Shown piece by piece: positions 1 through 64,000 of a stretch of 64,000 bases of DNA (positions are counted from its first letter, which is position 1; the number at the start of each line of letters is the position of its first letter). A model generated the notes under the pieces. It had not been told where the DNA came from. It did not search any database and worked only from the letters and a program-made list of their open reading frames with translations. Location: NCBI GenBank assembly GCA_963726745.1, contig CAVSDR010000002.1, positions 1 through 64,000 of the forward strand. The letters are read 5' to 3'. The translations under genes were made by a program, and so were the position numbers. Origin of the DNA: an uncultured Verrucomicrobiae bacterium (GTDB taxonomy: Bacteria > Verrucomicrobiota > Verrucomicrobiia > Chthoniobacterales > UBA10450).

Positions 1-2
1 TC

Positions 3-182
3 ACGCCAGGCTGGATCCCAATTCTCGCCGACCCTGACGACGAGCCGCTCGTGCAACTTGCCTACGACTCCGGCGCACGGCGCATCATCACACACAACCA
101 GCGCGACCTCGCGCCCGCACGCTCCCTCGGCGTCGAAGTGTTGCCTCCGCGCGCGTTTTCAGCCATGCTCGTTACGTCATGA
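3..182 (+). CDS. PIN-domain toxin, C-terminal part (truncated by window start)
   Basis: Manual translation of frame 3: [63 protein letters not shown] and THNxRD are typical of PIN_3-type toxins. The stop overlaps the next ATG (ATGA). Confidence 0.7.
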   Translation, partial: TPGWIPILADPDDEPLVQLAYDSGARRIITHNQRDLAPARSLGVEVLPPRAFSAMLVTS

Positions 183-412
183 CGCTCCACGTCAAGCTTC
201 CCGAATCACTGGCCGCGCAAGCGCGCGAGCTCGCCGAGCGCGAGCACACGACAGTAGATGCTCTGATTGCCTCCTCGCTTGTCGCGACACTCGACCACTC
301 GCCACATCGGCCGACAATTTCCGAGCGCGCTGCTCGGGTCGATTGGGCGAGAGTGGACGCCATCCTCGCGCGCGTAGCAGAGGTCCCGCCCGAGGCGGGT
401 GATGAGCGGTGA
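179..412 (+). CDS. Putative antitoxin (RHH/HicB-like, 77 aa)
   Basis: [25 protein letters not shown] is a ribbon-helix-helix-like N-terminus; translationally coupled to the PIN gene. Confidence 0.65.
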
Positions 413-687
413 AGCTCACGACACCGCTCGACCGCATCGACCTGTTCGAGTTGAACGAGGCGTTCGCCGCGCAGGCCCTCGCCTGCCAGCGCGAGCTGGG
501 CATCGACAACGCAAAATTGAACGTCAACGGCGGCGCGATTGCGATCGGTCACCCGCTTGGTTGCAGCGGCGCCCGCCTGGCCACGACGCTGATCCACCAG
601 ATGGCTCGCACCGGCGCCTCGCGCGGCATCGCGTCGCTCTGCGTCGGGGTAGGACAAGGCTTGGCGACGGTCTTCGAACGGGAGTGA
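409..687 (+). pseudogene. Thiolase (acetyl-CoA acyltransferase) C-terminal fragment
   Basis: [23 protein letters not shown] and SLCVGVGQG motifs, but only 92 aa; the N-terminal domain is absent. Confidence 0.8.
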
Positions 688-954
688 GTTTGGAAGTGGG
701 CCTGACGGTCAGATCGTTCGAGCGCCCGGCGCCTCTGCAACGCATCCCACGGCAACAACAGGCGTGTTGCCGTCTGGGAAATTTACCCGCGATGCGGCTG
801 TCGATGAATCAACCGAGCGCTCCTGTTCAGACCGCAAGCGGATGGAATGATGAATTCGCGACGGTCTGCAGACCGTAAAGGACCGCGAGGCAGGTTGGCG
901 TGCCCAGATTCTAGAGCTAACCCGTTTGTGTACGCTCGTGCTATACAGCAATAA

Positions 955-1737
955 TTGCGTGTGATCGTCCCTGCGCCGTGCGGCATCTGCTTCAAAGAGC
1001 GCCAAGCGAAGGGCGACAACACAATCCCAATCATTTTCTGGCCGGGTCGTGTTGCGGACGAAGGCTATGTGAGCGTTCAATGCGCAAATGGGCACCAAAC
1101 AGTCGTTCTCTATGATGAACGTAAACACGACATCCTTTTTCACTCCGCCTGCCATGCACTTACTGCTGGGTACGAGCGCGAGGCAGTTTCTAGTTTTGCC
1201 GCAGCTCTAGAGCGCCTCTACGAGTTTTTTGTTCGTGTCGGAGTACATCATCATCGACTATCAGATGACGCTTTCACACCGACGTGGAAAGCAATGGCAC
1301 GGCAGTCGGAGAGGCAGTTCGGCGCGTTTCTGATGATCCACCTCCTCGTTTCCGGCACTGCATATCAAATGAATCAAAAGATGGTGGAATGGCGGAACAA
1401 GGTCATTCATCAGGGTTATATTCCGAAACCGGGCGAGGCAGAGTCGTATGGCGAACACGTGTTCAACCAGAAGTTCGCATTGATGCACTTACTCACAGAT
1501 AAATGCGCGCCAGCGATATGCGCTGAGGAGGAGGCGCAGGCGCAGGATATGCGACGTGCCGCACCGGCAAACGTCCCGCAAATCGGATTCAAAGCGACAC
1601 TCGTAAACGTCCCAAAAGGTTCTAACGTCGCGGAAGAGATCACATCGTTTCAGGAGTACCTGCGCGGAGTCTTTGAAAGCGTCGTTCGCAGAGAGGAAGA
1701 TATCCTGCGTAGCCGGGAGCGGCGACGTAAAACTTGA
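955..1737 (+). CDS. Hypothetical protein with N-terminal Zn-ribbon-like motif and HEPN-like RxxxxH motif
   Basis: CGIC...CANGH; helical ALERLYE; WRNKVIHQG (R-x4-H). Lies 21 bp upstream of the OLD gene; lower GC than the core region. Confidence 0.6.
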   Translation: MRVIVPAPCGICFKERQAKGDNTIPIIFWPGRVADEGYVSVQCANGHQTVVLYDERKHDILFHSACHALTAGYEREAVSSFAAALERLYEFFVRVGVHHHRLSDDAFTPTWKAMARQSERQFGAFLMIHLLVSGTAYQMNQKMVEWRNKVIHQGYIPKPGEAESYGEHVFNQKFALMHLLTDKCAPAICAEEEAQAQDMRRAAPANVPQIGFKATLVNVPKGSNVAEEITSFQEYLRGVFESVVRREEDILRSRERRRKT

Positions 1738-1758
1738 TCGTGCGGAAGTTTCAGACTC

Positions 1759-3519
1759 ATGCGGATCGACCGGATTCAGATTTCTCATTTTCGGAACTTC
1801 AAGTCGCTTGACGTGCGGCTTGGTGGTCATGCCGTGATCGTTGGCGAGAATCGCGCTGGCAAATCAAACCTGCTCCACGCGCTTCGACTGTTGCTTGACC
1901 CCTCGCTACCCGACACCGCGCGACAGTTGCGCGAAGAAGACTTTTGGGACGGATTAGAGCGGCCTTTAACAGCGGATGATCGCATTACGATCTCAGTAGA
2001 CTTTGCAGATTTCGAGAACAACGAGGCGCAGCTCGCGAGCCTGGCTGAACATCTTATCTCGTCCGAGCCGATGATCGCCCGCCTCACGTATGTTTTCGAG
2101 CGGGTCGCAGGTTCGGAAGATGAGAACGACTGCGATTTCTCCATCTACGGCGGTGACCGTCCGGAAAATGTAGTGCATTCTGAGATCCGCCGTCGACTTC
2201 CGCTTGATCTCCTGCCGGCGTTGCGGGACCCGGAAAGTGACCTGGCAAATCGACGCCGTTCTCCACTTGGCGCGCTCCTTGATCAAGTCGTCGCAGATTC
2301 CGATGAAGAGGAGTTGGGGGAAATCGGCGAGCGGGTTGCGGATGCGATGACCGCTCTCGCGGAGATATCTGAAATCAAAGACCTCGCCGATGACGTTACC
2401 GAGCGGCTGGTTAGCATGGTGGGCAGCGGACATGCAGGCGATTTCCAACTCGGCGTCGGCCCAACGGACCCGCAGCGGCTAATTCGCGCGCTACGTCCAT
2501 TAATTGACGCGGGGCGGCGCGGCATCAGCGAAGCCAGCCTCGGTTCGGCCAGCCTCATCTTTCTCGCACTGAAATCACTAGAGTTTGAATTGCTCGTCGA
2601 TGAGGGCCGGCGTGACCACACGTTTCTCGCCATCGAGGAGCCGGAAGCGCATCTGCATCCGCATCTGCAACGTCTCACTTTTCGACATTTCTTGGAACAA
2701 CGCGGCGCGACTGGAAACACTTCAATTCTCCTTACGACGCATTCGCCACACATCGTCAGCGTGGCTCCGCTGCGGACACTCGTAGTAATTCGCCGGGCCG
2801 CCGATGGCGAGAGCACTGAAGGCGTTTCCACGGCGAGAGTGAACTTGTCTGACGCCGACGTGGCAGACTTGGAGCGCTATCTCGACGTGACACGCGGCGA
2901 GATTGTTTTCAGTCGCGGGGTTCTACTCGTGGAAGGCGATGCTGAACGGTTTCTCCTGCCAATCCTGGCGTCATTGAATGGCGTTAATCTCGATCAGCTC
3001 GGAATCACCGTTTGCTCCGTAGCCGGCACAAACTTTCTGCCCTACACGAAATTCTTGGGCGCGAGCGGGCTGCAGATTCCACACGCTGTCATCACAGATT
3101 TCGACCTTAAGGATGGTCTCAGCTACGGCGCCGGTCGCGTGCGCGAACTTCTACAGTCAATCGGCGAAACGGTCGCTCCGAAAGCTGACGCCGACGAAAT
3201 TAGCACGCAGGGTGAGGCGCACGGTTTCTTCCTCAATGAGTCCACGTTCGAAGTGGACCTGTTTCGTTGCGGACGACATAACAGCATGACGCGCGCGCTC
3301 CATGAGCTGACAACGGTCGGAGTTGCGCAAACGCGGGCTAAAAAGTGGAAAGATGATCCCGCCAGTCTCGATGAAACGCGCTTTCTCGCCGACATAACGG
3401 AAATTGGAAAAGGCCGATTTGCGCAACGGCTCGCCAACATTATCGCGGGCATGACGAGCAAGAAATGCCCGGACTACATTCTTCAAGCGATTAACTATGT
3501 TGCGGAGCGCGTCCAATAA
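1759..3519 (+). CDS. OLD-family ATP-dependent nuclease (ABC ATPase + TOPRIM), GajA-like
   Basis: Walker A GENRAGKS, Walker B AIEEPEAHLHP, TTHSPH, TOPRIM LLVEGDAE and TDFD. Confidence 0.9.
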   Translation: MRIDRIQISHFRNFKSLDVRLGGHAVIVGENRAGKSNLLHALRLLLDPSLPDTARQLREEDFWDGLERPLTADDRITISVDFADFENNEAQLASLAEHLISSEPMIARLTYVFERVAGSEDENDCDFSIYGGDRPENVVHSEIRRRLPLDLLPALRDPESDLANRRRSPLGALLDQVVADSDEEELGEIGERVADAMTALAEISEIKDLADDVTERLVSMVGSGHAGDFQLGVGPTDPQRLIRALRPLIDAGRRGISEASLGSASLIFLALKSLEFELLVDEGRRDHTFLAIEEPEAHLHPHLQRLTFRHFLEQRGATGNTSILLTTHSPHIVSVAPLRTLVVIRRAADGESTEGVSTARVNLSDADVADLERYLDVTRGEIVFSRGVLLVEGDAERFLLPILASLNGVNLDQLGITVCSVAGTNFLPYTKFLGASGLQIPHAVITDFDLKDGLSYGAGRVRELLQSIGETVAPKADADEISTQGEAHGFFLNESTFEVDLFRCGRHNSMTRALHELTTVGVAQTRAKKWKDDPASLDETRFLADITEIGKGRFAQRLANIIAGMTSKKCPDYILQAINYVAERVQ

Positions 3520-5329
3520 TCGACGGCGGAGCTACCGCGAGGCCGCTGAAGATTTCCGAGACAATGCAGGCCAGCTTCACGCGTACGAGTCCGTAGGGGA
3601 CTTCGTCGTCCTCGCCGGACCAGGCAGCGGTAAGACGAAAACCCTCACCGTCAAACTTGCCCGCATGTTGGCCGAGGATGTCCGCCCGCCTCAAGGGATC
3701 GCCTGCATCACCTACAACCTGGAATGCGCCAGCGAGCTGCGGCAGCGTCTGGCAGCGCTCGGCGTCGAAGAGAGACGCAACGTCTTCATTGGGACGGTCC
3801 ACTCGTTCTGTTTCAAGAACATCGTCCTTCCCTACGGCCATCTTTCAGATCTGGGTTTGCCGCTGAATCCAAGCGTCGCCACCGACTCGCAACGTGAAGA
3901 GCTGTTCGCAAGAGCGTTGAAAACGGCTGTTGGGGCGGATGAGAATCCCGCCTACTGGCGTGTCCGTTGTGAATGCTATCGCCGAACGTTTCCTGATCAG
4001 GACAGTCAGGATTTTCAAGAGAAGGATGCTCCTGCCGCGGCCGTCGTGCTCGCTTATGAAAAAGCGCTCCGAGAAGCCAACGTGATCGACTTCGACAGCA
4101 TGGTGCTTGACGGTCTGCGGCTCGTCGAACGGCACGAATGGGTGCGGAAACTGATCCATGCTCGTTTTCCTATACTCGCAGTGGACGAGTACCAAGACCT
4201 CGGCCTGCCGCTGCACCGCATAGTTACCAGTCTTTGCTTTGATGCAGGCATTCGGCTTTTTGCGGTCGGCGATCCCGATCAGTCGATTTACGGGTCATTT
4301 GGCGCCAAGCCGGAGTTGCTGCAAGAACTCGCGGATACCGAGGGTATGGAGTCGGTGCGGCTGCAATTCAACTACCGCTGCGGCCAAACCATCGTGTCGA
4401 TGTCGGAGACCGCGCTGGGCGAGGAGCGTGGCTACCAGTCAAAAGCTGCACAGCAAGGCGATATATATTTTCACGAATGCCCAGACGGACGCGAACAACA
4501 GGCCGCGCTGATTTGCGAGGAGATCATTCCAGCTGCGCTTGCGCGTCGGCGTGGGCGAAAGCTAGGCGACATCGCCGTGCTTTACGTGGATCGCCACGAT
4601 GGCGAAATCGTTGCCCAAGCCGTCGCCCGTGCCGGCATGAAATACATCCGGATCGACAAGGGTGCGCCGTATCGTCGTACGCCACTAACGCGCTGGATCG
4701 AGGATTGCGCGGCTTGGTGCAGCGGAGGCTGGGAAAAGGGCCTACCGCGTCTGTCCCTCATACTTCGTTCGTGGGTCGGCTTCGACCCGACTTTGCGTTC
4801 CGACTCTGCTCGCCGCGAGCGCCGGACTGAGCTGGTTCGCTTTCTTTTCGCCCGACGTGATCGCTCAATCCTACTCCGCGATTGGCTGAAGGAACTGGCA
4901 GCTACTTCCCTCTCCGCGGTTCTAAACCGCGAGCCAACATTGGCCGATGAAGATGACGCTCTTGATGAACTCCAAGCTGCGTGCAGTGAAGATGGGAAGC
5001 TTGAGGGTTTGACGATTGCCGGTTTCTCGGGCCAGACCGGCTCACCGGAACATCTCAATCTGATCACACTGCATTCCGCCAAAGGGCTCGAGTTCGATGT
5101 CGTTGTAATGATGGGGATGGAGCAAGGACGACTACCTAGTTGGGCAGCAAGAAAAGCGTCCGAAAAGCGGGAAGCTCGCCGGTTGTTCTATGTTGGCCTC
5201 ACCCGCGCCCGCCACGAAGTGCATATGACTTACTCCGGCTGGACGCAGAATTGGAAAGGCACAGTGTTTCGCAACGGCCCTTCCGAGTTCCTGCTCGAAG
5301 TACAACGGAAGCTCGCGGAAACGGTGTAG
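3497..5329 (+). CDS. UvrD/Rep-family SF1 helicase, GajB-like
   Basis: AGPGSGKT, VDEYQD, VGDPDQSIY, NYR, TLHSAKGLEFD, EARRLFYVGLTRAR; overlaps the OLD gene by 23 bp. Confidence 0.9.
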   Translation: MLRSASNNRRRSYREAAEDFRDNAGQLHAYESVGDFVVLAGPGSGKTKTLTVKLARMLAEDVRPPQGIACITYNLECASELRQRLAALGVEERRNVFIGTVHSFCFKNIVLPYGHLSDLGLPLNPSVATDSQREELFARALKTAVGADENPAYWRVRCECYRRTFPDQDSQDFQEKDAPAAAVVLAYEKALREANVIDFDSMVLDGLRLVERHEWVRKLIHARFPILAVDEYQDLGLPLHRIVTSLCFDAGIRLFAVGDPDQSIYGSFGAKPELLQELADTEGMESVRLQFNYRCGQTIVSMSETALGEERGYQSKAAQQGDIYFHECPDGREQQAALICEEIIPAALARRRGRKLGDIAVLYVDRHDGEIVAQAVARAGMKYIRIDKGAPYRRTPLTRWIEDCAAWCSGGWEKGLPRLSLILRSWVGFDPTLRSDSARRERRTELVRFLFARRDRSILLRDWLKELAATSLSAVLNREPTLADEDDALDELQAACSEDGKLEGLTIAGFSGQTGSPEHLNLITLHSAKGLEFDVVVMMGMEQGRLPSWAARKASEKREARRLFYVGLTRARHEVHMTYSGWTQNWKGTVFRNGPSEFLLEVQRKLAETV

Positions 5330-5337
5330 TCGTAGAA

Positions 5338-5536
5338 CGCTCAGCCCATCGAAGCCAGCTTGGCAAAGCCGGACTGGTACGCCCCGACCAGCGTGTCGAT
5401 CTCCGCTTCGGTCATCGGCGTGGAGAACACGCACGTGCCCGTGCTGATGATACTGCAACCTTCGTTGTAAAGGTGTTCGAGCAATGCCTTGAGTCGGCGC
5501 GACTCGTCGGGGGTCGGGTACACATCGCGGTAGTTT
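5338..5536 (-). repeat. Copy 1 of a 199-bp direct repeat (3' end of a class-III aminotransferase-like gene)
   Basis: Aligns to 5927-6125 with about 12 substitutions and no indels (hand alignment). Confidence 0.9.
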
Positions 5537-5575
5537 GAACCTCTACGGATGTGCTAATATAGCGTACCCTCAATT

Positions 5576-5872
5576 ATGAAATCGAAACGCACGCCTGCCA
5601 AGCCCTACGCGACGACTGAACCGGACGAGCATTCGAAGACTGTACAAAGAACCCGGACAGTGGTCAGAGCCTCAACATGCGACGACTGAGCCGCCGGACG
5701 GCATTCCAAGACGTAAAAAGAACCCGAACAGTGGTCAGAGCCTCAACACGCGACGACTGAGCCGCCGGACGAGCATTCCAAGACGTACAAAGAACCCGAG
5801 CAGTGGTCAGAGCCTCAACACGCGACGACTGAACCCCACGAGCATTCGAAAACGTATAAAGAAGCTGACTAG
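5576..5872 (+). CDS. Small tandem-repeat protein (24-aa unit ATTEPPDEHSKTYKEPEQWSEPQH, about 3.5 copies), interrupted as sequenced
   Basis: About 72-bp tandem repeats at ~5607-5865; inter-copy differences are mostly synonymous in one frame; ATG at 5576, TAG at 5870-5872. A +1 indel, a -1 indel and a TAC>TAA change break the frame. Confidence 0.6.
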
Positions 5873-5929
5873 ACTTTCAGAGTTCCAGCCGCGCTGCGAC
5901 GGGCTTGACGTGACGATAATACCGCTCGC

Positions 5930-6292
5930 TCAGCCCATCGAAGCCAGCTTGGCAAAGCCGGACTTGAACGCCCCCACCAGCGTGTCGATCTCCGCTTCGG
6001 TCATCGGCGTGGAGAACACGCACGTGCCCGTGCTGATGATGCTGCAACCTTCGTTGTAGAGGTGCTCGAGCAACGCCTTGAGTCGGCGCGACTCGTCGGG
6101 CGTCGGGTAGGCTTCGCGGTAATTTCGTGGCGGCGTCTCCTTCATGTGCACCAGGAACATCGAGCCCGCCCCGGTGACGCTCGCGGGCGCGCCCGTCGCG
6201 CGGATCGCGCCTTCGATGCCGTTCCTGGCCCGATCGGTCAGCGCGTTCAGGCGCGCCACCGCGGGTTGGTCGAACTTCAGCATCGCCGCCAT
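5930..6292 (-). pseudogene. C-terminal fragment of a class-III (GSA-aminomutase-like) aminotransferase; includes copy 2 of the 199-bp repeat
   Basis: ASVTGAGSMFLVHM...STPMTEAEIDTLV resembles the C-terminal small domain; the PLP-binding part is absent. Confidence 0.6.
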
Positions 6293-6374
6293 GCGAGGAC
6301 GGCGGGGCCTTGGGAGACACTGCTGGTCAATCTTCGGGCGTGACAAACGGCGGGCCGGTCTCAGTGTCGGCGGG

Positions 6375-6527
6375 ATGATCAACAAAAACATCGGAATGCT
6401 CTTGCTCGCGATTTACCTCATCCTGGTGGGGCTGGTCGGTATCTTCGGGTTCAGCCTTGGGGCGGCGGCTATTGTTCTGCCGATCCTGGCGCTGATCGCT
6501 GGGATTATGATTTTGCTGGGGAAGTAG
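6375..6527 (+). CDS. Small two-TM membrane protein (50 aa)
   Basis: MINKNIGMLLLAIYLILVGLVGIFGFSLGAAAIVLPILALIAGIMILLGK is a hydrophobic hairpin. Confidence 0.7.
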   Translation: MINKNIGMLLLAIYLILVGLVGIFGFSLGAAAIVLPILALIAGIMILLGK

Positions 6528-6539
6528 CGGTGCTGCGTG

Positions 6540-6574
6540 AAACGCTGAAACGCTGAAAAGCTGAAAAGCTGAAA
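6540..6574. repeat. Short tandem 8-mer repeat (GCTGAAAC/GCTGAAAA, about 4 copies)
   Basis: aaacgctgaaacgctgaaaagctgaaaagctgaaa read directly. Confidence 0.7.
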
Positions 6575-6706
6575 TCGGACGGAGGCCGGGGTGGCGTCGC
6601 CGAGGCGGGGCACAGCCTTGCGGGGCTCGGAGGCGCGAACCTATATTCCCGGAGAGGCGGCGCTGCGCAGGGCGGGCCGTTTTTTCTGCACCCGAAAGGA
6701 ATCTTT

Positions 6707-7883
<1,177 letters not shown>

Positions 7884-7909
7884 GGTCTAACGAGGAGAAG
7901 GAATCGCAC

Positions 7910-9094
7910 ATGCCGCAATACCAAAAGCTCGGGCAAATCCCGCGGAAACATCACGTTTGGTTCCACCGCAACGGTGCCGGCCCGGGCTACAAGAACGAGG
8001 GCATCTACTACGAGCACGTGATCACGACCGAAGGCTTTAACGAAGCCTACTCGATCATGTATCACCTGCGGCCGCCGACGCGGGTGCGGAGCGTGGAATT
8101 GATCAAGTGCGAGGAGCTGAAGAAGGTGACGGACGCGCCGCTGCGGCATCATCACCTGAAGGCGGCGAACGTGCCGCGCCAGGGCGACCTCTACACCGGG
8201 CGCATCCCGATGCTCTTCAACCAGGACATGATCGCCTACCGGCACAAGCCGGCGACGACCTACGGCGAATACGAGTATTACCGCAACGGCGGCGCGGACG
8301 AGATCATCTTCGTCTTCCACGGTGCGGGCACGCTGGAGTCGCCTTTCGGCAAGCTGCGTTATCGTGCGGAGGATTACATCGTGATCCCGCGCGGGATTAC
8401 CTACCGGCTGGTGCCGGACAAGGTGGAGGAGGAGGATTACCTGATCCTGGAATCGACCGGGCCGGTGCGCATTCCGCGGCGCTACCTGAATCACGAGGGC
8501 CAGATCCGGATGGGCTCGCCGTATTCGGAGCGCGATTTCCACGGGCCGTCCGAGACGCTCGTGATCGACCGGGACGAAGACGTGCCCGTGCTGGTGAAGG
8601 ATGGCCCGCGCTGGACGCGGGTGGTGCACGCGCACCATCCCTTTGATGTCGTTGGCTGGGATGGGTTCGTTTACCCGTTCACCTTCAACGCGCAGGACTT
8701 CGAGCCGATCACTGGCTTTGTCCATCAGCCGCCGCCGATCCACCAGACCTTTGAGATTCGCGGCTACGTCGTCTGCACCTTCGCGCCGCGGATGCTCGAT
8801 TACGGGCCGGACGCGGTGAAGATCCCGTGGGTGCACGATAACGTGGAGGCCGACGAGGTGCTCTTCTACGTGCGCGGCAATTTCGGTTCGCGCAAAGGGA
8901 TCGAGGCGGGCTCGATCACGCTCCATCCGCGCGGGATCCCGCATGGGCCGCATCCGGGGACGATCATGGCGAGCAAGGATGCGACGCGCACCGAGGAATT
9001 AGCCGTCATGTTCGACACCGAGCACACGCTCGAGTTGACCGAGCAGGCGGTGTCCCTGGACGATCCGAAGTATCCGCTGAGCTGGGTCGACTAG
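7910..9094 (+). CDS. hmgA: Homogentisate 1,2-dioxygenase
   Basis: MPQYQKLGQIPRKHH, HQPPPIHQTF, ITLHPRGIPHGPHPG, ELAVMFDT; GAGGAG RBS-like sequence upstream; follows hppD. Confidence 0.9.
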   Translation: MPQYQKLGQIPRKHHVWFHRNGAGPGYKNEGIYYEHVITTEGFNEAYSIMYHLRPPTRVRSVELIKCEELKKVTDAPLRHHHLKAANVPRQGDLYTGRIPMLFNQDMIAYRHKPATTYGEYEYYRNGGADEIIFVFHGAGTLESPFGKLRYRAEDYIVIPRGITYRLVPDKVEEEDYLILESTGPVRIPRRYLNHEGQIRMGSPYSERDFHGPSETLVIDRDEDVPVLVKDGPRWTRVVHAHHPFDVVGWDGFVYPFTFNAQDFEPITGFVHQPPPIHQTFEIRGYVVCTFAPRMLDYGPDAVKIPWVHDNVEADEVLFYVRGNFGSRKGIEAGSITLHPRGIPHGPHPGTIMASKDATRTEELAVMFDTEHTLELTEQAVSLDDPKYPLSWVD

Positions 9095-9157
9095 CGCCAG
9101 CCGACCGTCGGTCTGCGAGCTTGTCGCCTCGATCGGCGGTTTCTATAATCGCCGGTC

Positions 9158-10816
9158 ATGAAGGCGTGGTGGTGCTTGTGCCTGGCCATGGGCGGTGTCG
9201 TGAGCGTGGCGGCGCAAACCGGGGGCGGCGTCTGGCAGGGGCTCGCGCCGATGCCGACGGCGCGCCAGGAATTATGCAGCGCCGTGCTCAACGGGAAGGT
9301 CTACGTGATCGCGGGCTACGACGAGGATGTGCGTTCGACCGACAAGGTGGAAGTCTACCATCCAGCGACCGATACCTGGAGCACGGCACACCCCATTCCG
9401 GTAAAGAATAATCACAACGCCGCCGCGGTCGCGGCCGGGAAGCTCTATTGCTTCGGCGGCATCTCGAACTCGACTTTTCTCTACGACCCGGCGGCCGATT
9501 CCTGGTCGAACGTGGCGACCATGATCTACGGGCACTCAAACACGCCGGCGGTGGGCGTGATTGACGACAAGATCTACGTGGCCGGCGGCGAGACCGCGCG
9601 CACGGCCATGGAGGTCTTCGATCCCGCGACGAATACCTGGACCAGCCGCGCGCCGATGAGCGTCGGGCGCAATCATTGCGCCGGAGGCGTGCTCGACGGG
9701 AAGTTCCACGTCGTCGGCGGGCGCGGGAATGGCGCCGCTCCCACGGCCCACGAAGCCTACGACCCGGCGACCAACTCCTGGAGCACGCGCGCGCCGATGC
9801 CGACCGGGCGCTCGGGCATGGCCGCGGGCGTGGTCGGCGGCGAGCTCTATGTCTTTGGCGGCGAAGGCGACGCCCTGCACGGCGAGGTCGAGGTTTACAA
9901 TCCGCGCACCGATAGCTGGCGGCGCCTGCCAGACATGCCGGTGCCGCGGCATGGGATTTGGGCGGCTGTGATCGGCAACCGCATCTTCCTCCCCGGTGGC
10001 GCCGCCGAGATCAATTTCGCGGCCGCGGCCTGGACCGATGTCTTCACGGCCGATCGCCAGGCGACGTTCGGGAATATCTCTTCCCGGCTCAAAGTGGAGA
10101 CGGGAGACAAGGTGATGATCGGCGGGTTTATCGTCACCGGGAAAGGCTCGAAGCGGGTGATCTTGCGAGCTACTGGACCCTCTGTGCCGGTGACCGGCGC
10201 GCTGGCTGATCCGACGCTGGAATTGTACAATGACGCCGGCCAACTGGTGGCCATGAACGACAACTGGCAGGACGCCCCAAACCACGAGGAGATGGCCGAT
10301 TCCACCCTCGCTCCGGCGCACCCGCGCGAGGCGGCGATCCTCACACGACTCGCGCCGGGAAATCACACCGCGGTCGTCCGCGGAGCGAACGGGACCACCG
10401 GTGTAGGCCTGGTCGAGGTCTACGATCTCGAGCCGGGCTCCGACGCGAAGTTGGGCAACATCTCCACGCGCGGCTTTGTCCAAACCGGCGACAACATTCT
10501 CATCGGCGGCTTGATTCTCACCGGGAGTTCACCGCTGCGCGTGCTCGTGCGCGCGCTCGGTCCGTCGCTGCCGGTGGCCGGCGCGCTGGCTGATCCCACG
10601 CTGGAATTGCGCGACCGGGACGGCGCTCTCCTGGCGAGCAACGACGATTGGCGGAGCACCCAGGAAGCAGAGATTATCGGGACCACGTTGCCGCCGCCTT
10701 CGGAGCGCGAGGCGGCGATCGTGCGTACGCTTCCACCGGCCTCGTATACCGCGATCGTCCGCGGCGTAGGCGGGAGCACCGGCGTGGCCCTGGTCGAGGC
10801 TTACACCCTCGAGTGA
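9158..10816 (+). CDS. Secreted kelch-repeat protein with two C-terminal 'NISxR...IGGFI' domains
   Basis: Signal peptide; six kelch repeats (YVxGG...YDPxxxxW); duplicated C-terminal domain (NISSRLKV / NISTRGFV). Confidence 0.85.
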   Translation: MKAWWCLCLAMGGVVSVAAQTGGGVWQGLAPMPTARQELCSAVLNGKVYVIAGYDEDVRSTDKVEVYHPATDTWSTAHPIPVKNNHNAAAVAAGKLYCFGGISNSTFLYDPAADSWSNVATMIYGHSNTPAVGVIDDKIYVAGGETARTAMEVFDPATNTWTSRAPMSVGRNHCAGGVLDGKFHVVGGRGNGAAPTAHEAYDPATNSWSTRAPMPTGRSGMAAGVVGGELYVFGGEGDALHGEVEVYNPRTDSWRRLPDMPVPRHGIWAAVIGNRIFLPGGAAEINFAAAAWTDVFTADRQATFGNISSRLKVETGDKVMIGGFIVTGKGSKRVILRATGPSVPVTGALADPTLELYNDAGQLVAMNDNWQDAPNHEEMADSTLAPAHPREAAILTRLAPGNHTAVVRGANGTTGVGLVEVYDLEPGSDAKLGNISTRGFVQTGDNILIGGLILTGSSPLRVLVRALGPSLPVAGALADPTLELRDRDGALLASNDDWRSTQEAEIIGTTLPPPSEREAAIVRTLPPASYTAIVRGVGGSTGVALVEAYTLE

Positions 10817-10866
10817 GGCGCGCGCTGCCCGGTTGTGCCGCCGCGCAAGTTCGCTAATCTTGCGCG

Positions 10867-11493
10867 ATGCGCGATGGCGAATCGGAATTCGATCTCGAGG
10901 AACGTTTGACCCGGCAACCGAATCGCCTCGGGAGCGAGCGGCTGGAGACTTTGGCGCGCTCGTTTCGCCAGGTGCTGGAAGCGATCGGGGAAGACCCGCA
11001 GCGCCAGGGCTTGGCAAAAACGCCGGAGCGCGCAGCGCGCTCCTTTGAGTTCCTGACCCAGGGTTACCGGCAGGATCTCGATGAACTCGTTAACCAGGCG
11101 ATCTTCGATTCCGACGCGAGCGAGATCGTGCTGGTAAAAGACATCGAGCTCTACTCGATGTGCGAGCATCATCTCCTGCCGTTCATCGGGAAGGCGCACG
11201 TGGCTTACATCCCGAACGGGAAAGTCATCGGGCTCTCGAAAGTGGCCCGCATCGTCGACCTCTTCGCGCGCCGCCTGCAGATCCAGGAGCAATTGACCCA
11301 CCAAATTGCCGACGCGCTGATGAACGCGCTCCATCCGGACGGCGTCGCGGTGGTGATCGAGGCGAAGCACCTCTGCATGATGATGCGCGGAGTGGAGAAG
11401 CAGAACTCGACCATGACCACCTCGTGCCTGCTCGGTTCCTTCAAGGAAGACGCGCGCACCCGCTCGGAATTTCTCTCGCTCCTCAAAGGCTAG
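10867..11493 (+). CDS. folE: GTP cyclohydrolase I
   Basis: [35 protein letters not shown]. Confidence 0.95.
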
Positions 11494-11511
11494 CACGCCC
11501 GGCGCTCCCCG

Positions 11512-12708
11512 ATGTTCCTGACGGTAAGCAAGCGGCTGGAGTTTTCCGCATCTCGCCGGCTCTTTTTGCCTAACGAGTCGGAAGCAGAAAACCGGCGCCG
11601 TTTTGGCGAAGAAACGAGCGCGCAGCACGGCGCCGGGCGGAACTACGTGGCCTGGTTTGTCTTCACCGGCCGGGTCGATTCCGGCACCGGGATGCTGATG
11701 AACATCAGCGAAATTAAACAGCGCGCCGGCGCGGTGATCGACGATCGCTATGACCACCGTTTCCTGAACGAGGACAACGCCGCTTTCCGCGACCGCGTGC
11801 CGACGCCGGAGAACGTCGCGCGGCAATTGCTCGTGGACGTGGCCCCGCTTTTCGAAGGCTCGGGCGCGGAGCTAACGAGTGTGTATCTGGAGGAAACGCC
11901 GCAGCGCAGCGCGACCGCATTTGCCAGCGGCCGGGTGGAGGCAAACTTCGACTTCCGCTTCTCGGCCGCACGGCAGACGATGTCGCCTCAACTCACGACG
12001 GAGGAGAACGAGAAGCTTTTCGGCGTGGCCGCTTCGCCGCATGGGCATGGGCACGATTACCGCGCGCGCCTGACTCTGGCGGAAACGCCGGCGCAGGAAG
12101 TCGTCGACCTTTGCCTCGCGAGCTTGATGGCGGAGCTCGACCATCGGCATCTCAACCTCGAAGTGCCGGCGCTCGAGCAGCGGCCGAAGACGACCGAGGT
12201 GCTGGCGCAATATCTCTTCGAGCGCGCCCGCGCGACGCTCCCGGTCGCGCGCGTGCGCCTGCATGAGCGGGCGGATTTTTTTGCAGAATACGACGCTGGC
12301 GGCGCGTATCGCCTGTCGATGCAGATGCCATTTAGTGCGGTCCACCGCTTGCAAAGTTACGAGCGGACCGAGGCGGAGAACGAAGCGATGTACGGGAAAT
12401 GCAACAACCCGCGCGGGCACGGCCACCTCTACGTGGCCGAGGCCACGATCGGCGGCGCGCTCGACGCCCGCAGCGGCACGCTCTACGACTTTGCGAAATT
12501 TGCCGACGCTTTGCAGGAAGCGGTTGCGCCCTGGCATAATCGGCACCTTGACCTGGAGGCGCCGGAGTTCCATCGCCGCCCGTCGACCGGCGAGAACATC
12601 GTGCAGGCGCTTTGGGAAAAACTCGATCCGCTGCTCGACCAGCGGCTCGAGCGGCTGCGGCTTTGGGAAACGGCGAACAATCGCTTCACCTTGCGGAGAA
12701 GCGTCTAG
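11512..12708 (+). CDS. 6-pyruvoyl-tetrahydropterin synthase / QueD-family protein with three tandem domains
   Basis: Three repeats of FSA...ENxxxFG/YG...DHxxLN...TxE; the third has CNNPRGHGH and STGENI. Confidence 0.85.
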   Translation: MFLTVSKRLEFSASRRLFLPNESEAENRRRFGEETSAQHGAGRNYVAWFVFTGRVDSGTGMLMNISEIKQRAGAVIDDRYDHRFLNEDNAAFRDRVPTPENVARQLLVDVAPLFEGSGAELTSVYLEETPQRSATAFASGRVEANFDFRFSAARQTMSPQLTTEENEKLFGVAASPHGHGHDYRARLTLAETPAQEVVDLCLASLMAELDHRHLNLEVPALEQRPKTTEVLAQYLFERARATLPVARVRLHERADFFAEYDAGGAYRLSMQMPFSAVHRLQSYERTEAENEAMYGKCNNPRGHGHLYVAEATIGGALDARSGTLYDFAKFADALQEAVAPWHNRHLDLEAPEFHRRPSTGENIVQALWEKLDPLLDQRLERLRLWETANNRFTLRRSV

Positions 12709-15156
12709 GTGAACTCGCTGCCTAAGATCGCGGAGCCTCCGCTTTGCCCGCCGCACGCCGCGCGTCTCTGCCGCCGGGTGCACTTTGCGCTTAGCGCTGT
12801 CGTGCTCCTGATCGGCGCAAGCAATCTCGCGGTCTGGCTCCTTCACCTGGAGCATCTGCCGTTCGTCACGGTCATGCGCTTCAATGCCGCGCTGGGCCTG
12901 ACCTTCGGCGGGATCGCGCTTTTCCTGTGGCGCGAGGAGAGGTTGACCGCGCGCAAGGCGGCCGTCGCGCGCGTGCTCGGCTTGCTCGTCCTGCTCATCG
13001 GCGGGCTTACCTCTGCGCAGTATTTGTTCGGGATCGATTTCGGGATCGACCAGCTCTTCGGCCCGCAACTGGGCGATCGCGTGGGCCTGAGCACGGTGCG
13101 TCCCGGGCGCATGAGCTTGAACGCGGCGCTGACTCTTTTTGCCGGCGGCCTTGGGTTGCTCTTACTCGACCTGCCGGCGGCCTGGAGGCGCCAGCTGCGC
13201 TTCTCGGTTGCGCCGTTGCTCGCGATCGTGGGCGCGTTGCCAGTGCTGGCGGGGCTCGTCGGCCACGGCATCGGGCTGGCGCATTTCACCGGGATCCTGG
13301 GATCAACGAACATCCTTCTTCATACCGCGGTGGCGGAGTTTGCGCTCTGCGCCGCGATCCTGACCGCGCGGCCGGAACGCTGGCCCATGCGGTTGGTCGT
13401 GGGGTCGGATGCGGGCGGCGTTCTCCTGCGCTGGCTGGGCCCGGCGACGGTTGTCTTTCTGCTCGCGCTCGGCTGGCTGGTGCACCGCGGGGAGATGGCC
13501 GATTTCTACGGCCCGCGCGAGGCGATCGCGATCATGATCTTCCTCGGTCTTATCCTGCTCGGCGCGCTTCTGCTCGCGGCCGCGGCGGCGCTTGCCCTCG
13601 CGGAAAAACGCCGGCAGCGCGCGGACGCCGCAGTGCGCGAGCAGGAGGAACGCTTCCGGACTTTAGCCGACAACATCTCGCAGCTCACCTGGATGACCGA
13701 TGAGACGGGCGCGATCGTTTGGTATAACCAACGCTGGTTCGAATTTACCGGCACCAAGCGCGAGGAGATGCTCGGCTGGGGCTGGGAGAAGGTGCACCAT
13801 CCCGAGCATCTCGAGCGGGTGAAGCAGCATTTCCGCGAAGCCATCGCCGTGGGCAAACAATGGGAAGACACCTTCCCGTTGCGCCGAGCCGATGGCGAGT
13901 GGCGCTGGTTCCTTTCGCGCGCGCTTCCGCGGCGCGACCCGTCCGGGCAGATCATCGGCTGGTTCGGGACCAACACCGACATCACCGAGCAACGTGCCGC
14001 CGCGCAAGCCCTGGCCCAGGCCAAAGAGAGCGCCGAGCGCGCCAGCAAGGCGAAGGACGAATTCCTGGCCGCGCTTTCGCACGAGCTGCGCACGCCGTTG
14101 ACGCCGGTGCTCATGATCGCCGAAGAGATGTGCCATGACACCTCGCTCTCGACGGAACTGCGCGCGCAGCTTCGGATGGTCCGGCGCAATGTGCGCCTCG
14201 AGTCGCGCCTGATCGACGACCTGCTCGACCTGACGCGGATCGCCCGCGGTCGCCTCGGCCTGGAAGCGGCGCCGACCGACCTGCACGAGACTTTGCGCGA
14301 AGCGATCGAGATCGTGCGCGACGACGCCGGTGCGCGCTCGCTCCACCTGGTGGAAAAATTGGATCGTGCCCCGGCGTGGATGCTGGGCGATCGCACGCGG
14401 CTCGAGCAGGTTTTTTGGAACCTTCTGCGCAATGCAGTCAAGTTCACCCCGCCGGGCGGACGCATCACCGTGAGCACGCGGCAGGACGACGCGCGCCAGC
14501 GTTGGTTGCTCGAGGTTTCCGATACCGGCATCGGGATCGCGCCCGAAGTTTTGCCGGTCCTCTTCGAGAAGTTCGAGCAAGGCGACCGGACGAACGATCA
14601 CCGCTTCGGCGGACTCGGTCTGGGGCTCGCCATCTCCAAGGCGATCGTCGAATTGCATGGCGGCGTGATCGAGGCGGCGAGCGAAGGGCCGGGCCGCGGC
14701 GCGACTTTCCGGGTCGAGCTCGGGCCGCTGATCGCTCCGCCGGCAAACGCAAGTCTGCCGGGCGAAGCACCGCGGGCGCAGGTGCAACTGGCGCCGCTGC
14801 GCCTGCTCCTGGTGGAGGATCACTCCGCGACTTCCGCAGTGATGGCGCGCCTGCTCGGCCGCGCAGGGCATCACGTGACCACGGCTGACAGCGTGGCGGC
14901 AGCGTTGGCGGCGGCGGAGCGCGAGGCTTTCGAGATCGTGATCTGCGATCTCGGTCTGCCCGACGGCACCGGGCACGAACTGATGCGGCAACTGCGCGAG
15001 CGTTATCCGCTGCGCGGGATCGCGGTTTCCGGTTACGGCATGGAAGAGGATGTGCGCCGTTCGCGCGAATCCGGCTTTGAAGCCCACCTGACCAAGCCGG
15101 TGGAATTCGCCGAGCTGCACGCCGCGCTCGCGCGCCTCGCCCAAGTGGCCGTCTAA
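12709..15156 (+). CDS. Membrane-bound hybrid sensor histidine kinase (TM-PAS-HisKA-HATPase-REC)
   Basis: Multiple TM segments; PAS; LSHELRTPL; NAVKFT; DTGIGI; GLGLGLAI; receiver LLVED...CDLGLPD. Confidence 0.92.
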   Translation: MNSLPKIAEPPLCPPHAARLCRRVHFALSAVVLLIGASNLAVWLLHLEHLPFVTVMRFNAALGLTFGGIALFLWREERLTARKAAVARVLGLLVLLIGGLTSAQYLFGIDFGIDQLFGPQLGDRVGLSTVRPGRMSLNAALTLFAGGLGLLLLDLPAAWRRQLRFSVAPLLAIVGALPVLAGLVGHGIGLAHFTGILGSTNILLHTAVAEFALCAAILTARPERWPMRLVVGSDAGGVLLRWLGPATVVFLLALGWLVHRGEMADFYGPREAIAIMIFLGLILLGALLLAAAAALALAEKRRQRADAAVREQEERFRTLADNISQLTWMTDETGAIVWYNQRWFEFTGTKREEMLGWGWEKVHHPEHLERVKQHFREAIAVGKQWEDTFPLRRADGEWRWFLSRALPRRDPSGQIIGWFGTNTDITEQRAAAQALAQAKESAERASKAKDEFLAALSHELRTPLTPVLMIAEEMCHDTSLSTELRAQLRMVRRNVRLESRLIDDLLDLTRIARGRLGLEAAPTDLHETLREAIEIVRDDAGARSLHLVEKLDRAPAWMLGDRTRLEQVFWNLLRNAVKFTPPGGRITVSTRQDDARQRWLLEVSDTGIGIAPEVLPVLFEKFEQGDRTNDHRFGGLGLGLAISKAIVELHGGVIEAASEGPGRGATFRVELGPLIAPPANASLPGEAPRAQVQLAPLRLLLVEDHSATSAVMARLLGRAGHHVTTADSVAAALAAAEREAFEIVICDLGLPDGTGHELMRQLRERYPLRGIAVSGYGMEEDVRRSRESGFEAHLTKPVEFAELHAALARLAQVAV

Positions 15157-15166
15157 TTTTTCGGCT

Positions 15167-15883
15167 GTGACCAACCGCTCGTTAGTCGCGGCCCGGAAAC
15201 TTCGCGCAGCGGTGGGGCGCCTCCGTTTCGCTCCGCCGGTGGCCTGCGTTTACAACCCGCTCGACTACGCCTGGGCGGCGCACGCCGAATACCTCGAACG
15301 CTACGCCATCGGGCGGAAGCGGATCGTGTTTCTCGGAATGAACCCGGGCCCGTTCGGGATGGCGCAAACCGGCGTGCCCTTCGGGGAAGTGGCGGCGGTG
15401 CGCGACTGGCTCGGGATCAAGACCGCGGTCAAAAAGCCGGCCAGCGAGCATCCGAAGCGTCCGGTCACCGGCTTCAGCTGCACGCGCAGCGAAGTGAGTG
15501 GCCAGCGGCTGTGGGGACTTTTCGCGCAACGTTTCGGCACGCCCGCGCATTTTTTTGCCGACCACTTCGTGCTCAACTATTGCCCGCTGGTTTTCATGGA
15601 AGCGAGCGGGGCAAATCGCACGCCGGAGAAGTTGCCCGCGGTCGAGCGCGAGCCGCTCTTCCGCGCCTGCGATGCTCATCTGCGCGCGGTCGTGCAGGCT
15701 CTCGAAGCCGAGTGGCTCATCGGCGTGGGTGATTTTGCGATGAAGAGAGCGCTGGCTATTTTTGCCGACGCGCCGGTGCGCGTGGGGCGCATCCTCCATC
15801 CGAGCCCGGCGAGCCCGGCGGCTAATCGCGGCTGGGCCGAAGCAGCCACGCGCGATCTGCAGCGTCTCGGGGTCTGGCGCTAG
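15167..15883 (+). CDS. SMUG1-type uracil-DNA glycosylase
   Basis: GMNPGPFGMAQTGVPFG, SEVSG, LHPSPASP. Confidence 0.9.
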   Translation: MTNRSLVAARKLRAAVGRLRFAPPVACVYNPLDYAWAAHAEYLERYAIGRKRIVFLGMNPGPFGMAQTGVPFGEVAAVRDWLGIKTAVKKPASEHPKRPVTGFSCTRSEVSGQRLWGLFAQRFGTPAHFFADHFVLNYCPLVFMEASGANRTPEKLPAVEREPLFRACDAHLRAVVQALEAEWLIGVGDFAMKRALAIFADAPVRVGRILHPSPASPAANRGWAEAATRDLQRLGVWR

Positions 15884-17622
15884 TGCGCCGCGGTCTGCAG
15901 CCCGGTCTTGTGATAGGTCACGAGCCGGAAGCCCCATTCGATCAAGGTGGCCTTCTCGCGGTCGAGCTGCTTCCGCTCGTTTAAGAAGGCCATGATCTTT
16001 TGCTTGAGCGCGTTTTGTTCGCCGGCGTCGTCAAGAATTTCGAAGATTTCCATCGAGAGCAGCCAGTCGTCGCCGTGCTCGGCCTGCTGCGTTTCCCAGA
16101 TTTCGCCAAGGCGTTCGTAGCCGACCTTCCGGTCGCGGATGTCGCGCACCTGCTGGTAGAGGTTCTCGAGTTTTTTGCGCTTCTCGTCTGACGGAACCTT
16201 GATCGTGCGCTCCTTCGGGATGACCGCGACCTGGTTGTAGGCATCCTTGTCGGCTGCGCCATTGAAGACGGAGACGATGCGCTCGCCCACGGCCATGTCG
16301 TAAACGCCCCACGCCGGATCGAAGAGGACGCGGTCGCCCTGCCGGGCAGTGCAATCGCGGAAAGTGATGAGCTGCATCTGTCCGTCGGCGCCGCGGAGAA
16401 TCTTTTCCACTTCGCCCTCGACCACGATGTCGCTGGCAAATTCCAGCCGCGCGCGCTTCCCTTCGCGCACCTCGGTTTCCTTCCAAGCGCCGATCGGCGA
16501 ACCGAAACCCTCGGCATGATGATCGATCCCGTGGCCCGGCAATTGTTTCCCATCAAGCGCGAGCGCCGTCGGGCCGGTGGTGCGCAGATAGATCGGCGCG
16601 TTGTTGGCGTCGGTCAGCACTTCGGTAAACGTCCCGCTGACCTGAAGGCCGGAGGAGTATTCGCAGGTGGTGGTGTTCTTGCAGTCGATCGCTTTCTGGA
16701 TGCCTTCGAGACCGCCAACGCGGAAAGCCATCTTGCTGGCAAATTCTTCGAGCACCTCGGTGAGATGCTGGAAATCGCGGCAAACAAAGAGCTGCGGCTG
16801 CTTCGTGGTGATATCGAACGCCTGGTGCGCGGCCTCGACGGAATACCAGCGCTTCTCGACGTGCGGCTCGAGGCAGGAAACCGATTCGCCGATCGAGGAG
16901 AGCAGGCCGGCGCCGTAAATCTTCGGCTGCTCCAGCGTGCCGATGAGGCCGTATTCCACGGTCCACCAATGCAGGCGCGAGAGCAGCGCCATCTCGGAGG
17001 GTTCGCCGAGATTTTGCTGGCGCTCCTCGACCAGTTTCGTGGCCGCGGCGAGCTCGTCCGGATCGGAATCCGGCAGCTCTTTCAAGATCGAGAGATGGCG
17101 GATCGCCTCATACAACTCGAAGTCTTTCTTCGATTGCATCGCCTTCGCGCCGACTTCGCCGAAGCGCTGGAGATAACGCGAATATTCCTGGTCGACAATG
17201 ATCGGCGCGTGCCCCGCGGCCTCGTGGACAATGTCCGGCGCGGGGGTGTATTCGATGTGATGGATCTGGCGCATGTCGCACGCGATCACCAGAACCTTGT
17301 AGGCCTGGAATTCCATGAACGCCGCCGGCGGGATGAAGCCATCCACCGCCACCGCGCCCCAGCCGATGCGCCCGAGAATTTCGTTCATCTCGCTGATCCG
17401 CGGGATGCGCTCGAAGGAAATGCCGGTCTCGAGCAGGCCCTGGAAGTAAACCTTGTGCGCGTATTCCTTCAGGAAAAACATGTTCTGCCGCATGATGAAG
17501 CGCCAGACCGCGTGGTCGACCGGGGTGTATTCATCGAAGCGCTGGTCGACCGCGAATTGCAGCAGGTGTTTCGGGAGCGCGGCCACGGCCGCATTGTCGA
17601 GAGAGATGCCGTTCGAGTTCAT
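15880..17622 (-). CDS. phhA: Aromatic amino acid (phenylalanine) hydroxylase, long form with C-terminal extension
   Basis: YTPAPDIVHEAAGHAP, WWTVEYGL, IYGAGLLSSIGE. Confidence 0.88.
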   Translation of the reverse strand: MNSNGISLDNAAVAALPKHLLQFAVDQRFDEYTPVDHAVWRFIMRQNMFFLKEYAHKVYFQGLLETGISFERIPRISEMNEILGRIGWGAVAVDGFIPPAAFMEFQAYKVLVIACDMRQIHHIEYTPAPDIVHEAAGHAPIIVDQEYSRYLQRFGEVGAKAMQSKKDFELYEAIRHLSILKELPDSDPDELAAATKLVEERQQNLGEPSEMALLSRLHWWTVEYGLIGTLEQPKIYGAGLLSSIGESVSCLEPHVEKRWYSVEAAHQAFDITTKQPQLFVCRDFQHLTEVLEEFASKMAFRVGGLEGIQKAIDCKNTTTCEYSSGLQVSGTFTEVLTDANNAPIYLRTTGPTALALDGKQLPGHGIDHHAEGFGSPIGAWKETEVREGKRARLEFASDIVVEGEVEKILRGADGQMQLITFRDCTARQGDRVLFDPAWGVYDMAVGERIVSVFNGAADKDAYNQVAVIPKERTIKVPSDEKRKKLENLYQQVRDIRDRKVGYERLGEIWETQQAEHGDDWLLSMEIFEILDDAGEQNALKQKIMAFLNERKQLDREKATLIEWGFRLVTYHKTGLQTAAH

Positions 17623-17658
17623 AAAAGGAAGAGGCGCGAGACGCGTGTAGTTTAACGC

Positions 17659-18499
17659 ATGATCGAGGTCGGGGCGAGTGAGTTTGCGGTCGCGCAGGGG
17701 AAGGCGTGGGCTGGTTTTTGGGCGCCAGTCTGCTGGCTAAATCTCGTCTGCCTGGATGCGCCGCTCGTAGCCATGGGCTGGCAATGGCTCTTCGCGCGCA
17801 GTGCCGGGCAAACGGTCGCGCCCGGGGCGAGCGCGGCGCTTTTCCTGACTGCGTGGCTGATTTATCTCGCGGACCGTTTTGGCGACAGCCTCGCGACCGA
17901 CCCGGCGGCACCGGTCGCGCGTCGCGAAAATTTTTGCCGGCAACATCGCGGCGCCTGGCTAGGGGCGATCGCACTGGTGGCGCTGGCAGACCTGGCGGTG
18001 ATCGCGCTCTGGCTCGCGTGGCCGGCGATTTTAGCCGGCACTTTCATCGGCCTGCTCGCGCTGGTTTACCTCCTGGTGAATCAGCTGCGCCCGCAGCTTT
18101 GGCGCGTGCTTCCGCTCAAGGAAACCACCATCGGTTTCCTCTTCGCCGCGGGCACAGATCGTCGGCCTAACGAGCGCTCCGTCGCGCCTCGCGTGGCTGT
18201 TGTTTGCCGCGCTCTGCGCGCTCAATTGCATCAGCATCGCGGTTTGGGAGCGGGCGCTCGATGCCGGGCAGCGCCGCGTCTCGATCGCGACGGTCTGGCC
18301 GCATGCGGGGCAGTGGCTTGTGCCCGCGTTGCTCCTCCTGGCGGCGCTCGGTTTCGCTTCGAACATTGCCGTTGGAGTAAGCGCTCTGCTCCTCGCTGCG
18401 GTGCACCTTGGCCGTGACCGCATTCCTGCCGATGCCCGCACCGCCTTGGCGGACGTGGTCCTCCTGACGCCCTATTTCTTCCTGGCGAGGCAGCCGTAA
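17659..18499 (+). CDS. Hypothetical multi-pass membrane protein (apparent +1 frameshift near 18157)
   Basis: Hydrophobic ORF 17659-18157 (WLIYLADR) continues in another frame as ORF 18200-18499. Confidence 0.65.
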
Positions 18500-18502
18500 T
18501 CC

Positions 18503-18654
18503 GGGGAGCGCAGGCTGCCAGCCTGCGGGTCGCGGCAGCTTGCTGCGACAGTCTTCTCTGCCGCGCGCGCCGCGTCCCGGCGCCGCGTTTGACCCCGTCG
18601 AAAGTTCGTCGCCGCAGGCTGCGGCGACCAGCAGGCTGGCAGCCTGCGCTCCCC
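18503..18654. repeat. REP-like inverted-repeat element between convergent genes
   Basis: 24-bp perfect inverted repeat GGGGAGCGCAGGCTGCCAGCCTGC / GCAGGCTGGCAGCCTGCGCTCCCC; each arm is itself a hairpin. Confidence 0.8.
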
Positions 18655-18673
18655 AGGCTTCTGCTGGCGCGCG

Positions 18674-20710
18674 TTACTTGGCGCGGGCTTTTCGGACGCG
18701 GCGGACGACCCAGATAACGACCGCGAGCACGAGGACCCACGGCGCCACGAAGGCGAGCGCGACCCCGATCATGCGCAGGCTCCACATGAGCGCGCCGAAG
18801 CCTTGCATGAGCGTGCGCCGCACGGTCGCGAACAGGCCGCTTTCGTCGGAGACAATATCCGCCCGGCTGTAGATGCGGATCTGAATGTCGGCCGGCGCGG
18901 TCGCTTCGTCGATCGTCCCGCGGCGATCGTCACGATGCACGCTCACGTCTTTGACCTTCCCGAGACCGTCGAGTGAGCTCATGAGCGCGGGGTAATCTTT
19001 CATCGGCAAACGGAGCGCGACGTCGGCGTATTCCTCACCGTTCGGCTGGCGGTTGAAGGAGGAGTTGCGGATCTCGGCGCCGAATTTGCCGGCACTCTCT
19101 TTCAACTGCTGCACCCGCTGCGCGACCTCGCCAGTGAGGATGCGCAGGCTGGTCGTCTGCAACGCCGGCTCTTCTTCGTTGCGAGAGATGACCACGCTCA
19201 ACTCCACCTTGTCGCGCTCGACCTTGGCGCTCTCCGCCATCCCGCTGCCGCCTTGCGCGATCCGGTCGGTCTGCTCGTTATAATTTTGCACGCGGCCCAT
19301 CCCTTTGATCCGGGCGATGACCGCGTCCGCTTCGTCCGGCGCGATCAGGAGGACGAGGCGCGCGGTCGCTTCGCCGGCGCTGTCGCGATCGAGTGAGGAA
19401 GAAGAAATCTGCGCCTTGGCGCCATCGATCACGCCTTTGGCTTCCGCGAAAGTTTTCTCCACGTCGGTGGAGAAGAGCGCCAGCTGCGCGCGGCGTTTCA
19501 GGAGAAAGGCCGCCGGCAAATCCATGTTCTTTTCCGTGAGCGTGATCGTGACCGTGGCAAAGGCGACGAGCGCATCGAGATATTTCAATTCGCCCTGCAT
19601 TTGCTCGATCGAGGCGCGCACCCGGCCGAGTTCCTTCTCCACCTCGAGCAGGTCGGCGACTTTGCTCGTCTTGGTCTTAAGGATCTCGAGCAGGCGCTGC
19701 TCCATGGTGCGCGCATTCTGCATGCGGGAGTCGGTGTCGAGGTATTGCTTGGTCACGTCGTCGGTGCCGAGCGTCTGATTCTTCACTTCTCCGAGCTCGC
19801 GCAAGCGGCCGAGGAAGCCGTCGAGCGTTTCCGGTAAAACTTTGACAACAACTTCGCCGCGCAGTTTGCCGTTGGCCAACTTCTGCGAGCTGCTCGTGGC
19901 CACGTAGCCGCGACCTTCCGTGGCTAGCGCGGCGATGCGCTGCACCGCGTCGTCAAACTTCAGCACCTCGAGGTCGACGCGCGCGTTGCGGATGAGTTTG
20001 CGGCCGGCATCCGGCGCGATCACGCTCGCGGGTTCGTCGGGAGGCAGGCCGGCGTTGCTTGGTTTCTCTCCGTCCGCCGAATCTCGTGCGACGTTCTGCA
20101 CTCGTTGTTCCCGGGGAGCGATCGGGGACGGCGGAGCAGCCGCCTTCGCCGCGCGGCGCCCGTTCTCGGCGACATCCGCGGCCATGGCGGAGGCCAGCTC
20201 TTCCCGCTCCTGCTCCGGAATGTATGAACCAGTGACAATCACCCGCTCTTTCTGGCCCGCCGCGGCAGCGGGCTGAGGGCCAGCATACGTTTCCTCGGGA
20301 GACTTTTCCTCCGTTCCGGCGGTGCGATGAGACGGAAGCGGAGCAGGCTCGTGTGTAATTAGCCGCCCCATTTGCACAAGCGAGAGAAGCACCGCGGCCG
20401 CGGCCACGAACTGCGTCGCCCGCGACCGCCAAAGTACGGCCAAACCGCTGGCAAAGCTGGTCCGGACGGGGGCGACGTGGCGGAAACCGGAGACAACGCG
20501 CTGTTCGAAAGCGAGGTCGGGGCGGGCGGGATCGAGGGATTGCGTAATCATTTTATGGAGGGCGATTTCTTGTTGGTAAAGCGCGCGGCATTCGCCGCAG
20601 CCGGCGAGATGTTGCTCAAATTCGGCGCGTTCCTCCGCGCTCAGTTGGCCGTGCACGGCGGCGGCAAGCCAGTTATCAGGGTCGTGATGAATTTCCGTGG
20701 AATGGGACAT
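18674..20710 (-). CDS. Putative anti-sigma factor: zf-HC2 + TM + DUF4349-like domains + C-terminal TM
   Basis: EQHLAGCGECR (HxxxCxxC); RKLIRNA...DVTKQYLD...ADLLEVEKELGRVR; directly downstream of an ECF gene. Confidence 0.8.
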   Translation of the reverse strand: MSHSTEIHHDPDNWLAAAVHGQLSAEERAEFEQHLAGCGECRALYQQEIALHKMITQSLDPARPDLAFEQRVVSGFRHVAPVRTSFASGLAVLWRSRATQFVAAAAVLLSLVQMGRLITHEPAPLPSHRTAGTEEKSPEETYAGPQPAAAAGQKERVIVTGSYIPEQEREELASAMAADVAENGRRAAKAAAPPSPIAPREQRVQNVARDSADGEKPSNAGLPPDEPASVIAPDAGRKLIRNARVDLEVLKFDDAVQRIAALATEGRGYVATSSSQKLANGKLRGEVVVKVLPETLDGFLGRLRELGEVKNQTLGTDDVTKQYLDTDSRMQNARTMEQRLLEILKTKTSKVADLLEVEKELGRVRASIEQMQGELKYLDALVAFATVTITLTEKNMDLPAAFLLKRRAQLALFSTDVEKTFAEAKGVIDGAKAQISSSSLDRDSAGEATARLVLLIAPDEADAVIARIKGMGRVQNYNEQTDRIAQGGSGMAESAKVERDKVELSVVISRNEEEPALQTTSLRILTGEVAQRVQQLKESAGKFGAEIRNSSFNRQPNGEEYADVALRLPMKDYPALMSSLDGLGKVKDVSVHRDDRRGTIDEATAPADIQIRIYSRADIVSDESGLFATVRRTLMQGFGALMWSLRMIGVALAFVAPWVLVLAVVIWVVRRVRKARAK

Positions 20711-20714
20711 GTCG

Positions 20715-21251
20715 TTAGTCCTGGGCAGCGGCGAGCGCCGGCTGGAGGCGCTGGCGCATGGTTTGAAGGGCGCGGCCGAGGATGCCGCGCAGGGCGCCGT
20801 TCGTTAGGCCGAGCGTTTGCTCAATTGTGGCGTAGTCGAGGGAATCGAAATAACGCAGGGTCAAAGCCACGCGATGCGCCTCCGGCAATTCCGCGAGCGC
20901 CGCATGGACCTCGCGGCTGACATCGCTCTCGCCAGCGTCGCTTTCGTCCAAAGTGTCGGCTAATTCTTCGCCCAACGGCACGGTGCGCCGGCGACGGAGG
21001 AGATCGCGGGCGCGGTTGCGCGCGATCGTGGCCAGCCAGGCCGGGACTTTCTCGGGATCGCGCACCCGCCAGCGCGCGCTCCAGGCCTTGAGGAAGGAAT
21101 CCTGAACGACATCCTCGGCCTCGGCGCGATCCTGCAGGACGCCGTAGGCGATCGCGAAGAGCGCGCGGCTTTGCCCGCGAATCACGAGCTCGAAAGCATC
21201 GCGGTCGCCAGTGAGCGCAGCCCGGTAAATTTCGCGATCGGTTCGGTCCAT
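20715..21251 (-). CDS. ECF RNA polymerase sigma factor
   Basis: AEDVVQDSFLKAW, WLATIARNRARD, region 4 LPEAHRVALTLRYF. Confidence 0.9.
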   Translation of the reverse strand: MDRTDREIYRAALTGDRDAFELVIRGQSRALFAIAYGVLQDRAEAEDVVQDSFLKAWSARWRVRDPEKVPAWLATIARNRARDLLRRRRTVPLGEELADTLDESDAGESDVSREVHAALAELPEAHRVALTLRYFDSLDYATIEQTLGLTNGALRGILGRALQTMRQRLQPALAAAQD

Positions 21252-21324
21252 GCGTCGTCCTTCACCAGCCTAGACGCACGACCGCGCGAATCCGCGCGAA
21301 AAAAGTTTTCCGGGAAGTTGCCGG

Positions 21325-22413
21325 CTAAAAAATCTCCACCGTGGCCCCTTTGCTCACGAGGTCCTTGATCCGGGCGGCGTCCCAATTGGCCGTCCGGATG
21401 CAGCCGTGGCTGGCGGCGCGGCCGATGGTCTCGGGATTGTTCGTCCCGTGAATGCCGACATGCGGTTTGTTCAGGCCCATCCAGAGCACGCCGACCGGAT
21501 TGTTCGGGCCAGCGGGGAGATTGTAGAAATTGTCCGTGCGCACGCCGCTGTTGAGCACGCCTTCGTCGTGGCGGAACCACGGGAGGGTGGCGATGCCGAG
21601 AATCTTCCAGGTGCCAATGGGCGCGGGCAGGGTGGTGGAGCCGGGGGTGATGGGGAACTCGGCCACGATTTGGTCGTTCTCGTCGTGCACTTCCAGGAAG
21701 CGCTCCACGGTATCGACCACGAGCTTGCGGCTGGCGAGAGCGGGGTTCTCGGGCATGAAGCCTTCCTTCAGCTCTTCGATCTTGAAGGGGTTCACGTTCG
21801 GCACGCGCACGGTGTCGCCCGGCTTCAGCGCGTCGAGGTTCATCCCGGGGTTGAGTTTGCGCACGAAAGTTTCCGCGGCGTGAAAGCGCTCGCAAACCAG
21901 CTCGAGCAGTGAGCCATACTTCAAGGCCTTGAACTTCGCCTGCTCCGACGGCTTGCCCGAGGTTGGCCCGACGAAGTTCTCCGCTTCCGGCGGGATCGTC
22001 CAAGTGGTGTAGGCCTGCGGGACTTCCGCGAGGAGCTGGGCATCGACGCCGCCGGTCGGCGGCATTCCATGCGAGCGCTTGTACGAGAGGAGCGCCTTGC
22101 GGAAAAATTCGCCCATCTGGCCGTCTATTTTCCCGGGGCCGAAGTTGTGGTTATCGAGGAAAATCTGCAGCCGCGTGCTCGTTTCCTCGTCGTAATTTGG
22201 CAGCGCGACCAACGGCGTAGGCGCGGGCCGCGGGCGCGGCGGGACGACTGGCTTGGCCTTTGGCTTCGGCGCGACCACCTGCGGAGCGGGGGCCGGCGTG
22301 GGCGTGGGTCGGCGGAAAAGCGGGAACAAGCCGCGCGGTTTTGGCGTGGGCGAGGGGGCTGCGGAGGCGGCGGTCGCGACCAGCGCCAGGAGCAGCGGGA
22401 GCAGGATCTTCAT
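21325..22413 (-). CDS. L,D-transpeptidase (YkuD) with PG-binding/LysM-like region
   Basis: Signal peptide; GPNNPVG; GIHGT...SHGCIR. Confidence 0.88.
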   Translation of the reverse strand: MKILLPLLLALVATAASAAPSPTPKPRGLFPLFRRPTPTPAPAPQVVAPKPKAKPVVPPRPRPAPTPLVALPNYDEETSTRLQIFLDNHNFGPGKIDGQMGEFFRKALLSYKRSHGMPPTGGVDAQLLAEVPQAYTTWTIPPEAENFVGPTSGKPSEQAKFKALKYGSLLELVCERFHAAETFVRKLNPGMNLDALKPGDTVRVPNVNPFKIEELKEGFMPENPALASRKLVVDTVERFLEVHDENDQIVAEFPITPGSTTLPAPIGTWKILGIATLPWFRHDEGVLNSGVRTDNFYNLPAGPNNPVGVLWMGLNKPHVGIHGTNNPETIGRAASHGCIRTANWDAARIKDLVSKGATVEIF

Positions 22414-22465
22414 GAGCCGAGAGTAATCGGCGAGATCGCGCCGCGGCGCAATGCAGCCGCGTGGT

Positions 22466-23512
22466 CTAACGAGCCGCGCCCGCGGGGAACATGACCTTCT
22501 CCGGGGCGGCGTTCAGGGCCGCGAGCAGCTGGACCATCAAGCGGGTCTTGACTGCACCCGCCTCGCGCGGGGCCACCAGGTAGCGCACGATCGCGTTCAG
22601 CCAGGTGGCTTCATCCGCGCGGAAGATAACCCGCGGATGCGCCCGGACCTCGAGCTCGTCGACCGGCGTCTTCGCCAGCACCTGGCGATAGACTTCGATG
22701 CGCTCGCGCATCGCCAGGCCGATCTCGGCCTCCACCACGCGCTGCATCGTCTCGGCGATGAAAGCGAGATCGCTTTGGTAAGCGACCTGCAGTTTGATCT
22801 CATTCCAGATGTAGGGAAAAAGCGGCCAGGAATAATTAAAGACCACGCTGTCGAGCACCTTGGAGTTGGGGAACTTGATCACGCGGCCGCTCGGGTGATC
22901 GGAGGAAAGATATTTGCCGCCAAATTCCCAGAGGGTGGTGTCGAGATAACTGATGTCGATCACATCGCCGGTGGCCTCGCCGATCTGGATCCGGTCGCCC
23001 ACGCGATACGGCCGGCGCACCAGCAGATAAATCCAGCCGATGAAACTCGTCATGGGTGTCTGCACCGAGAGGCCGACGATCACGGAGACCACGCCTAACG
23101 AGATCAGCGCCGTGTACCAATTGACGAAGAGGACCGAGACGGCCACCAGGAGGACGAGGACCGTGAGCACAAGTCGCTGGATGCGCCGGAGGGTGAAACG
23201 CGTGGCCGCATCCGCGACGCGCCCGATCCCGTAAACGCTGAGCGCCTTGGCCAGCGCGAGCAGGAGCACGACCATGGCCGTGCCGCGCAAGACCCGGCGG
23301 AGGAGGTCGAGGCTGCTTTTAGGCAGCGGGATCACGCCGGCGTTGATCAGGAGATAAAGCGCCGCGCAGCCCAGGAGAATGAGCGCGTGGGTGACAAACC
23401 AAAACTTGTCCGCGGCCTGCGCCTTAACCGGCGTCTTCGCGCCCGCGCCGGTTTGGTCGAGGGCCTCGCGCACCTCTGGGCGCTGCTCCACTTCCTGCAC
23501 GCTCTCGGCCAT
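22466..23512 (-). CDS. MscS-family mechanosensitive channel
   Basis: TM segments; RPYRVGDRIQIG...GDVIDI...FPNS. Confidence 0.85.
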   Translation of the reverse strand: MAESVQEVEQRPEVREALDQTGAGAKTPVKAQAADKFWFVTHALILLGCAALYLLINAGVIPLPKSSLDLLRRVLRGTAMVVLLLALAKALSVYGIGRVADAATRFTLRRIQRLVLTVLVLLVAVSVLFVNWYTALISLGVVSVIVGLSVQTPMTSFIGWIYLLVRRPYRVGDRIQIGEATGDVIDISYLDTTLWEFGGKYLSSDHPSGRVIKFPNSKVLDSVVFNYSWPLFPYIWNEIKLQVAYQSDLAFIAETMQRVVEAEIGLAMRERIEVYRQVLAKTPVDELEVRAHPRVIFRADEATWLNAIVRYLVAPREAGAVKTRLMVQLLAALNAAPEKVMFPAGAAR

Positions 23513-23551
23513 CGCAAAAGATTCGCAGGCGAGGGCGCTTCTGCGTGTCGG

Positions 23552-24547
23552 CTAACGAGCGAACTCGAAGACGATCTTGCCGTCGCGCCGGCTTTGCATC
23601 GCATGTGCAATCGCCGCGGGCGCCTCCCCTAACGAGTACGTCTGCTCGACCTTGCTCCGGAGCAGGCCGCTGATCGCCATCTCGAAGAGCGGCGCGAAGG
23701 TGGCCGCGCGCTCGGCCGCGGTCGCGTGGTCATACCATTTGTTCACCCAAAAGCCGGTGAAGCGGAGATTTTTGAAAATCAGCATCCCGTTCGGGATCGT
23801 CAGCGGCTCCAGGCTCATCGCGCCGTAGGTCACGACCACGCCCTCGGGCGCGAGCGTTTTGCTGATCCGGAGCGCGCTCTCGCCGCCGACCGCGTTCAGC
23901 GCCAGGCGAATCTCCGCACCTTGCGTTTGCTCGGCCACGGCCTCGCGCAGGTTGTCGTCGTCCAGCAGGACGACGTCGCCGCCTTCGGCGCGCAACTCTT
24001 CGATTAATTCCGGGCGCCGGACGACGTTCACGCTCCGGTAGCCGAGCGAACGCGCAATCTGAATGGCCGCGCGGCCGGCCGCGGAATTGGCGGCATTTTG
24101 AATGAACCAGCCGCCGCGGCCTAACGAGACAAAGTCGTGCAGCATCCGGTAGGCGGTGATCGGGTTAACTTTCAACATCGCCGCCTGCACCGGGTCAATC
24201 GCCGGGGGCACGACCACGAGCTGGCTCGCCGGGACCGCGCAGACTTCCCGCCAGGTGCCGAAATTATGCGGCAGGATCACGAGATCGCCGACCGCGATCC
24301 CTTTGACTTCGGCGCCGATCTCTACGACCACGCCCGCGCCCTCCATCCCGGGAACAGCCGGCAACTTCGGCCGCACCGGATATTTTCCCTCGATTGCGTT
24401 CACATCCGCGGGATTGAGCGGCGCGGCGCGCATCTCCACCAGCGCTTCATCGGCCAGCGGTTGCGGGCGAGGCTGCTCGACCACGCGCAAAACTTCCGTG
24501 GGATTTCCGTGCTTTTCGTAGACTGCGGCGCGAATAGTTTGGCTCAT
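23552..24547 (-). CDS. MDR-family NADPH oxidoreductase (2-enoyl thioester reductase-like)
   Basis: PLNPAD, PGMEGAGVV, NPITAY, QNAANSAAG, TYGAMS. Confidence 0.85.
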   Translation of the reverse strand: MSQTIRAAVYEKHGNPTEVLRVVEQPRPQPLADEALVEMRAAPLNPADVNAIEGKYPVRPKLPAVPGMEGAGVVVEIGAEVKGIAVGDLVILPHNFGTWREVCAVPASQLVVVPPAIDPVQAAMLKVNPITAYRMLHDFVSLGRGGWFIQNAANSAAGRAAIQIARSLGYRSVNVVRRPELIEELRAEGGDVVLLDDDNLREAVAEQTQGAEIRLALNAVGGESALRISKTLAPEGVVVTYGAMSLEPLTIPNGMLIFKNLRFTGFWVNKWYDHATAAERAATFAPLFEMAISGLLRSKVEQTYSLGEAPAAIAHAMQSRRDGKIVFEFAR

Positions 24548-24549
24548 CG

Positions 24550-25503
24550 ATGTCCTCTGCGCCGCAGCCTACAACGAAGAATCCGGCCAGCAATTTGCAA
24601 ACCGGCGCGCGGGTCGCGCTGCTCGGCATGGTGGTGAACACGCTGCTCGCGGTCGCGAAGATCCTGGCCGGCGTGCTTGGCAATTCCTACGCCTTGATCG
24701 CCGACGGGATTGAGTCCGCGCTCGACATCGGCGGCTCGGCGGTCATCTGGGGCGGGCTGCGTTTCGCCGCGCGGCCGCCGGATGCGACTCATCCCTACGG
24801 GCATGGCAAGGCCGAGCCGGTGGCGGCGGCGATCGTCTCGGTAGGCGTGGTTTTCGCGGCGATCGTGCTCGCGGCGCACAGCGTGCAGGAGTTGTTCGTC
24901 CCGCACCGGGCGCCGGCGCCATTCACCCTCGCGGTGGTGATCACCGTGGTGATCGTGAAGGAACTGCTTTTCCGCTCAGTCATCCGTCTTGGGCGCGAAG
25001 CCGAGAGCACCGCGATCAAGACGGATGCCTGGCACCATCGCTTTGATGCGATCACGTCGATCGCGGCCTTCATCGGCATCAGCCTCGCGCTCCTCGGCGG
25101 GCCCGGCTGGGAACGGGCGGATAACCTGGCGGCGCTTTTTGCCTGCGTGCTCATTGCCTTCAACGGCGCCCGGCTGCTCTATCCGGCGCTGCACGAAATC
25201 ATGGACACCGCCCCGCAGGGCGACCTGCCGCAGACGGTCTGCGCGGCGGCGACCGATGTGTCCGGCGTGGTCGAGGTGGAGAAATGTTTTGTGCGGAAGA
25301 TGGGCCTGCAATTCTACGTGGACCTCCACGTGCGGGTGGATGGCGAGATCAGCGTGCGCCACGGGCACGACATCGCGCACGAGGTGAAAGCGGCTATCCG
25401 CGCGGTCGATCCGCGGATTGCCGACGTCCTGGTGCACGTAGAGCCGGCGCGAACGAACGCGTTCTCACAGGCCCGCGAGCAGCCGGTCGAGACCGTTCGT
25501 TAG
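24550..25503 (+). CDS. Cation diffusion facilitator (FieF-like)
   Basis: ALIADGIES, HPYGHGKAE, DAWHHRFD, VLVHVEP. Confidence 0.9.
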   Translation: MSSAPQPTTKNPASNLQTGARVALLGMVVNTLLAVAKILAGVLGNSYALIADGIESALDIGGSAVIWGGLRFAARPPDATHPYGHGKAEPVAAAIVSVGVVFAAIVLAAHSVQELFVPHRAPAPFTLAVVITVVIVKELLFRSVIRLGREAESTAIKTDAWHHRFDAITSIAAFIGISLALLGGPGWERADNLAALFACVLIAFNGARLLYPALHEIMDTAPQGDLPQTVCAAATDVSGVVEVEKCFVRKMGLQFYVDLHVRVDGEISVRHGHDIAHEVKAAIRAVDPRIADVLVHVEPARTNAFSQAREQPVETVR

Positions 25504-26094
25504 GCTTATGCGCGCCGCGGCGATTTCTTGCGCGAAGGCGAGCAGGCGCGGGATCGCGGCCGGGTGCGTAGCCAGGTAAAAGGCGAGCCGCAGGGCCGGC
25601 GTGCGCTGGCGCTCGAGATCGAAAAGCACGTGCGGCGGTGCGGGGAGCGGATGCGCTGGCGTGTCGGTGATCACCCGCAGCGAGAGCAGCGGGACGCCCG
25701 CGCGGGCGCATTCCGCGGCGAGCGCTTCCGTTTCCATGTCGACCGCGCGCGCGCCGGTCTTTGCTGCCAACGCCGAACGTGCAGCGGCGGAATCGGTCAC
25801 CGCCAAAGTGCTGGCTAATTTTCCCACTTGCGCCTCCGGCAAGAGAGCGCGCGCGGCCGCGGGGTCGAAGTTGTCGGCTAAAAAGAGCTCGCCGACCTGC
25901 AGGCTGGGATCAAGCGCGCCGACAAAGCCCGCGCTCAGCAAGAGGCGCGGCTTCGGATTTTCCGCGAGGAAGGCGCGCATGCGGGCGCTCGCGATTTGCG
26001 GCCCGACCCCGGTATGAAGCACCGGGACGTCGCGCCCGTGCCGGCGCAGGAACTCGGAGCTTTCCGCGGGAAGCGCGAAAGCCACCGCGATCAT
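25465..26094 (-). CDS. Nucleoside phosphorylase-like protein (PNP_UDP_1 fold)
   Basis: HTGVG, SAGFVGAL, AVDMETEA, LRVITD. Confidence 0.75.
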   Translation of the reverse strand: MIAVAFALPAESSEFLRRHGRDVPVLHTGVGPQIASARMRAFLAENPKPRLLLSAGFVGALDPSLQVGELFLADNFDPAAARALLPEAQVGKLASTLAVTDSAAARSALAAKTGARAVDMETEALAAECARAGVPLLSLRVITDTPAHPLPAPPHVLFDLERQRTPALRLAFYLATHPAAIPRLLAFAQEIAAARISLTNGLDRLLAGL

Positions 26095-26759
26095 CGCGCG
26101 CTCTCGGCGATCCGCACCTGCACGATCGTGCGCTCGTTAGGCCGCACGTTTTCCGCCACCGGCACGGGGGAAGCGGCGGGGAGCAATTGCTGGCGAAAGG
26201 CCGCGCGCTGCGCGCTCGGGATGTCGACCATGACCGTGAGACCGGCCTCTTCCGGCAACCCCCGGGCTGCGGTCCCGCCGGCCTGTTGGGCCGCCGCCTC
26301 CACGCGCGCGGCCACGGCGTCCCACTCGGCCCGCGGGGCTACCAGCGGGATGACCGCATCCTCGACAAAAGTCGGCAACGGAAGCGCGTTCTTCCCGGCG
26401 GCGCCGAGCGACTCCGCGAGCTGCCGGCGCATAGCGGTTTCGCTCGGATCGGTTGCGGGCACTTTCGGGCGGCTTTGTTTCCAGCCGATCACCGCGATGC
26501 CCGCGGCGACATTCAGGACCACGAGGGCAAAGGCCGCGGTGAGGATCTGCCGGCCCAGGCGGCTGGCTTTGGGCTTGGGCAGCATTTCCTCCTCGAGCAG
26601 GACCTCGTGCTGTGTGCCGCCGCCGCTGCGATGGATCTGCCGCGCGATCTCAAATTCCCGCCGCAACTGCGGGTCGCTCATGAGCTTTTCCTCGAGCGCG
26701 CTGCGATCCGCTGGCGAGAGCCGGCCTTCGAGGTAATCGAACAGTTTGTCAGGATTCAT
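26091..26759 (-). CDS. Hypothetical single-TM protein with anti-sigma-like N-terminus
   Basis: LFDYLEGRLSPADRSALEEKL followed by one TM; coupled to the next gene. Confidence 0.6.
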   Translation of the reverse strand: MNPDKLFDYLEGRLSPADRSALEEKLMSDPQLRREFEIARQIHRSGGGTQHEVLLEEEMLPKPKASRLGRQILTAAFALVVLNVAAGIAVIGWKQSRPKVPATDPSETAMRRQLAESLGAAGKNALPLPTFVEDAVIPLVAPRAEWDAVAARVEAAAQQAGGTAARGLPEEAGLTVMVDIPSAQRAAFRQQLLPAASPVPVAENVRPNERTIVQVRIAESAR

Positions 26760-26779
26760 GATCGGGCAAAAAAAGAGCG

Positions 26780-26853
26780 CGCGCCCAGCAGGACTCGAAC
26801 CTGCGACCGACGGATTAGAAATCCGTTGCTCTATCCGGCTGAGCTATGGGCGC
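26780..26853 (-). tRNA. tRNA-Arg (anticodon UCU)
   Basis: Reverse complement GCGCCCATAGCTCAGCCGGATAGAGCAACGGATTTCTAATCCGTCGGTCGCAGGTTCGAGTCCTGCTGGGCGCG folds as a cloverleaf; CCA not encoded. Confidence 0.95.
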
Positions 26854-26900
26854 TCCGGCGTGCCCAAGATGCTTTCGCCCGCGGCGGAGCGCAAGATGCC

Positions 26901-27203
26901 TCAGGCCGGAACCAGCTCGGGCATGCCTAACGAGATTTCCTCCTCGACCGCTTCCTCGGTGGTCGTGAGCGGGGCGAAGCGATCGGCCCGGAAACCGCGC
27001 TCGATCCCGTGCGCGTTATCCGGCCCGCGGATCTCGATCAAATAGACCGCAATCTCACCTTCCTCGCCGGTCAGGCCGACGCCGGGAACGATGTCGCGGA
27101 TGGTGTAGGTGGAGCCTTCCTTTGGCAGCTCCGCGTAAAGTTGCTCGATCCCAAGCGGGAACTTTCCATCCACGCAGACGACCTTTTGGTTCGGCAAAAA
27201 CAT
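26901..27203 (-). CDS. Hypothetical protein (100 aa)
   Basis: QKVVCVD...YTIRDI...FRADRFAP; plausible codon usage. Confidence 0.6.
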   Translation of the reverse strand: MFLPNQKVVCVDGKFPLGIEQLYAELPKEGSTYTIRDIVPGVGLTGEEGEIAVYLIEIRGPDNAHGIERGFRADRFAPLTTTEEAVEEEISLGMPELVPA

Positions 27204-27314
27204 GCGCTTTCACGATAGCACATGGAGCCGGGGCGCAACTGCCGGCGGAGAAACTCGCGGGCGCGCATTGCCGCAGGGCGCGCTTTCGGTAACGTGTCGC
27301 TCGTTATACCGCGC

Positions 27315-27830
27315 ATGAAGAGCATCAACTACGCTTGGCACCAACGTTTCCGGGAACTTTACGACAAGGCGCTGGTTAAGTACCGCAACGAGCACCGCAA
27401 CATCGAGGCCTTCTTCACTCCGCGTGAGGCCGGCGTGCTCCGTTCCTTTGGCGCGAAGCCGATGGAGCTCTTCGATTACGCGGAAGATTCCAGCGATCTC
27501 GATCCCGAGACCGCGCTCCTGATCACCGCCGCGCGGCGCGATTATTTCGTGGTCGTGCAGAACGGCGAGTGGAGCGAGAAGACGATCAAGGTCGAGGCTC
27601 TCCCCGCGAAAGAGGATCAACTCGGCGGCATCGCCTGGCTCCCGCGGGTGATCGAGAAAGCCAAGGGACGACTCCGGGGCGAACTGCCTAACGAGTTGAT
27701 GTATTGCTGCGGCGGCGACCGGCGTTTCTTCCGGCAGCACGACATCCATCCGGCGGATTTCCTGCGCTTCGTCTGGTCGGCCAAGGGCAATTCCGACAAG
27801 ATTTTGGCCTACGTCAAAGGCCAGCGGTAG
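27315..27830 (+). CDS. DUF5069-like protein
   Basis: LGGIAWLPRVIEKAK...YCCGGDRRFF; ATG at 27315. Confidence 0.7.
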   Translation: MKSINYAWHQRFRELYDKALVKYRNEHRNIEAFFTPREAGVLRSFGAKPMELFDYAEDSSDLDPETALLITAARRDYFVVVQNGEWSEKTIKVEALPAKEDQLGGIAWLPRVIEKAKGRLRGELPNELMYCCGGDRRFFRQHDIHPADFLRFVWSAKGNSDKILAYVKGQR

Positions 27831-27910
27831 CCGCCTCGCGGTGGGGTTTACAAAACCCGCTGTTGGGGCGCGAACTGCGCGGATGGATTTCCGTAGGGTG
27901 AGGAAATCCC

Positions 27911-28318
27911 ATGAAATCGACGGCCCGGCTTCTTCTCTTCGTCCTTCTCGGCATGTTCCGCTCTGCGGCTTCCGCGGAGGTGCTGCCCTTCATGCGGCCG
28001 GCCTTGATTGGCCTCGGTCGCTCGTGAACCTGATCGACACGCAGGGGTTGGTGAAGCATGGGCAAGGGAGGGGCGCTTCAATCATGCGCGCACGAAGGCG
28101 TGGCCATGCTCCGGCTGGGGGTCAATGCGGACGGCAAGGTGACCTCGTCCAAGATTGCCTATGAACATCCGGCGGGCTTGAAGTTCGGCGGCGCTGTCCT
28201 CGGGCCGATCCGCGATGCGGATTTCATCCCAGCCTATCGACACGGACAACCGAGCGCGTGCCAGTTTGATTTCACGCTGATCTTCAATGGACCCGGGGTC
28301 CAGATGAAGACGGGCTAG
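27911..28318 (+). pseudogene. Exported TonB-C-like protein, frameshifted or degraded
   Basis: Signal peptide from ATG 27911; pieces in different frames; C-terminal VNADGKV...FIPAYRHGQP. Confidence 0.45.
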
Positions 28319-28797
28319 GCCTCGTCGTCGGCCCGCTCGAGATCGAGCATGGTCCCGCGACAGTTCTCGCTGCCGCAGCGGCAGGCGAAATCTTTCTCGA
28401 GCTTCTTCGTCCGCTTCTCCGCCGGGATGATTTTGTAATCGTAGAAGAGCTCTTCGCCCGGGCGGATGGTGCGGAGGGCGTAAACAAAGATGCGGTCGTC
28501 TTCCTCGGTCGTCTCGCAATTCGGAGCGCACGAGTGATTGATCCAGCGGGCGTCGTTTCCGCCGTCGCCGGCGTCGATCACGTCGCCATTATCGAGCGAG
28601 AAGAAGAAAGTGTGGTGCGGATCGTCCGGGTTGTGTGCCGGCAGGTCCATCGCCTCTTTCCACGGTTTGTGCTTGCCGGTGTATTCGATGATCCGCGTGC
28701 CCTTGCGGATCATCTCGGTGGCGTAGACGCCGCGGCCGTGCACGCCTGATTTCCGCACCGCCAGCCGTTCGATGCGGCGGCGTGCGCTTGCTTCCAT
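28315..28797 (-). CDS. SET-domain protein-lysine methyltransferase
   Basis: SGVHGRGVYA, ARWINHSCAPNC, GEELFYDY, post-SET CRCGSENCRG. Confidence 0.92.
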   Translation of the reverse strand: MEASARRRIERLAVRKSGVHGRGVYATEMIRKGTRIIEYTGKHKPWKEAMDLPAHNPDDPHHTFFFSLDNGDVIDAGDGGNDARWINHSCAPNCETTEEDDRIFVYALRTIRPGEELFYDYKIIPAEKRTKKLEKDFACRCGSENCRGTMLDLERADDEA

Positions 28798-28855
28798 TGG
28801 TTCCGGCCTTCCCTTCGCTGTGCCGCATCCCGGCGAGAATTACGCATGCCCACCG

Positions 28856-30469
28856 CTAGCTGGCCGTAAGCGCCGCGCGTTCGTCGCCCACGACGACGCC
28901 GCTTTTCTCGAGGAAATAATCGTAGCCGCCAGGGTAGGGGGTGACGGTGCCGTTGTTTACGTGCAGGACCTTGTTCGCCAGCTTCCGGATGAAATGCACG
29001 TCGTGCGAGATGAAGACGAGCGTTCCCTCGTAGGCGGCGAGCGCGAGGATGAGCGATTCGACCGCGTGAATGTCGAGGTGCGTCGTCGGCTCATCCATCA
29101 AAAGCAGGTTCGGTGGATCGACCAGGAACTTGATCAAATTCAGCCGGCTCTTTTCGCCCCCGCTGAGCACGGCGGTTTTCTTGTAGATGTCGTCCTTGCG
29201 GAAGAGGAACGAGCCGAGAATGCCGCGGGCCTCGTTCTCCGCGAGCGTCGGCGCGGCGTCCATCACCTCCTGGAGGACGGTGTTGCTCGCATTCAGGGTA
29301 TCGGCGCGATGCTGCGAGAAGTAACCGATCTTGGCGTTGTGCCCGAGGTTGCGCACCCCTTTCTGGATCGGGATAACGTCGGCTAAAATTTTCAGGAGGG
29401 TCGACTTGCCGGCACCGTTCGGCCCGACCAGGACCGTGCGCTCGCCGCGTTCCACCGTCAGGTCGAGCCCGGTGTAGACCTTGTGCTCGCCGTAGGCCTG
29501 GTGCACGCCTTCGAGCGAGATTGCGCGCTGCCCGCCACGCGGCGGTTGCGGAATGTTGAAGCGGAAGGGCTTCTTCGGCGGCGTCGGTTTCTCGAGCAAT
29601 TCCATGCGCTCGATCTGCTTGAGTTTGCTCATCGCCTGCGACGCCTTGGAAGCGACCTGGCGGAAGCGATCGTAAAACTCGCGCAAGCGCGCGATCTCTT
29701 TTTGCTGGTTGCTATACGCCGCTTGGGCCTGTTCGTAGTTCGCGTCGCGCTGCTCGAGATAAGCCGAGTAATTCCCGGTGTAGGCGACGAGCTTTTGCTC
29801 GGCGATTTCGTAGACGCTCTCGACCACTTCGTCCATGAACTGGCGATCGTGCGAAATCATAAGCACGGCGCCGGAATAGGTTTTCAGGTAATCCTGCAGC
29901 CAGAGCAGCGAAAGCAGATCGAGGTGGTTCGTCGGCTCGTCGAGCAGGAGCAAGTCGGGCTCCATCACCAGCAAGCGCGCCAGGTGCGCGCGCATCACCC
30001 AGCCGCCGCTCATCTCATTCGCAGGCCGCTCGAAATCGGTGTCGCGAAACCCGAGGCCGCGCAGCATCTTCTTCGCCTTCGCGTCGACCTGCGGATTAGA
30101 CAGCGCCTCGTGTTTCGCATGCGCCTCGAGGTAGTCCGGGCTGCTGACATCGCCTGCCTGCTCGAGCCCGTGCAACTTCTTCTCCAGCTCCTCGACTTCG
30201 CCCGCGCGGCCGGTGGCCACGTCGAGCACGCTTTCCGCGCCGACCGCCTCCGCCTCCTGCGGAAGGAAGCCGACCATCGTCCAGGCGTCGCGCTCGACCA
30301 GGCCGGAATCAGCGTCGTCCTGGCGCAGGATAATGTTGAAGAGCGTCGACTTGCCGGCGCCATTCGGGCCGACCAAGGCGACGCGCTCGCCGTAGTTCAC
30401 CGTGAGCGACGCATTCTCGAAGAGGGTGCGGCCGCCAATGGTCTTCCTGAGATCGCGAATCGTGAGCAT
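28856..30469 (-). CDS. ABC-F family ATPase
   Basis: Two ABC cassettes (GPNGAGKST twice, SGGW/SGGE, DEPTNHLD); no TM segments. Confidence 0.92.
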   Translation of the reverse strand: MLTIRDLRKTIGGRTLFENASLTVNYGERVALVGPNGAGKSTLFNIILRQDDADSGLVERDAWTMVGFLPQEAEAVGAESVLDVATGRAGEVEELEKKLHGLEQAGDVSSPDYLEAHAKHEALSNPQVDAKAKKMLRGLGFRDTDFERPANEMSGGWVMRAHLARLLVMEPDLLLLDEPTNHLDLLSLLWLQDYLKTYSGAVLMISHDRQFMDEVVESVYEIAEQKLVAYTGNYSAYLEQRDANYEQAQAAYSNQQKEIARLREFYDRFRQVASKASQAMSKLKQIERMELLEKPTPPKKPFRFNIPQPPRGGQRAISLEGVHQAYGEHKVYTGLDLTVERGERTVLVGPNGAGKSTLLKILADVIPIQKGVRNLGHNAKIGYFSQHRADTLNASNTVLQEVMDAAPTLAENEARGILGSFLFRKDDIYKKTAVLSGGEKSRLNLIKFLVDPPNLLLMDEPTTHLDIHAVESLILALAAYEGTLVFISHDVHFIRKLANKVLHVNNGTVTPYPGGYDYFLEKSGVVVGDERAALTAS

Positions 30470-30506
30470 GCTGGGTGTTTTCCCGCCGATCCGGCGGGCG
30501 CGCACG

Positions 30507-31574
30507 TTACCGCTTCGCGGGCTGGCTCGCAAACGCGCGCACGCCTGCGACCCAGGCCCTTAATTCCGCGAGCGGGAGGAAATTTAGGATCCGTTCCGGT
30601 GGGATCTTCGCGGCGCAGGCCGCGCCTAACGAGAGGTCGATGTAAGCGAACTCGTCCGGGTGATGCGCATCCGTCCCCAGGGAAATGCGGCAGCCTTCCG
30701 CGCGCGCGATTTTCAACAAGCTCGCGCGCAAATCCTGCCGGCTGGGATCGCCATCGATCTCCACCGCTTTGTCGAGGCGCGCCGCTTCCGCAAAGACGCG
30801 CGCCCAATCCGCCTGCAACCCGAGCCGCCGGTCATACATCCGCGTCTGCGGATGCCCGAGGATTTGGATGTCGGGATTGCGCAGGCCCGCGAGGTAGCGC
30901 TCGGTCTGATCCTCAGTCCGACGGAGCGCGGAATGAAAGCAGCCGAGGACGAGGTCGAGCTTCCGTAACGCCGGCGCCGCCATGTCGCTTGCGCCCGCGG
31001 TGGAGAGGTTCAATTCTGCGGAGCGGAGCACGGTCAACTCGGTGCCGGCGCGCTTCAGCTCGCTGTTTAATTTTTTGATCGCGCGTCCCTGTTCCGCAAG
31101 GCGCGCTTCGTTCATCCCGCCGGCTATTTTCAAGCCCTTGGTGTGATCGGTGATCGCGATGTAGCGATAGCCGCGCGCGGCCGCGCCTTCTGCCATCTCC
31201 GCGAGGGTGGTCGCGCCGTCGCTCCACTCGGTGTGCATTTGCAGGTCGCCCTGCAGGCGCTCGCGCCAGCGCGGATGCTTCGCGAGGCAGCAGCGGGCTT
31301 TCGCCACGCTCCAAAATTCCCGGCGCAACGGCGGCGGCGTGACCCGCTTTGGCGGCGCCTCGATCCAGCGATGCAGCAGGCGCGCAATCGAGGGACCAAC
31401 ACCGGCGAGCTCGGTCAGCGAGCGCCTGGCCGCGTGCAGCGCGCTCGCTTCCTCCGGCCAAAGAAACGCCTGCCGGCTGGCGCGGCGAAAAGCGAGCTGC
31501 CGGTGCCCTTCCGCGGCCTCGGCTTCGCGCGCGAGCAGCTCGGCCAGGGCGACGTTATCGAGCGTCCGCGCCAT
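30507..31574 (-). CDS. PHP-domain protein with PolX-like N-terminal HhH region and no polymerase core
   Basis: LTELAGVGPSIA; GDLQMHTEWSDG; ITDH; GHP; GTDAH. Confidence 0.8.
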   Translation of the reverse strand: MARTLDNVALAELLAREAEAAEGHRQLAFRRASRQAFLWPEEASALHAARRSLTELAGVGPSIARLLHRWIEAPPKRVTPPPLRREFWSVAKARCCLAKHPRWRERLQGDLQMHTEWSDGATTLAEMAEGAAARGYRYIAITDHTKGLKIAGGMNEARLAEQGRAIKKLNSELKRAGTELTVLRSAELNLSTAGASDMAAPALRKLDLVLGCFHSALRRTEDQTERYLAGLRNPDIQILGHPQTRMYDRRLGLQADWARVFAEAARLDKAVEIDGDPSRQDLRASLLKIARAEGCRISLGTDAHHPDEFAYIDLSLGAACAAKIPPERILNFLPLAELRAWVAGVRAFASQPAKR

Positions 31575-33675
31575 CGACCACGCCCAGCGCCGCCAGCCCG
31601 AAAGCGTAACGGAAAGCGACCTCGTGCAAGCGATCGAAACGCCCGGAGGCGCCGCCGTGGCCGGCGTCGAGGTTGATCTTGAAGAGGAGCGGATTCTTGT
31701 CCGTCTTCAGCGTGCGCATCTTGGCGGCAAATTTCGCCGGCTCCCAATACGGCACCTGGCTGTCGTTCAAGGAAGTAGTCAGCAACATCGTGGGATACTC
31801 CTTCGCCGCGATGTTGTCGTAGGGGCTGTAGGTCTTCATGTAGTCGTATTCCGACTTCACGTTCGGGTTGCCCCACTCGATGTATTCTTCGGTCGTTAGG
31901 GGAAGAGTCGCGTCGGACATCGTGTTCATCACGTCGACAAACGGGACGTCGAGAATCGCCGCGTGCGCCAGGTCCGGGCGGAGGTTGATCGTGGCGCCGA
32001 TGAGCAAGCCGCCGGCGCTTCCGCCCTGGATCAGCAAACGCTCGCGCGCGGCGTATTTCTTCTCCACCAGGTAATCGCCACAGGCCGCGAAGTCGGTAAA
32101 CGTGTTCCGCTTCGTCATCATCCGGCCATCATCGTGCCAGGCTTCGCCGAGCTCGCCGCCGCCGCGAATGTGCGCGATCGCGAAGACCACTCCACGATCC
32201 AGGAGCGAGATGCGCTCGGAGGAAAACGACGGGTCGATCGAGATGCCGTAGGAACCGTAGCCGTAGAGCCAGCAGGGCGCCTGGCCGTCGAGCGCGACGT
32301 CTTTGCGGCGGACGATGTCGAGCGGGATTTCCTTCCCGTCGGCCGCTTTCACCCGCACCCGCTCGACCGTGTAGCGCGCGGGATCGTAGCCGCCGAGGAC
32401 TTCGTTGCGCTTGAGCAATTTCTGCTCGCCGCTCGCAATGTCGTAAGCATAAACGCTCGGCGGCGTCACCGGCGACTCGTAGTCGAAACGGAAGACGCCC
32501 GTATGGAATTCCGGGTTGTGCTCGCTGTCGGCCGAGTAGGCCGGCTCCGGCAATTCGATCCGGCGCGAGGTCTTGTTCTCGTAGTCGGTCACGCGGAAGC
32601 GCACCAACCCTTCCGCGCGCTCGACCACTACCGCGTGGTCCGCGAACGGCTCAAATTCCTCGATCGTCACGCCCGGCTGCTCGGGCACAAGTGGCTGCCA
32701 ATTTTCCACTCCCGGCGCGGTCACTGGCGCGGTGACCACGCGATACTCTTTCGCGCCGTCGTTTGTCCGCAGGTAGAACAGGTCGCCGCGATGTTCCGGG
32801 TAATACTTGATCTCGTCGCGGCGCGGCGCGATCACCTGCCACTCGCCCGCCGGCTGGTCGGCCGCGAGGAAACGAAACTCGGAGGTGCGGCTGCTTTCGC
32901 TCCCGACGAAGAGAAACTTCCCGTCGCGCGAGCGGCCCAGGCCGACGTTGAAGAGCTCGTCCTTCTCCTCGTAAAGCGCGGCCGGTTTTTTTTCGCCGAG
33001 GGTAAAACGCCAGACGCGATTGCTCCGCTTGGCCGCGTCTTCCGTGACGTAGAAGATCGTCTGGTTGTCCGCCGCCCAGACGAGGTCGGCCACTTTGCCG
33101 ATCGGCGTTTTGATCTCCTTGCCGGTGGCGAGGTCCTTCAGGTGAAAGTCGTAATCGCGGTGGCCGTTGACGTCGGTCGAGTAAGCCAGGAGGGAGTTGT
33201 CGTCGCTGTATTCGAACGAGTGCACCGCCATGAATTTCTTCCCCTGCGCGAGCGCGTTCACGTCGAGCACGACCTCTTCCGGCGCCTCCAGGGTGCCCTT
33301 CTTCCGGCAGAAAATCGGATACTGCTTCCCCTCCTCGGTGCGGCGGTAGAGCCAGTAGCCGCGCTGCAAATAAGGCGCGGAAACGTCGGCCTGTTTGATC
33401 CGGCCGAGCATCTCGTCGTAGAGCTTTTTCTCGAGCGCGGCGAAGGGCGCCATCACTTTGGCGGTGTAAGCGTTCTCCGCCTTCAGGTGTGCCAGGACCG
33501 CCGGGTTGGTTTTCTCGCGCAGCCAGAAATACGGATCCTCCAGCTTGTCGCCATGCAGGCCGACGATCTTCGGTTTCTTGGCGGCTTGGGGCGGCGTGCC
33601 GGCGGCGGGATCGAGCCCGGCGGCGTGGAGCGTGAGGGTGGAAGTCATGAGCAAGGCGAGGGCATGGGCGCGCAT
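31555..33675 (-). CDS. ptrB: Oligopeptidase B (S9A)
   Basis: DPYFWLR, GYGSYG, GGSAGG, DSQVPYWEPAK, AGHGG. Confidence 0.88.
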   Translation of the reverse strand: MRAHALALLMTSTLTLHAAGLDPAAGTPPQAAKKPKIVGLHGDKLEDPYFWLREKTNPAVLAHLKAENAYTAKVMAPFAALEKKLYDEMLGRIKQADVSAPYLQRGYWLYRRTEEGKQYPIFCRKKGTLEAPEEVVLDVNALAQGKKFMAVHSFEYSDDNSLLAYSTDVNGHRDYDFHLKDLATGKEIKTPIGKVADLVWAADNQTIFYVTEDAAKRSNRVWRFTLGEKKPAALYEEKDELFNVGLGRSRDGKFLFVGSESSRTSEFRFLAADQPAGEWQVIAPRRDEIKYYPEHRGDLFYLRTNDGAKEYRVVTAPVTAPGVENWQPLVPEQPGVTIEEFEPFADHAVVVERAEGLVRFRVTDYENKTSRRIELPEPAYSADSEHNPEFHTGVFRFDYESPVTPPSVYAYDIASGEQKLLKRNEVLGGYDPARYTVERVRVKAADGKEIPLDIVRRKDVALDGQAPCWLYGYGSYGISIDPSFSSERISLLDRGVVFAIAHIRGGGELGEAWHDDGRMMTKRNTFTDFAACGDYLVEKKYAARERLLIQGGSAGGLLIGATINLRPDLAHAAILDVPFVDVMNTMSDATLPLTTEEYIEWGNPNVKSEYDYMKTYSPYDNIAAKEYPTMLLTTSLNDSQVPYWEPAKFAAKMRTLKTDKNPLLFKINLDAGHGGASGRFDRLHEVAFRYAFGLAALGVVDGADAR

Positions 33676-33751
33676 CGACGGTCACCTAGCCAGAGCTTCG
33701 CGTCTTTGCAAAGTCGCGAGTGGCCGCGTCCTGCGTTACAGGGAAAAGCCG

Positions 33752-35784
<2,033 letters not shown>

Positions 35785-38092
35785 CCGCGAGCGTCTGGTC
35801 GCGGATCGGTTCCGGCGGCAGGGGGCGGAGAATTGCCTCGGCGGCGCGGTAATGCTCCAGCGCCTCTGCCGTGCGTCCGAGATTTGGGCCGCCCGGCTGG
35901 CCTAACAAGTCGGCCATGTGCTGGTGGCTCAAGGCGAGGGAGCGTTGCGCCGAAGTGTTCTTTGGATCGATCTCGGCCAGGTGCTGGAAAACTGCGAGCG
36001 AGCGCTCCCGGGAGGCAAGCGCGCCCGCGAGATCGCCTGAGGCCTCGAGCACATTGGCCACTTTTTCATCGGCCACCGCAGCATCGCGCACGACGTCGAA
36101 ATGATCGCGATGCGCCGCCGCGAGCTCGAGCCGGATGCGCTGTGATTCCGCATACGCGCGCCGCGCCTCCTCCAGGTGGCCGGCACTTTCATGCATCGTC
36201 CCGAGGCGCTCGTGCAGCAGGCCGGTGAGGCGGGTGGTCTTGAAAACGTCGCCGGCGCCGGCGGGGATCGATTGGAGGATGGCGAGCGCTTCCTGATAAA
36301 GCCGGAGCGCGCCGGCGGCGTCGCCATTATTCGGAAAATTCGGATGCCCGAGGACGTCGGCTGTTTTCAACGAACTGATCGCGAGCGCCTGCTGCGCCGC
36401 GGGGTCGCCGGGCGCCTGCGCGGCTAACGAGCGGAAGACCGCGAGCGAACGCTGCGCGCTGGCCACGGCTGCCCGCAGGTCTCCCTTTGCGGCTTGCACT
36501 TCGCTCATTTTCTCGTCGATCACGCCGAGGATACGGTAAGCCTGGGCGTCGGCCGGGTGCACCGCCAGCAGGCGCTCGGCGATCTCGCGCGCGGTCGCGA
36601 ATGTCGTGAGCGCGCCGTCGATGTCGCCGAGGTTGGAGTTGTTCGGATTGCCCTGGACGTTGCCCACGCGGATGTAGGCGTTCGCGAGTTCGCGCGAAAG
36701 CGACGGATCGCCGCCGGCTTCCTGCGCGAGACTGTTCAGGTAAGCCAGCGCGCGGGTGACGATGAGCTGCCGCGTGGTCGTGGAGCCGGGGAGATCGGCC
36801 ACGGCATCGTGAATCTCGAACATGAGCGCGTGCGCCAGGCCGCGCAGCTCGCTGAAGCGGCGCTCGGCCAGAGCGCGCGCGTGCTCGGCTTGCCGCGCCT
36901 GCCACGAGGTTGCGAAAATGCCGGCTAAAAGCGTGATGAGGAGAAGCAACGTGCCGGCCGCCGTCAGCTTGTTCCGCTGGAGAAAGCGCGCGCTCCGGTA
37001 GCTCCAGGTGTCCTTGCGCGCGAGCACCGGCCGGCCTTCCAGAAAGCGCTGGAGGTCCGCCGAAAGGGCCGCCGCGGAAGCGTAACGGCGCTCGGGTTCC
37101 TTCCGCATGGCCATGAGCACGATCGTGTCGAGATCGCGCGGGAGCGAAGGGCGCCCCTGGCTGGGCGGCGGCGGCTCGGTTTCGCAAATCGTGCGCTCCG
37201 CCTCCTCCGCGCGACGACTCGTTAGGCGGAAAGGTTTCTCACCGGCGAGCAGCTCGTAAAGAATCACGCCCAGGCTGTAGACATCGCTCGCGGTGGTCAT
37301 GCGCTCGCCGCGGATCTGCTCCGGGCTGGCGTATTCCGGCGTCATCACCTTAGTCAGCGAGATGGTGAAATCGTCCGCGCTCTCATCGATCAGCCGGGCG
37401 ATCCCGAAGTCGAGCAGCTTCGGCTCGCCTTCCGGCGTGAGGCGGATGTTGGCCGGCTTGAGGTCGCGATGAATTACCAAATGCTGATGCGCGTAGCTGA
37501 CGGCGGCACAGATTTTTTGGAAGAGCGCCAGCCGTCCGCGGAGGTCGAGCCGGTGCAGGTCGCACCAGACGTCGAGCCGCTCGCCGGCGACGTATTCCAT
37601 GACGAAAAACGGCAGCCCGGCCGGGGTCACGCCGCCGCCGTAGAGGCGCGCGATGTGCGGATGCGTGAGGCCGGCGAGGATGCGTTCCTCTTTCCCGAAC
37701 TGCCGCAGAAAGCTCGCGCGGCCGTAAGCGCGCTTGATCAACTTGATCGCAACCTGGCGGCCTAATTCCTCGTCTTGCGCGAGGTAGACTTCTCCCATGC
37801 CGCCTTCGCCAAGCAGCGCGCGGATGGTGTAATGCTCGAGGCGCTCGCCCGGCTGGAGTTCGCTCGAGGAGGCGAGCGATTCGGCCACGAGTTCATAGGC
37901 CGGGCCGCCGATGAAGCGAGTCGCTTCCTGCTGGAAACGGAGGAGCGACTCAACCTCGGCGCGCAGAGCTGCGTCCTCGCCGCAGGCGTGCGCGACAAAT
38001 TCCTGCTGCGCCTCGCCCTCGAATTCCAAGGCCGCTTCCACGAGTTCCGCCACGCGCTCGGCAGTGGACGATTCGTCGGGCATGCGCGGAAA

Positions 38093-38680
38093 TCAGGCGG
38101 CGTGGCCGCTGAGCGCGCGGCAGAGCCAGAGCTTGGCGAAACTCCAATCGCGCAGGACGGTTTTCTCAGAGACCTGGAGGACCTCGGCGATTTCCTTGGT
38201 TTCCATCCCGCCGAAAAACTTCAGCTCCACGACCTCGCTTTTCCGCGGGTAGGTGACGGCAAAATCTGCCAGCGCTCCGTCGACCGCGAGCAAGTCGCTG
38301 CTGCTTTCGCAGGCGAGCGCGCGCGCTTCGTCGAGACTGAATTTGCGCGCATGGCCGCCGCGTTTCTCGGCGTGATGCGCGCGCGCATGATCGACCAGGA
38401 TGCGCCGCATCAGACGCGCGGCGATCGCGTAGAAGTGGGCGCGATTTTGCCAGCAAATTCCGGTCTCGCCCACGAGCCGCAGGTAAGCTTCGTGCACCAG
38501 CGCGGTCGCCTGCAGGGTGTGATCCGCCCGCTCGCGGCGCAGGTAATCCCGGGCCAGGCGCCGGAGTTCCTCGTAGACCAGCGGCATCAGCCGGTCGGGC
38601 GCATCGGTCTCGCCCGCGCGCCAGCTGAGCAGAAGGCGCGTGACTTCCGGTTGGCTGGGGCTTTCTGATGGGAGAGCCAT
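38093..38680 (-). CDS. ECF sigma factor (STK-associated type)
   Basis: VYEELRRLA, TLQATALVHEAYLRL, MRRILVDHAR. Confidence 0.9.
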   Translation of the reverse strand: MALPSESPSQPEVTRLLLSWRAGETDAPDRLMPLVYEELRRLARDYLRRERADHTLQATALVHEAYLRLVGETGICWQNRAHFYAIAARLMRRILVDHARAHHAEKRGGHARKFSLDEARALACESSSDLLAVDGALADFAVTYPRKSEVVELKFFGGMETKEIAEVLQVSEKTVLRDWSFAKLWLCRALSGHAA

Positions 38681-38743
38681 CGGAGGGGAATCTATTTAGC
38701 CGGCAATTTCATAGCCAATCTATTCCTGCGCGTCGCCGCGCGT

Positions 38744-39730
38744 TTAAAGCAACTCGGCGATCTGGACCGCGTTCAAGGCCGCGCCTTTAAGGAGCTGGTC
38801 GCCGGAAATCCAGAACGCGAGCCCGTTCTCCAAGGCGCAGTCGAGCCGCACACGCCCGACCTGGCAGTTGTCCTTCCCCGCGGCCGCGAGCGGCGTGGGA
38901 TATTGATGCTCCGCGGGCGCATCGACGAGGTCGAGACCGGGGGAATTAGCCAGCACTTTGTGCGCGGCCGCGACTGTCACCGGCCGCTCGAATTCCGCAT
39001 GCACCGCGACCGAGTGCGCCCGGTAAACCGGCACGCGCACGCAAGTAACGGAAGCGCGGAAATCGGGCAGGTGCATGATCCGCCGGCCTTCGTGTTGCAT
39101 CTTCATTTCTTCCTTGGTGTAGCCGTCGGGGAGGAAGGAATCGACCTGCGGGAGGACGTTGAAAGCGATCGGGTGCGGGTAGACTTCCGGCGGCGTGGAC
39201 GGATCGGCTACTTGCTGCCGGAGTTCCTCGATCGCGCGCGCGCCGGTGCCGGAAACCGCTTGATAGCTCGCGGCAAAAATGCGCCGCACGCCGAACGCCT
39301 GATGCAACGGATAGAGCGCCATGAGCGTGACCGCGGTGGTGCAATTGGGATTGGCGATGATCCCGCGATGCCCGCGCACGTCGTCGCCATTGATCTCCGG
39401 GACCACCAAGGGAACCGCCGGATCCATTCGAAAAGCCGACGAGTTGTCGATCACGACCGCGCCGGCGTCGCGCGCGATCGGGACGAACTTCCGGGAAATG
39501 TCGCCGCCGGCGCTGAAGAACGCGATCTCGCAGCCGGCAAACGATTCCTCCGTGAGCGCCTCGATTCGGACTTCGCGGCCGCGGAATTTTGCCGTCTTGC
39601 CGGCAGAACGCGCGGAAGCGAGCAGGCGTAGATCGCCCACGGGAAAATTGCGCCGCGCGAGCACGTCGAGCAACTCCAGGCCGACGGCACCAGTCGCGCC
39701 GACGATTGCGATCTTGTAGCTTTTGCTCAT
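38744..39730 (-). CDS. asd: Aspartate-semialdehyde dehydrogenase
   Basis: IVGATGAVG, IDNSSAFR, ANPNCTT, SYQAVSG, KGAALNAVQIAE. Confidence 0.95.
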   Translation of the reverse strand: MSKSYKIAIVGATGAVGLELLDVLARRNFPVGDLRLLASARSAGKTAKFRGREVRIEALTEESFAGCEIAFFSAGGDISRKFVPIARDAGAVVIDNSSAFRMDPAVPLVVPEINGDDVRGHRGIIANPNCTTAVTLMALYPLHQAFGVRRIFAASYQAVSGTGARAIEELRQQVADPSTPPEVYPHPIAFNVLPQVDSFLPDGYTKEEMKMQHEGRRIMHLPDFRASVTCVRVPVYRAHSVAVHAEFERPVTVAAAHKVLANSPGLDLVDAPAEHQYPTPLAAAGKDNCQVGRVRLDCALENGLAFWISGDQLLKGAALNAVQIAELL

Positions 39731-39759
39731 CGGGGCGGCCACTGTATGTCCCATTAGAC

Positions 39760-40251
39760 GTGAAGCAAACCCAGCCCCGGCACATCCACATTTCCGTCGC
39801 GCGCCAGCGCCTGGCCTTGAAGCGCGGCCGTCGCGTTGAGCGCGCCTGGCCGGTCTCCACTTCCGCCTCCGGCCTCGGCTCGGAGGAGGGGAGCAACCGG
39901 ACGCCGCTGGGCCGTTTCCGCATCGCGGAAAAGTTCGGCGCCGGGATGCCGCTGGCGACCGCGTTCAAGAGCCGCGAGCCCGTGCCGCTCACTCCGCAGA
40001 TGCTCCAGGCGGAGGATTTGATCATGGCGCGCATCCTCTGGCTCGACGGGCTCGAGCGGCAAAATGCGAATACCCATGCGCGCTACATTTACATCCACGG
40101 AACGAACCACGAGGAGGCCATCGGCACGCCCGCGAGCCATGGCTGCATCCGCATGCGCAACGCCGATGTGGCCGAGCTTTTCGAGCTCGTAGAGGTCGGC
40201 ACGCTGGTCCGGATCGACGCGCCGCGCCGCCCGCGCACCCCGGCGAAATAG
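39760..40251 (+). CDS. L,D-transpeptidase (YkuD)
   Basis: TPLGRF, IYIHGTN, SHGCIRM. Confidence 0.85.
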   Translation: MKQTQPRHIHISVARQRLALKRGRRVERAWPVSTSASGLGSEEGSNRTPLGRFRIAEKFGAGMPLATAFKSREPVPLTPQMLQAEDLIMARILWLDGLERQNANTHARYIYIHGTNHEEAIGTPASHGCIRMRNADVAELFELVEVGTLVRIDAPRRPRTPAK

Positions 40252-40331
40252 CTGAGAAAAATCATTGCGCAGGGGAAGTGACCTGACTAAATGACGGCAG
40301 CAACTTGCTGGGAAAGGAGGCGAAATACTGA

Positions 40332-40460
40332 ATGAATTTCATCAAATTAGTCGTCGTTTTGGCCGTGGCGGCCAGCGCTCTGAGCTTGGGCGCATGCGCG
40401 CAGAAGAAAGAGGCGAGCATGTCCACCAGCGCATCGACCCATAGCACCTACTCGAAGTAG
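40332..40460 (+). CDS. Small lipoprotein (42 aa)
   Basis: MNFIKLVVVLAVAASALSLGACAQKKEASMSTSASTHSTYSK*; lipobox LGAC; AAGGAGG upstream; terminator downstream. Confidence 0.7.
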   Translation: MNFIKLVVVLAVAASALSLGACAQKKEASMSTSASTHSTYSK

Positions 40461-40500
40461 TCCCGCTCGGTAGTCCGGGGAACGGATACCTTTTTACCTG

Positions 40501-40532
40501 AAGGCCAGGTCGTTCTGCGACCTGGCCTTTTT
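40501..40532 (+). terminator. Rho-independent terminator
   Basis: AAGGCCAGGTCG-ttctg-CGACCTGGCCTT followed by a T run. Confidence 0.75.
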
Positions 40533-40588
40533 CGTGCCCGCGACGCCACGCGCTTTCCTTTCGCCTTTGGCTAATTAGACTGCGCCCT

Positions 40589-42100
40589 GTGCAACTCGCC
40601 GGCCAACCGCTCACCCTCGTCGCGATCGCGGAAGTCGCGCTCGGCGGCACTGCGGTTGAACTCAATCCGGCAGTCCATGCGCGCATCCGGCGCTCGCGGG
40701 AATTAGTCGACGAGATCACGCGGAGCGACGCGATCGTTTACGGGGTCAACACCGGCTTCGGAAAGCTTTCCGAGGTGCACATCGCGCGCGAAGATCTCCG
40801 GCAGCTCCAGCTCAACCTCGTGCGCAGCCATGCCTGCGGCATCGGCGCGCCGCTCTCCGTTCCCGAGGTGCGCGCGATGATGCTCCTGCGCGCGAACGTG
40901 CTCACGCTCGGCTTTAGCGGGATTCGCCTGGAGGTGATCGAGCTGCTTGTGGCGATGCTCCAACGCGGGGTCACGCCGGTGATTCCAGAGAAGGGGTCGG
41001 TCGGCGCCAGCGGCGATCTCGCGCCGCTGGCGCACCTCTCGTTAGGCTTGATCGGCGAAGGGGAATCTTTTTTCAAAGGCGAGCGGCTCCCCGGCGCGGA
41101 AGCGCTCCGGCGCGCCGGCCTGGAACCGGTCACGCTCGAGGCCAAGGAAGGGCTCGCTTTGCTCAACGGCACGCAGGCGATGCACGCCGTGGGCGGGCTC
41201 GCTTTGCTCCGCGCGAAACGGCTTTCGAGAATAGCCGACGTCATCGGCGCGATGAGCCTCGAGGCGCTCAAGGGCACGCCGACCGCGTTTGACGAACGCA
41301 TCCAGGTCGCCCGGCCGCATCCCGGCCAGGCCGCGGCCGCGGAGCATCTCCGCGCCTTGTTGCGCGACAGCGAAATCCGCGAATCGCACAAGACCGGCGA
41401 CCCGCGGGTGCAGGATGCCTACAGCCTGCGCTGCATGCCGCAGGTGCACGGCGCGGTCCGCGGCGCGTTCGCGCATTGCGAGGAAGTGCTCGAGACCGAG
41501 TCGGCTTCGGCGACGGATAATCCGCTCGTTTTCGCGGCGGAGGGCGACGTCATTTCCGGCGGCAATTTTCACGGCGCGCCGCTGGCCTACGCACTCGATT
41601 ACGCGGCGATCGCGCTGGCTGATCTGATGAGCATGAGCGAGCGCCGGACCGATCGCCTAATCAATCCCGACACCAGCGAAGGCCTGCCGCCGTTCCTCGC
41701 GCGCCAGGCCGGGATGCAATCCGGCTTCATGATTCCGCACGTCGCCTCGGTCGCGCTCTTGAGCGAAGCCAAGGTGCTCGCGCATCCCGCGAGCGTGGAC
41801 AATTTGCCGACGTCAGGCGGCAAGGAGGATCACGTTTCCATGGGGATGACCGCGGCGCTGAAGCTGCGCACGATCGTGGAGAATGCCGAGCACTTGTTTG
41901 CGATCGAGTTGCTCGCGGCCGGGAGCGCGCTGGAATTTCGGCGGCCGCTCAAGGCCGGTGTGGGCGTCGAGCGGGCGCATGCGACGCTGCGCGCACTGGC
42001 GCCGGCGCTGGAGGAGGATCGCTCGATGGCCGACGAGATCGCGCGCGTGGCCGCGGCGATTCGCGCGGGAGAATTTGACAGCGAGATGACGATTTTATGA
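40589..42100 (+). CDS. hutH: Histidine ammonia-lyase
   Basis: [22 protein letters not shown] (MIO ASG), [15 protein letters not shown]. Confidence 0.95.
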
Positions 42101-43753
42101 CAGGGAGCCGACTCGTTAGGGCCCCGCGGGGCACGGAGCTCAGTTGCCGGGGCTGGCAGCAGGAAGCCGCCCTGCGCATGCTGATGAACAACCTCGACCC
42201 GGAGGTCGCGGAAGCGCCCGATCGCTTGATCGTCTACGGCGGCACCGGGCGCGCGGCGCGGAACTGGGAAGCGTTTGACGCGATCGTGCACACGCTGCGG
42301 AACCTGGCCAGACGATGAGACCATGCTGGTGCAATCGGGCAAGCCGGTGGGCGTCTTCCGAACGCACGAGGAAGCGCCGCGGGTGCTGATCGCAAACAGC
42401 AATCTCGTTGGCCAGTGGTCGAATTACCCGGAGTTCAATCGCCTCGAGAAACTTGGCCTAACGATGTATGGCCAGATGACCGCCGGCTCGTGGATTTACA
42501 TCGGCAGCCAGGGGATTGTGCAGGGGACCTTCGAGACCTTCGCCTCCGCGGCGGAAAAGCATTTCGGCGGCTCGCTCGAGGGAAAGCTGCTCGTCACCGG
42601 GGGCCTTGGTGGGATGGGCGGGGCGCAACCGCTGGCGGCGACGATGAATGGCGCGCGCTGCCTCGGGATCGAAGTCGATCCGGCGCGAATCGAGAAGCGG
42701 CTTGCGAGCGGCTACTGCGATCGGATGGCGCATTCGCTCGATGAAGCGATGGCCTTGCTCGAAGGACAGAAAGGGTTGTCGGTCGGGTTGGTCGGCAACT
42801 GCGCCGACGTCCTTCCGGAAATGGTCCGGCGCGGGATCGTGCCGGATATTTTAACCGACCAGACGAGCGCGCACGATGCGCTCAACGGCTACGTGCCGCA
42901 CGGGCTGAGCCTCTCGGAAGCGCTCGCGTTGCGCGTGAGTGATCCGGAGGAATACGTCCGGCGCGCGATGCACTCGATGGCAGTGCATGTGCAGGCGATG
43001 CTCGATTTGCAGGCGAAAGGCGCGATCACTTTCGACTACGGCAACAACCTGCGCACGCAGGCGCAGAAGGCCGGCGTCAGCAACGCCTTCGACATTCCCG
43101 GCTTCGTCCCGGAATACATCCGACCGCTCTTTTGCGAAGGGAAGGGGCCGTTCCGTTGGGTCGCGCTGAGCGGTGACCCGGCGGACATCGCGCGCACCGA
43201 TCGTCTCGCGCTGGAGATGTTCCCAAAGAACGAAATCCTCCATCGCTGGATGAAGCTCGCGCAGGCGCGGATCCAGTTTCAGGGATTGCCGGCGCGCATC
43301 TGCTGGCTGGGCTACGGCGAGCGCGCAGAGTTTGGCCTCGGGATGAATGAACTCGTGCGGCGCGGTGAAGTGAAAGCGCCGATCGTGATCGGGCGCGACC
43401 ATCTCGACACCGGCTCGGTCGCGTCGCCTTACCGCGAGACCGAGGGGATGCTCGATGGGAGCGACGCGATCGCGGACTGGGCGTTGCTCAATGCGCTGGT
43501 TAATACTGCGGCCGGGGCGTCGTGGGTTTCGATTCACAACGGCGGCGGCGTCGGCATCGGTTATTCGCAGCATGCGGGCATGGTCGTGGTGGCCGATGGG
43601 ACCGAGAGTGCGAAGCGACGGCTCGAGCGCGTGCTGACGAGTGATCCCGGGATGGGCGTGATCCGCCATGCCGACGCGGGATATTCCCGCGCGATTGCTT
43701 TCGCCGAGGAAAACGAGGTGCAGTTGCCCATGAAACCCACGCCGCGCGATTGA
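42097..43753 (+). CDS. hutU: Urocanate hydratase (apparent +1 frameshift near 42310)
   Basis: [41 protein letters not shown]. Confidence 0.93.
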
Positions 43754-44664
43754 ACCGCGAAGATCAAAACTGGCCGCGCGCTTCGCATTGGCTCGCCGGC
43801 GGGAAAAGTCCGAACGCGCCGGTCTTGCTGGGGATTTTAGGCATCCCGCTCAATGGCTCGATCACTCCCGGGCGTTGCGATCTCGCGCCCGACGCCATCC
43901 GCAGCGCGCTCGAGCGGCACAGTCTTTACGATGCGGATGCGCGCGTTGACCTGGGCGCGGTGCGGGCGCGCGACTGCGGCAACATCGCGCTCGTGGGCCA
44001 TTCGGTGGAAGGGAATTTTTTCCGCTGCGTCGACCTGATCAAACGCGCGCTCAACGGGATCGGGCACGGCGTGCTCCTGGGCGGAGATAATTCGGTCACC
44101 CGGCCGGGGGTGCACTCCATGGGCGTGCCGCTGGCGCGCGCGGGTTTGCTGACCTTTGATGCGCATCACGACCTGCGCACCCTGGAACATGGCCTAACGA
44201 ATGGTAATCCGGTGAGTGCGCTCCTGCGCGACGGCCTGCCGGGCGAGAACGTGATCCAAATCGGCATCCAGCCCTTTGCCAATTCCGCGGCCTACGCCCA
44301 CACCGCCGCGGAGGCCGGGATTCAGGTGGTCACGGCCGACCAGGTGCACCGGCATGGGATGGAAGCGGTGCTGCACGAGGCGCTGGCTAATTTAAGCGAA
44401 CGCGCGGATGCGATCTATGTGGACCTGGACGTGGACGTGCTCGACCGCGCCTTTGCCCCGGCCTGCCCAGGCTCGCGGCCCGGCGGTCTCCTGCCGTGGA
44501 TGCTGCGCGACGCCGCGCGAATCTGCGGGCAACATGAGCGGGTGCGGATGATGGACTTGGTGGAAATCGATCCGACGAAGGACATCGCCGATGCGACCAC
44601 GCTCGCGGCTGCGTCCTTCCTCCTTGCTTTCATCTCCGGCCTAACGAGTCGTTATCTCGCGTGA
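43750..44664 (+). CDS. hutG: Arginase-family ureohydrolase, likely formimidoylglutamase
   Basis: [20 protein letters not shown]; located inside the hut operon. Confidence 0.75.
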
Positions 44665-45902
44665 AAACGCTGGCGGTTTTGCATGCGGCGCAGTTGGTCA
44701 CGCTCGCGGGACCCGCCCGGCCGCGGAGCGGACGGGAGCTGGGCGAACTGGCAATCGTGCGCGATGGCGGAATGCTCGTGCGCGACGGCATGATTGTGCA
44801 GGTCGGGCCGTCACACGAGATCGAGACCGGCGGCGCGGAGATCGTCGATGCCGCCGGCTGCGTGGTCTTGCCGGGTTTCGTCGATGCGCATGCGCACCCG
44901 GTTTTCGCCGGGAACCGGGTCGGGGAATTTGAGGACCGCGCGCGCGGGGCTACTTATGAGGAGATCGCGGCGCGCGGTGGCGGGATTCGTTCCACCGTCG
45001 GGCATACGCGCGCCGCCTCGGAGGCGCAGTTGCGCGAAGAGTCGTTAGGCCATCTCCGGTGGTTTCTGGAATGCGGCACGACTACGGTCGAGGCGAAGTC
45101 GGGCTACGGGCTGACCCTGGCCGATGAATTAAAGATCCTGCGCGTCATTCGCGATTTGCAGGAGGCGACGCCCGTGGAATTGGTGCCGACATTTCTCGGG
45201 GCGCACGCGATTCCCGCGGAATTTGCCGGGACGCCGGCACGCTATGTCGCGCTGGTGGTGGAAGAGATGTTGCCGGCGGTTTCGGCCGAAGGGCTGGCGG
45301 AGTTTTGTGACATCTTTTGCGAGCGCGGCTACTTCGATGTCGATACCGCGCGCAACATCCTGACCGCGGCGCAGCGGCACGGGCTCGGCTTGCGGATGCA
45401 TGTTGATCAGTTGAGCAATTCCGGAGGGGCGCAATTGGCCGCAGAACTCGGCGCGGCGACCGCGGATCATCTCGAGTGCACGGAAACCGAGGGCATCCTC
45501 GCGCTGGCGCGGGCCGGAGTGCAGCCAGTGCTCTTGCCGGGCTCCGTTTACGCTTTGGGCAAAACGCGTTATCCGCGCGCCCGGGAGATGATCGACGCCG
45601 GCCTCGCGATCGTGGTGGCGACCGACTTCAATCCCGGATCGTCGCCAACGCCATCGATGCCGATGATTCTTTCACTGGCTGCAACGCAAATGGGAATGAC
45701 GCCTGCGGAAAGCCTCTCCGCGGCAACGATCAACGCGGCCTACAGTCTTGGGCGCGGCGGGCGTGTCGGCTCACTCGAGGTCGGCAAGCTCGCAAACTTT
45801 GCCCTCTTCGATTGCGCCGATTATCGCGAGATCGCCTATTGGTTTGGCCGGCCGCAAACGCGCGCGGTCTTTGTGCGTGGAGCACAGGTTTTTGGTCGTT
45901 AG
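44661..45902 (+). CDS. hutI: Imidazolonepropionase
   Basis: PGFVDAHAH, EAKSGYGL, ADHLE, ATDFNPGS. Confidence 0.93.
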   Translation: MKTLAVLHAAQLVTLAGPARPRSGRELGELAIVRDGGMLVRDGMIVQVGPSHEIETGGAEIVDAAGCVVLPGFVDAHAHPVFAGNRVGEFEDRARGATYEEIAARGGGIRSTVGHTRAASEAQLREESLGHLRWFLECGTTTVEAKSGYGLTLADELKILRVIRDLQEATPVELVPTFLGAHAIPAEFAGTPARYVALVVEEMLPAVSAEGLAEFCDIFCERGYFDVDTARNILTAAQRHGLGLRMHVDQLSNSGGAQLAAELGAATADHLECTETEGILALARAGVQPVLLPGSVYALGKTRYPRAREMIDAGLAIVVATDFNPGSSPTPSMPMILSLAATQMGMTPAESLSAATINAAYSLGRGGRVGSLEVGKLANFALFDCADYREIAYWFGRPQTRAVFVRGAQVFGR

Positions 45903-45953
45903 GCAACGCGGCAGTTTGCGCAGGCGGGCGCGCGCCCTTACGGTCGTGCGCAC

Positions 45954-47295
45954 ATGAAGATCGAAGTCGAGACGCAGCCACAAAGCGTCGCCACCCTGCG
46001 CATTGAATTGCCGCCTGAAGAAGTCCGCAAAGAATGGGATGCGATCGCCGCGAGCTACGCGAAATACGCCCGCATCCCCGGCTATCGCCAAGGCAAAGCG
46101 CCTAAGCCGGTGATCGAGAAAAAATTCCGCAAAGAGATCGAGGAAGAGCTGACCAAGAAGCTCGTTTCCAAGAGCTATCACGAAGCGATCGCGGAGAAGC
46201 AGCTGCGTGTCGTCTCGCTGACTAATCTCGAGGACGTGGAGTTTGGCGACGATCGCTCGATGCGTTTTCGCGCCACGGTGGTGACTGCGCCGGAGTTTGA
46301 GCTTCCGGACTACAAGGCGATTCCGGTGCAGGTGCCGCCCGCCGAAGTGAAACCAGCGGAAGTGGACGCAGCGCTCGAGCAACTGCGCGAGCAGGGCGCG
46401 GATTTTGTCGACGCCGAGGAGCGCCCGCTGGCGATGGAAGATTTTGCGGTGATCGACTTCGAGGGCGTAGTCGACGGCGTGCCGATCGCCGAGCTGGCGC
46501 CGGACGCGAGCAAGAATCTCCAAGGCGGGAAGAAATTCTGGCTGCGCCTGGCGCCGGATAATTTCCTCCCAAATTTCTGCGAGCAGCTCGCGGGCATGAG
46601 CAAGGGGGAAACCCGAAGCGTGCAGGTGGATTTTCCGGCTGAGTTCCCGGTGACGACTTTGGCCGGCAAAAAGGCTGACTACGCCGTGACCTTGAATGAG
46701 GTCAAAACGCGTGTGCTACCGGAATTAGACGACGCTTTCGCGGCCAAGCTTGTTGCCGGAGAAATCGCTCGCGGACCTGCGCCATACGCTGGAGCACAAC
46801 CTCGAGCACGAGAAAGAACACGCGGTCGAGCGGGCCAAGGAATCGGGCGTGATCCGTTATCTGCACGAGAAGATCAGTTTCGATTTCCCGCCGGCTTTGT
46901 TGAAGAACGAAACCCGCCGGGCCTTGAACGAACTAGTGCATCGCAACCGCGAGCGCGGGGTGCCGGATGAAATGTTGAAGGAGAAGGAAAAGGAATTGAT
47001 CGAAGGCGCTGGTTCGCTCGCGGCGAATCGCTTGAAAACGAACTTCATCCTCCATCGCATCGCCGAGCAGGAGAAGCTCGAGGTCACCCGTGAAGAGCTG
47101 GATGCGCGGATCCGCGAGGACGCGGCGCGTTACAACGTGAGCCCGGAAAAGATGCGCAAGGAATTGCAGGAACACGACCGTTTGGATGCGCTCGCGGAGG
47201 AGATCCTGCTGGGTAAGACGCTTGATTTCCTGAAGTCGGCCGCTACTGTCGAAGTATCGTCCGAAGGGGCGGCCGCAGCCCAGCCTAACGACTAA
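45954..47295 (+). CDS. tig: Trigger factor (apparent +1 frameshift near 46750)
   Basis: IPGYRQGKAP ribosome-binding loop; FKBP domain; LPELDDAFA; upstream of clpP-clpX. Confidence 0.9.
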
Positions 47296-47301
47296 TTTTT
47301 C

Positions 47302-47997
47302 ATGACTACCAACCAATCGAATCGCTCCCAATCCGTCCTTGTCCCGATGGTCGTCGAACAGACCGGGCGAGGGGAACGGAGCTACGACATCTACTCGCGG
47401 TTGCTCAAGGACCGGATCGTTTTCATCGGCACGCCGATCGATGATCACATCGCCAATTTGGTGATCGCGCAGCTGCTCTTCCTGCAAATGGAAGACGGCA
47501 AAAAAGACATCAGCATCTACGTGAATTCGCCGGGCGGTTCCGTTACCGCGGGCCTCGCGATCTACGACACGATGCAATTCCTGACCTGCGACGTGACCAC
47601 CTATTGCCTCGGGATGGCCGCGAGCATGGGCGCGGTTTTGCTGTGCGCCGGGACGAAGGGCAAGCGCTACGCGCTTCCGAATTCCGACATCATGATTCAC
47701 CAGGTTTCGGGCGGCGCCCAAGGCCAGGCGAGCGATGTCGAGCGCACGGTGGAATACATGTTCAAGCTGAAGAAGCGGCTTATCCGCATCATCTCGCAGC
47801 ACACCGGCCAACCGGAGGAGAAGGTGAAGCTCGATTCCGATCGCGATTATTACATGTCCGCGGCCGAGGCGAAGGATTACGGCCTGGTCGACGAAGTGAT
47901 CAAGTCACGCAAGGAAGCGAAGCTGCTCGACGGGGTCGTTCCCGAGCGTTCTACCGCGATCGCGGAGGCCGCCTTACCGACCAAGGTTGAGGAATAA
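47302..47997 (+). CDS. clpP: ATP-dependent Clp protease proteolytic subunit
   Basis: [26 protein letters not shown]. Confidence 0.96.
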
Positions 47998-48022
47998 GAC
48001 CTGCTCTAAAAGGCCCTAACTA

Positions 48023-49303
48023 ATGGCCCGCGCTTCCAACCTCACGATGTGCTCCTTCTGTGGCAAAAGCCACGCGGAGGTGCGGAAATTGATCGCCGGC
48101 CCTGGCGTCTATATTTGCGACAGCTGCATCAACGTCTGCAAGAGCATCCTCGATAAGGAACTGAGCGAGGATGCGCGGCGGCAGTCCTCGAACATCCGCG
48201 TCCCGAAACCGGCGGAAATCCGGCGTTCGCTCGATCAATACGTCATCGGGCAGGACACCGCGAAGAAGACTCTCTCGGTCGCGGTGCACAACCATTTCAA
48301 GCGCGTCCTCCAGAGCGCGCCGCCGGCCGATTCCTCGGCGGCGTTTCAGCCCGATCCGTTTGCCGATGTCGAGATCGAGAAGAGCAACATCCTCCTCATC
48401 GGCCCAACCGGTTCCGGCAAGACGCTGCTCGCGAAGACGCTGGCTAAAATTCTCGACGTCCCGTTTTGCATCGCCGATGCGACTACGTTGACCGAGGCGG
48501 GTTACGTCGGCGAGGACGTGGAAAACATCATCCTGCGCCTCCTGCAGAACGCCGATTACGACGTCAAGCGGGCGGAGATCGGGATCGTTTACATCGACGA
48601 GATCGACAAGATCGGCCGCAAGACGGACAACGTTTCGATCACGCGCGACGTCTCCGGCGAAGGCGTGCAGCAGGCCTTGCTCAAGATTCTCGAAGGCTCG
48701 ACCTGCAACGTCCCGCCGCAGGGCGGCCGCAAGCATCCGCACCAGGAATACATCCAGGTGAACACGGACAAGATTCTCTTCATCTGCGGCGGGGCCTTTG
48801 TCGGCCTCGAAAAGATCGTGCAGAAGCGCATCGGCAAACGCACCATGGGCTTCAACACCGACAATCCGGAAGTCGAGGAAGCGCTCGCCAAGCAGGCGGT
48901 GCGGCACGTGGAGCCGGAAGATTTGCTCAGCTTCGGGATGATCCCGGAGTTCATCGGCCGTCTCCCGGTTCTGACCGCGCTCGACGCGCTCACCGAGGAG
49001 GAGATGGTCATGATCCTCACGGAGACGAAGAACGCGATGATCAAGCAATACACCAAGCTCTTCTCGATGGAGGGAGTGCGCTTGAGTGTGACCAAGGATG
49101 CGCTCAAGGCGCTCGCCGCGCAGGCGGTGACGAAGGGCACCGGCGCACGCGCGCTTCGCTCAATGCTCGAGCGGATCATGCTCGACATCATGTATGAGGT
49201 CCCGAGCCGCGAGGACATCGCGGAGGTGACGATCAATCGCGCGGTCGTCGAAGGCAAAAAAGTCCCGCTGATTCGCAAGAAGCAGGACAAAGACGCCGCG
49301 TAA
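48023..49303 (+). CDS. clpX: Clp protease ATP-binding subunit
   Basis: CSFCGK Zn finger, [24 protein letters not shown]. Confidence 0.96.
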
Positions 49304-49413
49304 GGGTAAGGCCCTGCGGGTCGAAACGTCGAACTCTGTCGCAGGCGTGCGCGGGTTCTTTTCTCGGTTCGGAGTTGGACGTGCGACGTTCAGCATCCGA
49401 CGTTCAGCGCTTC

Positions 49414-50649
49414 ATGCGCGCTTTCGTCATCAACACCGGCACCGAGCTGCTCCTCGGCAACGTCATCAACACCCACCTGACCTTCATCGCGCGCGAGCTT
49501 TTCCCGCTCGGCCTGCGGATCGAGCGCCAGATGACCGTGCCCGATGGCGGCGCGATCGGCGAAGCGCTGGGCACGGCTTTGCGCGAGGCCGACTTGATCT
49601 TCGTGACCGGTGGCCTCGGGCCCACAACCGACGACATCACGCGCGAAGCCGCGGCCGACTTGTTAGGCTTAAAGCTCTTGCAGGATGCCGAGGTCGCGGA
49701 AGCCATCCGCCTGCGCCTGCGCACCCGCGGTTTCCCAATGACCGACCGCATCCTGCGCCAGGCCGACGTGCTCGAGGGCGCGCAGGTTTTGCCGAACGGC
49801 AACGGGACCGCGCCGGGTCTCTACTTCAAGAAAAATGGCCAGGGGCGCGCGCAACATCTCTTCCTTCTTCCGGGCCCCCCGCGCGAGCTCGAGCCGATGT
49901 TTCGCCGCTCGGTCCTGCCGTTGCTTCTCGAGATCAATCGCGACAAGGCCGAGGTTGAGTGCCGCACCTTCCGGATTGCTTGCGTGGGCGAATCGGTCGT
50001 GGAAGCGGCCATCGGGAAACAACTCGTCGCGCTGCCTGAGGTCGAGCTCGGCTATTGCTCCCGTCCCGGCGAGGTGGATGTACGCGTCATCGGTCCCGCG
50101 CCCGCGCTCGCGGAAGCGGAGCGAATCGTGCGCGGCGGATTCGCGCGCCAGATTTTCAGCACAAACGACGAGCAGCTCGAGGAAGTAGTCGTGCGTTTGC
50201 TCACCGAGCAGAAGCAGACGCTCGCGCTCGCGGAATCCTGCACCGGCGGCGCGCTGGCTCATCGCCTAACGAATGTTCCCGGCGCTTCCGCGGTTTTTCT
50301 CGCCGGCCTGGTGACCTACGCGAATGAGGCCAAGAGCGCCTTCCTCGAGGTGAACCCAGAGTTGATCGCCGAGCACGGCGCCGTCAGCCAGGCGGTCGCA
50401 GAAGCGATGGCCCTGGGCGCGCGGATGCGGGCCGGGAGCGACTTCGCGCTCGCGACCACCGGCATCGCCGGGCCTGGCGGCGGCTCGCCCGATAAACCGG
50501 TCGGGACCGTCTTCATCGCGCTCGCTTCGGCCGAGGGCGTGGAGGTGCAGCGCCGCCATTTCCCCTCGGATCGCTTGAGCTTCAAGCAACTGGCCACCGA
50601 GACCGCGCTCGAGTTATTGCGCGAACGTCTGGTCGATCTCGCTGGCTAA
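49414..50649 (+). CDS. cinA: Competence/damage-inducible protein A (CinA, with PncC domain)
   Basis: GTELLLG, GGLGPTTDDITR, AESCTGG, TGIAGPGGG. Confidence 0.9.
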   Translation: MRAFVINTGTELLLGNVINTHLTFIARELFPLGLRIERQMTVPDGGAIGEALGTALREADLIFVTGGLGPTTDDITREAAADLLGLKLLQDAEVAEAIRLRLRTRGFPMTDRILRQADVLEGAQVLPNGNGTAPGLYFKKNGQGRAQHLFLLPGPPRELEPMFRRSVLPLLLEINRDKAEVECRTFRIACVGESVVEAAIGKQLVALPEVELGYCSRPGEVDVRVIGPAPALAEAERIVRGGFARQIFSTNDEQLEEVVVRLLTEQKQTLALAESCTGGALAHRLTNVPGASAVFLAGLVTYANEAKSAFLEVNPELIAEHGAVSQAVAEAMALGARMRAGSDFALATTGIAGPGGGSPDKPVGTVFIALASAEGVEVQRRHFPSDRLSFKQLATETALELLRERLVDLAG

Positions 50650-51317
50650 GGCACGATCTGGACCGGGGTGCCCACGCGCACCTTGGCGTAGAACATCTCC
50701 GCGCCCTGCGACGGCATGCGGATGCAGCCGTGCGATGCCGGGTAGCCCGGGAGAATGCCTACGTGCATGCCCACGCCGTCGCCGGTCAGGCGCATGAACC
50801 AAAGCATCGGCGCGCCCACAAAGTGCGTCCCGCTCGGCGCGGAATCGATCTTCGTGCTCACGCCGCCGCGCACCGTCCGGCCGGCGCGATCCTTGAAGTC
50901 GCCGTAGACGCTCGAGCGATGGTCCTTGTCTTTCTCCATCACTTTGAAGCTCCCGGTCGGCGTCATGCCCGAGCGTTTGCCGGAGGAAATAGGCGTGTCG
51001 ATCGCGACCTCGTCGCCATTCAAAAGCGTGGCGCGCTGTTTAGACAGCGAGATGACCACGCGCGCATTCTCCGGCGCGAGCGACGCGTAGGCCGCCTGGT
51101 TCACGTTGATCGGAATCTGCCGGCTGATTAACTCCGAGGGTTTCCGCATCGGCTGCGCCGTCGCCGCGGGCTTGCGTGCGGGCGCGATCGTGGGCCGCGC
51201 CTCGGAGACCGGGCGACCGCCGGGCGCGCGCGGAATTTGCGCAGAGCTCGAGGACGCGAACAGCGCCAGCGCCAGCGCTGGAAAAGTGAACCGCAGGAGT
51301 GGGGGAAGCACGCGCAT
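50646..51317 (-). CDS. L,D-transpeptidase (YkuD)
   Basis: Signal peptide; ISSG...TPTG; GMHVG...ASHGCIR. Confidence 0.85.
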   Translation of the reverse strand: MRVLPPLLRFTFPALALALFASSSSAQIPRAPGGRPVSEARPTIAPARKPAATAQPMRKPSELISRQIPINVNQAAYASLAPENARVVISLSKQRATLLNGDEVAIDTPISSGKRSGMTPTGSFKVMEKDKDHRSSVYGDFKDRAGRTVRGGVSTKIDSAPSGTHFVGAPMLWFMRLTGDGVGMHVGILPGYPASHGCIRMPSQGAEMFYAKVRVGTPVQIVP

Positions 51318-52114
51318 CAATGTGTGTAGCTGGCGACGCGCTGCAACCATCCCGCGAGCCAGCGCGACTCCTTCCGCTCTGGCGGCGAATTCCGCACGCG
51401 TCGCGTGAGCACCGCGCCGGCGGAGCGGGAGAATTCTTTCGCGGCGGCTGGACCGCTGGCGCTTCCCTCCATCCCCTCGAGCACCTGGAGAAGGCCCCAG
51501 CCCTGGCCGCGATAGCGCTCCGTCTCGAGCACGCCTTCGCCTTTGAAATTCACGTAATCGACCAGCGCGTAGGCGCCCGCAGCGCTGCCCGCCACGCGCT
51601 CAAATTGCCGGCTAATTTTCGCCCGTTCGTCTGCGGGTGCCGCGCTCAACATCTTCGGCAGCGCCGCCTGCAGCCGCCGCACCAGGAATTCCGCCTGCAA
51701 TCCCACCGTCTCGGCGAGAAATTTCCGGAGCGCGCGCATCGGTGCGGAGTCGCTCGCGGCCTGGAATTCCGCGCGCGTCTTCCACGGGCAACCGCTCGCG
51801 CGATTCGCCGCCACCACTTCCGGCAGATCGACACCGCGCTCCGCCGCGAAGGCCGCGAAATCCGGGAAGCTTTCCTCGAACGGCCCGCGCACGCCCTTGG
51901 GATACCAGATGAAATGGCCAATCCCGAGCGAGGCAAAATTTTCCCCGCCATTCCACGAGGTCAGGCCGGCGATGGTGCCGCCGCACTCATTTTGCCAGAC
52001 CTTTCGGCCGATCCGTTGCGCCTCGGCCGGGGAGAGCTCGAGCGCCGGCGCGGCGGTCGCGCCCCACAGGAGAAGGAGGGCGGCAAAGGTGGCCGCGCGC
52101 CGTCTTGACGGCAT
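51317..52114 (-). CDS. Exported hypothetical protein
   Basis: Signal peptide; WQNECGG, SLGIGHFIWYP, DYVNFKGEG; TGATG coupling to the transpeptidase gene. Start codon uncertain. Confidence 0.7.
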   Translation of the reverse strand: MPSRRRAATFAALLLLWGATAAPALELSPAEAQRIGRKVWQNECGGTIAGLTSWNGGENFASLGIGHFIWYPKGVRGPFEESFPDFAAFAAERGVDLPEVVAANRASGCPWKTRAEFQAASDSAPMRALRKFLAETVGLQAEFLVRRLQAALPKMLSAAPADERAKISRQFERVAGSAAGAYALVDYVNFKGEGVLETERYRGQGWGLLQVLEGMEGSASGPAAAKEFSRSAGAVLTRRVRNSPPERKESRWLAGWLQRVASYTH

Positions 52115-52190
52115 GGCATTCTCCATTAGCATGCACCGTTCTGCAGCCGTTCTGAGTGGTTCAGAGCCGGCTTTGGTTCGTATTTCTCTC

Positions 52191-53015
52191 ATGAAAAAGA
52201 CTCTTGTTTTCCTCGCGGCCATCGCCCTCGCGGCGCCCGTTTTCGCCGAGCCCACCACCGAGCTTAAAGACGAGCGCGATAAAGTTAGCTACAGCATCGG
52301 CCTCGATATCGGAAGCACCTTCAAGAAGCAGGGCATGGATATCAACTCCGACGTGCTCCTGAAGGGCTTGAAGGATGGCGCCGGCGACGGCAAGCCGCTC
52401 ATGACCGAGGATGAAATCCGCGCGACCATGACCGCCTACAGCAAGAATATGATGGAAAAACAAGCCGCCAAGGCCAAGGAAGCTGCGCAGAAAAACGGCG
52501 CCGTCGGGGAGACCTACCTCGCCGAGAACAAGAAGAAAGAGGGCGTCAAGACGACCGCGAGCGGCCTGCAATACAAAGTGCTGGCTGAAGGCTCCGGCGC
52601 GAAGCCGAAGGAAACCGACACCGTGGTCGTGAACTACAAGGGCACACTGATCGACGGCAAGGAATTCGACAGCTCCTACAAGCGCGGCGAGCCCGCGACC
52701 TTCCCCGTGAATCGCGTGATCAAGGGCTGGACGGAAGCGCTCCAGCTCATGAGCAAAGGCGCCAAGTATCAGCTCTTCATCCCAGCCGATCTCGCCTACG
52801 GCGAACGCGGCGCCGGCCAGGACATCGGGCCGAACGAGACCCTCATCTTCGAGGTCGAATTGCTCGAGATTAAGCCGGCGGGCGACGCCGAGGGCAAGCC
52901 AGCCGCCGGCGCTTCCCCAGCGAAAGCGGACGCGAAACCCGCGGCGAGCGCGCCGCAGGCGAAGCCTTCGATGACCAAGCCGGTCGAGCCGTCGCCGAAG
53001 CCCGAGAAGAAGTAG
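52191..53015 (+). CDS. FKBP-type peptidyl-prolyl isomerase (Mip/FkpA-like)
   Basis: SYSIG, TASGLQY, FDSSYKRGEP, VIKGWTEAL. Confidence 0.93.
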   Translation: MKKTLVFLAAIALAAPVFAEPTTELKDERDKVSYSIGLDIGSTFKKQGMDINSDVLLKGLKDGAGDGKPLMTEDEIRATMTAYSKNMMEKQAAKAKEAAQKNGAVGETYLAENKKKEGVKTTASGLQYKVLAEGSGAKPKETDTVVVNYKGTLIDGKEFDSSYKRGEPATFPVNRVIKGWTEALQLMSKGAKYQLFIPADLAYGERGAGQDIGPNETLIFEVELLEIKPAGDAEGKPAAGASPAKADAKPAASAPQAKPSMTKPVEPSPKPEKK

Positions 53016-53019
53016 CCGC

Positions 53020-53373
53020 CTAGGCGGTGGCTTCCCAGGCGAGCCGCGGGGCGTCGCCCCAGAGATCCTCGAGACTGTAGAACTCGCGCTTCTCCGCGTG
53101 GAAGATGTGCACGATCACCTGCAGGTAATCGAGCACGATCCATTGGCTCGCGGGAAAGCCATCGACCGCCGTCGGGCGCGTCTGGTGGTCCTGCTTCAGC
53201 GAAGCCTCGATCTCACCCGCGATTGCCTTCAGTTGCGGCTCCGAGGCCGCCGAGCAGATCACAAAGAAATCGGTAAAGGTCGAGATCTCCCGGAGATCGA
53301 GCACCACGATGTCCTCCGCCTTCTTGTTCGACGCGAGTTCGGCGCAGGCTTTGGCTAGTGCTTCTGAGGTTAT
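53020..53373 (-). CDS. rsfS: Ribosome silencing factor (apparent ATA start)
   Basis: KKAEDIVVLD, TDFFVICS, WIVLDY, REFYSLEDLWGDA; follows nadD. Confidence 0.9.
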   Translation of the reverse strand: MTSEALAKACAELASNKKAEDIVVLDLREISTFTDFFVICSAASEPQLKAIAGEIEASLKQDHQTRPTAVDGFPASQWIVLDYLQVIVHIFHAEKREFYSLEDLWGDAPRLAWEATA

Positions 53374-53951
53374 TTCCGGGGCTCCTGGTAAAGCGCGCGG
53401 CGCAGGATAATCTCCTCCACCGCTCGCGGAACGAGATAACGGACGGAGCGCCCCGAGGCAACTCTGTTTCTGATCTCGGTCGAGGAAATATCGATCACGC
53501 GGTGAACCACCGGATATGGGCTCTCCGCCGGCAGCGCCCCGCGCTCGAGCAAAACGAACTGCACCAGCCGCTGCAACTCCTCGAAGCGATGCCAGCTCTC
53601 GAGCCGCGGGAGTTGATCGCCACCGATGAGGTAGAACAACTCCGAGGCCGCATCTTGCTGTCTAAATTCCTCGATCGTATCGATCGTGCGGGAAGGCGGC
53701 GGGCGGCGCAGCTCCCGCTCGTCGAGGGCAAAGCCCGGCTCGCCCGCGAGCGCCGCGCGCAGCATCTCCACCCGCGCCTCCGCCGGCGCCGGCTGCTCCG
53801 TGAGCTTATGCGGCGAGATCGCCGCGGGCAGGAAGAGCACCTGCTCGAGCTCCAGTTGCTCGCGGGCCGCGCGCGCCAGGATGAGATGCCCGTGGTGCAC
53901 CGGGTCGAAGGTGCCGCCGTAGATGCCGATGCGTTTCAACGCTGGCATCAT
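53370..53951 (-). CDS. nadD: Nicotinate-nucleotide adenylyltransferase
   Basis: GGTFDPVHHGH, SPHK, ISSTEIR. Confidence 0.94.
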   Translation of the reverse strand: MMPALKRIGIYGGTFDPVHHGHLILARAAREQLELEQVLFLPAAISPHKLTEQPAPAEARVEMLRAALAGEPGFALDERELRRPPPSRTIDTIEEFRQQDAASELFYLIGGDQLPRLESWHRFEELQRLVQFVLLERGALPAESPYPVVHRVIDISSTEIRNRVASGRSVRYLVPRAVEEIILRRALYQEPRK

Positions 53952-53978
53952 CGCGCAGACCTCCTAACTTGCCAGCCG

Positions 53979-55079
53979 ATGAAATCCGATCGCCTTGGCC
54001 AGTTGCTCCTCACCGGTGTGCCCGGGACCGAACTCGATGCGGAAACGGCCGCGCTTTTCCGGCGCGTCCAACCCGGCGGCTTCATCCTTTTCGGCCGCAA
54101 CATCCAGAACGCGCCGCAGCTCCGGAAATTAATCGACGACCTGCGCTCCCTCAGCCACGCGGAGCCGATCATCACCATCGACCAGGAGGGCGGCCGGGTC
54201 TCGCGGCTGCGCCTCATCGGGAACGAGCCGCCAAACGCGCAGCAGCTCCGCGAAAAGGACGATGAAGCACTCGTTAGGGCACACGGCGAGATCACCGGCC
54301 AGCTCCTGCGCCTCTTCGGTTTCAATCTCGATCTTTGCCCGGTGCTCGATCTTTCCTTCGACGACGAGGCGGATAATTCCCTCCGCGGCCGCTGCTACGG
54401 GCGCGATGTCGCGCAGGTGGTGCGTTTAGCCGGCGCCTTCAACGAGGCCCTGCGCGCGCAAGGGATCGCGAGCTGCGGCAAACATTTTCCCGGCTACTCC
54501 GCGGCCGAGATCGATGCCCACCATGACTTGCCGAAGATCGAGCGCACCCGCGAGGAGTTGGAGGAGCACGAGCTCGCCGTCTTCCGCCAGTTTGCCGGCA
54601 AAGTAGACAGCATGATGATCTGTCACGGTTGGTATCCCTGCTTCGAGCCGGAGAAGCTGCCCGCCTCGCTCTCGCCGCGCGTGGTCACGCAGCTGCTGCG
54701 CGAGGAATTGCAATTCGACGGCCTGATCATGACCGACGACCTCGACATGGGCGCGATCTATAATGAATACGGCCTCGACGAAACCATCCGCCTCACGCTC
54801 GCGGCCGGGAACGATCTCGCGATGATTTGCCATCGGGTCCACGAGATCGGCCAGGCGCTCGACGTCCTCCGGACTTTGCCGGCAGCGCAGACCACGCGCG
54901 CACTCGAAAATGTCGCCCGCTGGAAGCAGCGCCTCGCGCCACCGGAAGCCTTCTCCGAGGAAAAATTCCGCGAGCTCGACGCGCGAGTTTGGGAGCTGCG
55001 CGTGGCCGTGCTCGGCGAGGAACGCGCCGCGGAACGCAGCCCGGAAGACGGCGCCCGCTCACCCGTGGAGGTCTATTAG
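53979..55079 (+). CDS. nagZ: GH3 beta-N-acetylhexosaminidase
   Basis: IDQEGGRVSR, KHFPG, DAHHDLP, TDDLDMGA. Confidence 0.85.
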   Translation: MKSDRLGQLLLTGVPGTELDAETAALFRRVQPGGFILFGRNIQNAPQLRKLIDDLRSLSHAEPIITIDQEGGRVSRLRLIGNEPPNAQQLREKDDEALVRAHGEITGQLLRLFGFNLDLCPVLDLSFDDEADNSLRGRCYGRDVAQVVRLAGAFNEALRAQGIASCGKHFPGYSAAEIDAHHDLPKIERTREELEEHELAVFRQFAGKVDSMMICHGWYPCFEPEKLPASLSPRVVTQLLREELQFDGLIMTDDLDMGAIYNEYGLDETIRLTLAAGNDLAMICHRVHEIGQALDVLRTLPAAQTTRALENVARWKQRLAPPEAFSEEKFRELDARVWELRVAVLGEERAAERSPEDGARSPVEVY

Positions 55080-55135
55080 CCAGCACTTTGGCGGGGCGAT
55101 TGACGGCCTCGCCCGCAACCCATAATCTTCGCGCG

Positions 55136-55837
55136 ATGCAACCGGAACTGGAGCAATTGCTGATCCTGCAAAATCGTGATCAGAAGATAAAACAGATCCA
55201 GACGGAGCTGAAAACGGTGCCGCTGCAGCGCGCGCAACTCGATGCACAATTGACCGCCGCCGCCGCCGACCTGGAGGCGCACAAGCTGGCCGCGAAGCAG
55301 GTGGAAGTGGAGCGCAAAAAGCTCGAGCTCGATGCCGGCACCCGCACCGATTCGATCAACCGCCTCAAGACCCAGCAGTATGAGACCCGGAAGAACGAGG
55401 AGTTCCGCGCCATGGGCAACGAGATCGAGCGTTACGGGAAGGAAATCGCGCAGATCGAGGACAAGGAACTCGAGCTCATGGAGCAGACCGATAAGCTCAA
55501 GGCCGAGATCGCGCTCGAGGAAAAGAAAGTCGCCGGCGCCCGCGAGATCGTGGCTGGCCAGATGAAAGATCTCGCAGCGAAACAGCAGGCGCTCGAGACC
55601 CAGCTCGCCGAGCTCCAGCAGGACCGCACCGGCCTCGCCGGGCAGATCGATGAGGACGTGCTCGAGCGTTACGACCGGCTCTTTGCCAGCAAAGGCAACG
55701 CCGCCGTCGTCGCCCTGGAGCATGAGGTCTGCACCGGCTGCCACATGAAGATCACCACCCAAACCGCCCACCGCGTCCGCAGCGGTAAAGAGCTCGTCAG
55801 CTGCGAGCAGTGCGGCCGCATCCTCTACGAAGGGTAG
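55136..55837 (+). CDS. Coiled-coil protein with C4 zinc ribbon (CT398/DUF164-like)
   Basis: Long coiled coil; CTGCHM...CEQCGRILY. Confidence 0.85.
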   Translation: MQPELEQLLILQNRDQKIKQIQTELKTVPLQRAQLDAQLTAAAADLEAHKLAAKQVEVERKKLELDAGTRTDSINRLKTQQYETRKNEEFRAMGNEIERYGKEIAQIEDKELELMEQTDKLKAEIALEEKKVAGAREIVAGQMKDLAAKQQALETQLAELQQDRTGLAGQIDEDVLERYDRLFASKGNAAVVALEHEVCTGCHMKITTQTAHRVRSGKELVSCEQCGRILYEG

Positions 55838-55843
55838 GGGAAG

Positions 55844-55969
55844 CTGTCATCCCGAGCGAGCGCAGCGCAGTCGAGGGATCCCGCAAGCCGCGTGCGGGAG
55901 GCAATCATCGGTAACTCGCGGGGTCCCTCGACGCCATTCCGCTGCGCTCCATTCCGCTCGGGATGACAG
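55844..55969. mobile_element. MITE/REP-like palindromic element
   Basis: 15-bp terminal inverted repeat CTGTCATCCCGAGCG / CGCTCGGGATGACAG plus inner GTCGAGGGA / TCCCTCGAC; lies between convergent genes. Confidence 0.7.
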
Positions 55970-56066
55970 GAAAACAGCCAGCGCGCTGGCGGCAGCTAAG
56001 CCCATCCTCCAGCAGGACTCTGAATCCGGTTCATCCTGAAAATCCCGTAAATCCTGTCTAGTTCGC

Positions 56067-57170
56067 TCAGACGTTAAACCGAAACTCCACCACGTCCCCG
56101 TCCCGCATCACGTATTCCTTGCCCTCGATCCGCAGCTTGCCCGCTTCCCGCGCCTTTGCCTGCGAGCCGAGCGCCACCAGGTCGTCGTAGTGCACCACTT
56201 CCGCGGCGATGAAGCCGCGCTCGAAATCGCCGTGGATCACCCCCGCCGCCGCCGGCGCCTTGTCGCCTTCGCGGATCGTCCAGGCCCGCGTTTCCTTCTC
56301 TCCCGTGGTCAGGTAAGTGCGCAGGCCTAACAAGTGGTAAACCGCGCGGATGAGCGCGCTCACCCCACTGCTCGCCACCCCGAGATCGCGCAAGTATTCC
56401 TGCGCCTCCGCTTCCGGCAGGTCGACCAGCTCGCTCTCAATTTGCGCGCTGATTACCACCGCCTCGCTCCCGAAATGCTGGCGCGCGTATTCCTCCACCG
56501 CCTTTACCTGCGGATGCTCCGCCGCCTGGGCCAGCTCGGCTTCGGCCACATTGCAGGCGAAGATCGTCGGCTTATCCGTGAGCAGGAAAAAATCGCGCGC
56601 GATCACCTTTTCGTCGTCGCTCAGCGGGGCGGTTATGGCCGGTTTGCCCGCGTCCAGGTGCGGGAGCAATTTCTCGATCACCGCGTGCTCCGCCTTGGCC
56701 GCCTTTGCGCCCATGCGCACTTCCTTTTGCAGCCGCTCGCGCCGCTTTTCCAGCGAGGCCAGGTCGGCCAGGACCAGTTCGGTGTTGATCACTTCGATAT
56801 CGCGCACCGGATCGATCGTCCCGCTCACGTGATGGATGTCGCCATCCTCAAAACAGCGCACCACCTGCACGATCGCGTTGACTTCGCGGATGTGGCTGAG
56901 GAATTGATTGCCCAGGCCTTCGCCCGCGCTCGCCCCTTTCACCAGGCCGGCGATGTCGACAAACTCGATCGCCGCCGGGATGATTTTCTGCGAGCCGGAG
57001 AGTTTACTCAGCACCTCGAGCCGCGCATCCGGCACCGTGACCACGCCCAGGTTTGGATCGATCGTGCAAAACGGATAATTCGCCGCCTGCGCTTTCCGCG
57101 TGCGCGTGACCGCGTTAAAGAGCGTGGATTTCCCCACGTTGGGCAGACCGACGATTCCAGCGCTGAGCAT
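56067..57170 (-). CDS. ychF: Redox-regulated ATPase YchF
   Basis: [39 protein letters not shown]. Confidence 0.96.
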
Positions 57171-57260
57171 AAGGCGCGCACGCTACGGCGACCCGGCGCG
57201 GCTGGCAACCAGGAGGCCGCCGGCGAGCCCTGCCTTTCGCACCCCCCGGGGGAAACAACA

Positions 57261-57295
57261 AAACCGCGAGCGGCCCTGGGGCACACTCGCGGTTT
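57261..57295 (-). terminator. Putative terminator hairpin downstream of the 357-aa gene
   Basis: AAACCGCGAG...CTCGCGGTTT stem followed on the minus strand by TGTTGTTT. Confidence 0.55.
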
Positions 57296-57327
57296 GCTGG
57301 AAGAAGGATGCTCTTGCTGCCCGGTGC

Positions 57328-58401
57328 TTACACCAGCGCCGGAAGGCGGCTTCCATTCGCCTGCCCGTTCCCATGGCTCCCGGGCATGGTTAGGGAGGCC
57401 GCGGCCATGTTTGCCGGCGCACCTGCCGGGGCCAGTGCCTTGTTTGCGGTGGCCGCGTAGACCACCGGAGCGCTCGCCACCCCCTGGCGGCTCCCGTTCA
57501 CTGCCTGCACGATGAACTCCACCGCGGCCTCGTTAGGCACTTCCACCTGCGCCAGCGGCTCCTTTGTGCTCGCCACCAGCTTGTACTCACTCTGCACGCC
57601 GATGATGCGCATCCGGAAACGGTAGCGCGAGGCGAAAGGCGTGGCCTCGCAGCTTAGCAGCACCTGGTGCGTGTTCGCGCTGCCCTCCACCGCAGTCGCC
57701 CCGGTGGCCGCGCGCGCCGCGACCTCGAGTCCCGCCGGTTGCCCCGGGGTGGTCCGGTTTGCCGGCATCTCCAGGCCAAAGGCCAGCCACCGCGGATCAT
57801 CCGCCTTCAATAGTTGGCCCAGCACGCCCACCAGGAGGCGCATGAGCGAAGTTAACGCCTCCACCGCGCTGCCCCGGGCCACCCCTTTCTCCTCCAGCGC
57901 CGTATCCGCCGCCGCCGCCAGCGCGTGCCTCGAGACCGCCGCGTTGCGCAGCGCCGCGCCTGCTGCCGCCGTCACCCCCAGGGTGGGAGCCTCGTAGCCC
58001 GGTGTGCTCGTTAGGCAGTCGATCATCCGCAAGGCCAGCGCCAGGCGGTCGTTAATCGTCGCCGGGATGGCGATGCTGGGCGTGGTGAAACCCACCTGGG
58101 CCCACTGCCGGTTCCAGCGCTTGCCGAAGAAGGCACTCAGTGCGCCCGTCACCTTGCCCAGCCATCCAGTTAAGGCACTATCCGCCGCATGGAAGTTCGC
58201 GTAGGCCGTCTCCTGCGCACTGCGGGCCGCGTTAAAGTTCCGATCCGCCAGGACCAGCGCATCCGTGGCCGCCTTCATCTGCGGGGCGTCCACTTGTTTT
58301 AGGTCCAGCGTGGTCCCGTAGGTTACCAGGCCCTGCTCCATTTCTCCGCCCAGCACCACCAGGTCGGCGATCGTTCTCGGTATTTGACTGTAGTATTTCA
58401 T
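57328..58401 (-). CDS. Hypothetical protein: helical N-terminus + FN3-like C-terminal domain
   Basis: 357-aa ORF; PGQPAGL...YRFR...FIVQAVNGS...AS resembles an FN3 beta-sandwich. Confidence 0.65.
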   Translation of the reverse strand: MKYYSQIPRTIADLVVLGGEMEQGLVTYGTTLDLKQVDAPQMKAATDALVLADRNFNAARSAQETAYANFHAADSALTGWLGKVTGALSAFFGKRWNRQWAQVGFTTPSIAIPATINDRLALALRMIDCLTSTPGYEAPTLGVTAAAGAALRNAAVSRHALAAAADTALEEKGVARGSAVEALTSLMRLLVGVLGQLLKADDPRWLAFGLEMPANRTTPGQPAGLEVAARAATGATAVEGSANTHQVLLSCEATPFASRYRFRMRIIGVQSEYKLVASTKEPLAQVEVPNEAAVEFIVQAVNGSRQGVASAPVVYAATANKALAPAGAPANMAAASLTMPGSHGNGQANGSRLPALV

Positions 58402-58559
58402 ATTTAGATGGGGCCTTGTTCTAGCAGCCCCAGTGCCAATGGTGGTTCGTTAGGTAGAAACTTTTTTTTGGGCCACCAGGGAAACTCCCTTCCTCGGCGA
58501 ACTCACCGGGCTTCGTTTCCCTGGGCGGCAGGCAGCACTTTCTTCCAGTGCATTTCTTT

Positions 58560-58652
58560 CCCGGGTGAAAACGGAATCCATTTCGCCTCGGAATTCTGTT
58601 CCCGGGTGAAAACGGAATCCGTTTCGCCTCGGAATTCCGTTCCCGGGTGAAA
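58560..58652. repeat. 41-bp tandem direct repeat (2 copies + partial third)
   Basis: CCCGGGTGAAAACGGAATCC(A/G)TTTCGCCTCGGAATTC(T/C)GTT starts at 58560 and 58601; partial copy at 58642. Confidence 0.85.
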
Positions 58653-58697
58653 ATAGACCTCTTCTCTACCGGGAATTGCCCCGGATACCGTCGCGGC

Positions 58698-58894
58698 GTC
58701 CTCGCTCACTTGAAAGGCGACTACCGCCTCATGGCCCCCTTTTATATGGCAGTGGCCTGCGCCTCCTCGAAATGGACATGGCCCCGAAAGGGGTGAGCAC
58801 CGGGGACGGTGCGAATCAATGCGTTCGCCTGCGCATTAAAGACGTTGACCTCGGGTATCTCCAGCTCACCATCCGCGACGGCAAAGGTGGGCGG
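58698..58894 (+). pseudogene. intI: Integron-integrase-like tyrosine recombinase fragment
   Basis: VLAHLKGDYRLMA / LLYGSGLRLLE-[16-aa insert]-CVRLRIKDVDLGYLQLTIRDGKGG; frameshifted and truncated at both ends. Confidence 0.7.
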
Positions 58895-58978
58895 CGCGCA
58901 TCGCGAGGGCCTGCCGGTGCAGCCAGGAACTCCGCGTCTTCGGGTTCGATCCACAGTCATGAGGCCTCCGGAGCGCCA

Positions 58979-59087
58979 GCCTAACCAGGAGATGGAGCGA
59001 ACGGCGGACCGCTGTGCGCGCCACCTTTGAGAGGACTTCCATACTTTTTCTCCGAGCAACGCGCACCCTCGCCCGCCGTCGCATCAC
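58979..59087 (+). other. Truncated attC-like site
   Basis: Starts with GCCTAAC (RYYYAAC). ATGGAGCGAACGGCGG pairs imperfectly with CCGCCGTCGCATCA with unpaired bases. The terminal GTTRRRY is missing. Confidence 0.55.
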
Positions 59088-59501
59088 AGCGCCTTCGCCG
59101 AGATCGACCGCGAAACGAATCAAACGGCAATTGCTTTTGTGACCTCGCGTATCGCACGCAGCCGAGATTCCGGACGGTCTTCGACATGACGACGCAGCTA
59201 ACCAGGCGATAATATAGAGAACTGCCTGTCCGCTCCGCTGTTCGCAGCTGGGCTCTTGCAATCATAAAGGACAGGCGGACGAACAGAAGAATGCGGGGCC
59301 TGATATTCCTCGGAGACAATTCTAGCAGGCGAGAAATAAAATTTCCGAGGGTTCCCATTCCGGCGCCCGGCGGCGGCACGCCATCCGCGACGTCACGAGT
59401 GACCACTAACGGGAGAATTTGGCTTGCCGCAGGCGGGGGAGCTGAGTTGAATCGGGCCCGATTAGTTCCTAACCCATCAATAGACACTCGAGGTAAACCT
59501 T

Positions 59502-60326
59502 ATGAATCTTGGTTGCAGCAAATTTCCCGCTATCTTTTCAGTCTTCTTCTTTCTCGTGACCGGTGGCGCGATGCGGTCATCGGCCACAACGGTGCTCTAC
59601 GACAACTTCAATCGCAGCGGGGCGCTCAACGGGACTGCGCCGACGATTAATAACGGCCAGACGTGGACTGCTACGGGCGCTTTTTCGACGGACGGCACCC
59701 GGGTAGTGGGCGCGGGAGCTTTTCTGCAGGCGGCCTATCTTCCTCTGCCCACCGCGATCCAGTCGGGGTTCGTCTACACGCTTTCGGCGACGGTTTACTT
59801 CAATCCGGCCACGAACGACAACACTGGGTTCATGTTGATCGGGTTTTTCGATAGCACTCCCTCCTGGGATGGGAGCACGACTTATGATGGTGGACGGACC
59901 ATCGGGATGGGCCCGAGGAGCGGCGTAAATTCGGTAGCGGACGCGCGTGATGGTCATACTCATCCCTCGGACATTGCTTCCCCTGACGGAACGAACGGCG
60001 TCACTTTTGGACTTCGGTTAGCCGAATCGGCGCCTAACGTATGGATGGCAGACGTGCTGGAGCTGGCGCCCAATAGCCGGGTGCTGACAGCGATAGCACC
60101 ATATACTTCGACGCCAGTCTCCGTTTCCCAAATCGCAACCATCGGATTGCTCTCCGCTTCCACCAACTCGCCGTTCATCGATAACTTCACGTTGGACGTC
60201 TCGCCGGCCGTCCCGGAGCCCGGCACAGTCGCCCTAGTCTTAGGCGGGGCGATGGTCGTCATCGTATCAAAGAAGATGCGATTAACCTCCAAGGCCGCCA
60301 GGGAGCGTGGCGCCGCCGAGTCTTAA
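59502..60326 (+). CDS. PEP-CTERM exported protein
   Basis: Signal peptide; Thr/Ser/Asn-rich body; AVPEPGTVALVLGGAMVVIVSKKMR. Confidence 0.85.
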   Translation: MNLGCSKFPAIFSVFFFLVTGGAMRSSATTVLYDNFNRSGALNGTAPTINNGQTWTATGAFSTDGTRVVGAGAFLQAAYLPLPTAIQSGFVYTLSATVYFNPATNDNTGFMLIGFFDSTPSWDGSTTYDGGRTIGMGPRSGVNSVADARDGHTHPSDIASPDGTNGVTFGLRLAESAPNVWMADVLELAPNSRVLTAIAPYTSTPVSVSQIATIGLLSASTNSPFIDNFTLDVSPAVPEPGTVALVLGGAMVVIVSKKMRLTSKAARERGAAES

Positions 60327-60423
60327 GGTCGCGCTGGCCGACCAGACATCTGGGCGGGGCGTGTGCCCTTGCCCTGTCTCCGTCCTTGATGGCATCCTCC
60401 TCACCATGCGGCGAGAGAAACGC

Positions 60424-60483
60424 ACCGAACCAGGCATTGCAGCGAACGGCGGGACCGCGGTGCACGCCACTTTCGACGATGAC
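60424..60483 (+). other. Degenerate left half of a second attC-like site
   Basis: ACCGAACCAGGCATTGCAGCGAACGGCGGGACCGCGGTGCACGCCACTTT is similar to 58979-59030. Confidence 0.45.
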
Positions 60484-60526
60484 GGCAACCCATTGATAGG
60501 ATCGCGTCTGCCGAGACTCGCGCGCC

Positions 60527-62854
60527 TTACCGATCCAGCCGCACAAAGAGGAGGCGCAGGCTGTTGAGCACGACGACGACGGTGCTGCCTTCGTGCGCGA
60601 CGACGCCTAACGAGAGCGGGATGCCGCGGGTGAGGGCGAGCAGCGCCATCACCAGCACGGTTCCGAGGGCGACGGCGATATTCTGGCCGATGATGCGTTT
60701 GGCGCGGCGGCTCAACTCGAAGGCGATGGCAAAATTCTCCAGCCGATCTTTCATTAAGACCACTTCGGCCTGCTCCATGGCAGCATCGGAAGCGCGCGCG
60801 CCCATGGCCACGCCGACATCGGCGGCCGCGAGGCAGGGAGCGTCGTTCACGCCGTCGCCGATCATCGCCAGCTTGCCGCCTCTTTTTTTCAACTCCTGGA
60901 CGGCGCTGACTTTTTGCCCGGGAGAAAGCTCGGCCCGCACGTCTTCCACCCCAGCTTCGCGGGCGATCAATTCCGCGGTCGCGCGGCGATCTCCCGTGAG
61001 CATGACGGTGTGCATCCCGAGGCGACCGAGCCGCGCGATCAAGGCGGCGGCTTCCGGCCGCAAACGGTCGCGCAGGAGCAGCCGCCCGCAGAGCCCCGGG
61101 CCGCCGATCCAGACCTCGGCGACATCGTGTTCCTGGGCCGCGGCAGCATCGCAGGACTGCCCGATGCGCTCGCGCACGAAGGCCCGGCTGCCAAGGGCAA
61201 AAAGCTGACCGCGCCGGCGTGCGCTGATCCCGCCGCCGGGGAGCGAATCCGCGTGGCTGAATTCCTCGGTCGCGAGTTGCCGCCGGAGGCCGATTTTCTC
61301 GATCGCGCGGGAGAGGGGATGGTGCGAGAGGCGGGCCAGATTAAAGGCGGCCGCGAAGAGCGCCTCTTCGGTGCCGCTAAAAGCCTCGAGCCTAACGAGT
61401 GCGGGCAGGCCCTCGGTGAGCGTGCCGGTTTTATCGAGCGCGACCGTGCGGACATCCGCCAGGGTCTCAATGGCCGCGCCGCCGCGGAAGAGCACGCCGC
61501 GCCGTGCCCCGGAGGCGATAGCCGACAAGATGGCGGAGGGAACGCTGAGGACGAGCGCGCAGGGCGACATGACCACGAGCAAGGTCATCGCCCGGTAGAA
61601 CGCGCTCGGTTGCCCGCTGGCGTGCTGGAAGGGCGACCAGCCAAGAACGAGCCAGCCGACGAGAAAGAAGGCCGCGGCGGAGAGGAGCACGAGGTAGGTG
61701 TAGCCGGTGCCAAAGCGATCGCTAAAGCGCTGCGAGGGCGCCTTGAAATGTTGCGCCTGCTCGATCAGGTAGACGATCTTTTGCAGCGCGCTTTCCCTGG
61801 CCGGCCGCAGCACTGCGCCATCGAGCACACCCCAGACATTCAAGGTGCCGGCCAGCGCGAGATCGCCCGGCGCCTTCGGCATCGGGCGGGATTCGCCGGT
61901 TAAATTCGACTCGTCGCAGGCGCTTTCGCCGCGGGTGATGCGGAAGTCGACCGGCACCTGCTCGCCCGCTTTCACCCGCACCTGCATCCCCGGTTCCAAG
62001 GCGTCAACCGCGCGCTCGCTCTCCTCGCCGTTAACGAGGACGGTTGCGGTCTTGGGCGCGCCACGGAGGAGTGCGCCGATCTCGCGCTGGGTGCGCGCCC
62101 CCGCGAAATGTTCCATCGCGCCGGAGGCCGAGAAGAGGAAGAGCAGCAGCGCCCCTTCTGCGTAGGCACCGATCGCGGCCGCCCCAAGCGCGACCGCGAG
62201 CATGAGGAAATGAATCTCCAACTCGCCGCGCCGCAGGCGTGCCCAGGATTCAATCGCCGCATCCCAGGCGCCGGAGAGATAGCTTAGGGCGAAAAGAGAC
62301 AGCACGATGGCCGGCGCGGCCTGCAGGCGTTGCGCCGCGAGCGCGCCGAGACCGGAGAGGAGACAGGCGAGCGAGAGCCAGGCGAGCTGCTTCCACTCAT
62401 CGGGGTCGGCATCCGGCCCGCTGTGGCCGCAACAACTGCCGGCCCGGTCCGGCCGCGGCCAGCGGAGCTTGTTCCACTGCCAAAATCCGACCGCGGTGCG
62501 GCAGGTCAATTTCTCGATGACGGTGTTCCCGAGCACGTCCTTGACCACGACGTTGGCGTTCCCGACCTGGCGCGATGGCGCTTCGCCGCACTGGGCGCAG
62601 AGACCTTGGGAATCGAGGACGCCGCAGCCTTGCTCGCGCCCGGCCACGGCCTCGCTCACGCGTTCCGCGATGCGCTGCCCGCGGTCGTCCCCGAGCGTGG
62701 CCACGGAGAGCAGTTGGTTCTTCGATTGAAACGCGACCGCTTCGAGCTGCGGCTCTTCGCTCATCAAGCGGGCGACTTTCCGAACCACGCACGATCCATC
62801 CGCGCGCGCGACCGGCGGGCGGGGACTGGTTTGAGACTCGGAGTCGTCCGGCAT
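60527..62854 (-). CDS. Heavy-metal P1B-type ATPase (P1B-4-like motifs) with Cys-rich N-terminus
   Basis: LTGES, VVMSPCAL, DKTGTLT, GDGVNDAP, HEGST; the real start is likely ATG at 62854. Confidence 0.9.
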   Translation of the reverse strand: MPDDSESQTSPRPPVARADGSCVVRKVARLMSEEPQLEAVAFQSKNQLLSVATLGDDRGQRIAERVSEAVAGREQGCGVLDSQGLCAQCGEAPSRQVGNANVVVKDVLGNTVIEKLTCRTAVGFWQWNKLRWPRPDRAGSCCGHSGPDADPDEWKQLAWLSLACLLSGLGALAAQRLQAAPAIVLSLFALSYLSGAWDAAIESWARLRRGELEIHFLMLAVALGAAAIGAYAEGALLLFLFSASGAMEHFAGARTQREIGALLRGAPKTATVLVNGEESERAVDALEPGMQVRVKAGEQVPVDFRITRGESACDESNLTGESRPMPKAPGDLALAGTLNVWGVLDGAVLRPARESALQKIVYLIEQAQHFKAPSQRFSDRFGTGYTYLVLLSAAAFFLVGWLVLGWSPFQHASGQPSAFYRAMTLLVVMSPCALVLSVPSAILSAIASGARRGVLFRGGAAIETLADVRTVALDKTGTLTEGLPALVRLEAFSGTEEALFAAAFNLARLSHHPLSRAIEKIGLRRQLATEEFSHADSLPGGGISARRRGQLFALGSRAFVRERIGQSCDAAAAQEHDVAEVWIGGPGLCGRLLLRDRLRPEAAALIARLGRLGMHTVMLTGDRRATAELIAREAGVEDVRAELSPGQKVSAVQELKKRGGKLAMIGDGVNDAPCLAAADVGVAMGARASDAAMEQAEVVLMKDRLENFAIAFELSRRAKRIIGQNIAVALGTVLVMALLALTRGIPLSLGVVAHEGSTVVVVLNSLRLLFVRLDR

Positions 62855-62922
62855 CCGCGGGCAAGGATACGCAGCCGCGAGGACCGCTCTAGTGAAAAGC
62901 GGGGCGGACGCGGGCGAAAAGA

Positions 62923-62996
62923 TCGGGCCGGCGAGATTTGAACTCGCGACCTCTTGAACCCCATTCAAGCGCACTACCAAGCTGTGCTACGGCCCG
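62923..62996 (-). tRNA. tRNA-Pro (anticodon GGG)
   Basis: Reverse complement CGGGCCGTAGCACAGCTTGGTAGTGCGCTTGAATGGGGTTCAAGAGGTCGCGAGTTCAAATCTCGCCGGCCCGA folds as a cloverleaf. Confidence 0.95.
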
Positions 62997-63076
62997 TTTT
63001 CGGTCGCGCACTATCAGCTTGGGCCGCCGCAGTTGCCAAGCGAAGTTTTTGCCGCGGTCTGCCGCGCTCGGCTGCG

Positions 63077-63265
63077 CTAGAAATTCGTGCCGGTCTGGCG
63101 CGCGCCGTTGGTCTTCCAGGTCGAGCTGGTGCTCGCGGGCGCCCCGGTCGTGGCGGTGGTTTTCTTCGCCGAAGTCGTGGTCGTGGTGGTGGTCGTGGGC
63201 GTTTCGCAGCTCGTGAGCGCCACGGCGGCAGCGGTGAGGAGGAGGGAAGAGATGATTTTTTGCAT
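63077..63265 (-). CDS. Small Thr-rich lipoprotein (62 aa)
   Basis: MQKIISSLLLTAAAVALTSC lipobox followed by a poly-Thr tract. Confidence 0.7.
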   Translation of the reverse strand: MQKIISSLLLTAAAVALTSCETPTTTTTTTTSAKKTTATTGAPASTSSTWKTNGARQTGTNF

Positions 63266-63362
63266 CGGCGAGGGATAAGGAGACGCCGCGAATCTGTCAA
63301 TCTTCCTGGAGGTCGCGCCCGCCGATTGCCCCGGCGCACTTCCGCGCCATCCTTAGCCGCAC

Positions 63363-64000
63363 ATGAATTATCGACGTCTAGGCCGGTCCGGTTTGAAAGT
63401 CAGCGAGCTCTCCTTCGGCGCGTGGGTCACCTTTGCGCAGCAGATCACCGAGGAGACGGCCGAAGAGCTCATGACCGCGGCCTACGACGCGGGCGTGAAC
63501 TTCTTCGACAACGCGGAAGTCTACGCCGCCGGCAAGGCCGAGATCGTGATGGGGAACATTCTCAAACGTCGCGGCTGGGCCCGCGACACTTTCATCGTCT
63601 CGAGCAAGGTCTTTTGGGGCGGCGAGCGGCCGACGCAGGAAGGCCTAAGCCGCAAGCATGTCTTCGAAGCGTGCGAGGCCGCGCTCCGCCGGCTGCAGGT
63701 CGATTATCTCGATCTCTATTTTTGCCATCGCCCTGACCCGGAGACGCCGATCGAGGAAACGGTGCGCGCGATGAGCGATCTCATCCGCCAGGGGAAAGTG
63801 CTCTACTGGGGCACGAGCGAGTGGAGCGCGGAGCAAATTCGCGAAGCGGCCACGATTGCGCGCGAGCTGCACGCGGTCCCGCCGACGATGGAGCAGCCGC
63901 AATACAACATGTTTCACCGCGAGAAGGTGGAGCGGGAGTTCGCCCCGCTTTACGCCGAGATCGGGCTGGGCACGACCATTTGGTCGCCGCTCGCCTCCGG
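63363..64000 (+). CDS. Aldo/keto reductase (Kv-beta-like), truncated by window end
   Basis: Manual translation: [24 protein letters not shown]...FFDNAEVY...GLSRKHV...[12 protein letters not shown]...YWGTSEW. Confidence 0.9.

What the first reader, a model, noticed from the sequence alone, without database searches (positions are those of the whole stretch)
7886..61399. Highly iterated non-palindromic motif GCCTAACGA(G) embedded in core genes: candidate DNA uptake or chromosome signal
Seen: by eye I count at least 24 exact copies of GCCTAACGA / TCGTTAGGC. Forward copies start near 11568, 18165, 23093, 24119, 26925, 27686, 30624, 42456, 44192, 44639, 47283, 50264, 60605 and 61390. Reverse copies lie near 20800, 25496, 26133, 34922, 37218, 41038, 45041, 45895, 57529 and 58007. 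About 14 near-matches add to this: 7886, 11871, 15178, 20711, 22464, 23550, 31892, 36422, 42112, 54270, 58446, and GCCTAACAAG at 35900, 49659 and 56325. A base-composition estimate at roughly 66% GC gives about 0.4 expected copies. The motif is read in five codon contexts (P-N-E, x-L-T, S-L-G, L-V-R, R-stop) in conserved genes such as hutH, hutU, hutI, tig, cinA and tgt, and it forces rare TTA/CTA/CCT codons. It shows no strand polarity (14:10), and I saw none in the foreign island at 1-6300. Established: Neisseria DUS and Pasteurellaceae USS behave this way (non-palindromic, both strands, inside CDS, depleted in acquired DNA), whereas Chi and KOPS are strand-polarised. Inference: DNA-level selection or drive for a lineage-specific signal (uptake sequence, nucleoid-protein site or HIP1-like repeat) that I do not recognise as described for this group.
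Basis: partly seen in the sequence, partly recalled or inferred. Interest (0 to 1): 0.85.

Follow-up and report, generated by a model that had tools for sequence, protein, structure and literature searches.

The report
Uptake-sequence-like DNA word in Verrucomicrobia
An uncultured soil bacterium and every sampled species of its genus have written one nine-letter DNA word hundreds to thousands of times through their own genes by point mutation. This pattern is otherwise known from the "uptake sequences" by which Neisseria and Haemophilus recognise their own DNA, but its function here is untested.

Summary
GCCTAACGA (M1) occurs 24 times in the window against 0.27 in shuffles. It occurs 1312 times in the 3.41-Mb genome, on all 7 contigs and on both strands. 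In coding sequence there are 989 copies against about 23 under a synonymous-codon shuffle. The flanks are unique. Sites arise by substitution without indels and turn over between species. M1 exceeds the control in 34 of 34 genomes of this Chthoniobacterales genus (138-2435 copies). It is at or below the control in 16 genomes of other families. It is depleted in low-GC accessory DNA. Same-word sites exclude each other within about 300 bp.

New here:
- A second dispersed word, GYYGGCTAAW (M2), has 958 copies and is clearly enriched in only 3 of 34 genomes. It does not exclude M1.
- M1's first seven letters are the integron inverse core site (RYYYAAC). CTAACGAG is the left end of this genus's attC-like elements. 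Integron integrase presence does not track M1 density.

Best reading (about 0.5): a DUS/USS-like self-recognition word kept up by biased uptake or recombination. No uptake test was possible, and no ComP homologue passes its cut-off. I found no publication.

This scan had already noted the same word, and similar words, on other Verrucomicrobiota DNA. Counts for G001, G008 and G042 rest on unpublished genomes.

The parts
11568..11577 (+). M1 exact, GCCTAACGAG; codes L-P-N-E in the PTPS-domain gene
18165..18174 (+). M1 exact; not in a called gene. Its TAA may end ORF 17706-18170
   Evidence: the stop reading is my frame arithmetic
20801..20809 (-). M1 exact; G-L-T-N in the sigma-70 family gene
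23093..23102 (+). M1 exact; antisense, codes S-L-G in the MscS-like gene
24119..24128 (+). M1 exact; antisense S-L-G in the Zn-dehydrogenase gene
25497..25505 (-). M1 exact; supplies V-R-stop (TAG) of the cation-efflux gene
26133..26142 (-). M1 exact 10-mer; R-P-N-E
26925..26934 (+). M1 exact 10-mer; antisense S-L-G
27686..27695 (+). M1 exact 10-mer; L-P-N-E
30624..30633 (+). M1 exact 10-mer; antisense S-L-G in the PHP-domain gene
34922..34931 (-). M1 exact 10-mer; antisense S-L-G in tgt
37218..37227 (-). M1 exact 10-mer; R-L-T-S in the Ser/Thr kinase gene
41038..41047 (-). M1 exact 10-mer; antisense S-L-G in hutH
42456..42464 (+). M1 exact; G-L-T-M in hutU. Loci L017 and L018 carry a site at the same offset in hutU; L001 and L002 do not
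44192..44200 (+). M1 exact; G-L-T-N in the arginase-family (hutG-like) gene
44639..44648 (+). M1 exact 10-mer; G-L-T-S in the same gene
45042..45050 (-). M1 exact; antisense S-L-G in hutI. Absent from the 5 aligned congeners (5-6 of 9 letters differ)
45896..45904 (-). M1 exact; supplies G-R-stop (TAG) of hutI
47283..47291 (+). M1 exact; at the C-terminal end of the trigger-factor ORF 46750-47295
50264..50272 (+). M1 exact; R-L-T-N in cinA
57529..57538 (-). M1 exact 10-mer; V-P-N-E
58007..58016 (-). M1 exact 10-mer; C-L-T-S
60605..60614 (+). M1 exact 10-mer; antisense S-L-G in the P-type ATPase gene
61390..61399 (+). M1 exact 10-mer; antisense L-V-R-L in the P-type ATPase gene
7885..7894 (+). 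M1 variant GTCTAACGAG (tolerated position 1)
11870..11879 (+). M1 variant AGCTAACGAG (core intact)
15178..15187 (-). M1 variant GACTAACGAG
20711..20720 (-). M1 variant GACTAACGAC
22464..22473 (+). M1 variant GTCTAACGAG
23550..23559 (+). M1 variant GGCTAACGAG
23627..23636 (+). M1 variant CCCTAACGAG
31892..31901 (-). M1 variant CCCTAACGAC
35900..35909 (+). M1 variant GCCTAACAAG (tolerated G>A at position 7)
36422..36431 (+). M1 variant GGCTAACGAG
42112..42121 (-). M1 variant CCCTAACGAG
49659..49668 (-). M1 variant GCCTAACAAG
54270..54279 (-). M1 variant CCCTAACGAG
56325..56334 (+). M1 variant GCCTAACAAG
58446..58455 (-). M1 variant ACCTAACGAA
13662..55084 (.). Second dispersed word M2 (GYYGGCTAAW, either strand), 19 copies. 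Starts: 13662, 17732, 18030, 20955, 21320, 25810, 25873, 29378, 33934, 34814, 35634, 36920, 38695, 38945, 44382, 48439, 51607, 54425, 55075
   Evidence: positions; nature of the word
1759..5329 (+). Gabija defence genes gajA-gajB inside the word-free, lower-GC stretch 1-6300 (0 M1, 0 M2)
58616..59215 (+). Decayed integron remnant. It holds a tyrosine-recombinase (IntI-like) box-I fragment, then a degraded attC-like copy starting GCCTAACCAGG at 58979 and a second fragment at about 59196-59215
   Evidence: compared by eye with the element

Best explanation
M1, [C]GCCTAACGA[G][T/A]nn[W] with a strict core CTAAC.A, is a genus-specific DNA-level signal. It is read as double-stranded DNA without regard to strand, gene or reading frame.

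Shown:
- It is written into existing sequence by point substitutions.
- It overrides codon usage and sometimes amino-acid identity.
- Sites turn over between species.
- It is poor in accessory DNA.
- Copies of the same word avoid each other within about 300 bp.

Inferred: the most likely mechanism is the one known for the DNA uptake enhancing sequences of Neisseriaceae (DUS) and Pasteurellaceae (USS). A surface or periplasmic component of the transformation machinery would bind the word. Fragments carrying it would be taken up and recombined preferentially. Alleles that create the word would then spread through the population by molecular drive until stopped by purifying selection. A second word near an existing one adds little, which would explain the exclusion zone.

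A second word, M2 (GYYGGCTAAW), coexists in this genome. It appears to be read independently of M1.
For: Abundance and nulls:
- 1312 copies against 16-24 expected under Markov orders 0-3.
- M1 has the highest z-score of all 9-mers at order 3.
- 989 copies in CDS against about 23 under a synonymous shuffle.

M1 is not a mobile element or a peptide signal:
- Flanks carry no information beyond +9 G (62%), +10 T (43%) and +13 W (70%).
- It lies in four frames on both strands: 988 in CDS, 160 at gene edges, 164 intergenic.
- It supplies the stop codon of 195 of 3084 genes.

M1 has a sharp reader-like specificity:
- One-off variants at core positions sit at or below background.
- Positions 0, 1, 7 and 9 are tolerant.
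- G013, at about 78% nucleotide identity, shows the same flank preferences: +9 G 0.60, +10 T 0.44, +13 W 0.80.

Strand symmetry and evenness:
- 681:631 overall, about 1:1 in 100-kb bins, 0.32-0.53 per kb on all contigs.
- Forward and reverse counts are about equal in all 34 genomes.

Lineage specificity:
- 34 of 34 genus genomes exceed the reversed-word control: 138-2435 copies against 30-118.
- 16 genomes of other families of the order have 0-14 copies of the 10-mer, at or below control.
- 13 copies in 722 kb of more distant soil contigs.

Origin in place and turnover:
- A 6-species, 4.66-kb alignment holds 9 site columns, each in only 1-2 species.
- Non-motif orthologues differ at 3-9 of 9 aligned columns, gaps counted as differences. 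The six sites that I read as lying inside genes have no gaps.
- Amino-acid changes occur, for example A-L-G, S-L-A and S-L-D becoming S-L-G.

Depletion in accessory DNA:
- Density rises from 0.025 per kb at GC below 0.58 to 0.60 per kb at GC 0.66 or above.
- The longest word-free stretch, 35 kb, is a surface-polysaccharide/O-antigen cluster.
- The Gabija island has none.

Same-word exclusion:
- M1-M1 pairs number 11 against 46.3 at 12-100 bp, 21 against 53.2 at 100-200 bp and 38 against 53.7 at 200-300 bp.
- The effect does not depend on orientation.

Transformation hardware is present:
- ComEC, DprA, 3 secretins, 16 prepilin-type hits over the cut-off and 10 T2SSE-family ATPases.
- ComEC is found in 33 of 34 genus genomes.

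Lability: M1 density varies about 16-fold and differs between sister species on the clpPX tree. That fits a facultative drive better than an essential chromosomal function.

The defining properties of DUES used for comparison come from the abstract and Introduction of bioRxiv 10.1101/2025.10.24.684340.
Against: - No uptake or binding experiment exists, and the organism is uncultured.
- No receptor was identified. ComP_DUS (PF16732) reaches only 21.9 bits against a cut-off of 27.3, and the match covers mostly the generic pilin N-terminus. ComN was not tested.
- The ComEA-type HHH_3 match is weak (29.3 bits).
- ComEC, DprA and pilus genes are near-universal (see the control genomes), so their presence is only permissive. 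ComEC is intact in low-density genomes such as G002.
- Unlike DUS, M1 almost never forms inverted-repeat pairs: 8 pairs at 60 bp or less among 1312 copies.
- M1 and M2 do not exclude each other (99 pairs against 71.4 at 12-100 bp, ratio about 1 beyond). Two redundant uptake tags should do so.
- The match of M1 to the integron core site and to this genus's attC-like end is not predicted by the uptake model. It needs an extra hitch-hiking assumption.
- Gene calls come from a crude in-house caller.
Confidence: 0.5

Rival explanations
1. M1 (and separately M2) is the binding site of an abundant chromosomal DNA-binding protein, architectural, segregation-related or repair-related. Each site is kept by selection for function in cis. 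Each bound protein would cover about 200-300 bp, so a second site nearby is redundant.
For: - Reader-like specificity with extended flank preferences conserved between species.
- Even distribution over all contigs.
- Word-specific exclusion zone of about 300 bp, with no M1-M2 exclusion. Two different proteins explain this more simply than two redundant uptake tags.
Against: - Site positions are not conserved: 0 of 9 site columns are shared by all 6 species.
- Density varies about 16-fold within the genus and between sister species. That is odd for a core chromosomal function.
- Known site-specific chromosome systems such as parS, matS, SlmA and Noc use tens of sites rather than thousands (recalled).
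- Writing sites into conserved enzymes at the cost of rare codons and changed residues suggests drive rather than local benefit.
Confidence: 0.17
2. The drive acts after DNA entry. A word-directed repair or gene-conversion bias would resolve heteroduplexes in favour of the strand carrying the word, as in very-short-patch repair or the processes proposed for HIP1. It would work together with, or without, a cognate methyltransferase.
For: - It gives the same population-genetic signature as uptake bias: strand symmetry, enrichment in core DNA and turnover.
- One-off variants at core positions lie at or below expectation (94 observed against about 157 expected, my sum). Conversion of near-sites would produce this.
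- An exclusion zone on the scale of a repair tract.
Against: - Known repair biases give about 1.2- to 2-fold effects on 4-5-mers (recalled), not 50-180-fold on a 9-14-mer.
- Non-motif orthologues differ at 3 or more positions, so a mismatch-level mechanism alone would rarely complete a site.
- M1 is not palindromic, unlike HIP1.
- Methyltransferase and Vsr genes were not searched.
Confidence: 0.12
3. M1 is a duplex mimic of the integron R box, where GCCTAAC is the inverse core RYYYAAC and GTTAGGC the core GTTRRRY. It would be read by an integron integrase or a derived tyrosine recombinase. The genome would then be peppered with cassette landing pads or recombinase binding sites.
For: - The first 7 letters of M1 fit RYYYAAC and GTTRRRY (consensus from passages of PMC3053210 and PMC12901181).
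- CTAACGAG is the left end of this genus's roughly 120-bp attC-like hairpin element.
- 5 of the 27 CTAACGAGAA-type left ends listed in the G002 sample read GCCTAACGAG exactly.
- G000 has an array of 11 such elements and a decayed integrase and attC remnant inside the window.
- Bona fide IntI (272-474 bits, cut-off 265) occurs in 15 of 34 genus genomes.
- I estimate a chance match of a 10-mer to RYYYAAC on either strand at about 0.008.
Against: - IntI presence does not track M1 density: 5 of 10 high-density genomes (1200 copies or more), 7 of 16 intermediate and 3 of 8 low (under 300) have IntI.
- G000 has none over the cut-off (best 80 bits) and still has 1312 copies.
- M1's tolerance pattern does not follow the R/Y degeneracy. 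At position 0 the order is G >> C > A > T. At position 1 it is C >> G > A > T. Positions 2 and 3 are strict.
- Known genomic IntI targets (attG) need only GWT (passages of bioRxiv 10.1101/2022.09.11.507474).
- Site-specific recombination offers no route to writing a word by point substitution. Landing pads inside essential genes would be harmful.
- At most 12 of 1312 M1 copies lie in these elements.
Confidence: 0.1
4. M1 is a polar chromosome signal, either a Chi-like RecBCD/AddAB regulator or a KOPS-like FtsK guide.
For: It is a highly over-represented short word in the core genome.
Against: - There is no orientation bias: 681:631 overall, and no 100-kb bin beyond 29:13.
- Forward and reverse counts are about equal in all 34 genomes.
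- Orientation relative to genes is 459 same to 530 antisense.
- GC skew in this genome is weak. Polarity was therefore judged from local runs of orientation, not from the sign of the skew.
Confidence: 0.02
5. M1 is a by-product: a mobile element (REP or MITE), a favoured peptide, or an assembly or polishing artefact.
For: A few copies do lie at the ends of a repeated roughly 120-bp element.
Against: - Flanks are unique.
- Four frames plus intergenic DNA.
- The synonymous shuffle removes 98% of copies.
- Sites align without indels to non-motif orthologues.
- The word is present in 34 separately assembled genomes and in named public MAG contigs.
Confidence: 0.01

Closest known systems
USS of Pasteurellaceae (9-mer core with AT-rich flanking preferences; predicted receptor ComN)
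   Same: - A 9-mer core with weaker flank preferences at helical-scale distances.
- More than a thousand copies, on both strands.
- Mostly inside genes in permissive frames.
- Few inverted pairs.
- More evenly spaced than random. This USS property is recalled from Karlin et al. 1996 and was not checked here.
- Shared by related species.
   Different: - A different phylum (Verrucomicrobiota) and an unrelated sequence.
- No uptake data and no identified receptor.
- Density varies about 16-fold within one genus.
- A second, independent word coexists in the same genome.
- The core coincides with the integron core site.
DUS of Neisseriaceae (10-12-mer; receptor is the minor pilin ComP; dialects)
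   Same: - Non-palindromic and 9-10 nt long, in hundreds to thousands of copies.
- Enriched in the core genome and depleted in diversifying or acquired DNA (Introduction of bioRxiv 10.1101/2025.10.24.684340).
- Varies between lineages.
- Frames with stops are avoided except at gene ends.
   Different: - About half of DUES lie in terminators, and inverted-repeat DUES are common (abstract of the same preprint). Here only 8 pairs at 60 bp or less occur among 1312 copies.
- The ComP_DUS family is not met.
- Low-density congeners keep the same word at lower density rather than a replacement dialect.
Integron attC core sites (R'' RYYYAAC and R' GTTRRRY) and attG genomic sites
   Same: - GCCTAAC and GTTAGGC fit the consensus.
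- This genus's attC-like elements begin ..CTAACGAG.
- Integron integrases occur in 15 of 34 genus genomes.
   Different: - attC sites are 57-141-nt folded hairpins (PMC3053210). M1 is a lone duplex word with unique flanks.
- attG needs only GWT.
- M1 density is independent of IntI presence.
HIP1 of cyanobacteria (GCGATCGC)
   Same: A hyper-abundant short word inside genes, lineage-specific and of unknown function. The HIP1 properties are recalled, not checked here.
   Different: HIP1 is palindromic and has been linked to methyltransferases (recalled). M1 and M2 are asymmetric.
Chi and KOPS
   Same: Over-represented oligomers of the core genome.
   Different: Those signals are strongly co-oriented with replication. 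M1 and M2 are not.

Membership tests
DUES (DUS/USS-type DNA uptake enhancing sequences) | Short (9-12 nt) non-palindromic word in hundreds to thousands of copies, far above chance | tested here: met
   1312 copies against 16-24 expected. 989 in CDS against about 23 under a codon-preserving shuffle.
DUES (DUS/USS-type DNA uptake enhancing sequences) | Both orientations equally; not tied to the direction of replication or transcription | tested here: met
   681:631 overall, about 1:1 in 100-kb bins, and 459 same to 530 antisense in CDS.
DUES (DUS/USS-type DNA uptake enhancing sequences) | [quoted passage not shown] | tested here: met
   Density 0.025 per kb (GC below 0.58) to 0.60 per kb (GC 0.66 or above). 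None in the Gabija island. A 35-kb word-free polysaccharide cluster. Core versus accessory status was judged by GC and annotation, not by a pangenome.
DUES (DUS/USS-type DNA uptake enhancing sequences) | Shared by related species and absent from more distant ones | tested here: met
   34 of 34 genus genomes exceed the control. 16 genomes of other families of the order are at or below control.
DUES (DUS/USS-type DNA uptake enhancing sequences) | Sites arise by point mutation in place and accumulate in permissive positions | tested here: met
   6-species alignment: 9 site columns, the six inside genes without gaps. Excess at stop codons, 195 of 3084 genes.
DUES (DUS/USS-type DNA uptake enhancing sequences) | Complete transformation machinery (type IV pilus, secretin, ComEA, ComEC, DprA) | tested here: inconclusive
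   ComEC, DprA, secretins, prepilins and pilus ATPases are present. ComEA-type HHH_3 is only weak. All of these are also common in non-competent bacteria.
DUES (DUS/USS-type DNA uptake enhancing sequences) | A dedicated word receptor (ComP in Neisseria; predicted ComN in Pasteurellaceae) | tested here: not met
   ComP_DUS PF16732: best 21.9 bits against a cut-off of 27.3. ComN was not searched.
DUES (DUS/USS-type DNA uptake enhancing sequences) | Word-bearing DNA is taken up or transforms preferentially | not testable with these tools
DUS subtype (Neisseriaceae) | Frequent inverted-repeat pairs forming terminators | tested here: not met
   8 pairs at 60 bp or less among 1312 copies, of which 2 are inverted.
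Integron attC / attI recombination site | RYYYAAC ... GTTRRRY bounding a 57-141-nt imperfect palindrome that folds as a hairpin | tested here: not met
   M1 sites have unique flanks with no partner arm. The roughly 120-bp element does meet this feature, but it accounts for at most 12 of 1312 M1 copies.
Integron attC / attI recombination site | Dependence on an integron integrase in the same genome | tested here: not met
   No IntI over the cut-off in G000. There is no association between IntI presence and M1 density across 34 genomes. MAG incompleteness weakens negative calls.
Chi / KOPS polar signals | Strong co-orientation with replication | tested here: not met
REP / MITE interspersed repeats | Conserved sequence beyond the core; mostly intergenic | tested here: not met
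   No information in the flanks. 75% of copies lie inside CDS.

The most novel reading that the evidence does not exclude
The word and the integron are one story. This genus would use as its self-recognition (uptake-type) word the very sequence that forms the R box of its integron attC sites. Every gene cassette would then carry a built-in entry ticket for transformation. Published work shows that transformation feeds cassette recruitment in Vibrio (abstract of PMC12614218). Alternatively, the word's reader would itself descend from a recombinase-type R-box binder. Either way, a whole genus has written more than 1000 integrase-type core sites into its housekeeping genes. A second, independently read word (M2) has arisen or been retained patchily in 3 of 34 species. 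That would point to an exchangeable family of word readers in Verrucomicrobiota.
Probability: 0.15. Interest if true: 0.9.

Novelty: new variant of a known kind. Interest (0 to 1): 0.72.

Why it matters
Sequence-specific recognition of self DNA before uptake is described for only two families of Proteobacteria (Introduction of bioRxiv 10.1101/2025.10.24.684340).

A word with the same genomic signature in an abundant, uncultured soil Verrucomicrobiota genus would have three consequences:
- The phenomenon would be phylogenetically broad.
- Transformation with self-preference would operate in soil communities.
- Such words could serve as lineage barcodes to separate native from acquired DNA in metagenome bins.

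This genome adds three handles that make the question more testable:
- Two coexisting words that exclude themselves but not each other.
- A 16-fold natural range of density among congeners, suitable for gene-association tests.
- A sequence link to integron recombination sites.

If the uptake reading is wrong, an unknown protein that reads a 9-14-bp word every 2.6 kb is still undescribed biology.

Tried and rejected
- **Public reads.** Only three soil-metagenome runs, all from one study, were returned. They are kept as short assembled contigs and the best holds 0.11 of the sampled words. Laying them gave a mixture of related organisms. This allows no statement on polymorphism at word sites and no independent check against raw reads.
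- **Search for close relatives (JGI metagenome contigs with HutI).** The best hit was 70% amino-acid identity, so a short-timescale gain/loss count was impossible. All 33 congeners are about 74-87% identical in DNA across the regions searched.
- **Replacement dialects in low-density congeners.** None was found. In G002 the top words turned out to be the ends of the attC-like element. In G005 they are a hexamer tandem repeat. M1 remains the top dispersed word in G005, and I saw no other dispersed word of comparable strength in the G002 sample.
- **Fixed M1-M2 spacing or orientation.** None.
- **ComEC presence against M1 density.** No relation.
- **IntI presence against M1 density.** No relation.
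- **Two home-made attC finders.** They found nothing, not even the known array, because their thresholds were too strict. The hairpin was shown instead with strand folding.
- **Rfam on the array region.** 0 matches.
- **Phyletic hunt for an M2 reader.** Abandoned, because M2 enrichment in G015 is weak (18 sites in 260 kb) and G011 is fragmentary.
- **Literature searches.**
  - The word's letters: 130 papers, and the 20 listed are primers and similar.
  - 'uptake sequence' with Verrucomicrobia: 3 papers, none relevant by title or abstract.
  - Udaeobacter with competence: 9 papers, none relevant.
  - DUES surveys.
  - No description of this word was found. Supplementary files were not opened.

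Full report
**Observation.** The window holds exactly 24 copies of GCCTAACGA, here called M1, 14 on + and 10 on -. 100 dinucleotide shuffles gave a mean of 0.27 and a maximum of 3. With one mismatch allowed to GCCTAACGAG there are 38 matches against 3.78. Ten are one-off 10-mers, and four keep the core CTAACGA with changed flank letters. There is no copy in 1-6300. That stretch has lower GC and encodes a Gabija system: GajA E 1.6e-216 and GajB E 1.2e-228.

**Organism.** The window is C2:1-64000 of a 3,406,779-base, 7-contig assembly with 64% GC and 94.7% completeness. The nearest named public hutU loci are MAGs labelled uncultured Verrucomicrobiae, Chthoniobacterales and Verrucomicrobiota (84-85% amino-acid identity). 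Four of them carry M1 8, 3, 1 and 4 times. Of the other 76 loci, one carries a single copy. I therefore place the genome in a genus of uncultured soil Chthoniobacterales. I did not establish the genus name.

**Genome-wide statistics.**
- M1 occurs 1312 times (681 forward, 631 reverse) at 0.32-0.53 per kb on every contig.
- GCCTAACGAG (820 copies) is the commonest 10-mer of the genome.
- Markov models of order 0-3 expect 16-24 copies of the 9-mer. M1 has the highest z-score of all 9-mers at order 3.
- A crude in-house gene caller gave 3087 genes and 88.5% coding. With it, 988 copies lie inside genes, 160 overlap a gene edge and 164 are intergenic.
- Inside genes the word is read in all four stop-free frames: antisense S-L-G 453, sense x-L-T-x 234, sense P-N-E/D 224, antisense x-V-R-x 77.
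- Shuffling synonymous codons within each gene keeps the protein and the gene's codon usage. It leaves 15.4 + 8.0 copies against 459 + 530 observed (20 replicates, maxima 21 and 13).
- The word bends the proteome. SLG is 1.63 times and PNE 2.48 times the compositional expectation. 453 of 783 SLG tripeptides are spelled TCGTTAGGC. These account for 453 of only 3018 TTA codons. The sense x-L-T-x copies account for 234 of 1492 CTA codons.
- The two stop-containing frames are used where a stop is wanted. The word supplies the stop codon of 195 of 3084 genes: 106 as GCC-TAA and 89 as CGT-TAG.

**Anatomy of the word.**
- Flanks are unique, so M1 is not a repeat element.
- Information outside the 9-mer is limited to +9 G (62%, T 2%), +10 T (43%, G 9%), +13 A/T (70%) and a weak pyrimidine preference upstream.
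- Single substitutions at positions 2-6 and 8 (core CTAAC.A) leave counts at or below background.
- Positions 0, 1, 7 (G>A) and 9 (not T) tolerate change, with 5- to 69-fold residual enrichment.
- G013 is about 78% identical in DNA and holds 90 copies in 140 kb. It shows the same flank preferences: -1 C 0.59, +9 G 0.60, +10 T 0.44, +13 W 0.80. One conserved reader with a footprint of about 14-15 bp is the simplest account. That is inference.

**Distribution.**
- Orientation is about 1:1 in every 100-kb bin and 459:530 relative to genes. GC skew is weak in this assembly, so I judged polarity from local runs of orientation.
- Density rises with local GC, from 0.025 per kb below 0.58 to 0.60 per kb at 0.66 or above. 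This is the opposite of what the word's own composition predicts.
- The longest word-free stretch is 35 kb on C7, with GC 0.593. It is a surface-polysaccharide/O-antigen cluster with glycosyltransferases, Wzy, Wzz, DegT-type aminotransferases and an ABC transporter.
- Same-word sites avoid each other. Against a null that jitters each site within its own 10-kb block, M1-M1 pairs number 11 against 46.3 at 12-100 bp, 21 against 53.2 at 100-200 bp and 38 against 53.7 at 200-300 bp. From 300 bp on the ratio is about 1. Orientation has no effect.
- Only 8 pairs lie within 60 bp, so the terminator-type inverted pairs typical of DUS are missing.

**Phylogenetic distribution.**
- In all 34 genomes of the genus M1 exceeds the reversed-word control: 138-2435 copies against 30-118. 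Forward and reverse counts are about equal in each.
- In 16 genomes from 15 other families of the same order, the 10-mer occurs 0-14 times, at or below control.
- In 722 kb of more distant soil-metagenome contigs it occurs 13 times.
- Density ranges from about 43 to about 709 per Mb. It is clade-structured but labile on a clpP-clpX DNA tree of 30 genomes. This is a single locus with midpoint root and 11 of 27 inner forks unresolved. Sister pairs are 49 vs 120, 190 vs 53, 709 vs 396 and 385 vs 494 per Mb.
- The low-density genomes G002 and G005 still have M1 about 11- and 18-fold over expectation in 400-kb samples. They show no replacement word.
- Counts for G001, G008 and G042 rest on unpublished genomes. 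So does the placement of G042 as sister of G000.

**Origin of sites.** I aligned 4.66 kb (hutI-tig-clpP-clpX) from six species at about 78% identity. There are 9 columns with a site, each present in only 1-2 species. The aligned non-motif sequences differ at 3-9 of the 9 columns, gaps counted as differences. The six sites that I read as lying inside genes have no gaps. Several sites involve amino-acid changes, for example GCGCTCGGC (A-L-G), TCGCTGGCC (S-L-A) or TCGCTGGAC (S-L-D) against TCGTTAGGC (S-L-G). Sites are therefore written in place by multiple substitutions and turn over quickly. Footprints or insertions are excluded.

**A second word.**
- The k-mer ranking showed a second family, M2, written GYYGGCTAAW. 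Its extended form is A-W-n-n-n-G-Y-Y-GGCTAA-W-W-T.
- It has 958 copies in G000, 19 of them in the window.
- 739 copies lie in CDS against about 30 under the synonymous shuffle.
- It has unique flanks, both orientations and no polarity.
- It is clearly enriched in only 3 of 34 genomes: G000 958 vs 76 control, G011 394 vs 74, G015 254 vs 102. On the single-locus tree G000 and G015 sit in different clades, and their sisters lack M2. G042 is unpublished.
- M2 excludes itself (11 vs 25.2 and 16 vs 28.6 pairs below 200 bp) but not M1 (99 vs 71.4 at 12-100 bp, ratio about 1 beyond). There is no fixed spacing or orientation.
- The two words share G-N-CTAA but behave as independently read signals.

**The integron link.**
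- While looking for dialects in G002 I found a roughly 120-bp element: 24 full copies in 400 kb. It begins [A/G][T/C]CTAACGAG... and ends ...GGTTAG[A/G][T/C].
- In G000 it forms a same-orientation array of 11 copies spaced 0.47-0.92 kb at C6:736.5-744.1 kb.
- As single-stranded DNA it folds into a long imperfect hairpin whose two ends pair (-31.1 kcal/mol, z -3.4).
- Those ends fit the attC consensus of integrons: inverse core RYYYAAC, core GTTRRRY, size 57-141 bp (passages of PMC3053210 and PMC12901181).
- Bona fide integron integrases (272-474 bits, cut-off 265) occur in 15 of 34 genus genomes.
- G000 has none over the cut-off (best 80 bits). The window itself, however, holds a decayed recombinase box-I fragment at 58616-58990, followed by degraded copies of the element.
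- M1's first seven letters, GCCTAAC, are an exact instance of RYYYAAC. CTAACGAG is the element's left end. 5 of the 27 CTAACGAGAA-type left ends listed in the G002 sample read GCCTAACGAG.
- I estimate a chance match of a 10-mer to RYYYAAC at about 0.008. This is a post-hoc estimate.
- The integrase is nevertheless not the driver in any simple sense:
  - IntI is present in 5 of 10 high-density, 7 of 16 intermediate and 3 of 8 low-density genomes.
  - M1's tolerance pattern does not follow the R/Y degeneracy.
  - Known genomic integrase targets need only GWT (passages of bioRxiv 10.1101/2022.09.11.507474).
  - At most 12 of 1312 M1 copies lie in the element.
- One reading fits the uptake model. 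Cassettes whose attC carries the word would be imported preferentially. Transformation is known to feed cassette recruitment in Vibrio (abstract of PMC12614218). This is inference.

**Mechanism and rivals.**
- What is shown: a strand-symmetric, sequence-specific, DNA-level directional force confined to one genus, weak in accessory DNA, self-limiting at about 300 bp, and variable in strength between species.
- The only described mechanism with this whole signature is biased uptake with recombination, as for DUS and USS (definition and properties).
- The hardware is present: ComEC, DprA, 3 secretins, 16 prepilin hits over the cut-off and 10 pilus-type ATPases. ComEC is in 33 of 34 genomes. This hardware is near-universal, so it is only permissive.
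- Against the uptake reading:
  - There is no experiment and no ComP-family receptor (21.9 bits against 27.3).
  - ComEA is weak.
  - There are no terminator pairs.
  - M1 and M2 do not exclude each other.
  - The core-site identity is unexplained.
- I put uptake-type drive at 0.5, a chromosomal binding-site array at 0.17, post-entry conversion or repair bias at 0.12, an integrase-type reader at 0.10, and polar signals or artefacts at 0.03 or less together.

**Novelty.**
- Full-text searches found no description of this word or of uptake-type sequences in Verrucomicrobiota. I searched for the word's letters, for 'uptake sequence' with Verrucomicrobia, for Udaeobacter with competence, and for DUES surveys. 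I saw listings and abstracts only, apart from the passages cited.
- Earlier notes of this scan report the same word in another Chthoniobacterales genome (e1-3897594). They also report similar words elsewhere in the phylum (e1-3907105, e1-2962804, e1-7723080, e1-7723072, e1-7050378, e1-7068112). Those are unchecked AI notes and not independent evidence.

Noticed in passing
window 13662-55084 (19 sites); whole genome G000: A second hyper-abundant dispersed word, GYYGGCTAAW, has 958 copies, 739 of them in CDS against about 30 under a synonymous shuffle. It is clearly enriched in only 3 of 34 genus genomes. It excludes itself but not M1.
   Followed up: yes
G000:C6:736575-744081 (locus L251); G002:C3 and G002:C5 samples: A roughly 120-bp attC-like hairpin element forms a same-orientation array of 11 copies in G000, with no integrase over the cut-off anywhere in that genome. 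G002 holds 24 full copies in 400 kb. By eye, copies look much more alike between G000 and G002 than the about 78% genome background. Rfam gives no match.
   Followed up: partly
window 58616-59215: A decayed integron: a tyrosine-recombinase box-I fragment (weak TIGR02249 hit, E 1.5e-4), followed by degraded attC-like copies starting at 58979 and at about 59196.
   Followed up: partly
genus g1, 34 genomes: Bona fide integron integrases (272-474 bits) occur in 15 of 34 genomes, with up to 6 matches in G017. The matches in G002, G014 and some in G017 are split or carry stops.
   Followed up: partly
window 1759-5329: A complete Gabija pair (GajA, GajB) sits in a lower-GC, word-free stretch at the contig start.
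   Followed up: yes
window 45954-47295 and 33506-35618: Trigger factor is split over two overlapping frames (45954-46970 and 46750-47295). The TGT match starts at profile position 111. These are probably frameshifts from long-read indel errors or real pseudogenes. I did not resolve which.
   Followed up: no
window 58540-58650: Three tandem copies of a roughly 42-bp unit (TTCCCGGGTGAAAACGGAATCC...) lie in a low-GC, gene-poor stretch.
   Followed up: no
G000:C7:60030-95400: The longest M1-free stretch (35 kb, GC 0.593, genes nearly all on one strand) is a surface-polysaccharide/O-antigen biosynthesis cluster.
   Followed up: yes
G000: C1:5032-5258, C3:82903, C3:731566-731832, C4:146656-146855, C6:313569-313929, C6:1027519: GCCAAC tandem hexamer arrays (102-234 bp) occur at six loci. 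At four of these loci CCGACT arrays (24-84 bp) lie next to them. They may encode repeat proteins.
   Followed up: no
G000 whole genome: Stop-codon usage is unusual for a 64% GC genome: TGA 1090, TAG 1072, TAA 922. Part of the cause is that M1 supplies 195 stops and M2 supplies 43.
   Followed up: partly
window 6707-17622: A tyrosine/phenylalanine catabolism and pterin cluster: an HPPD-homogentisate dioxygenase fusion (795 aa), GTP cyclohydrolase I, a doubled PTPS (398 aa) and a 580-aa biopterin-dependent hydroxylase.
   Followed up: no
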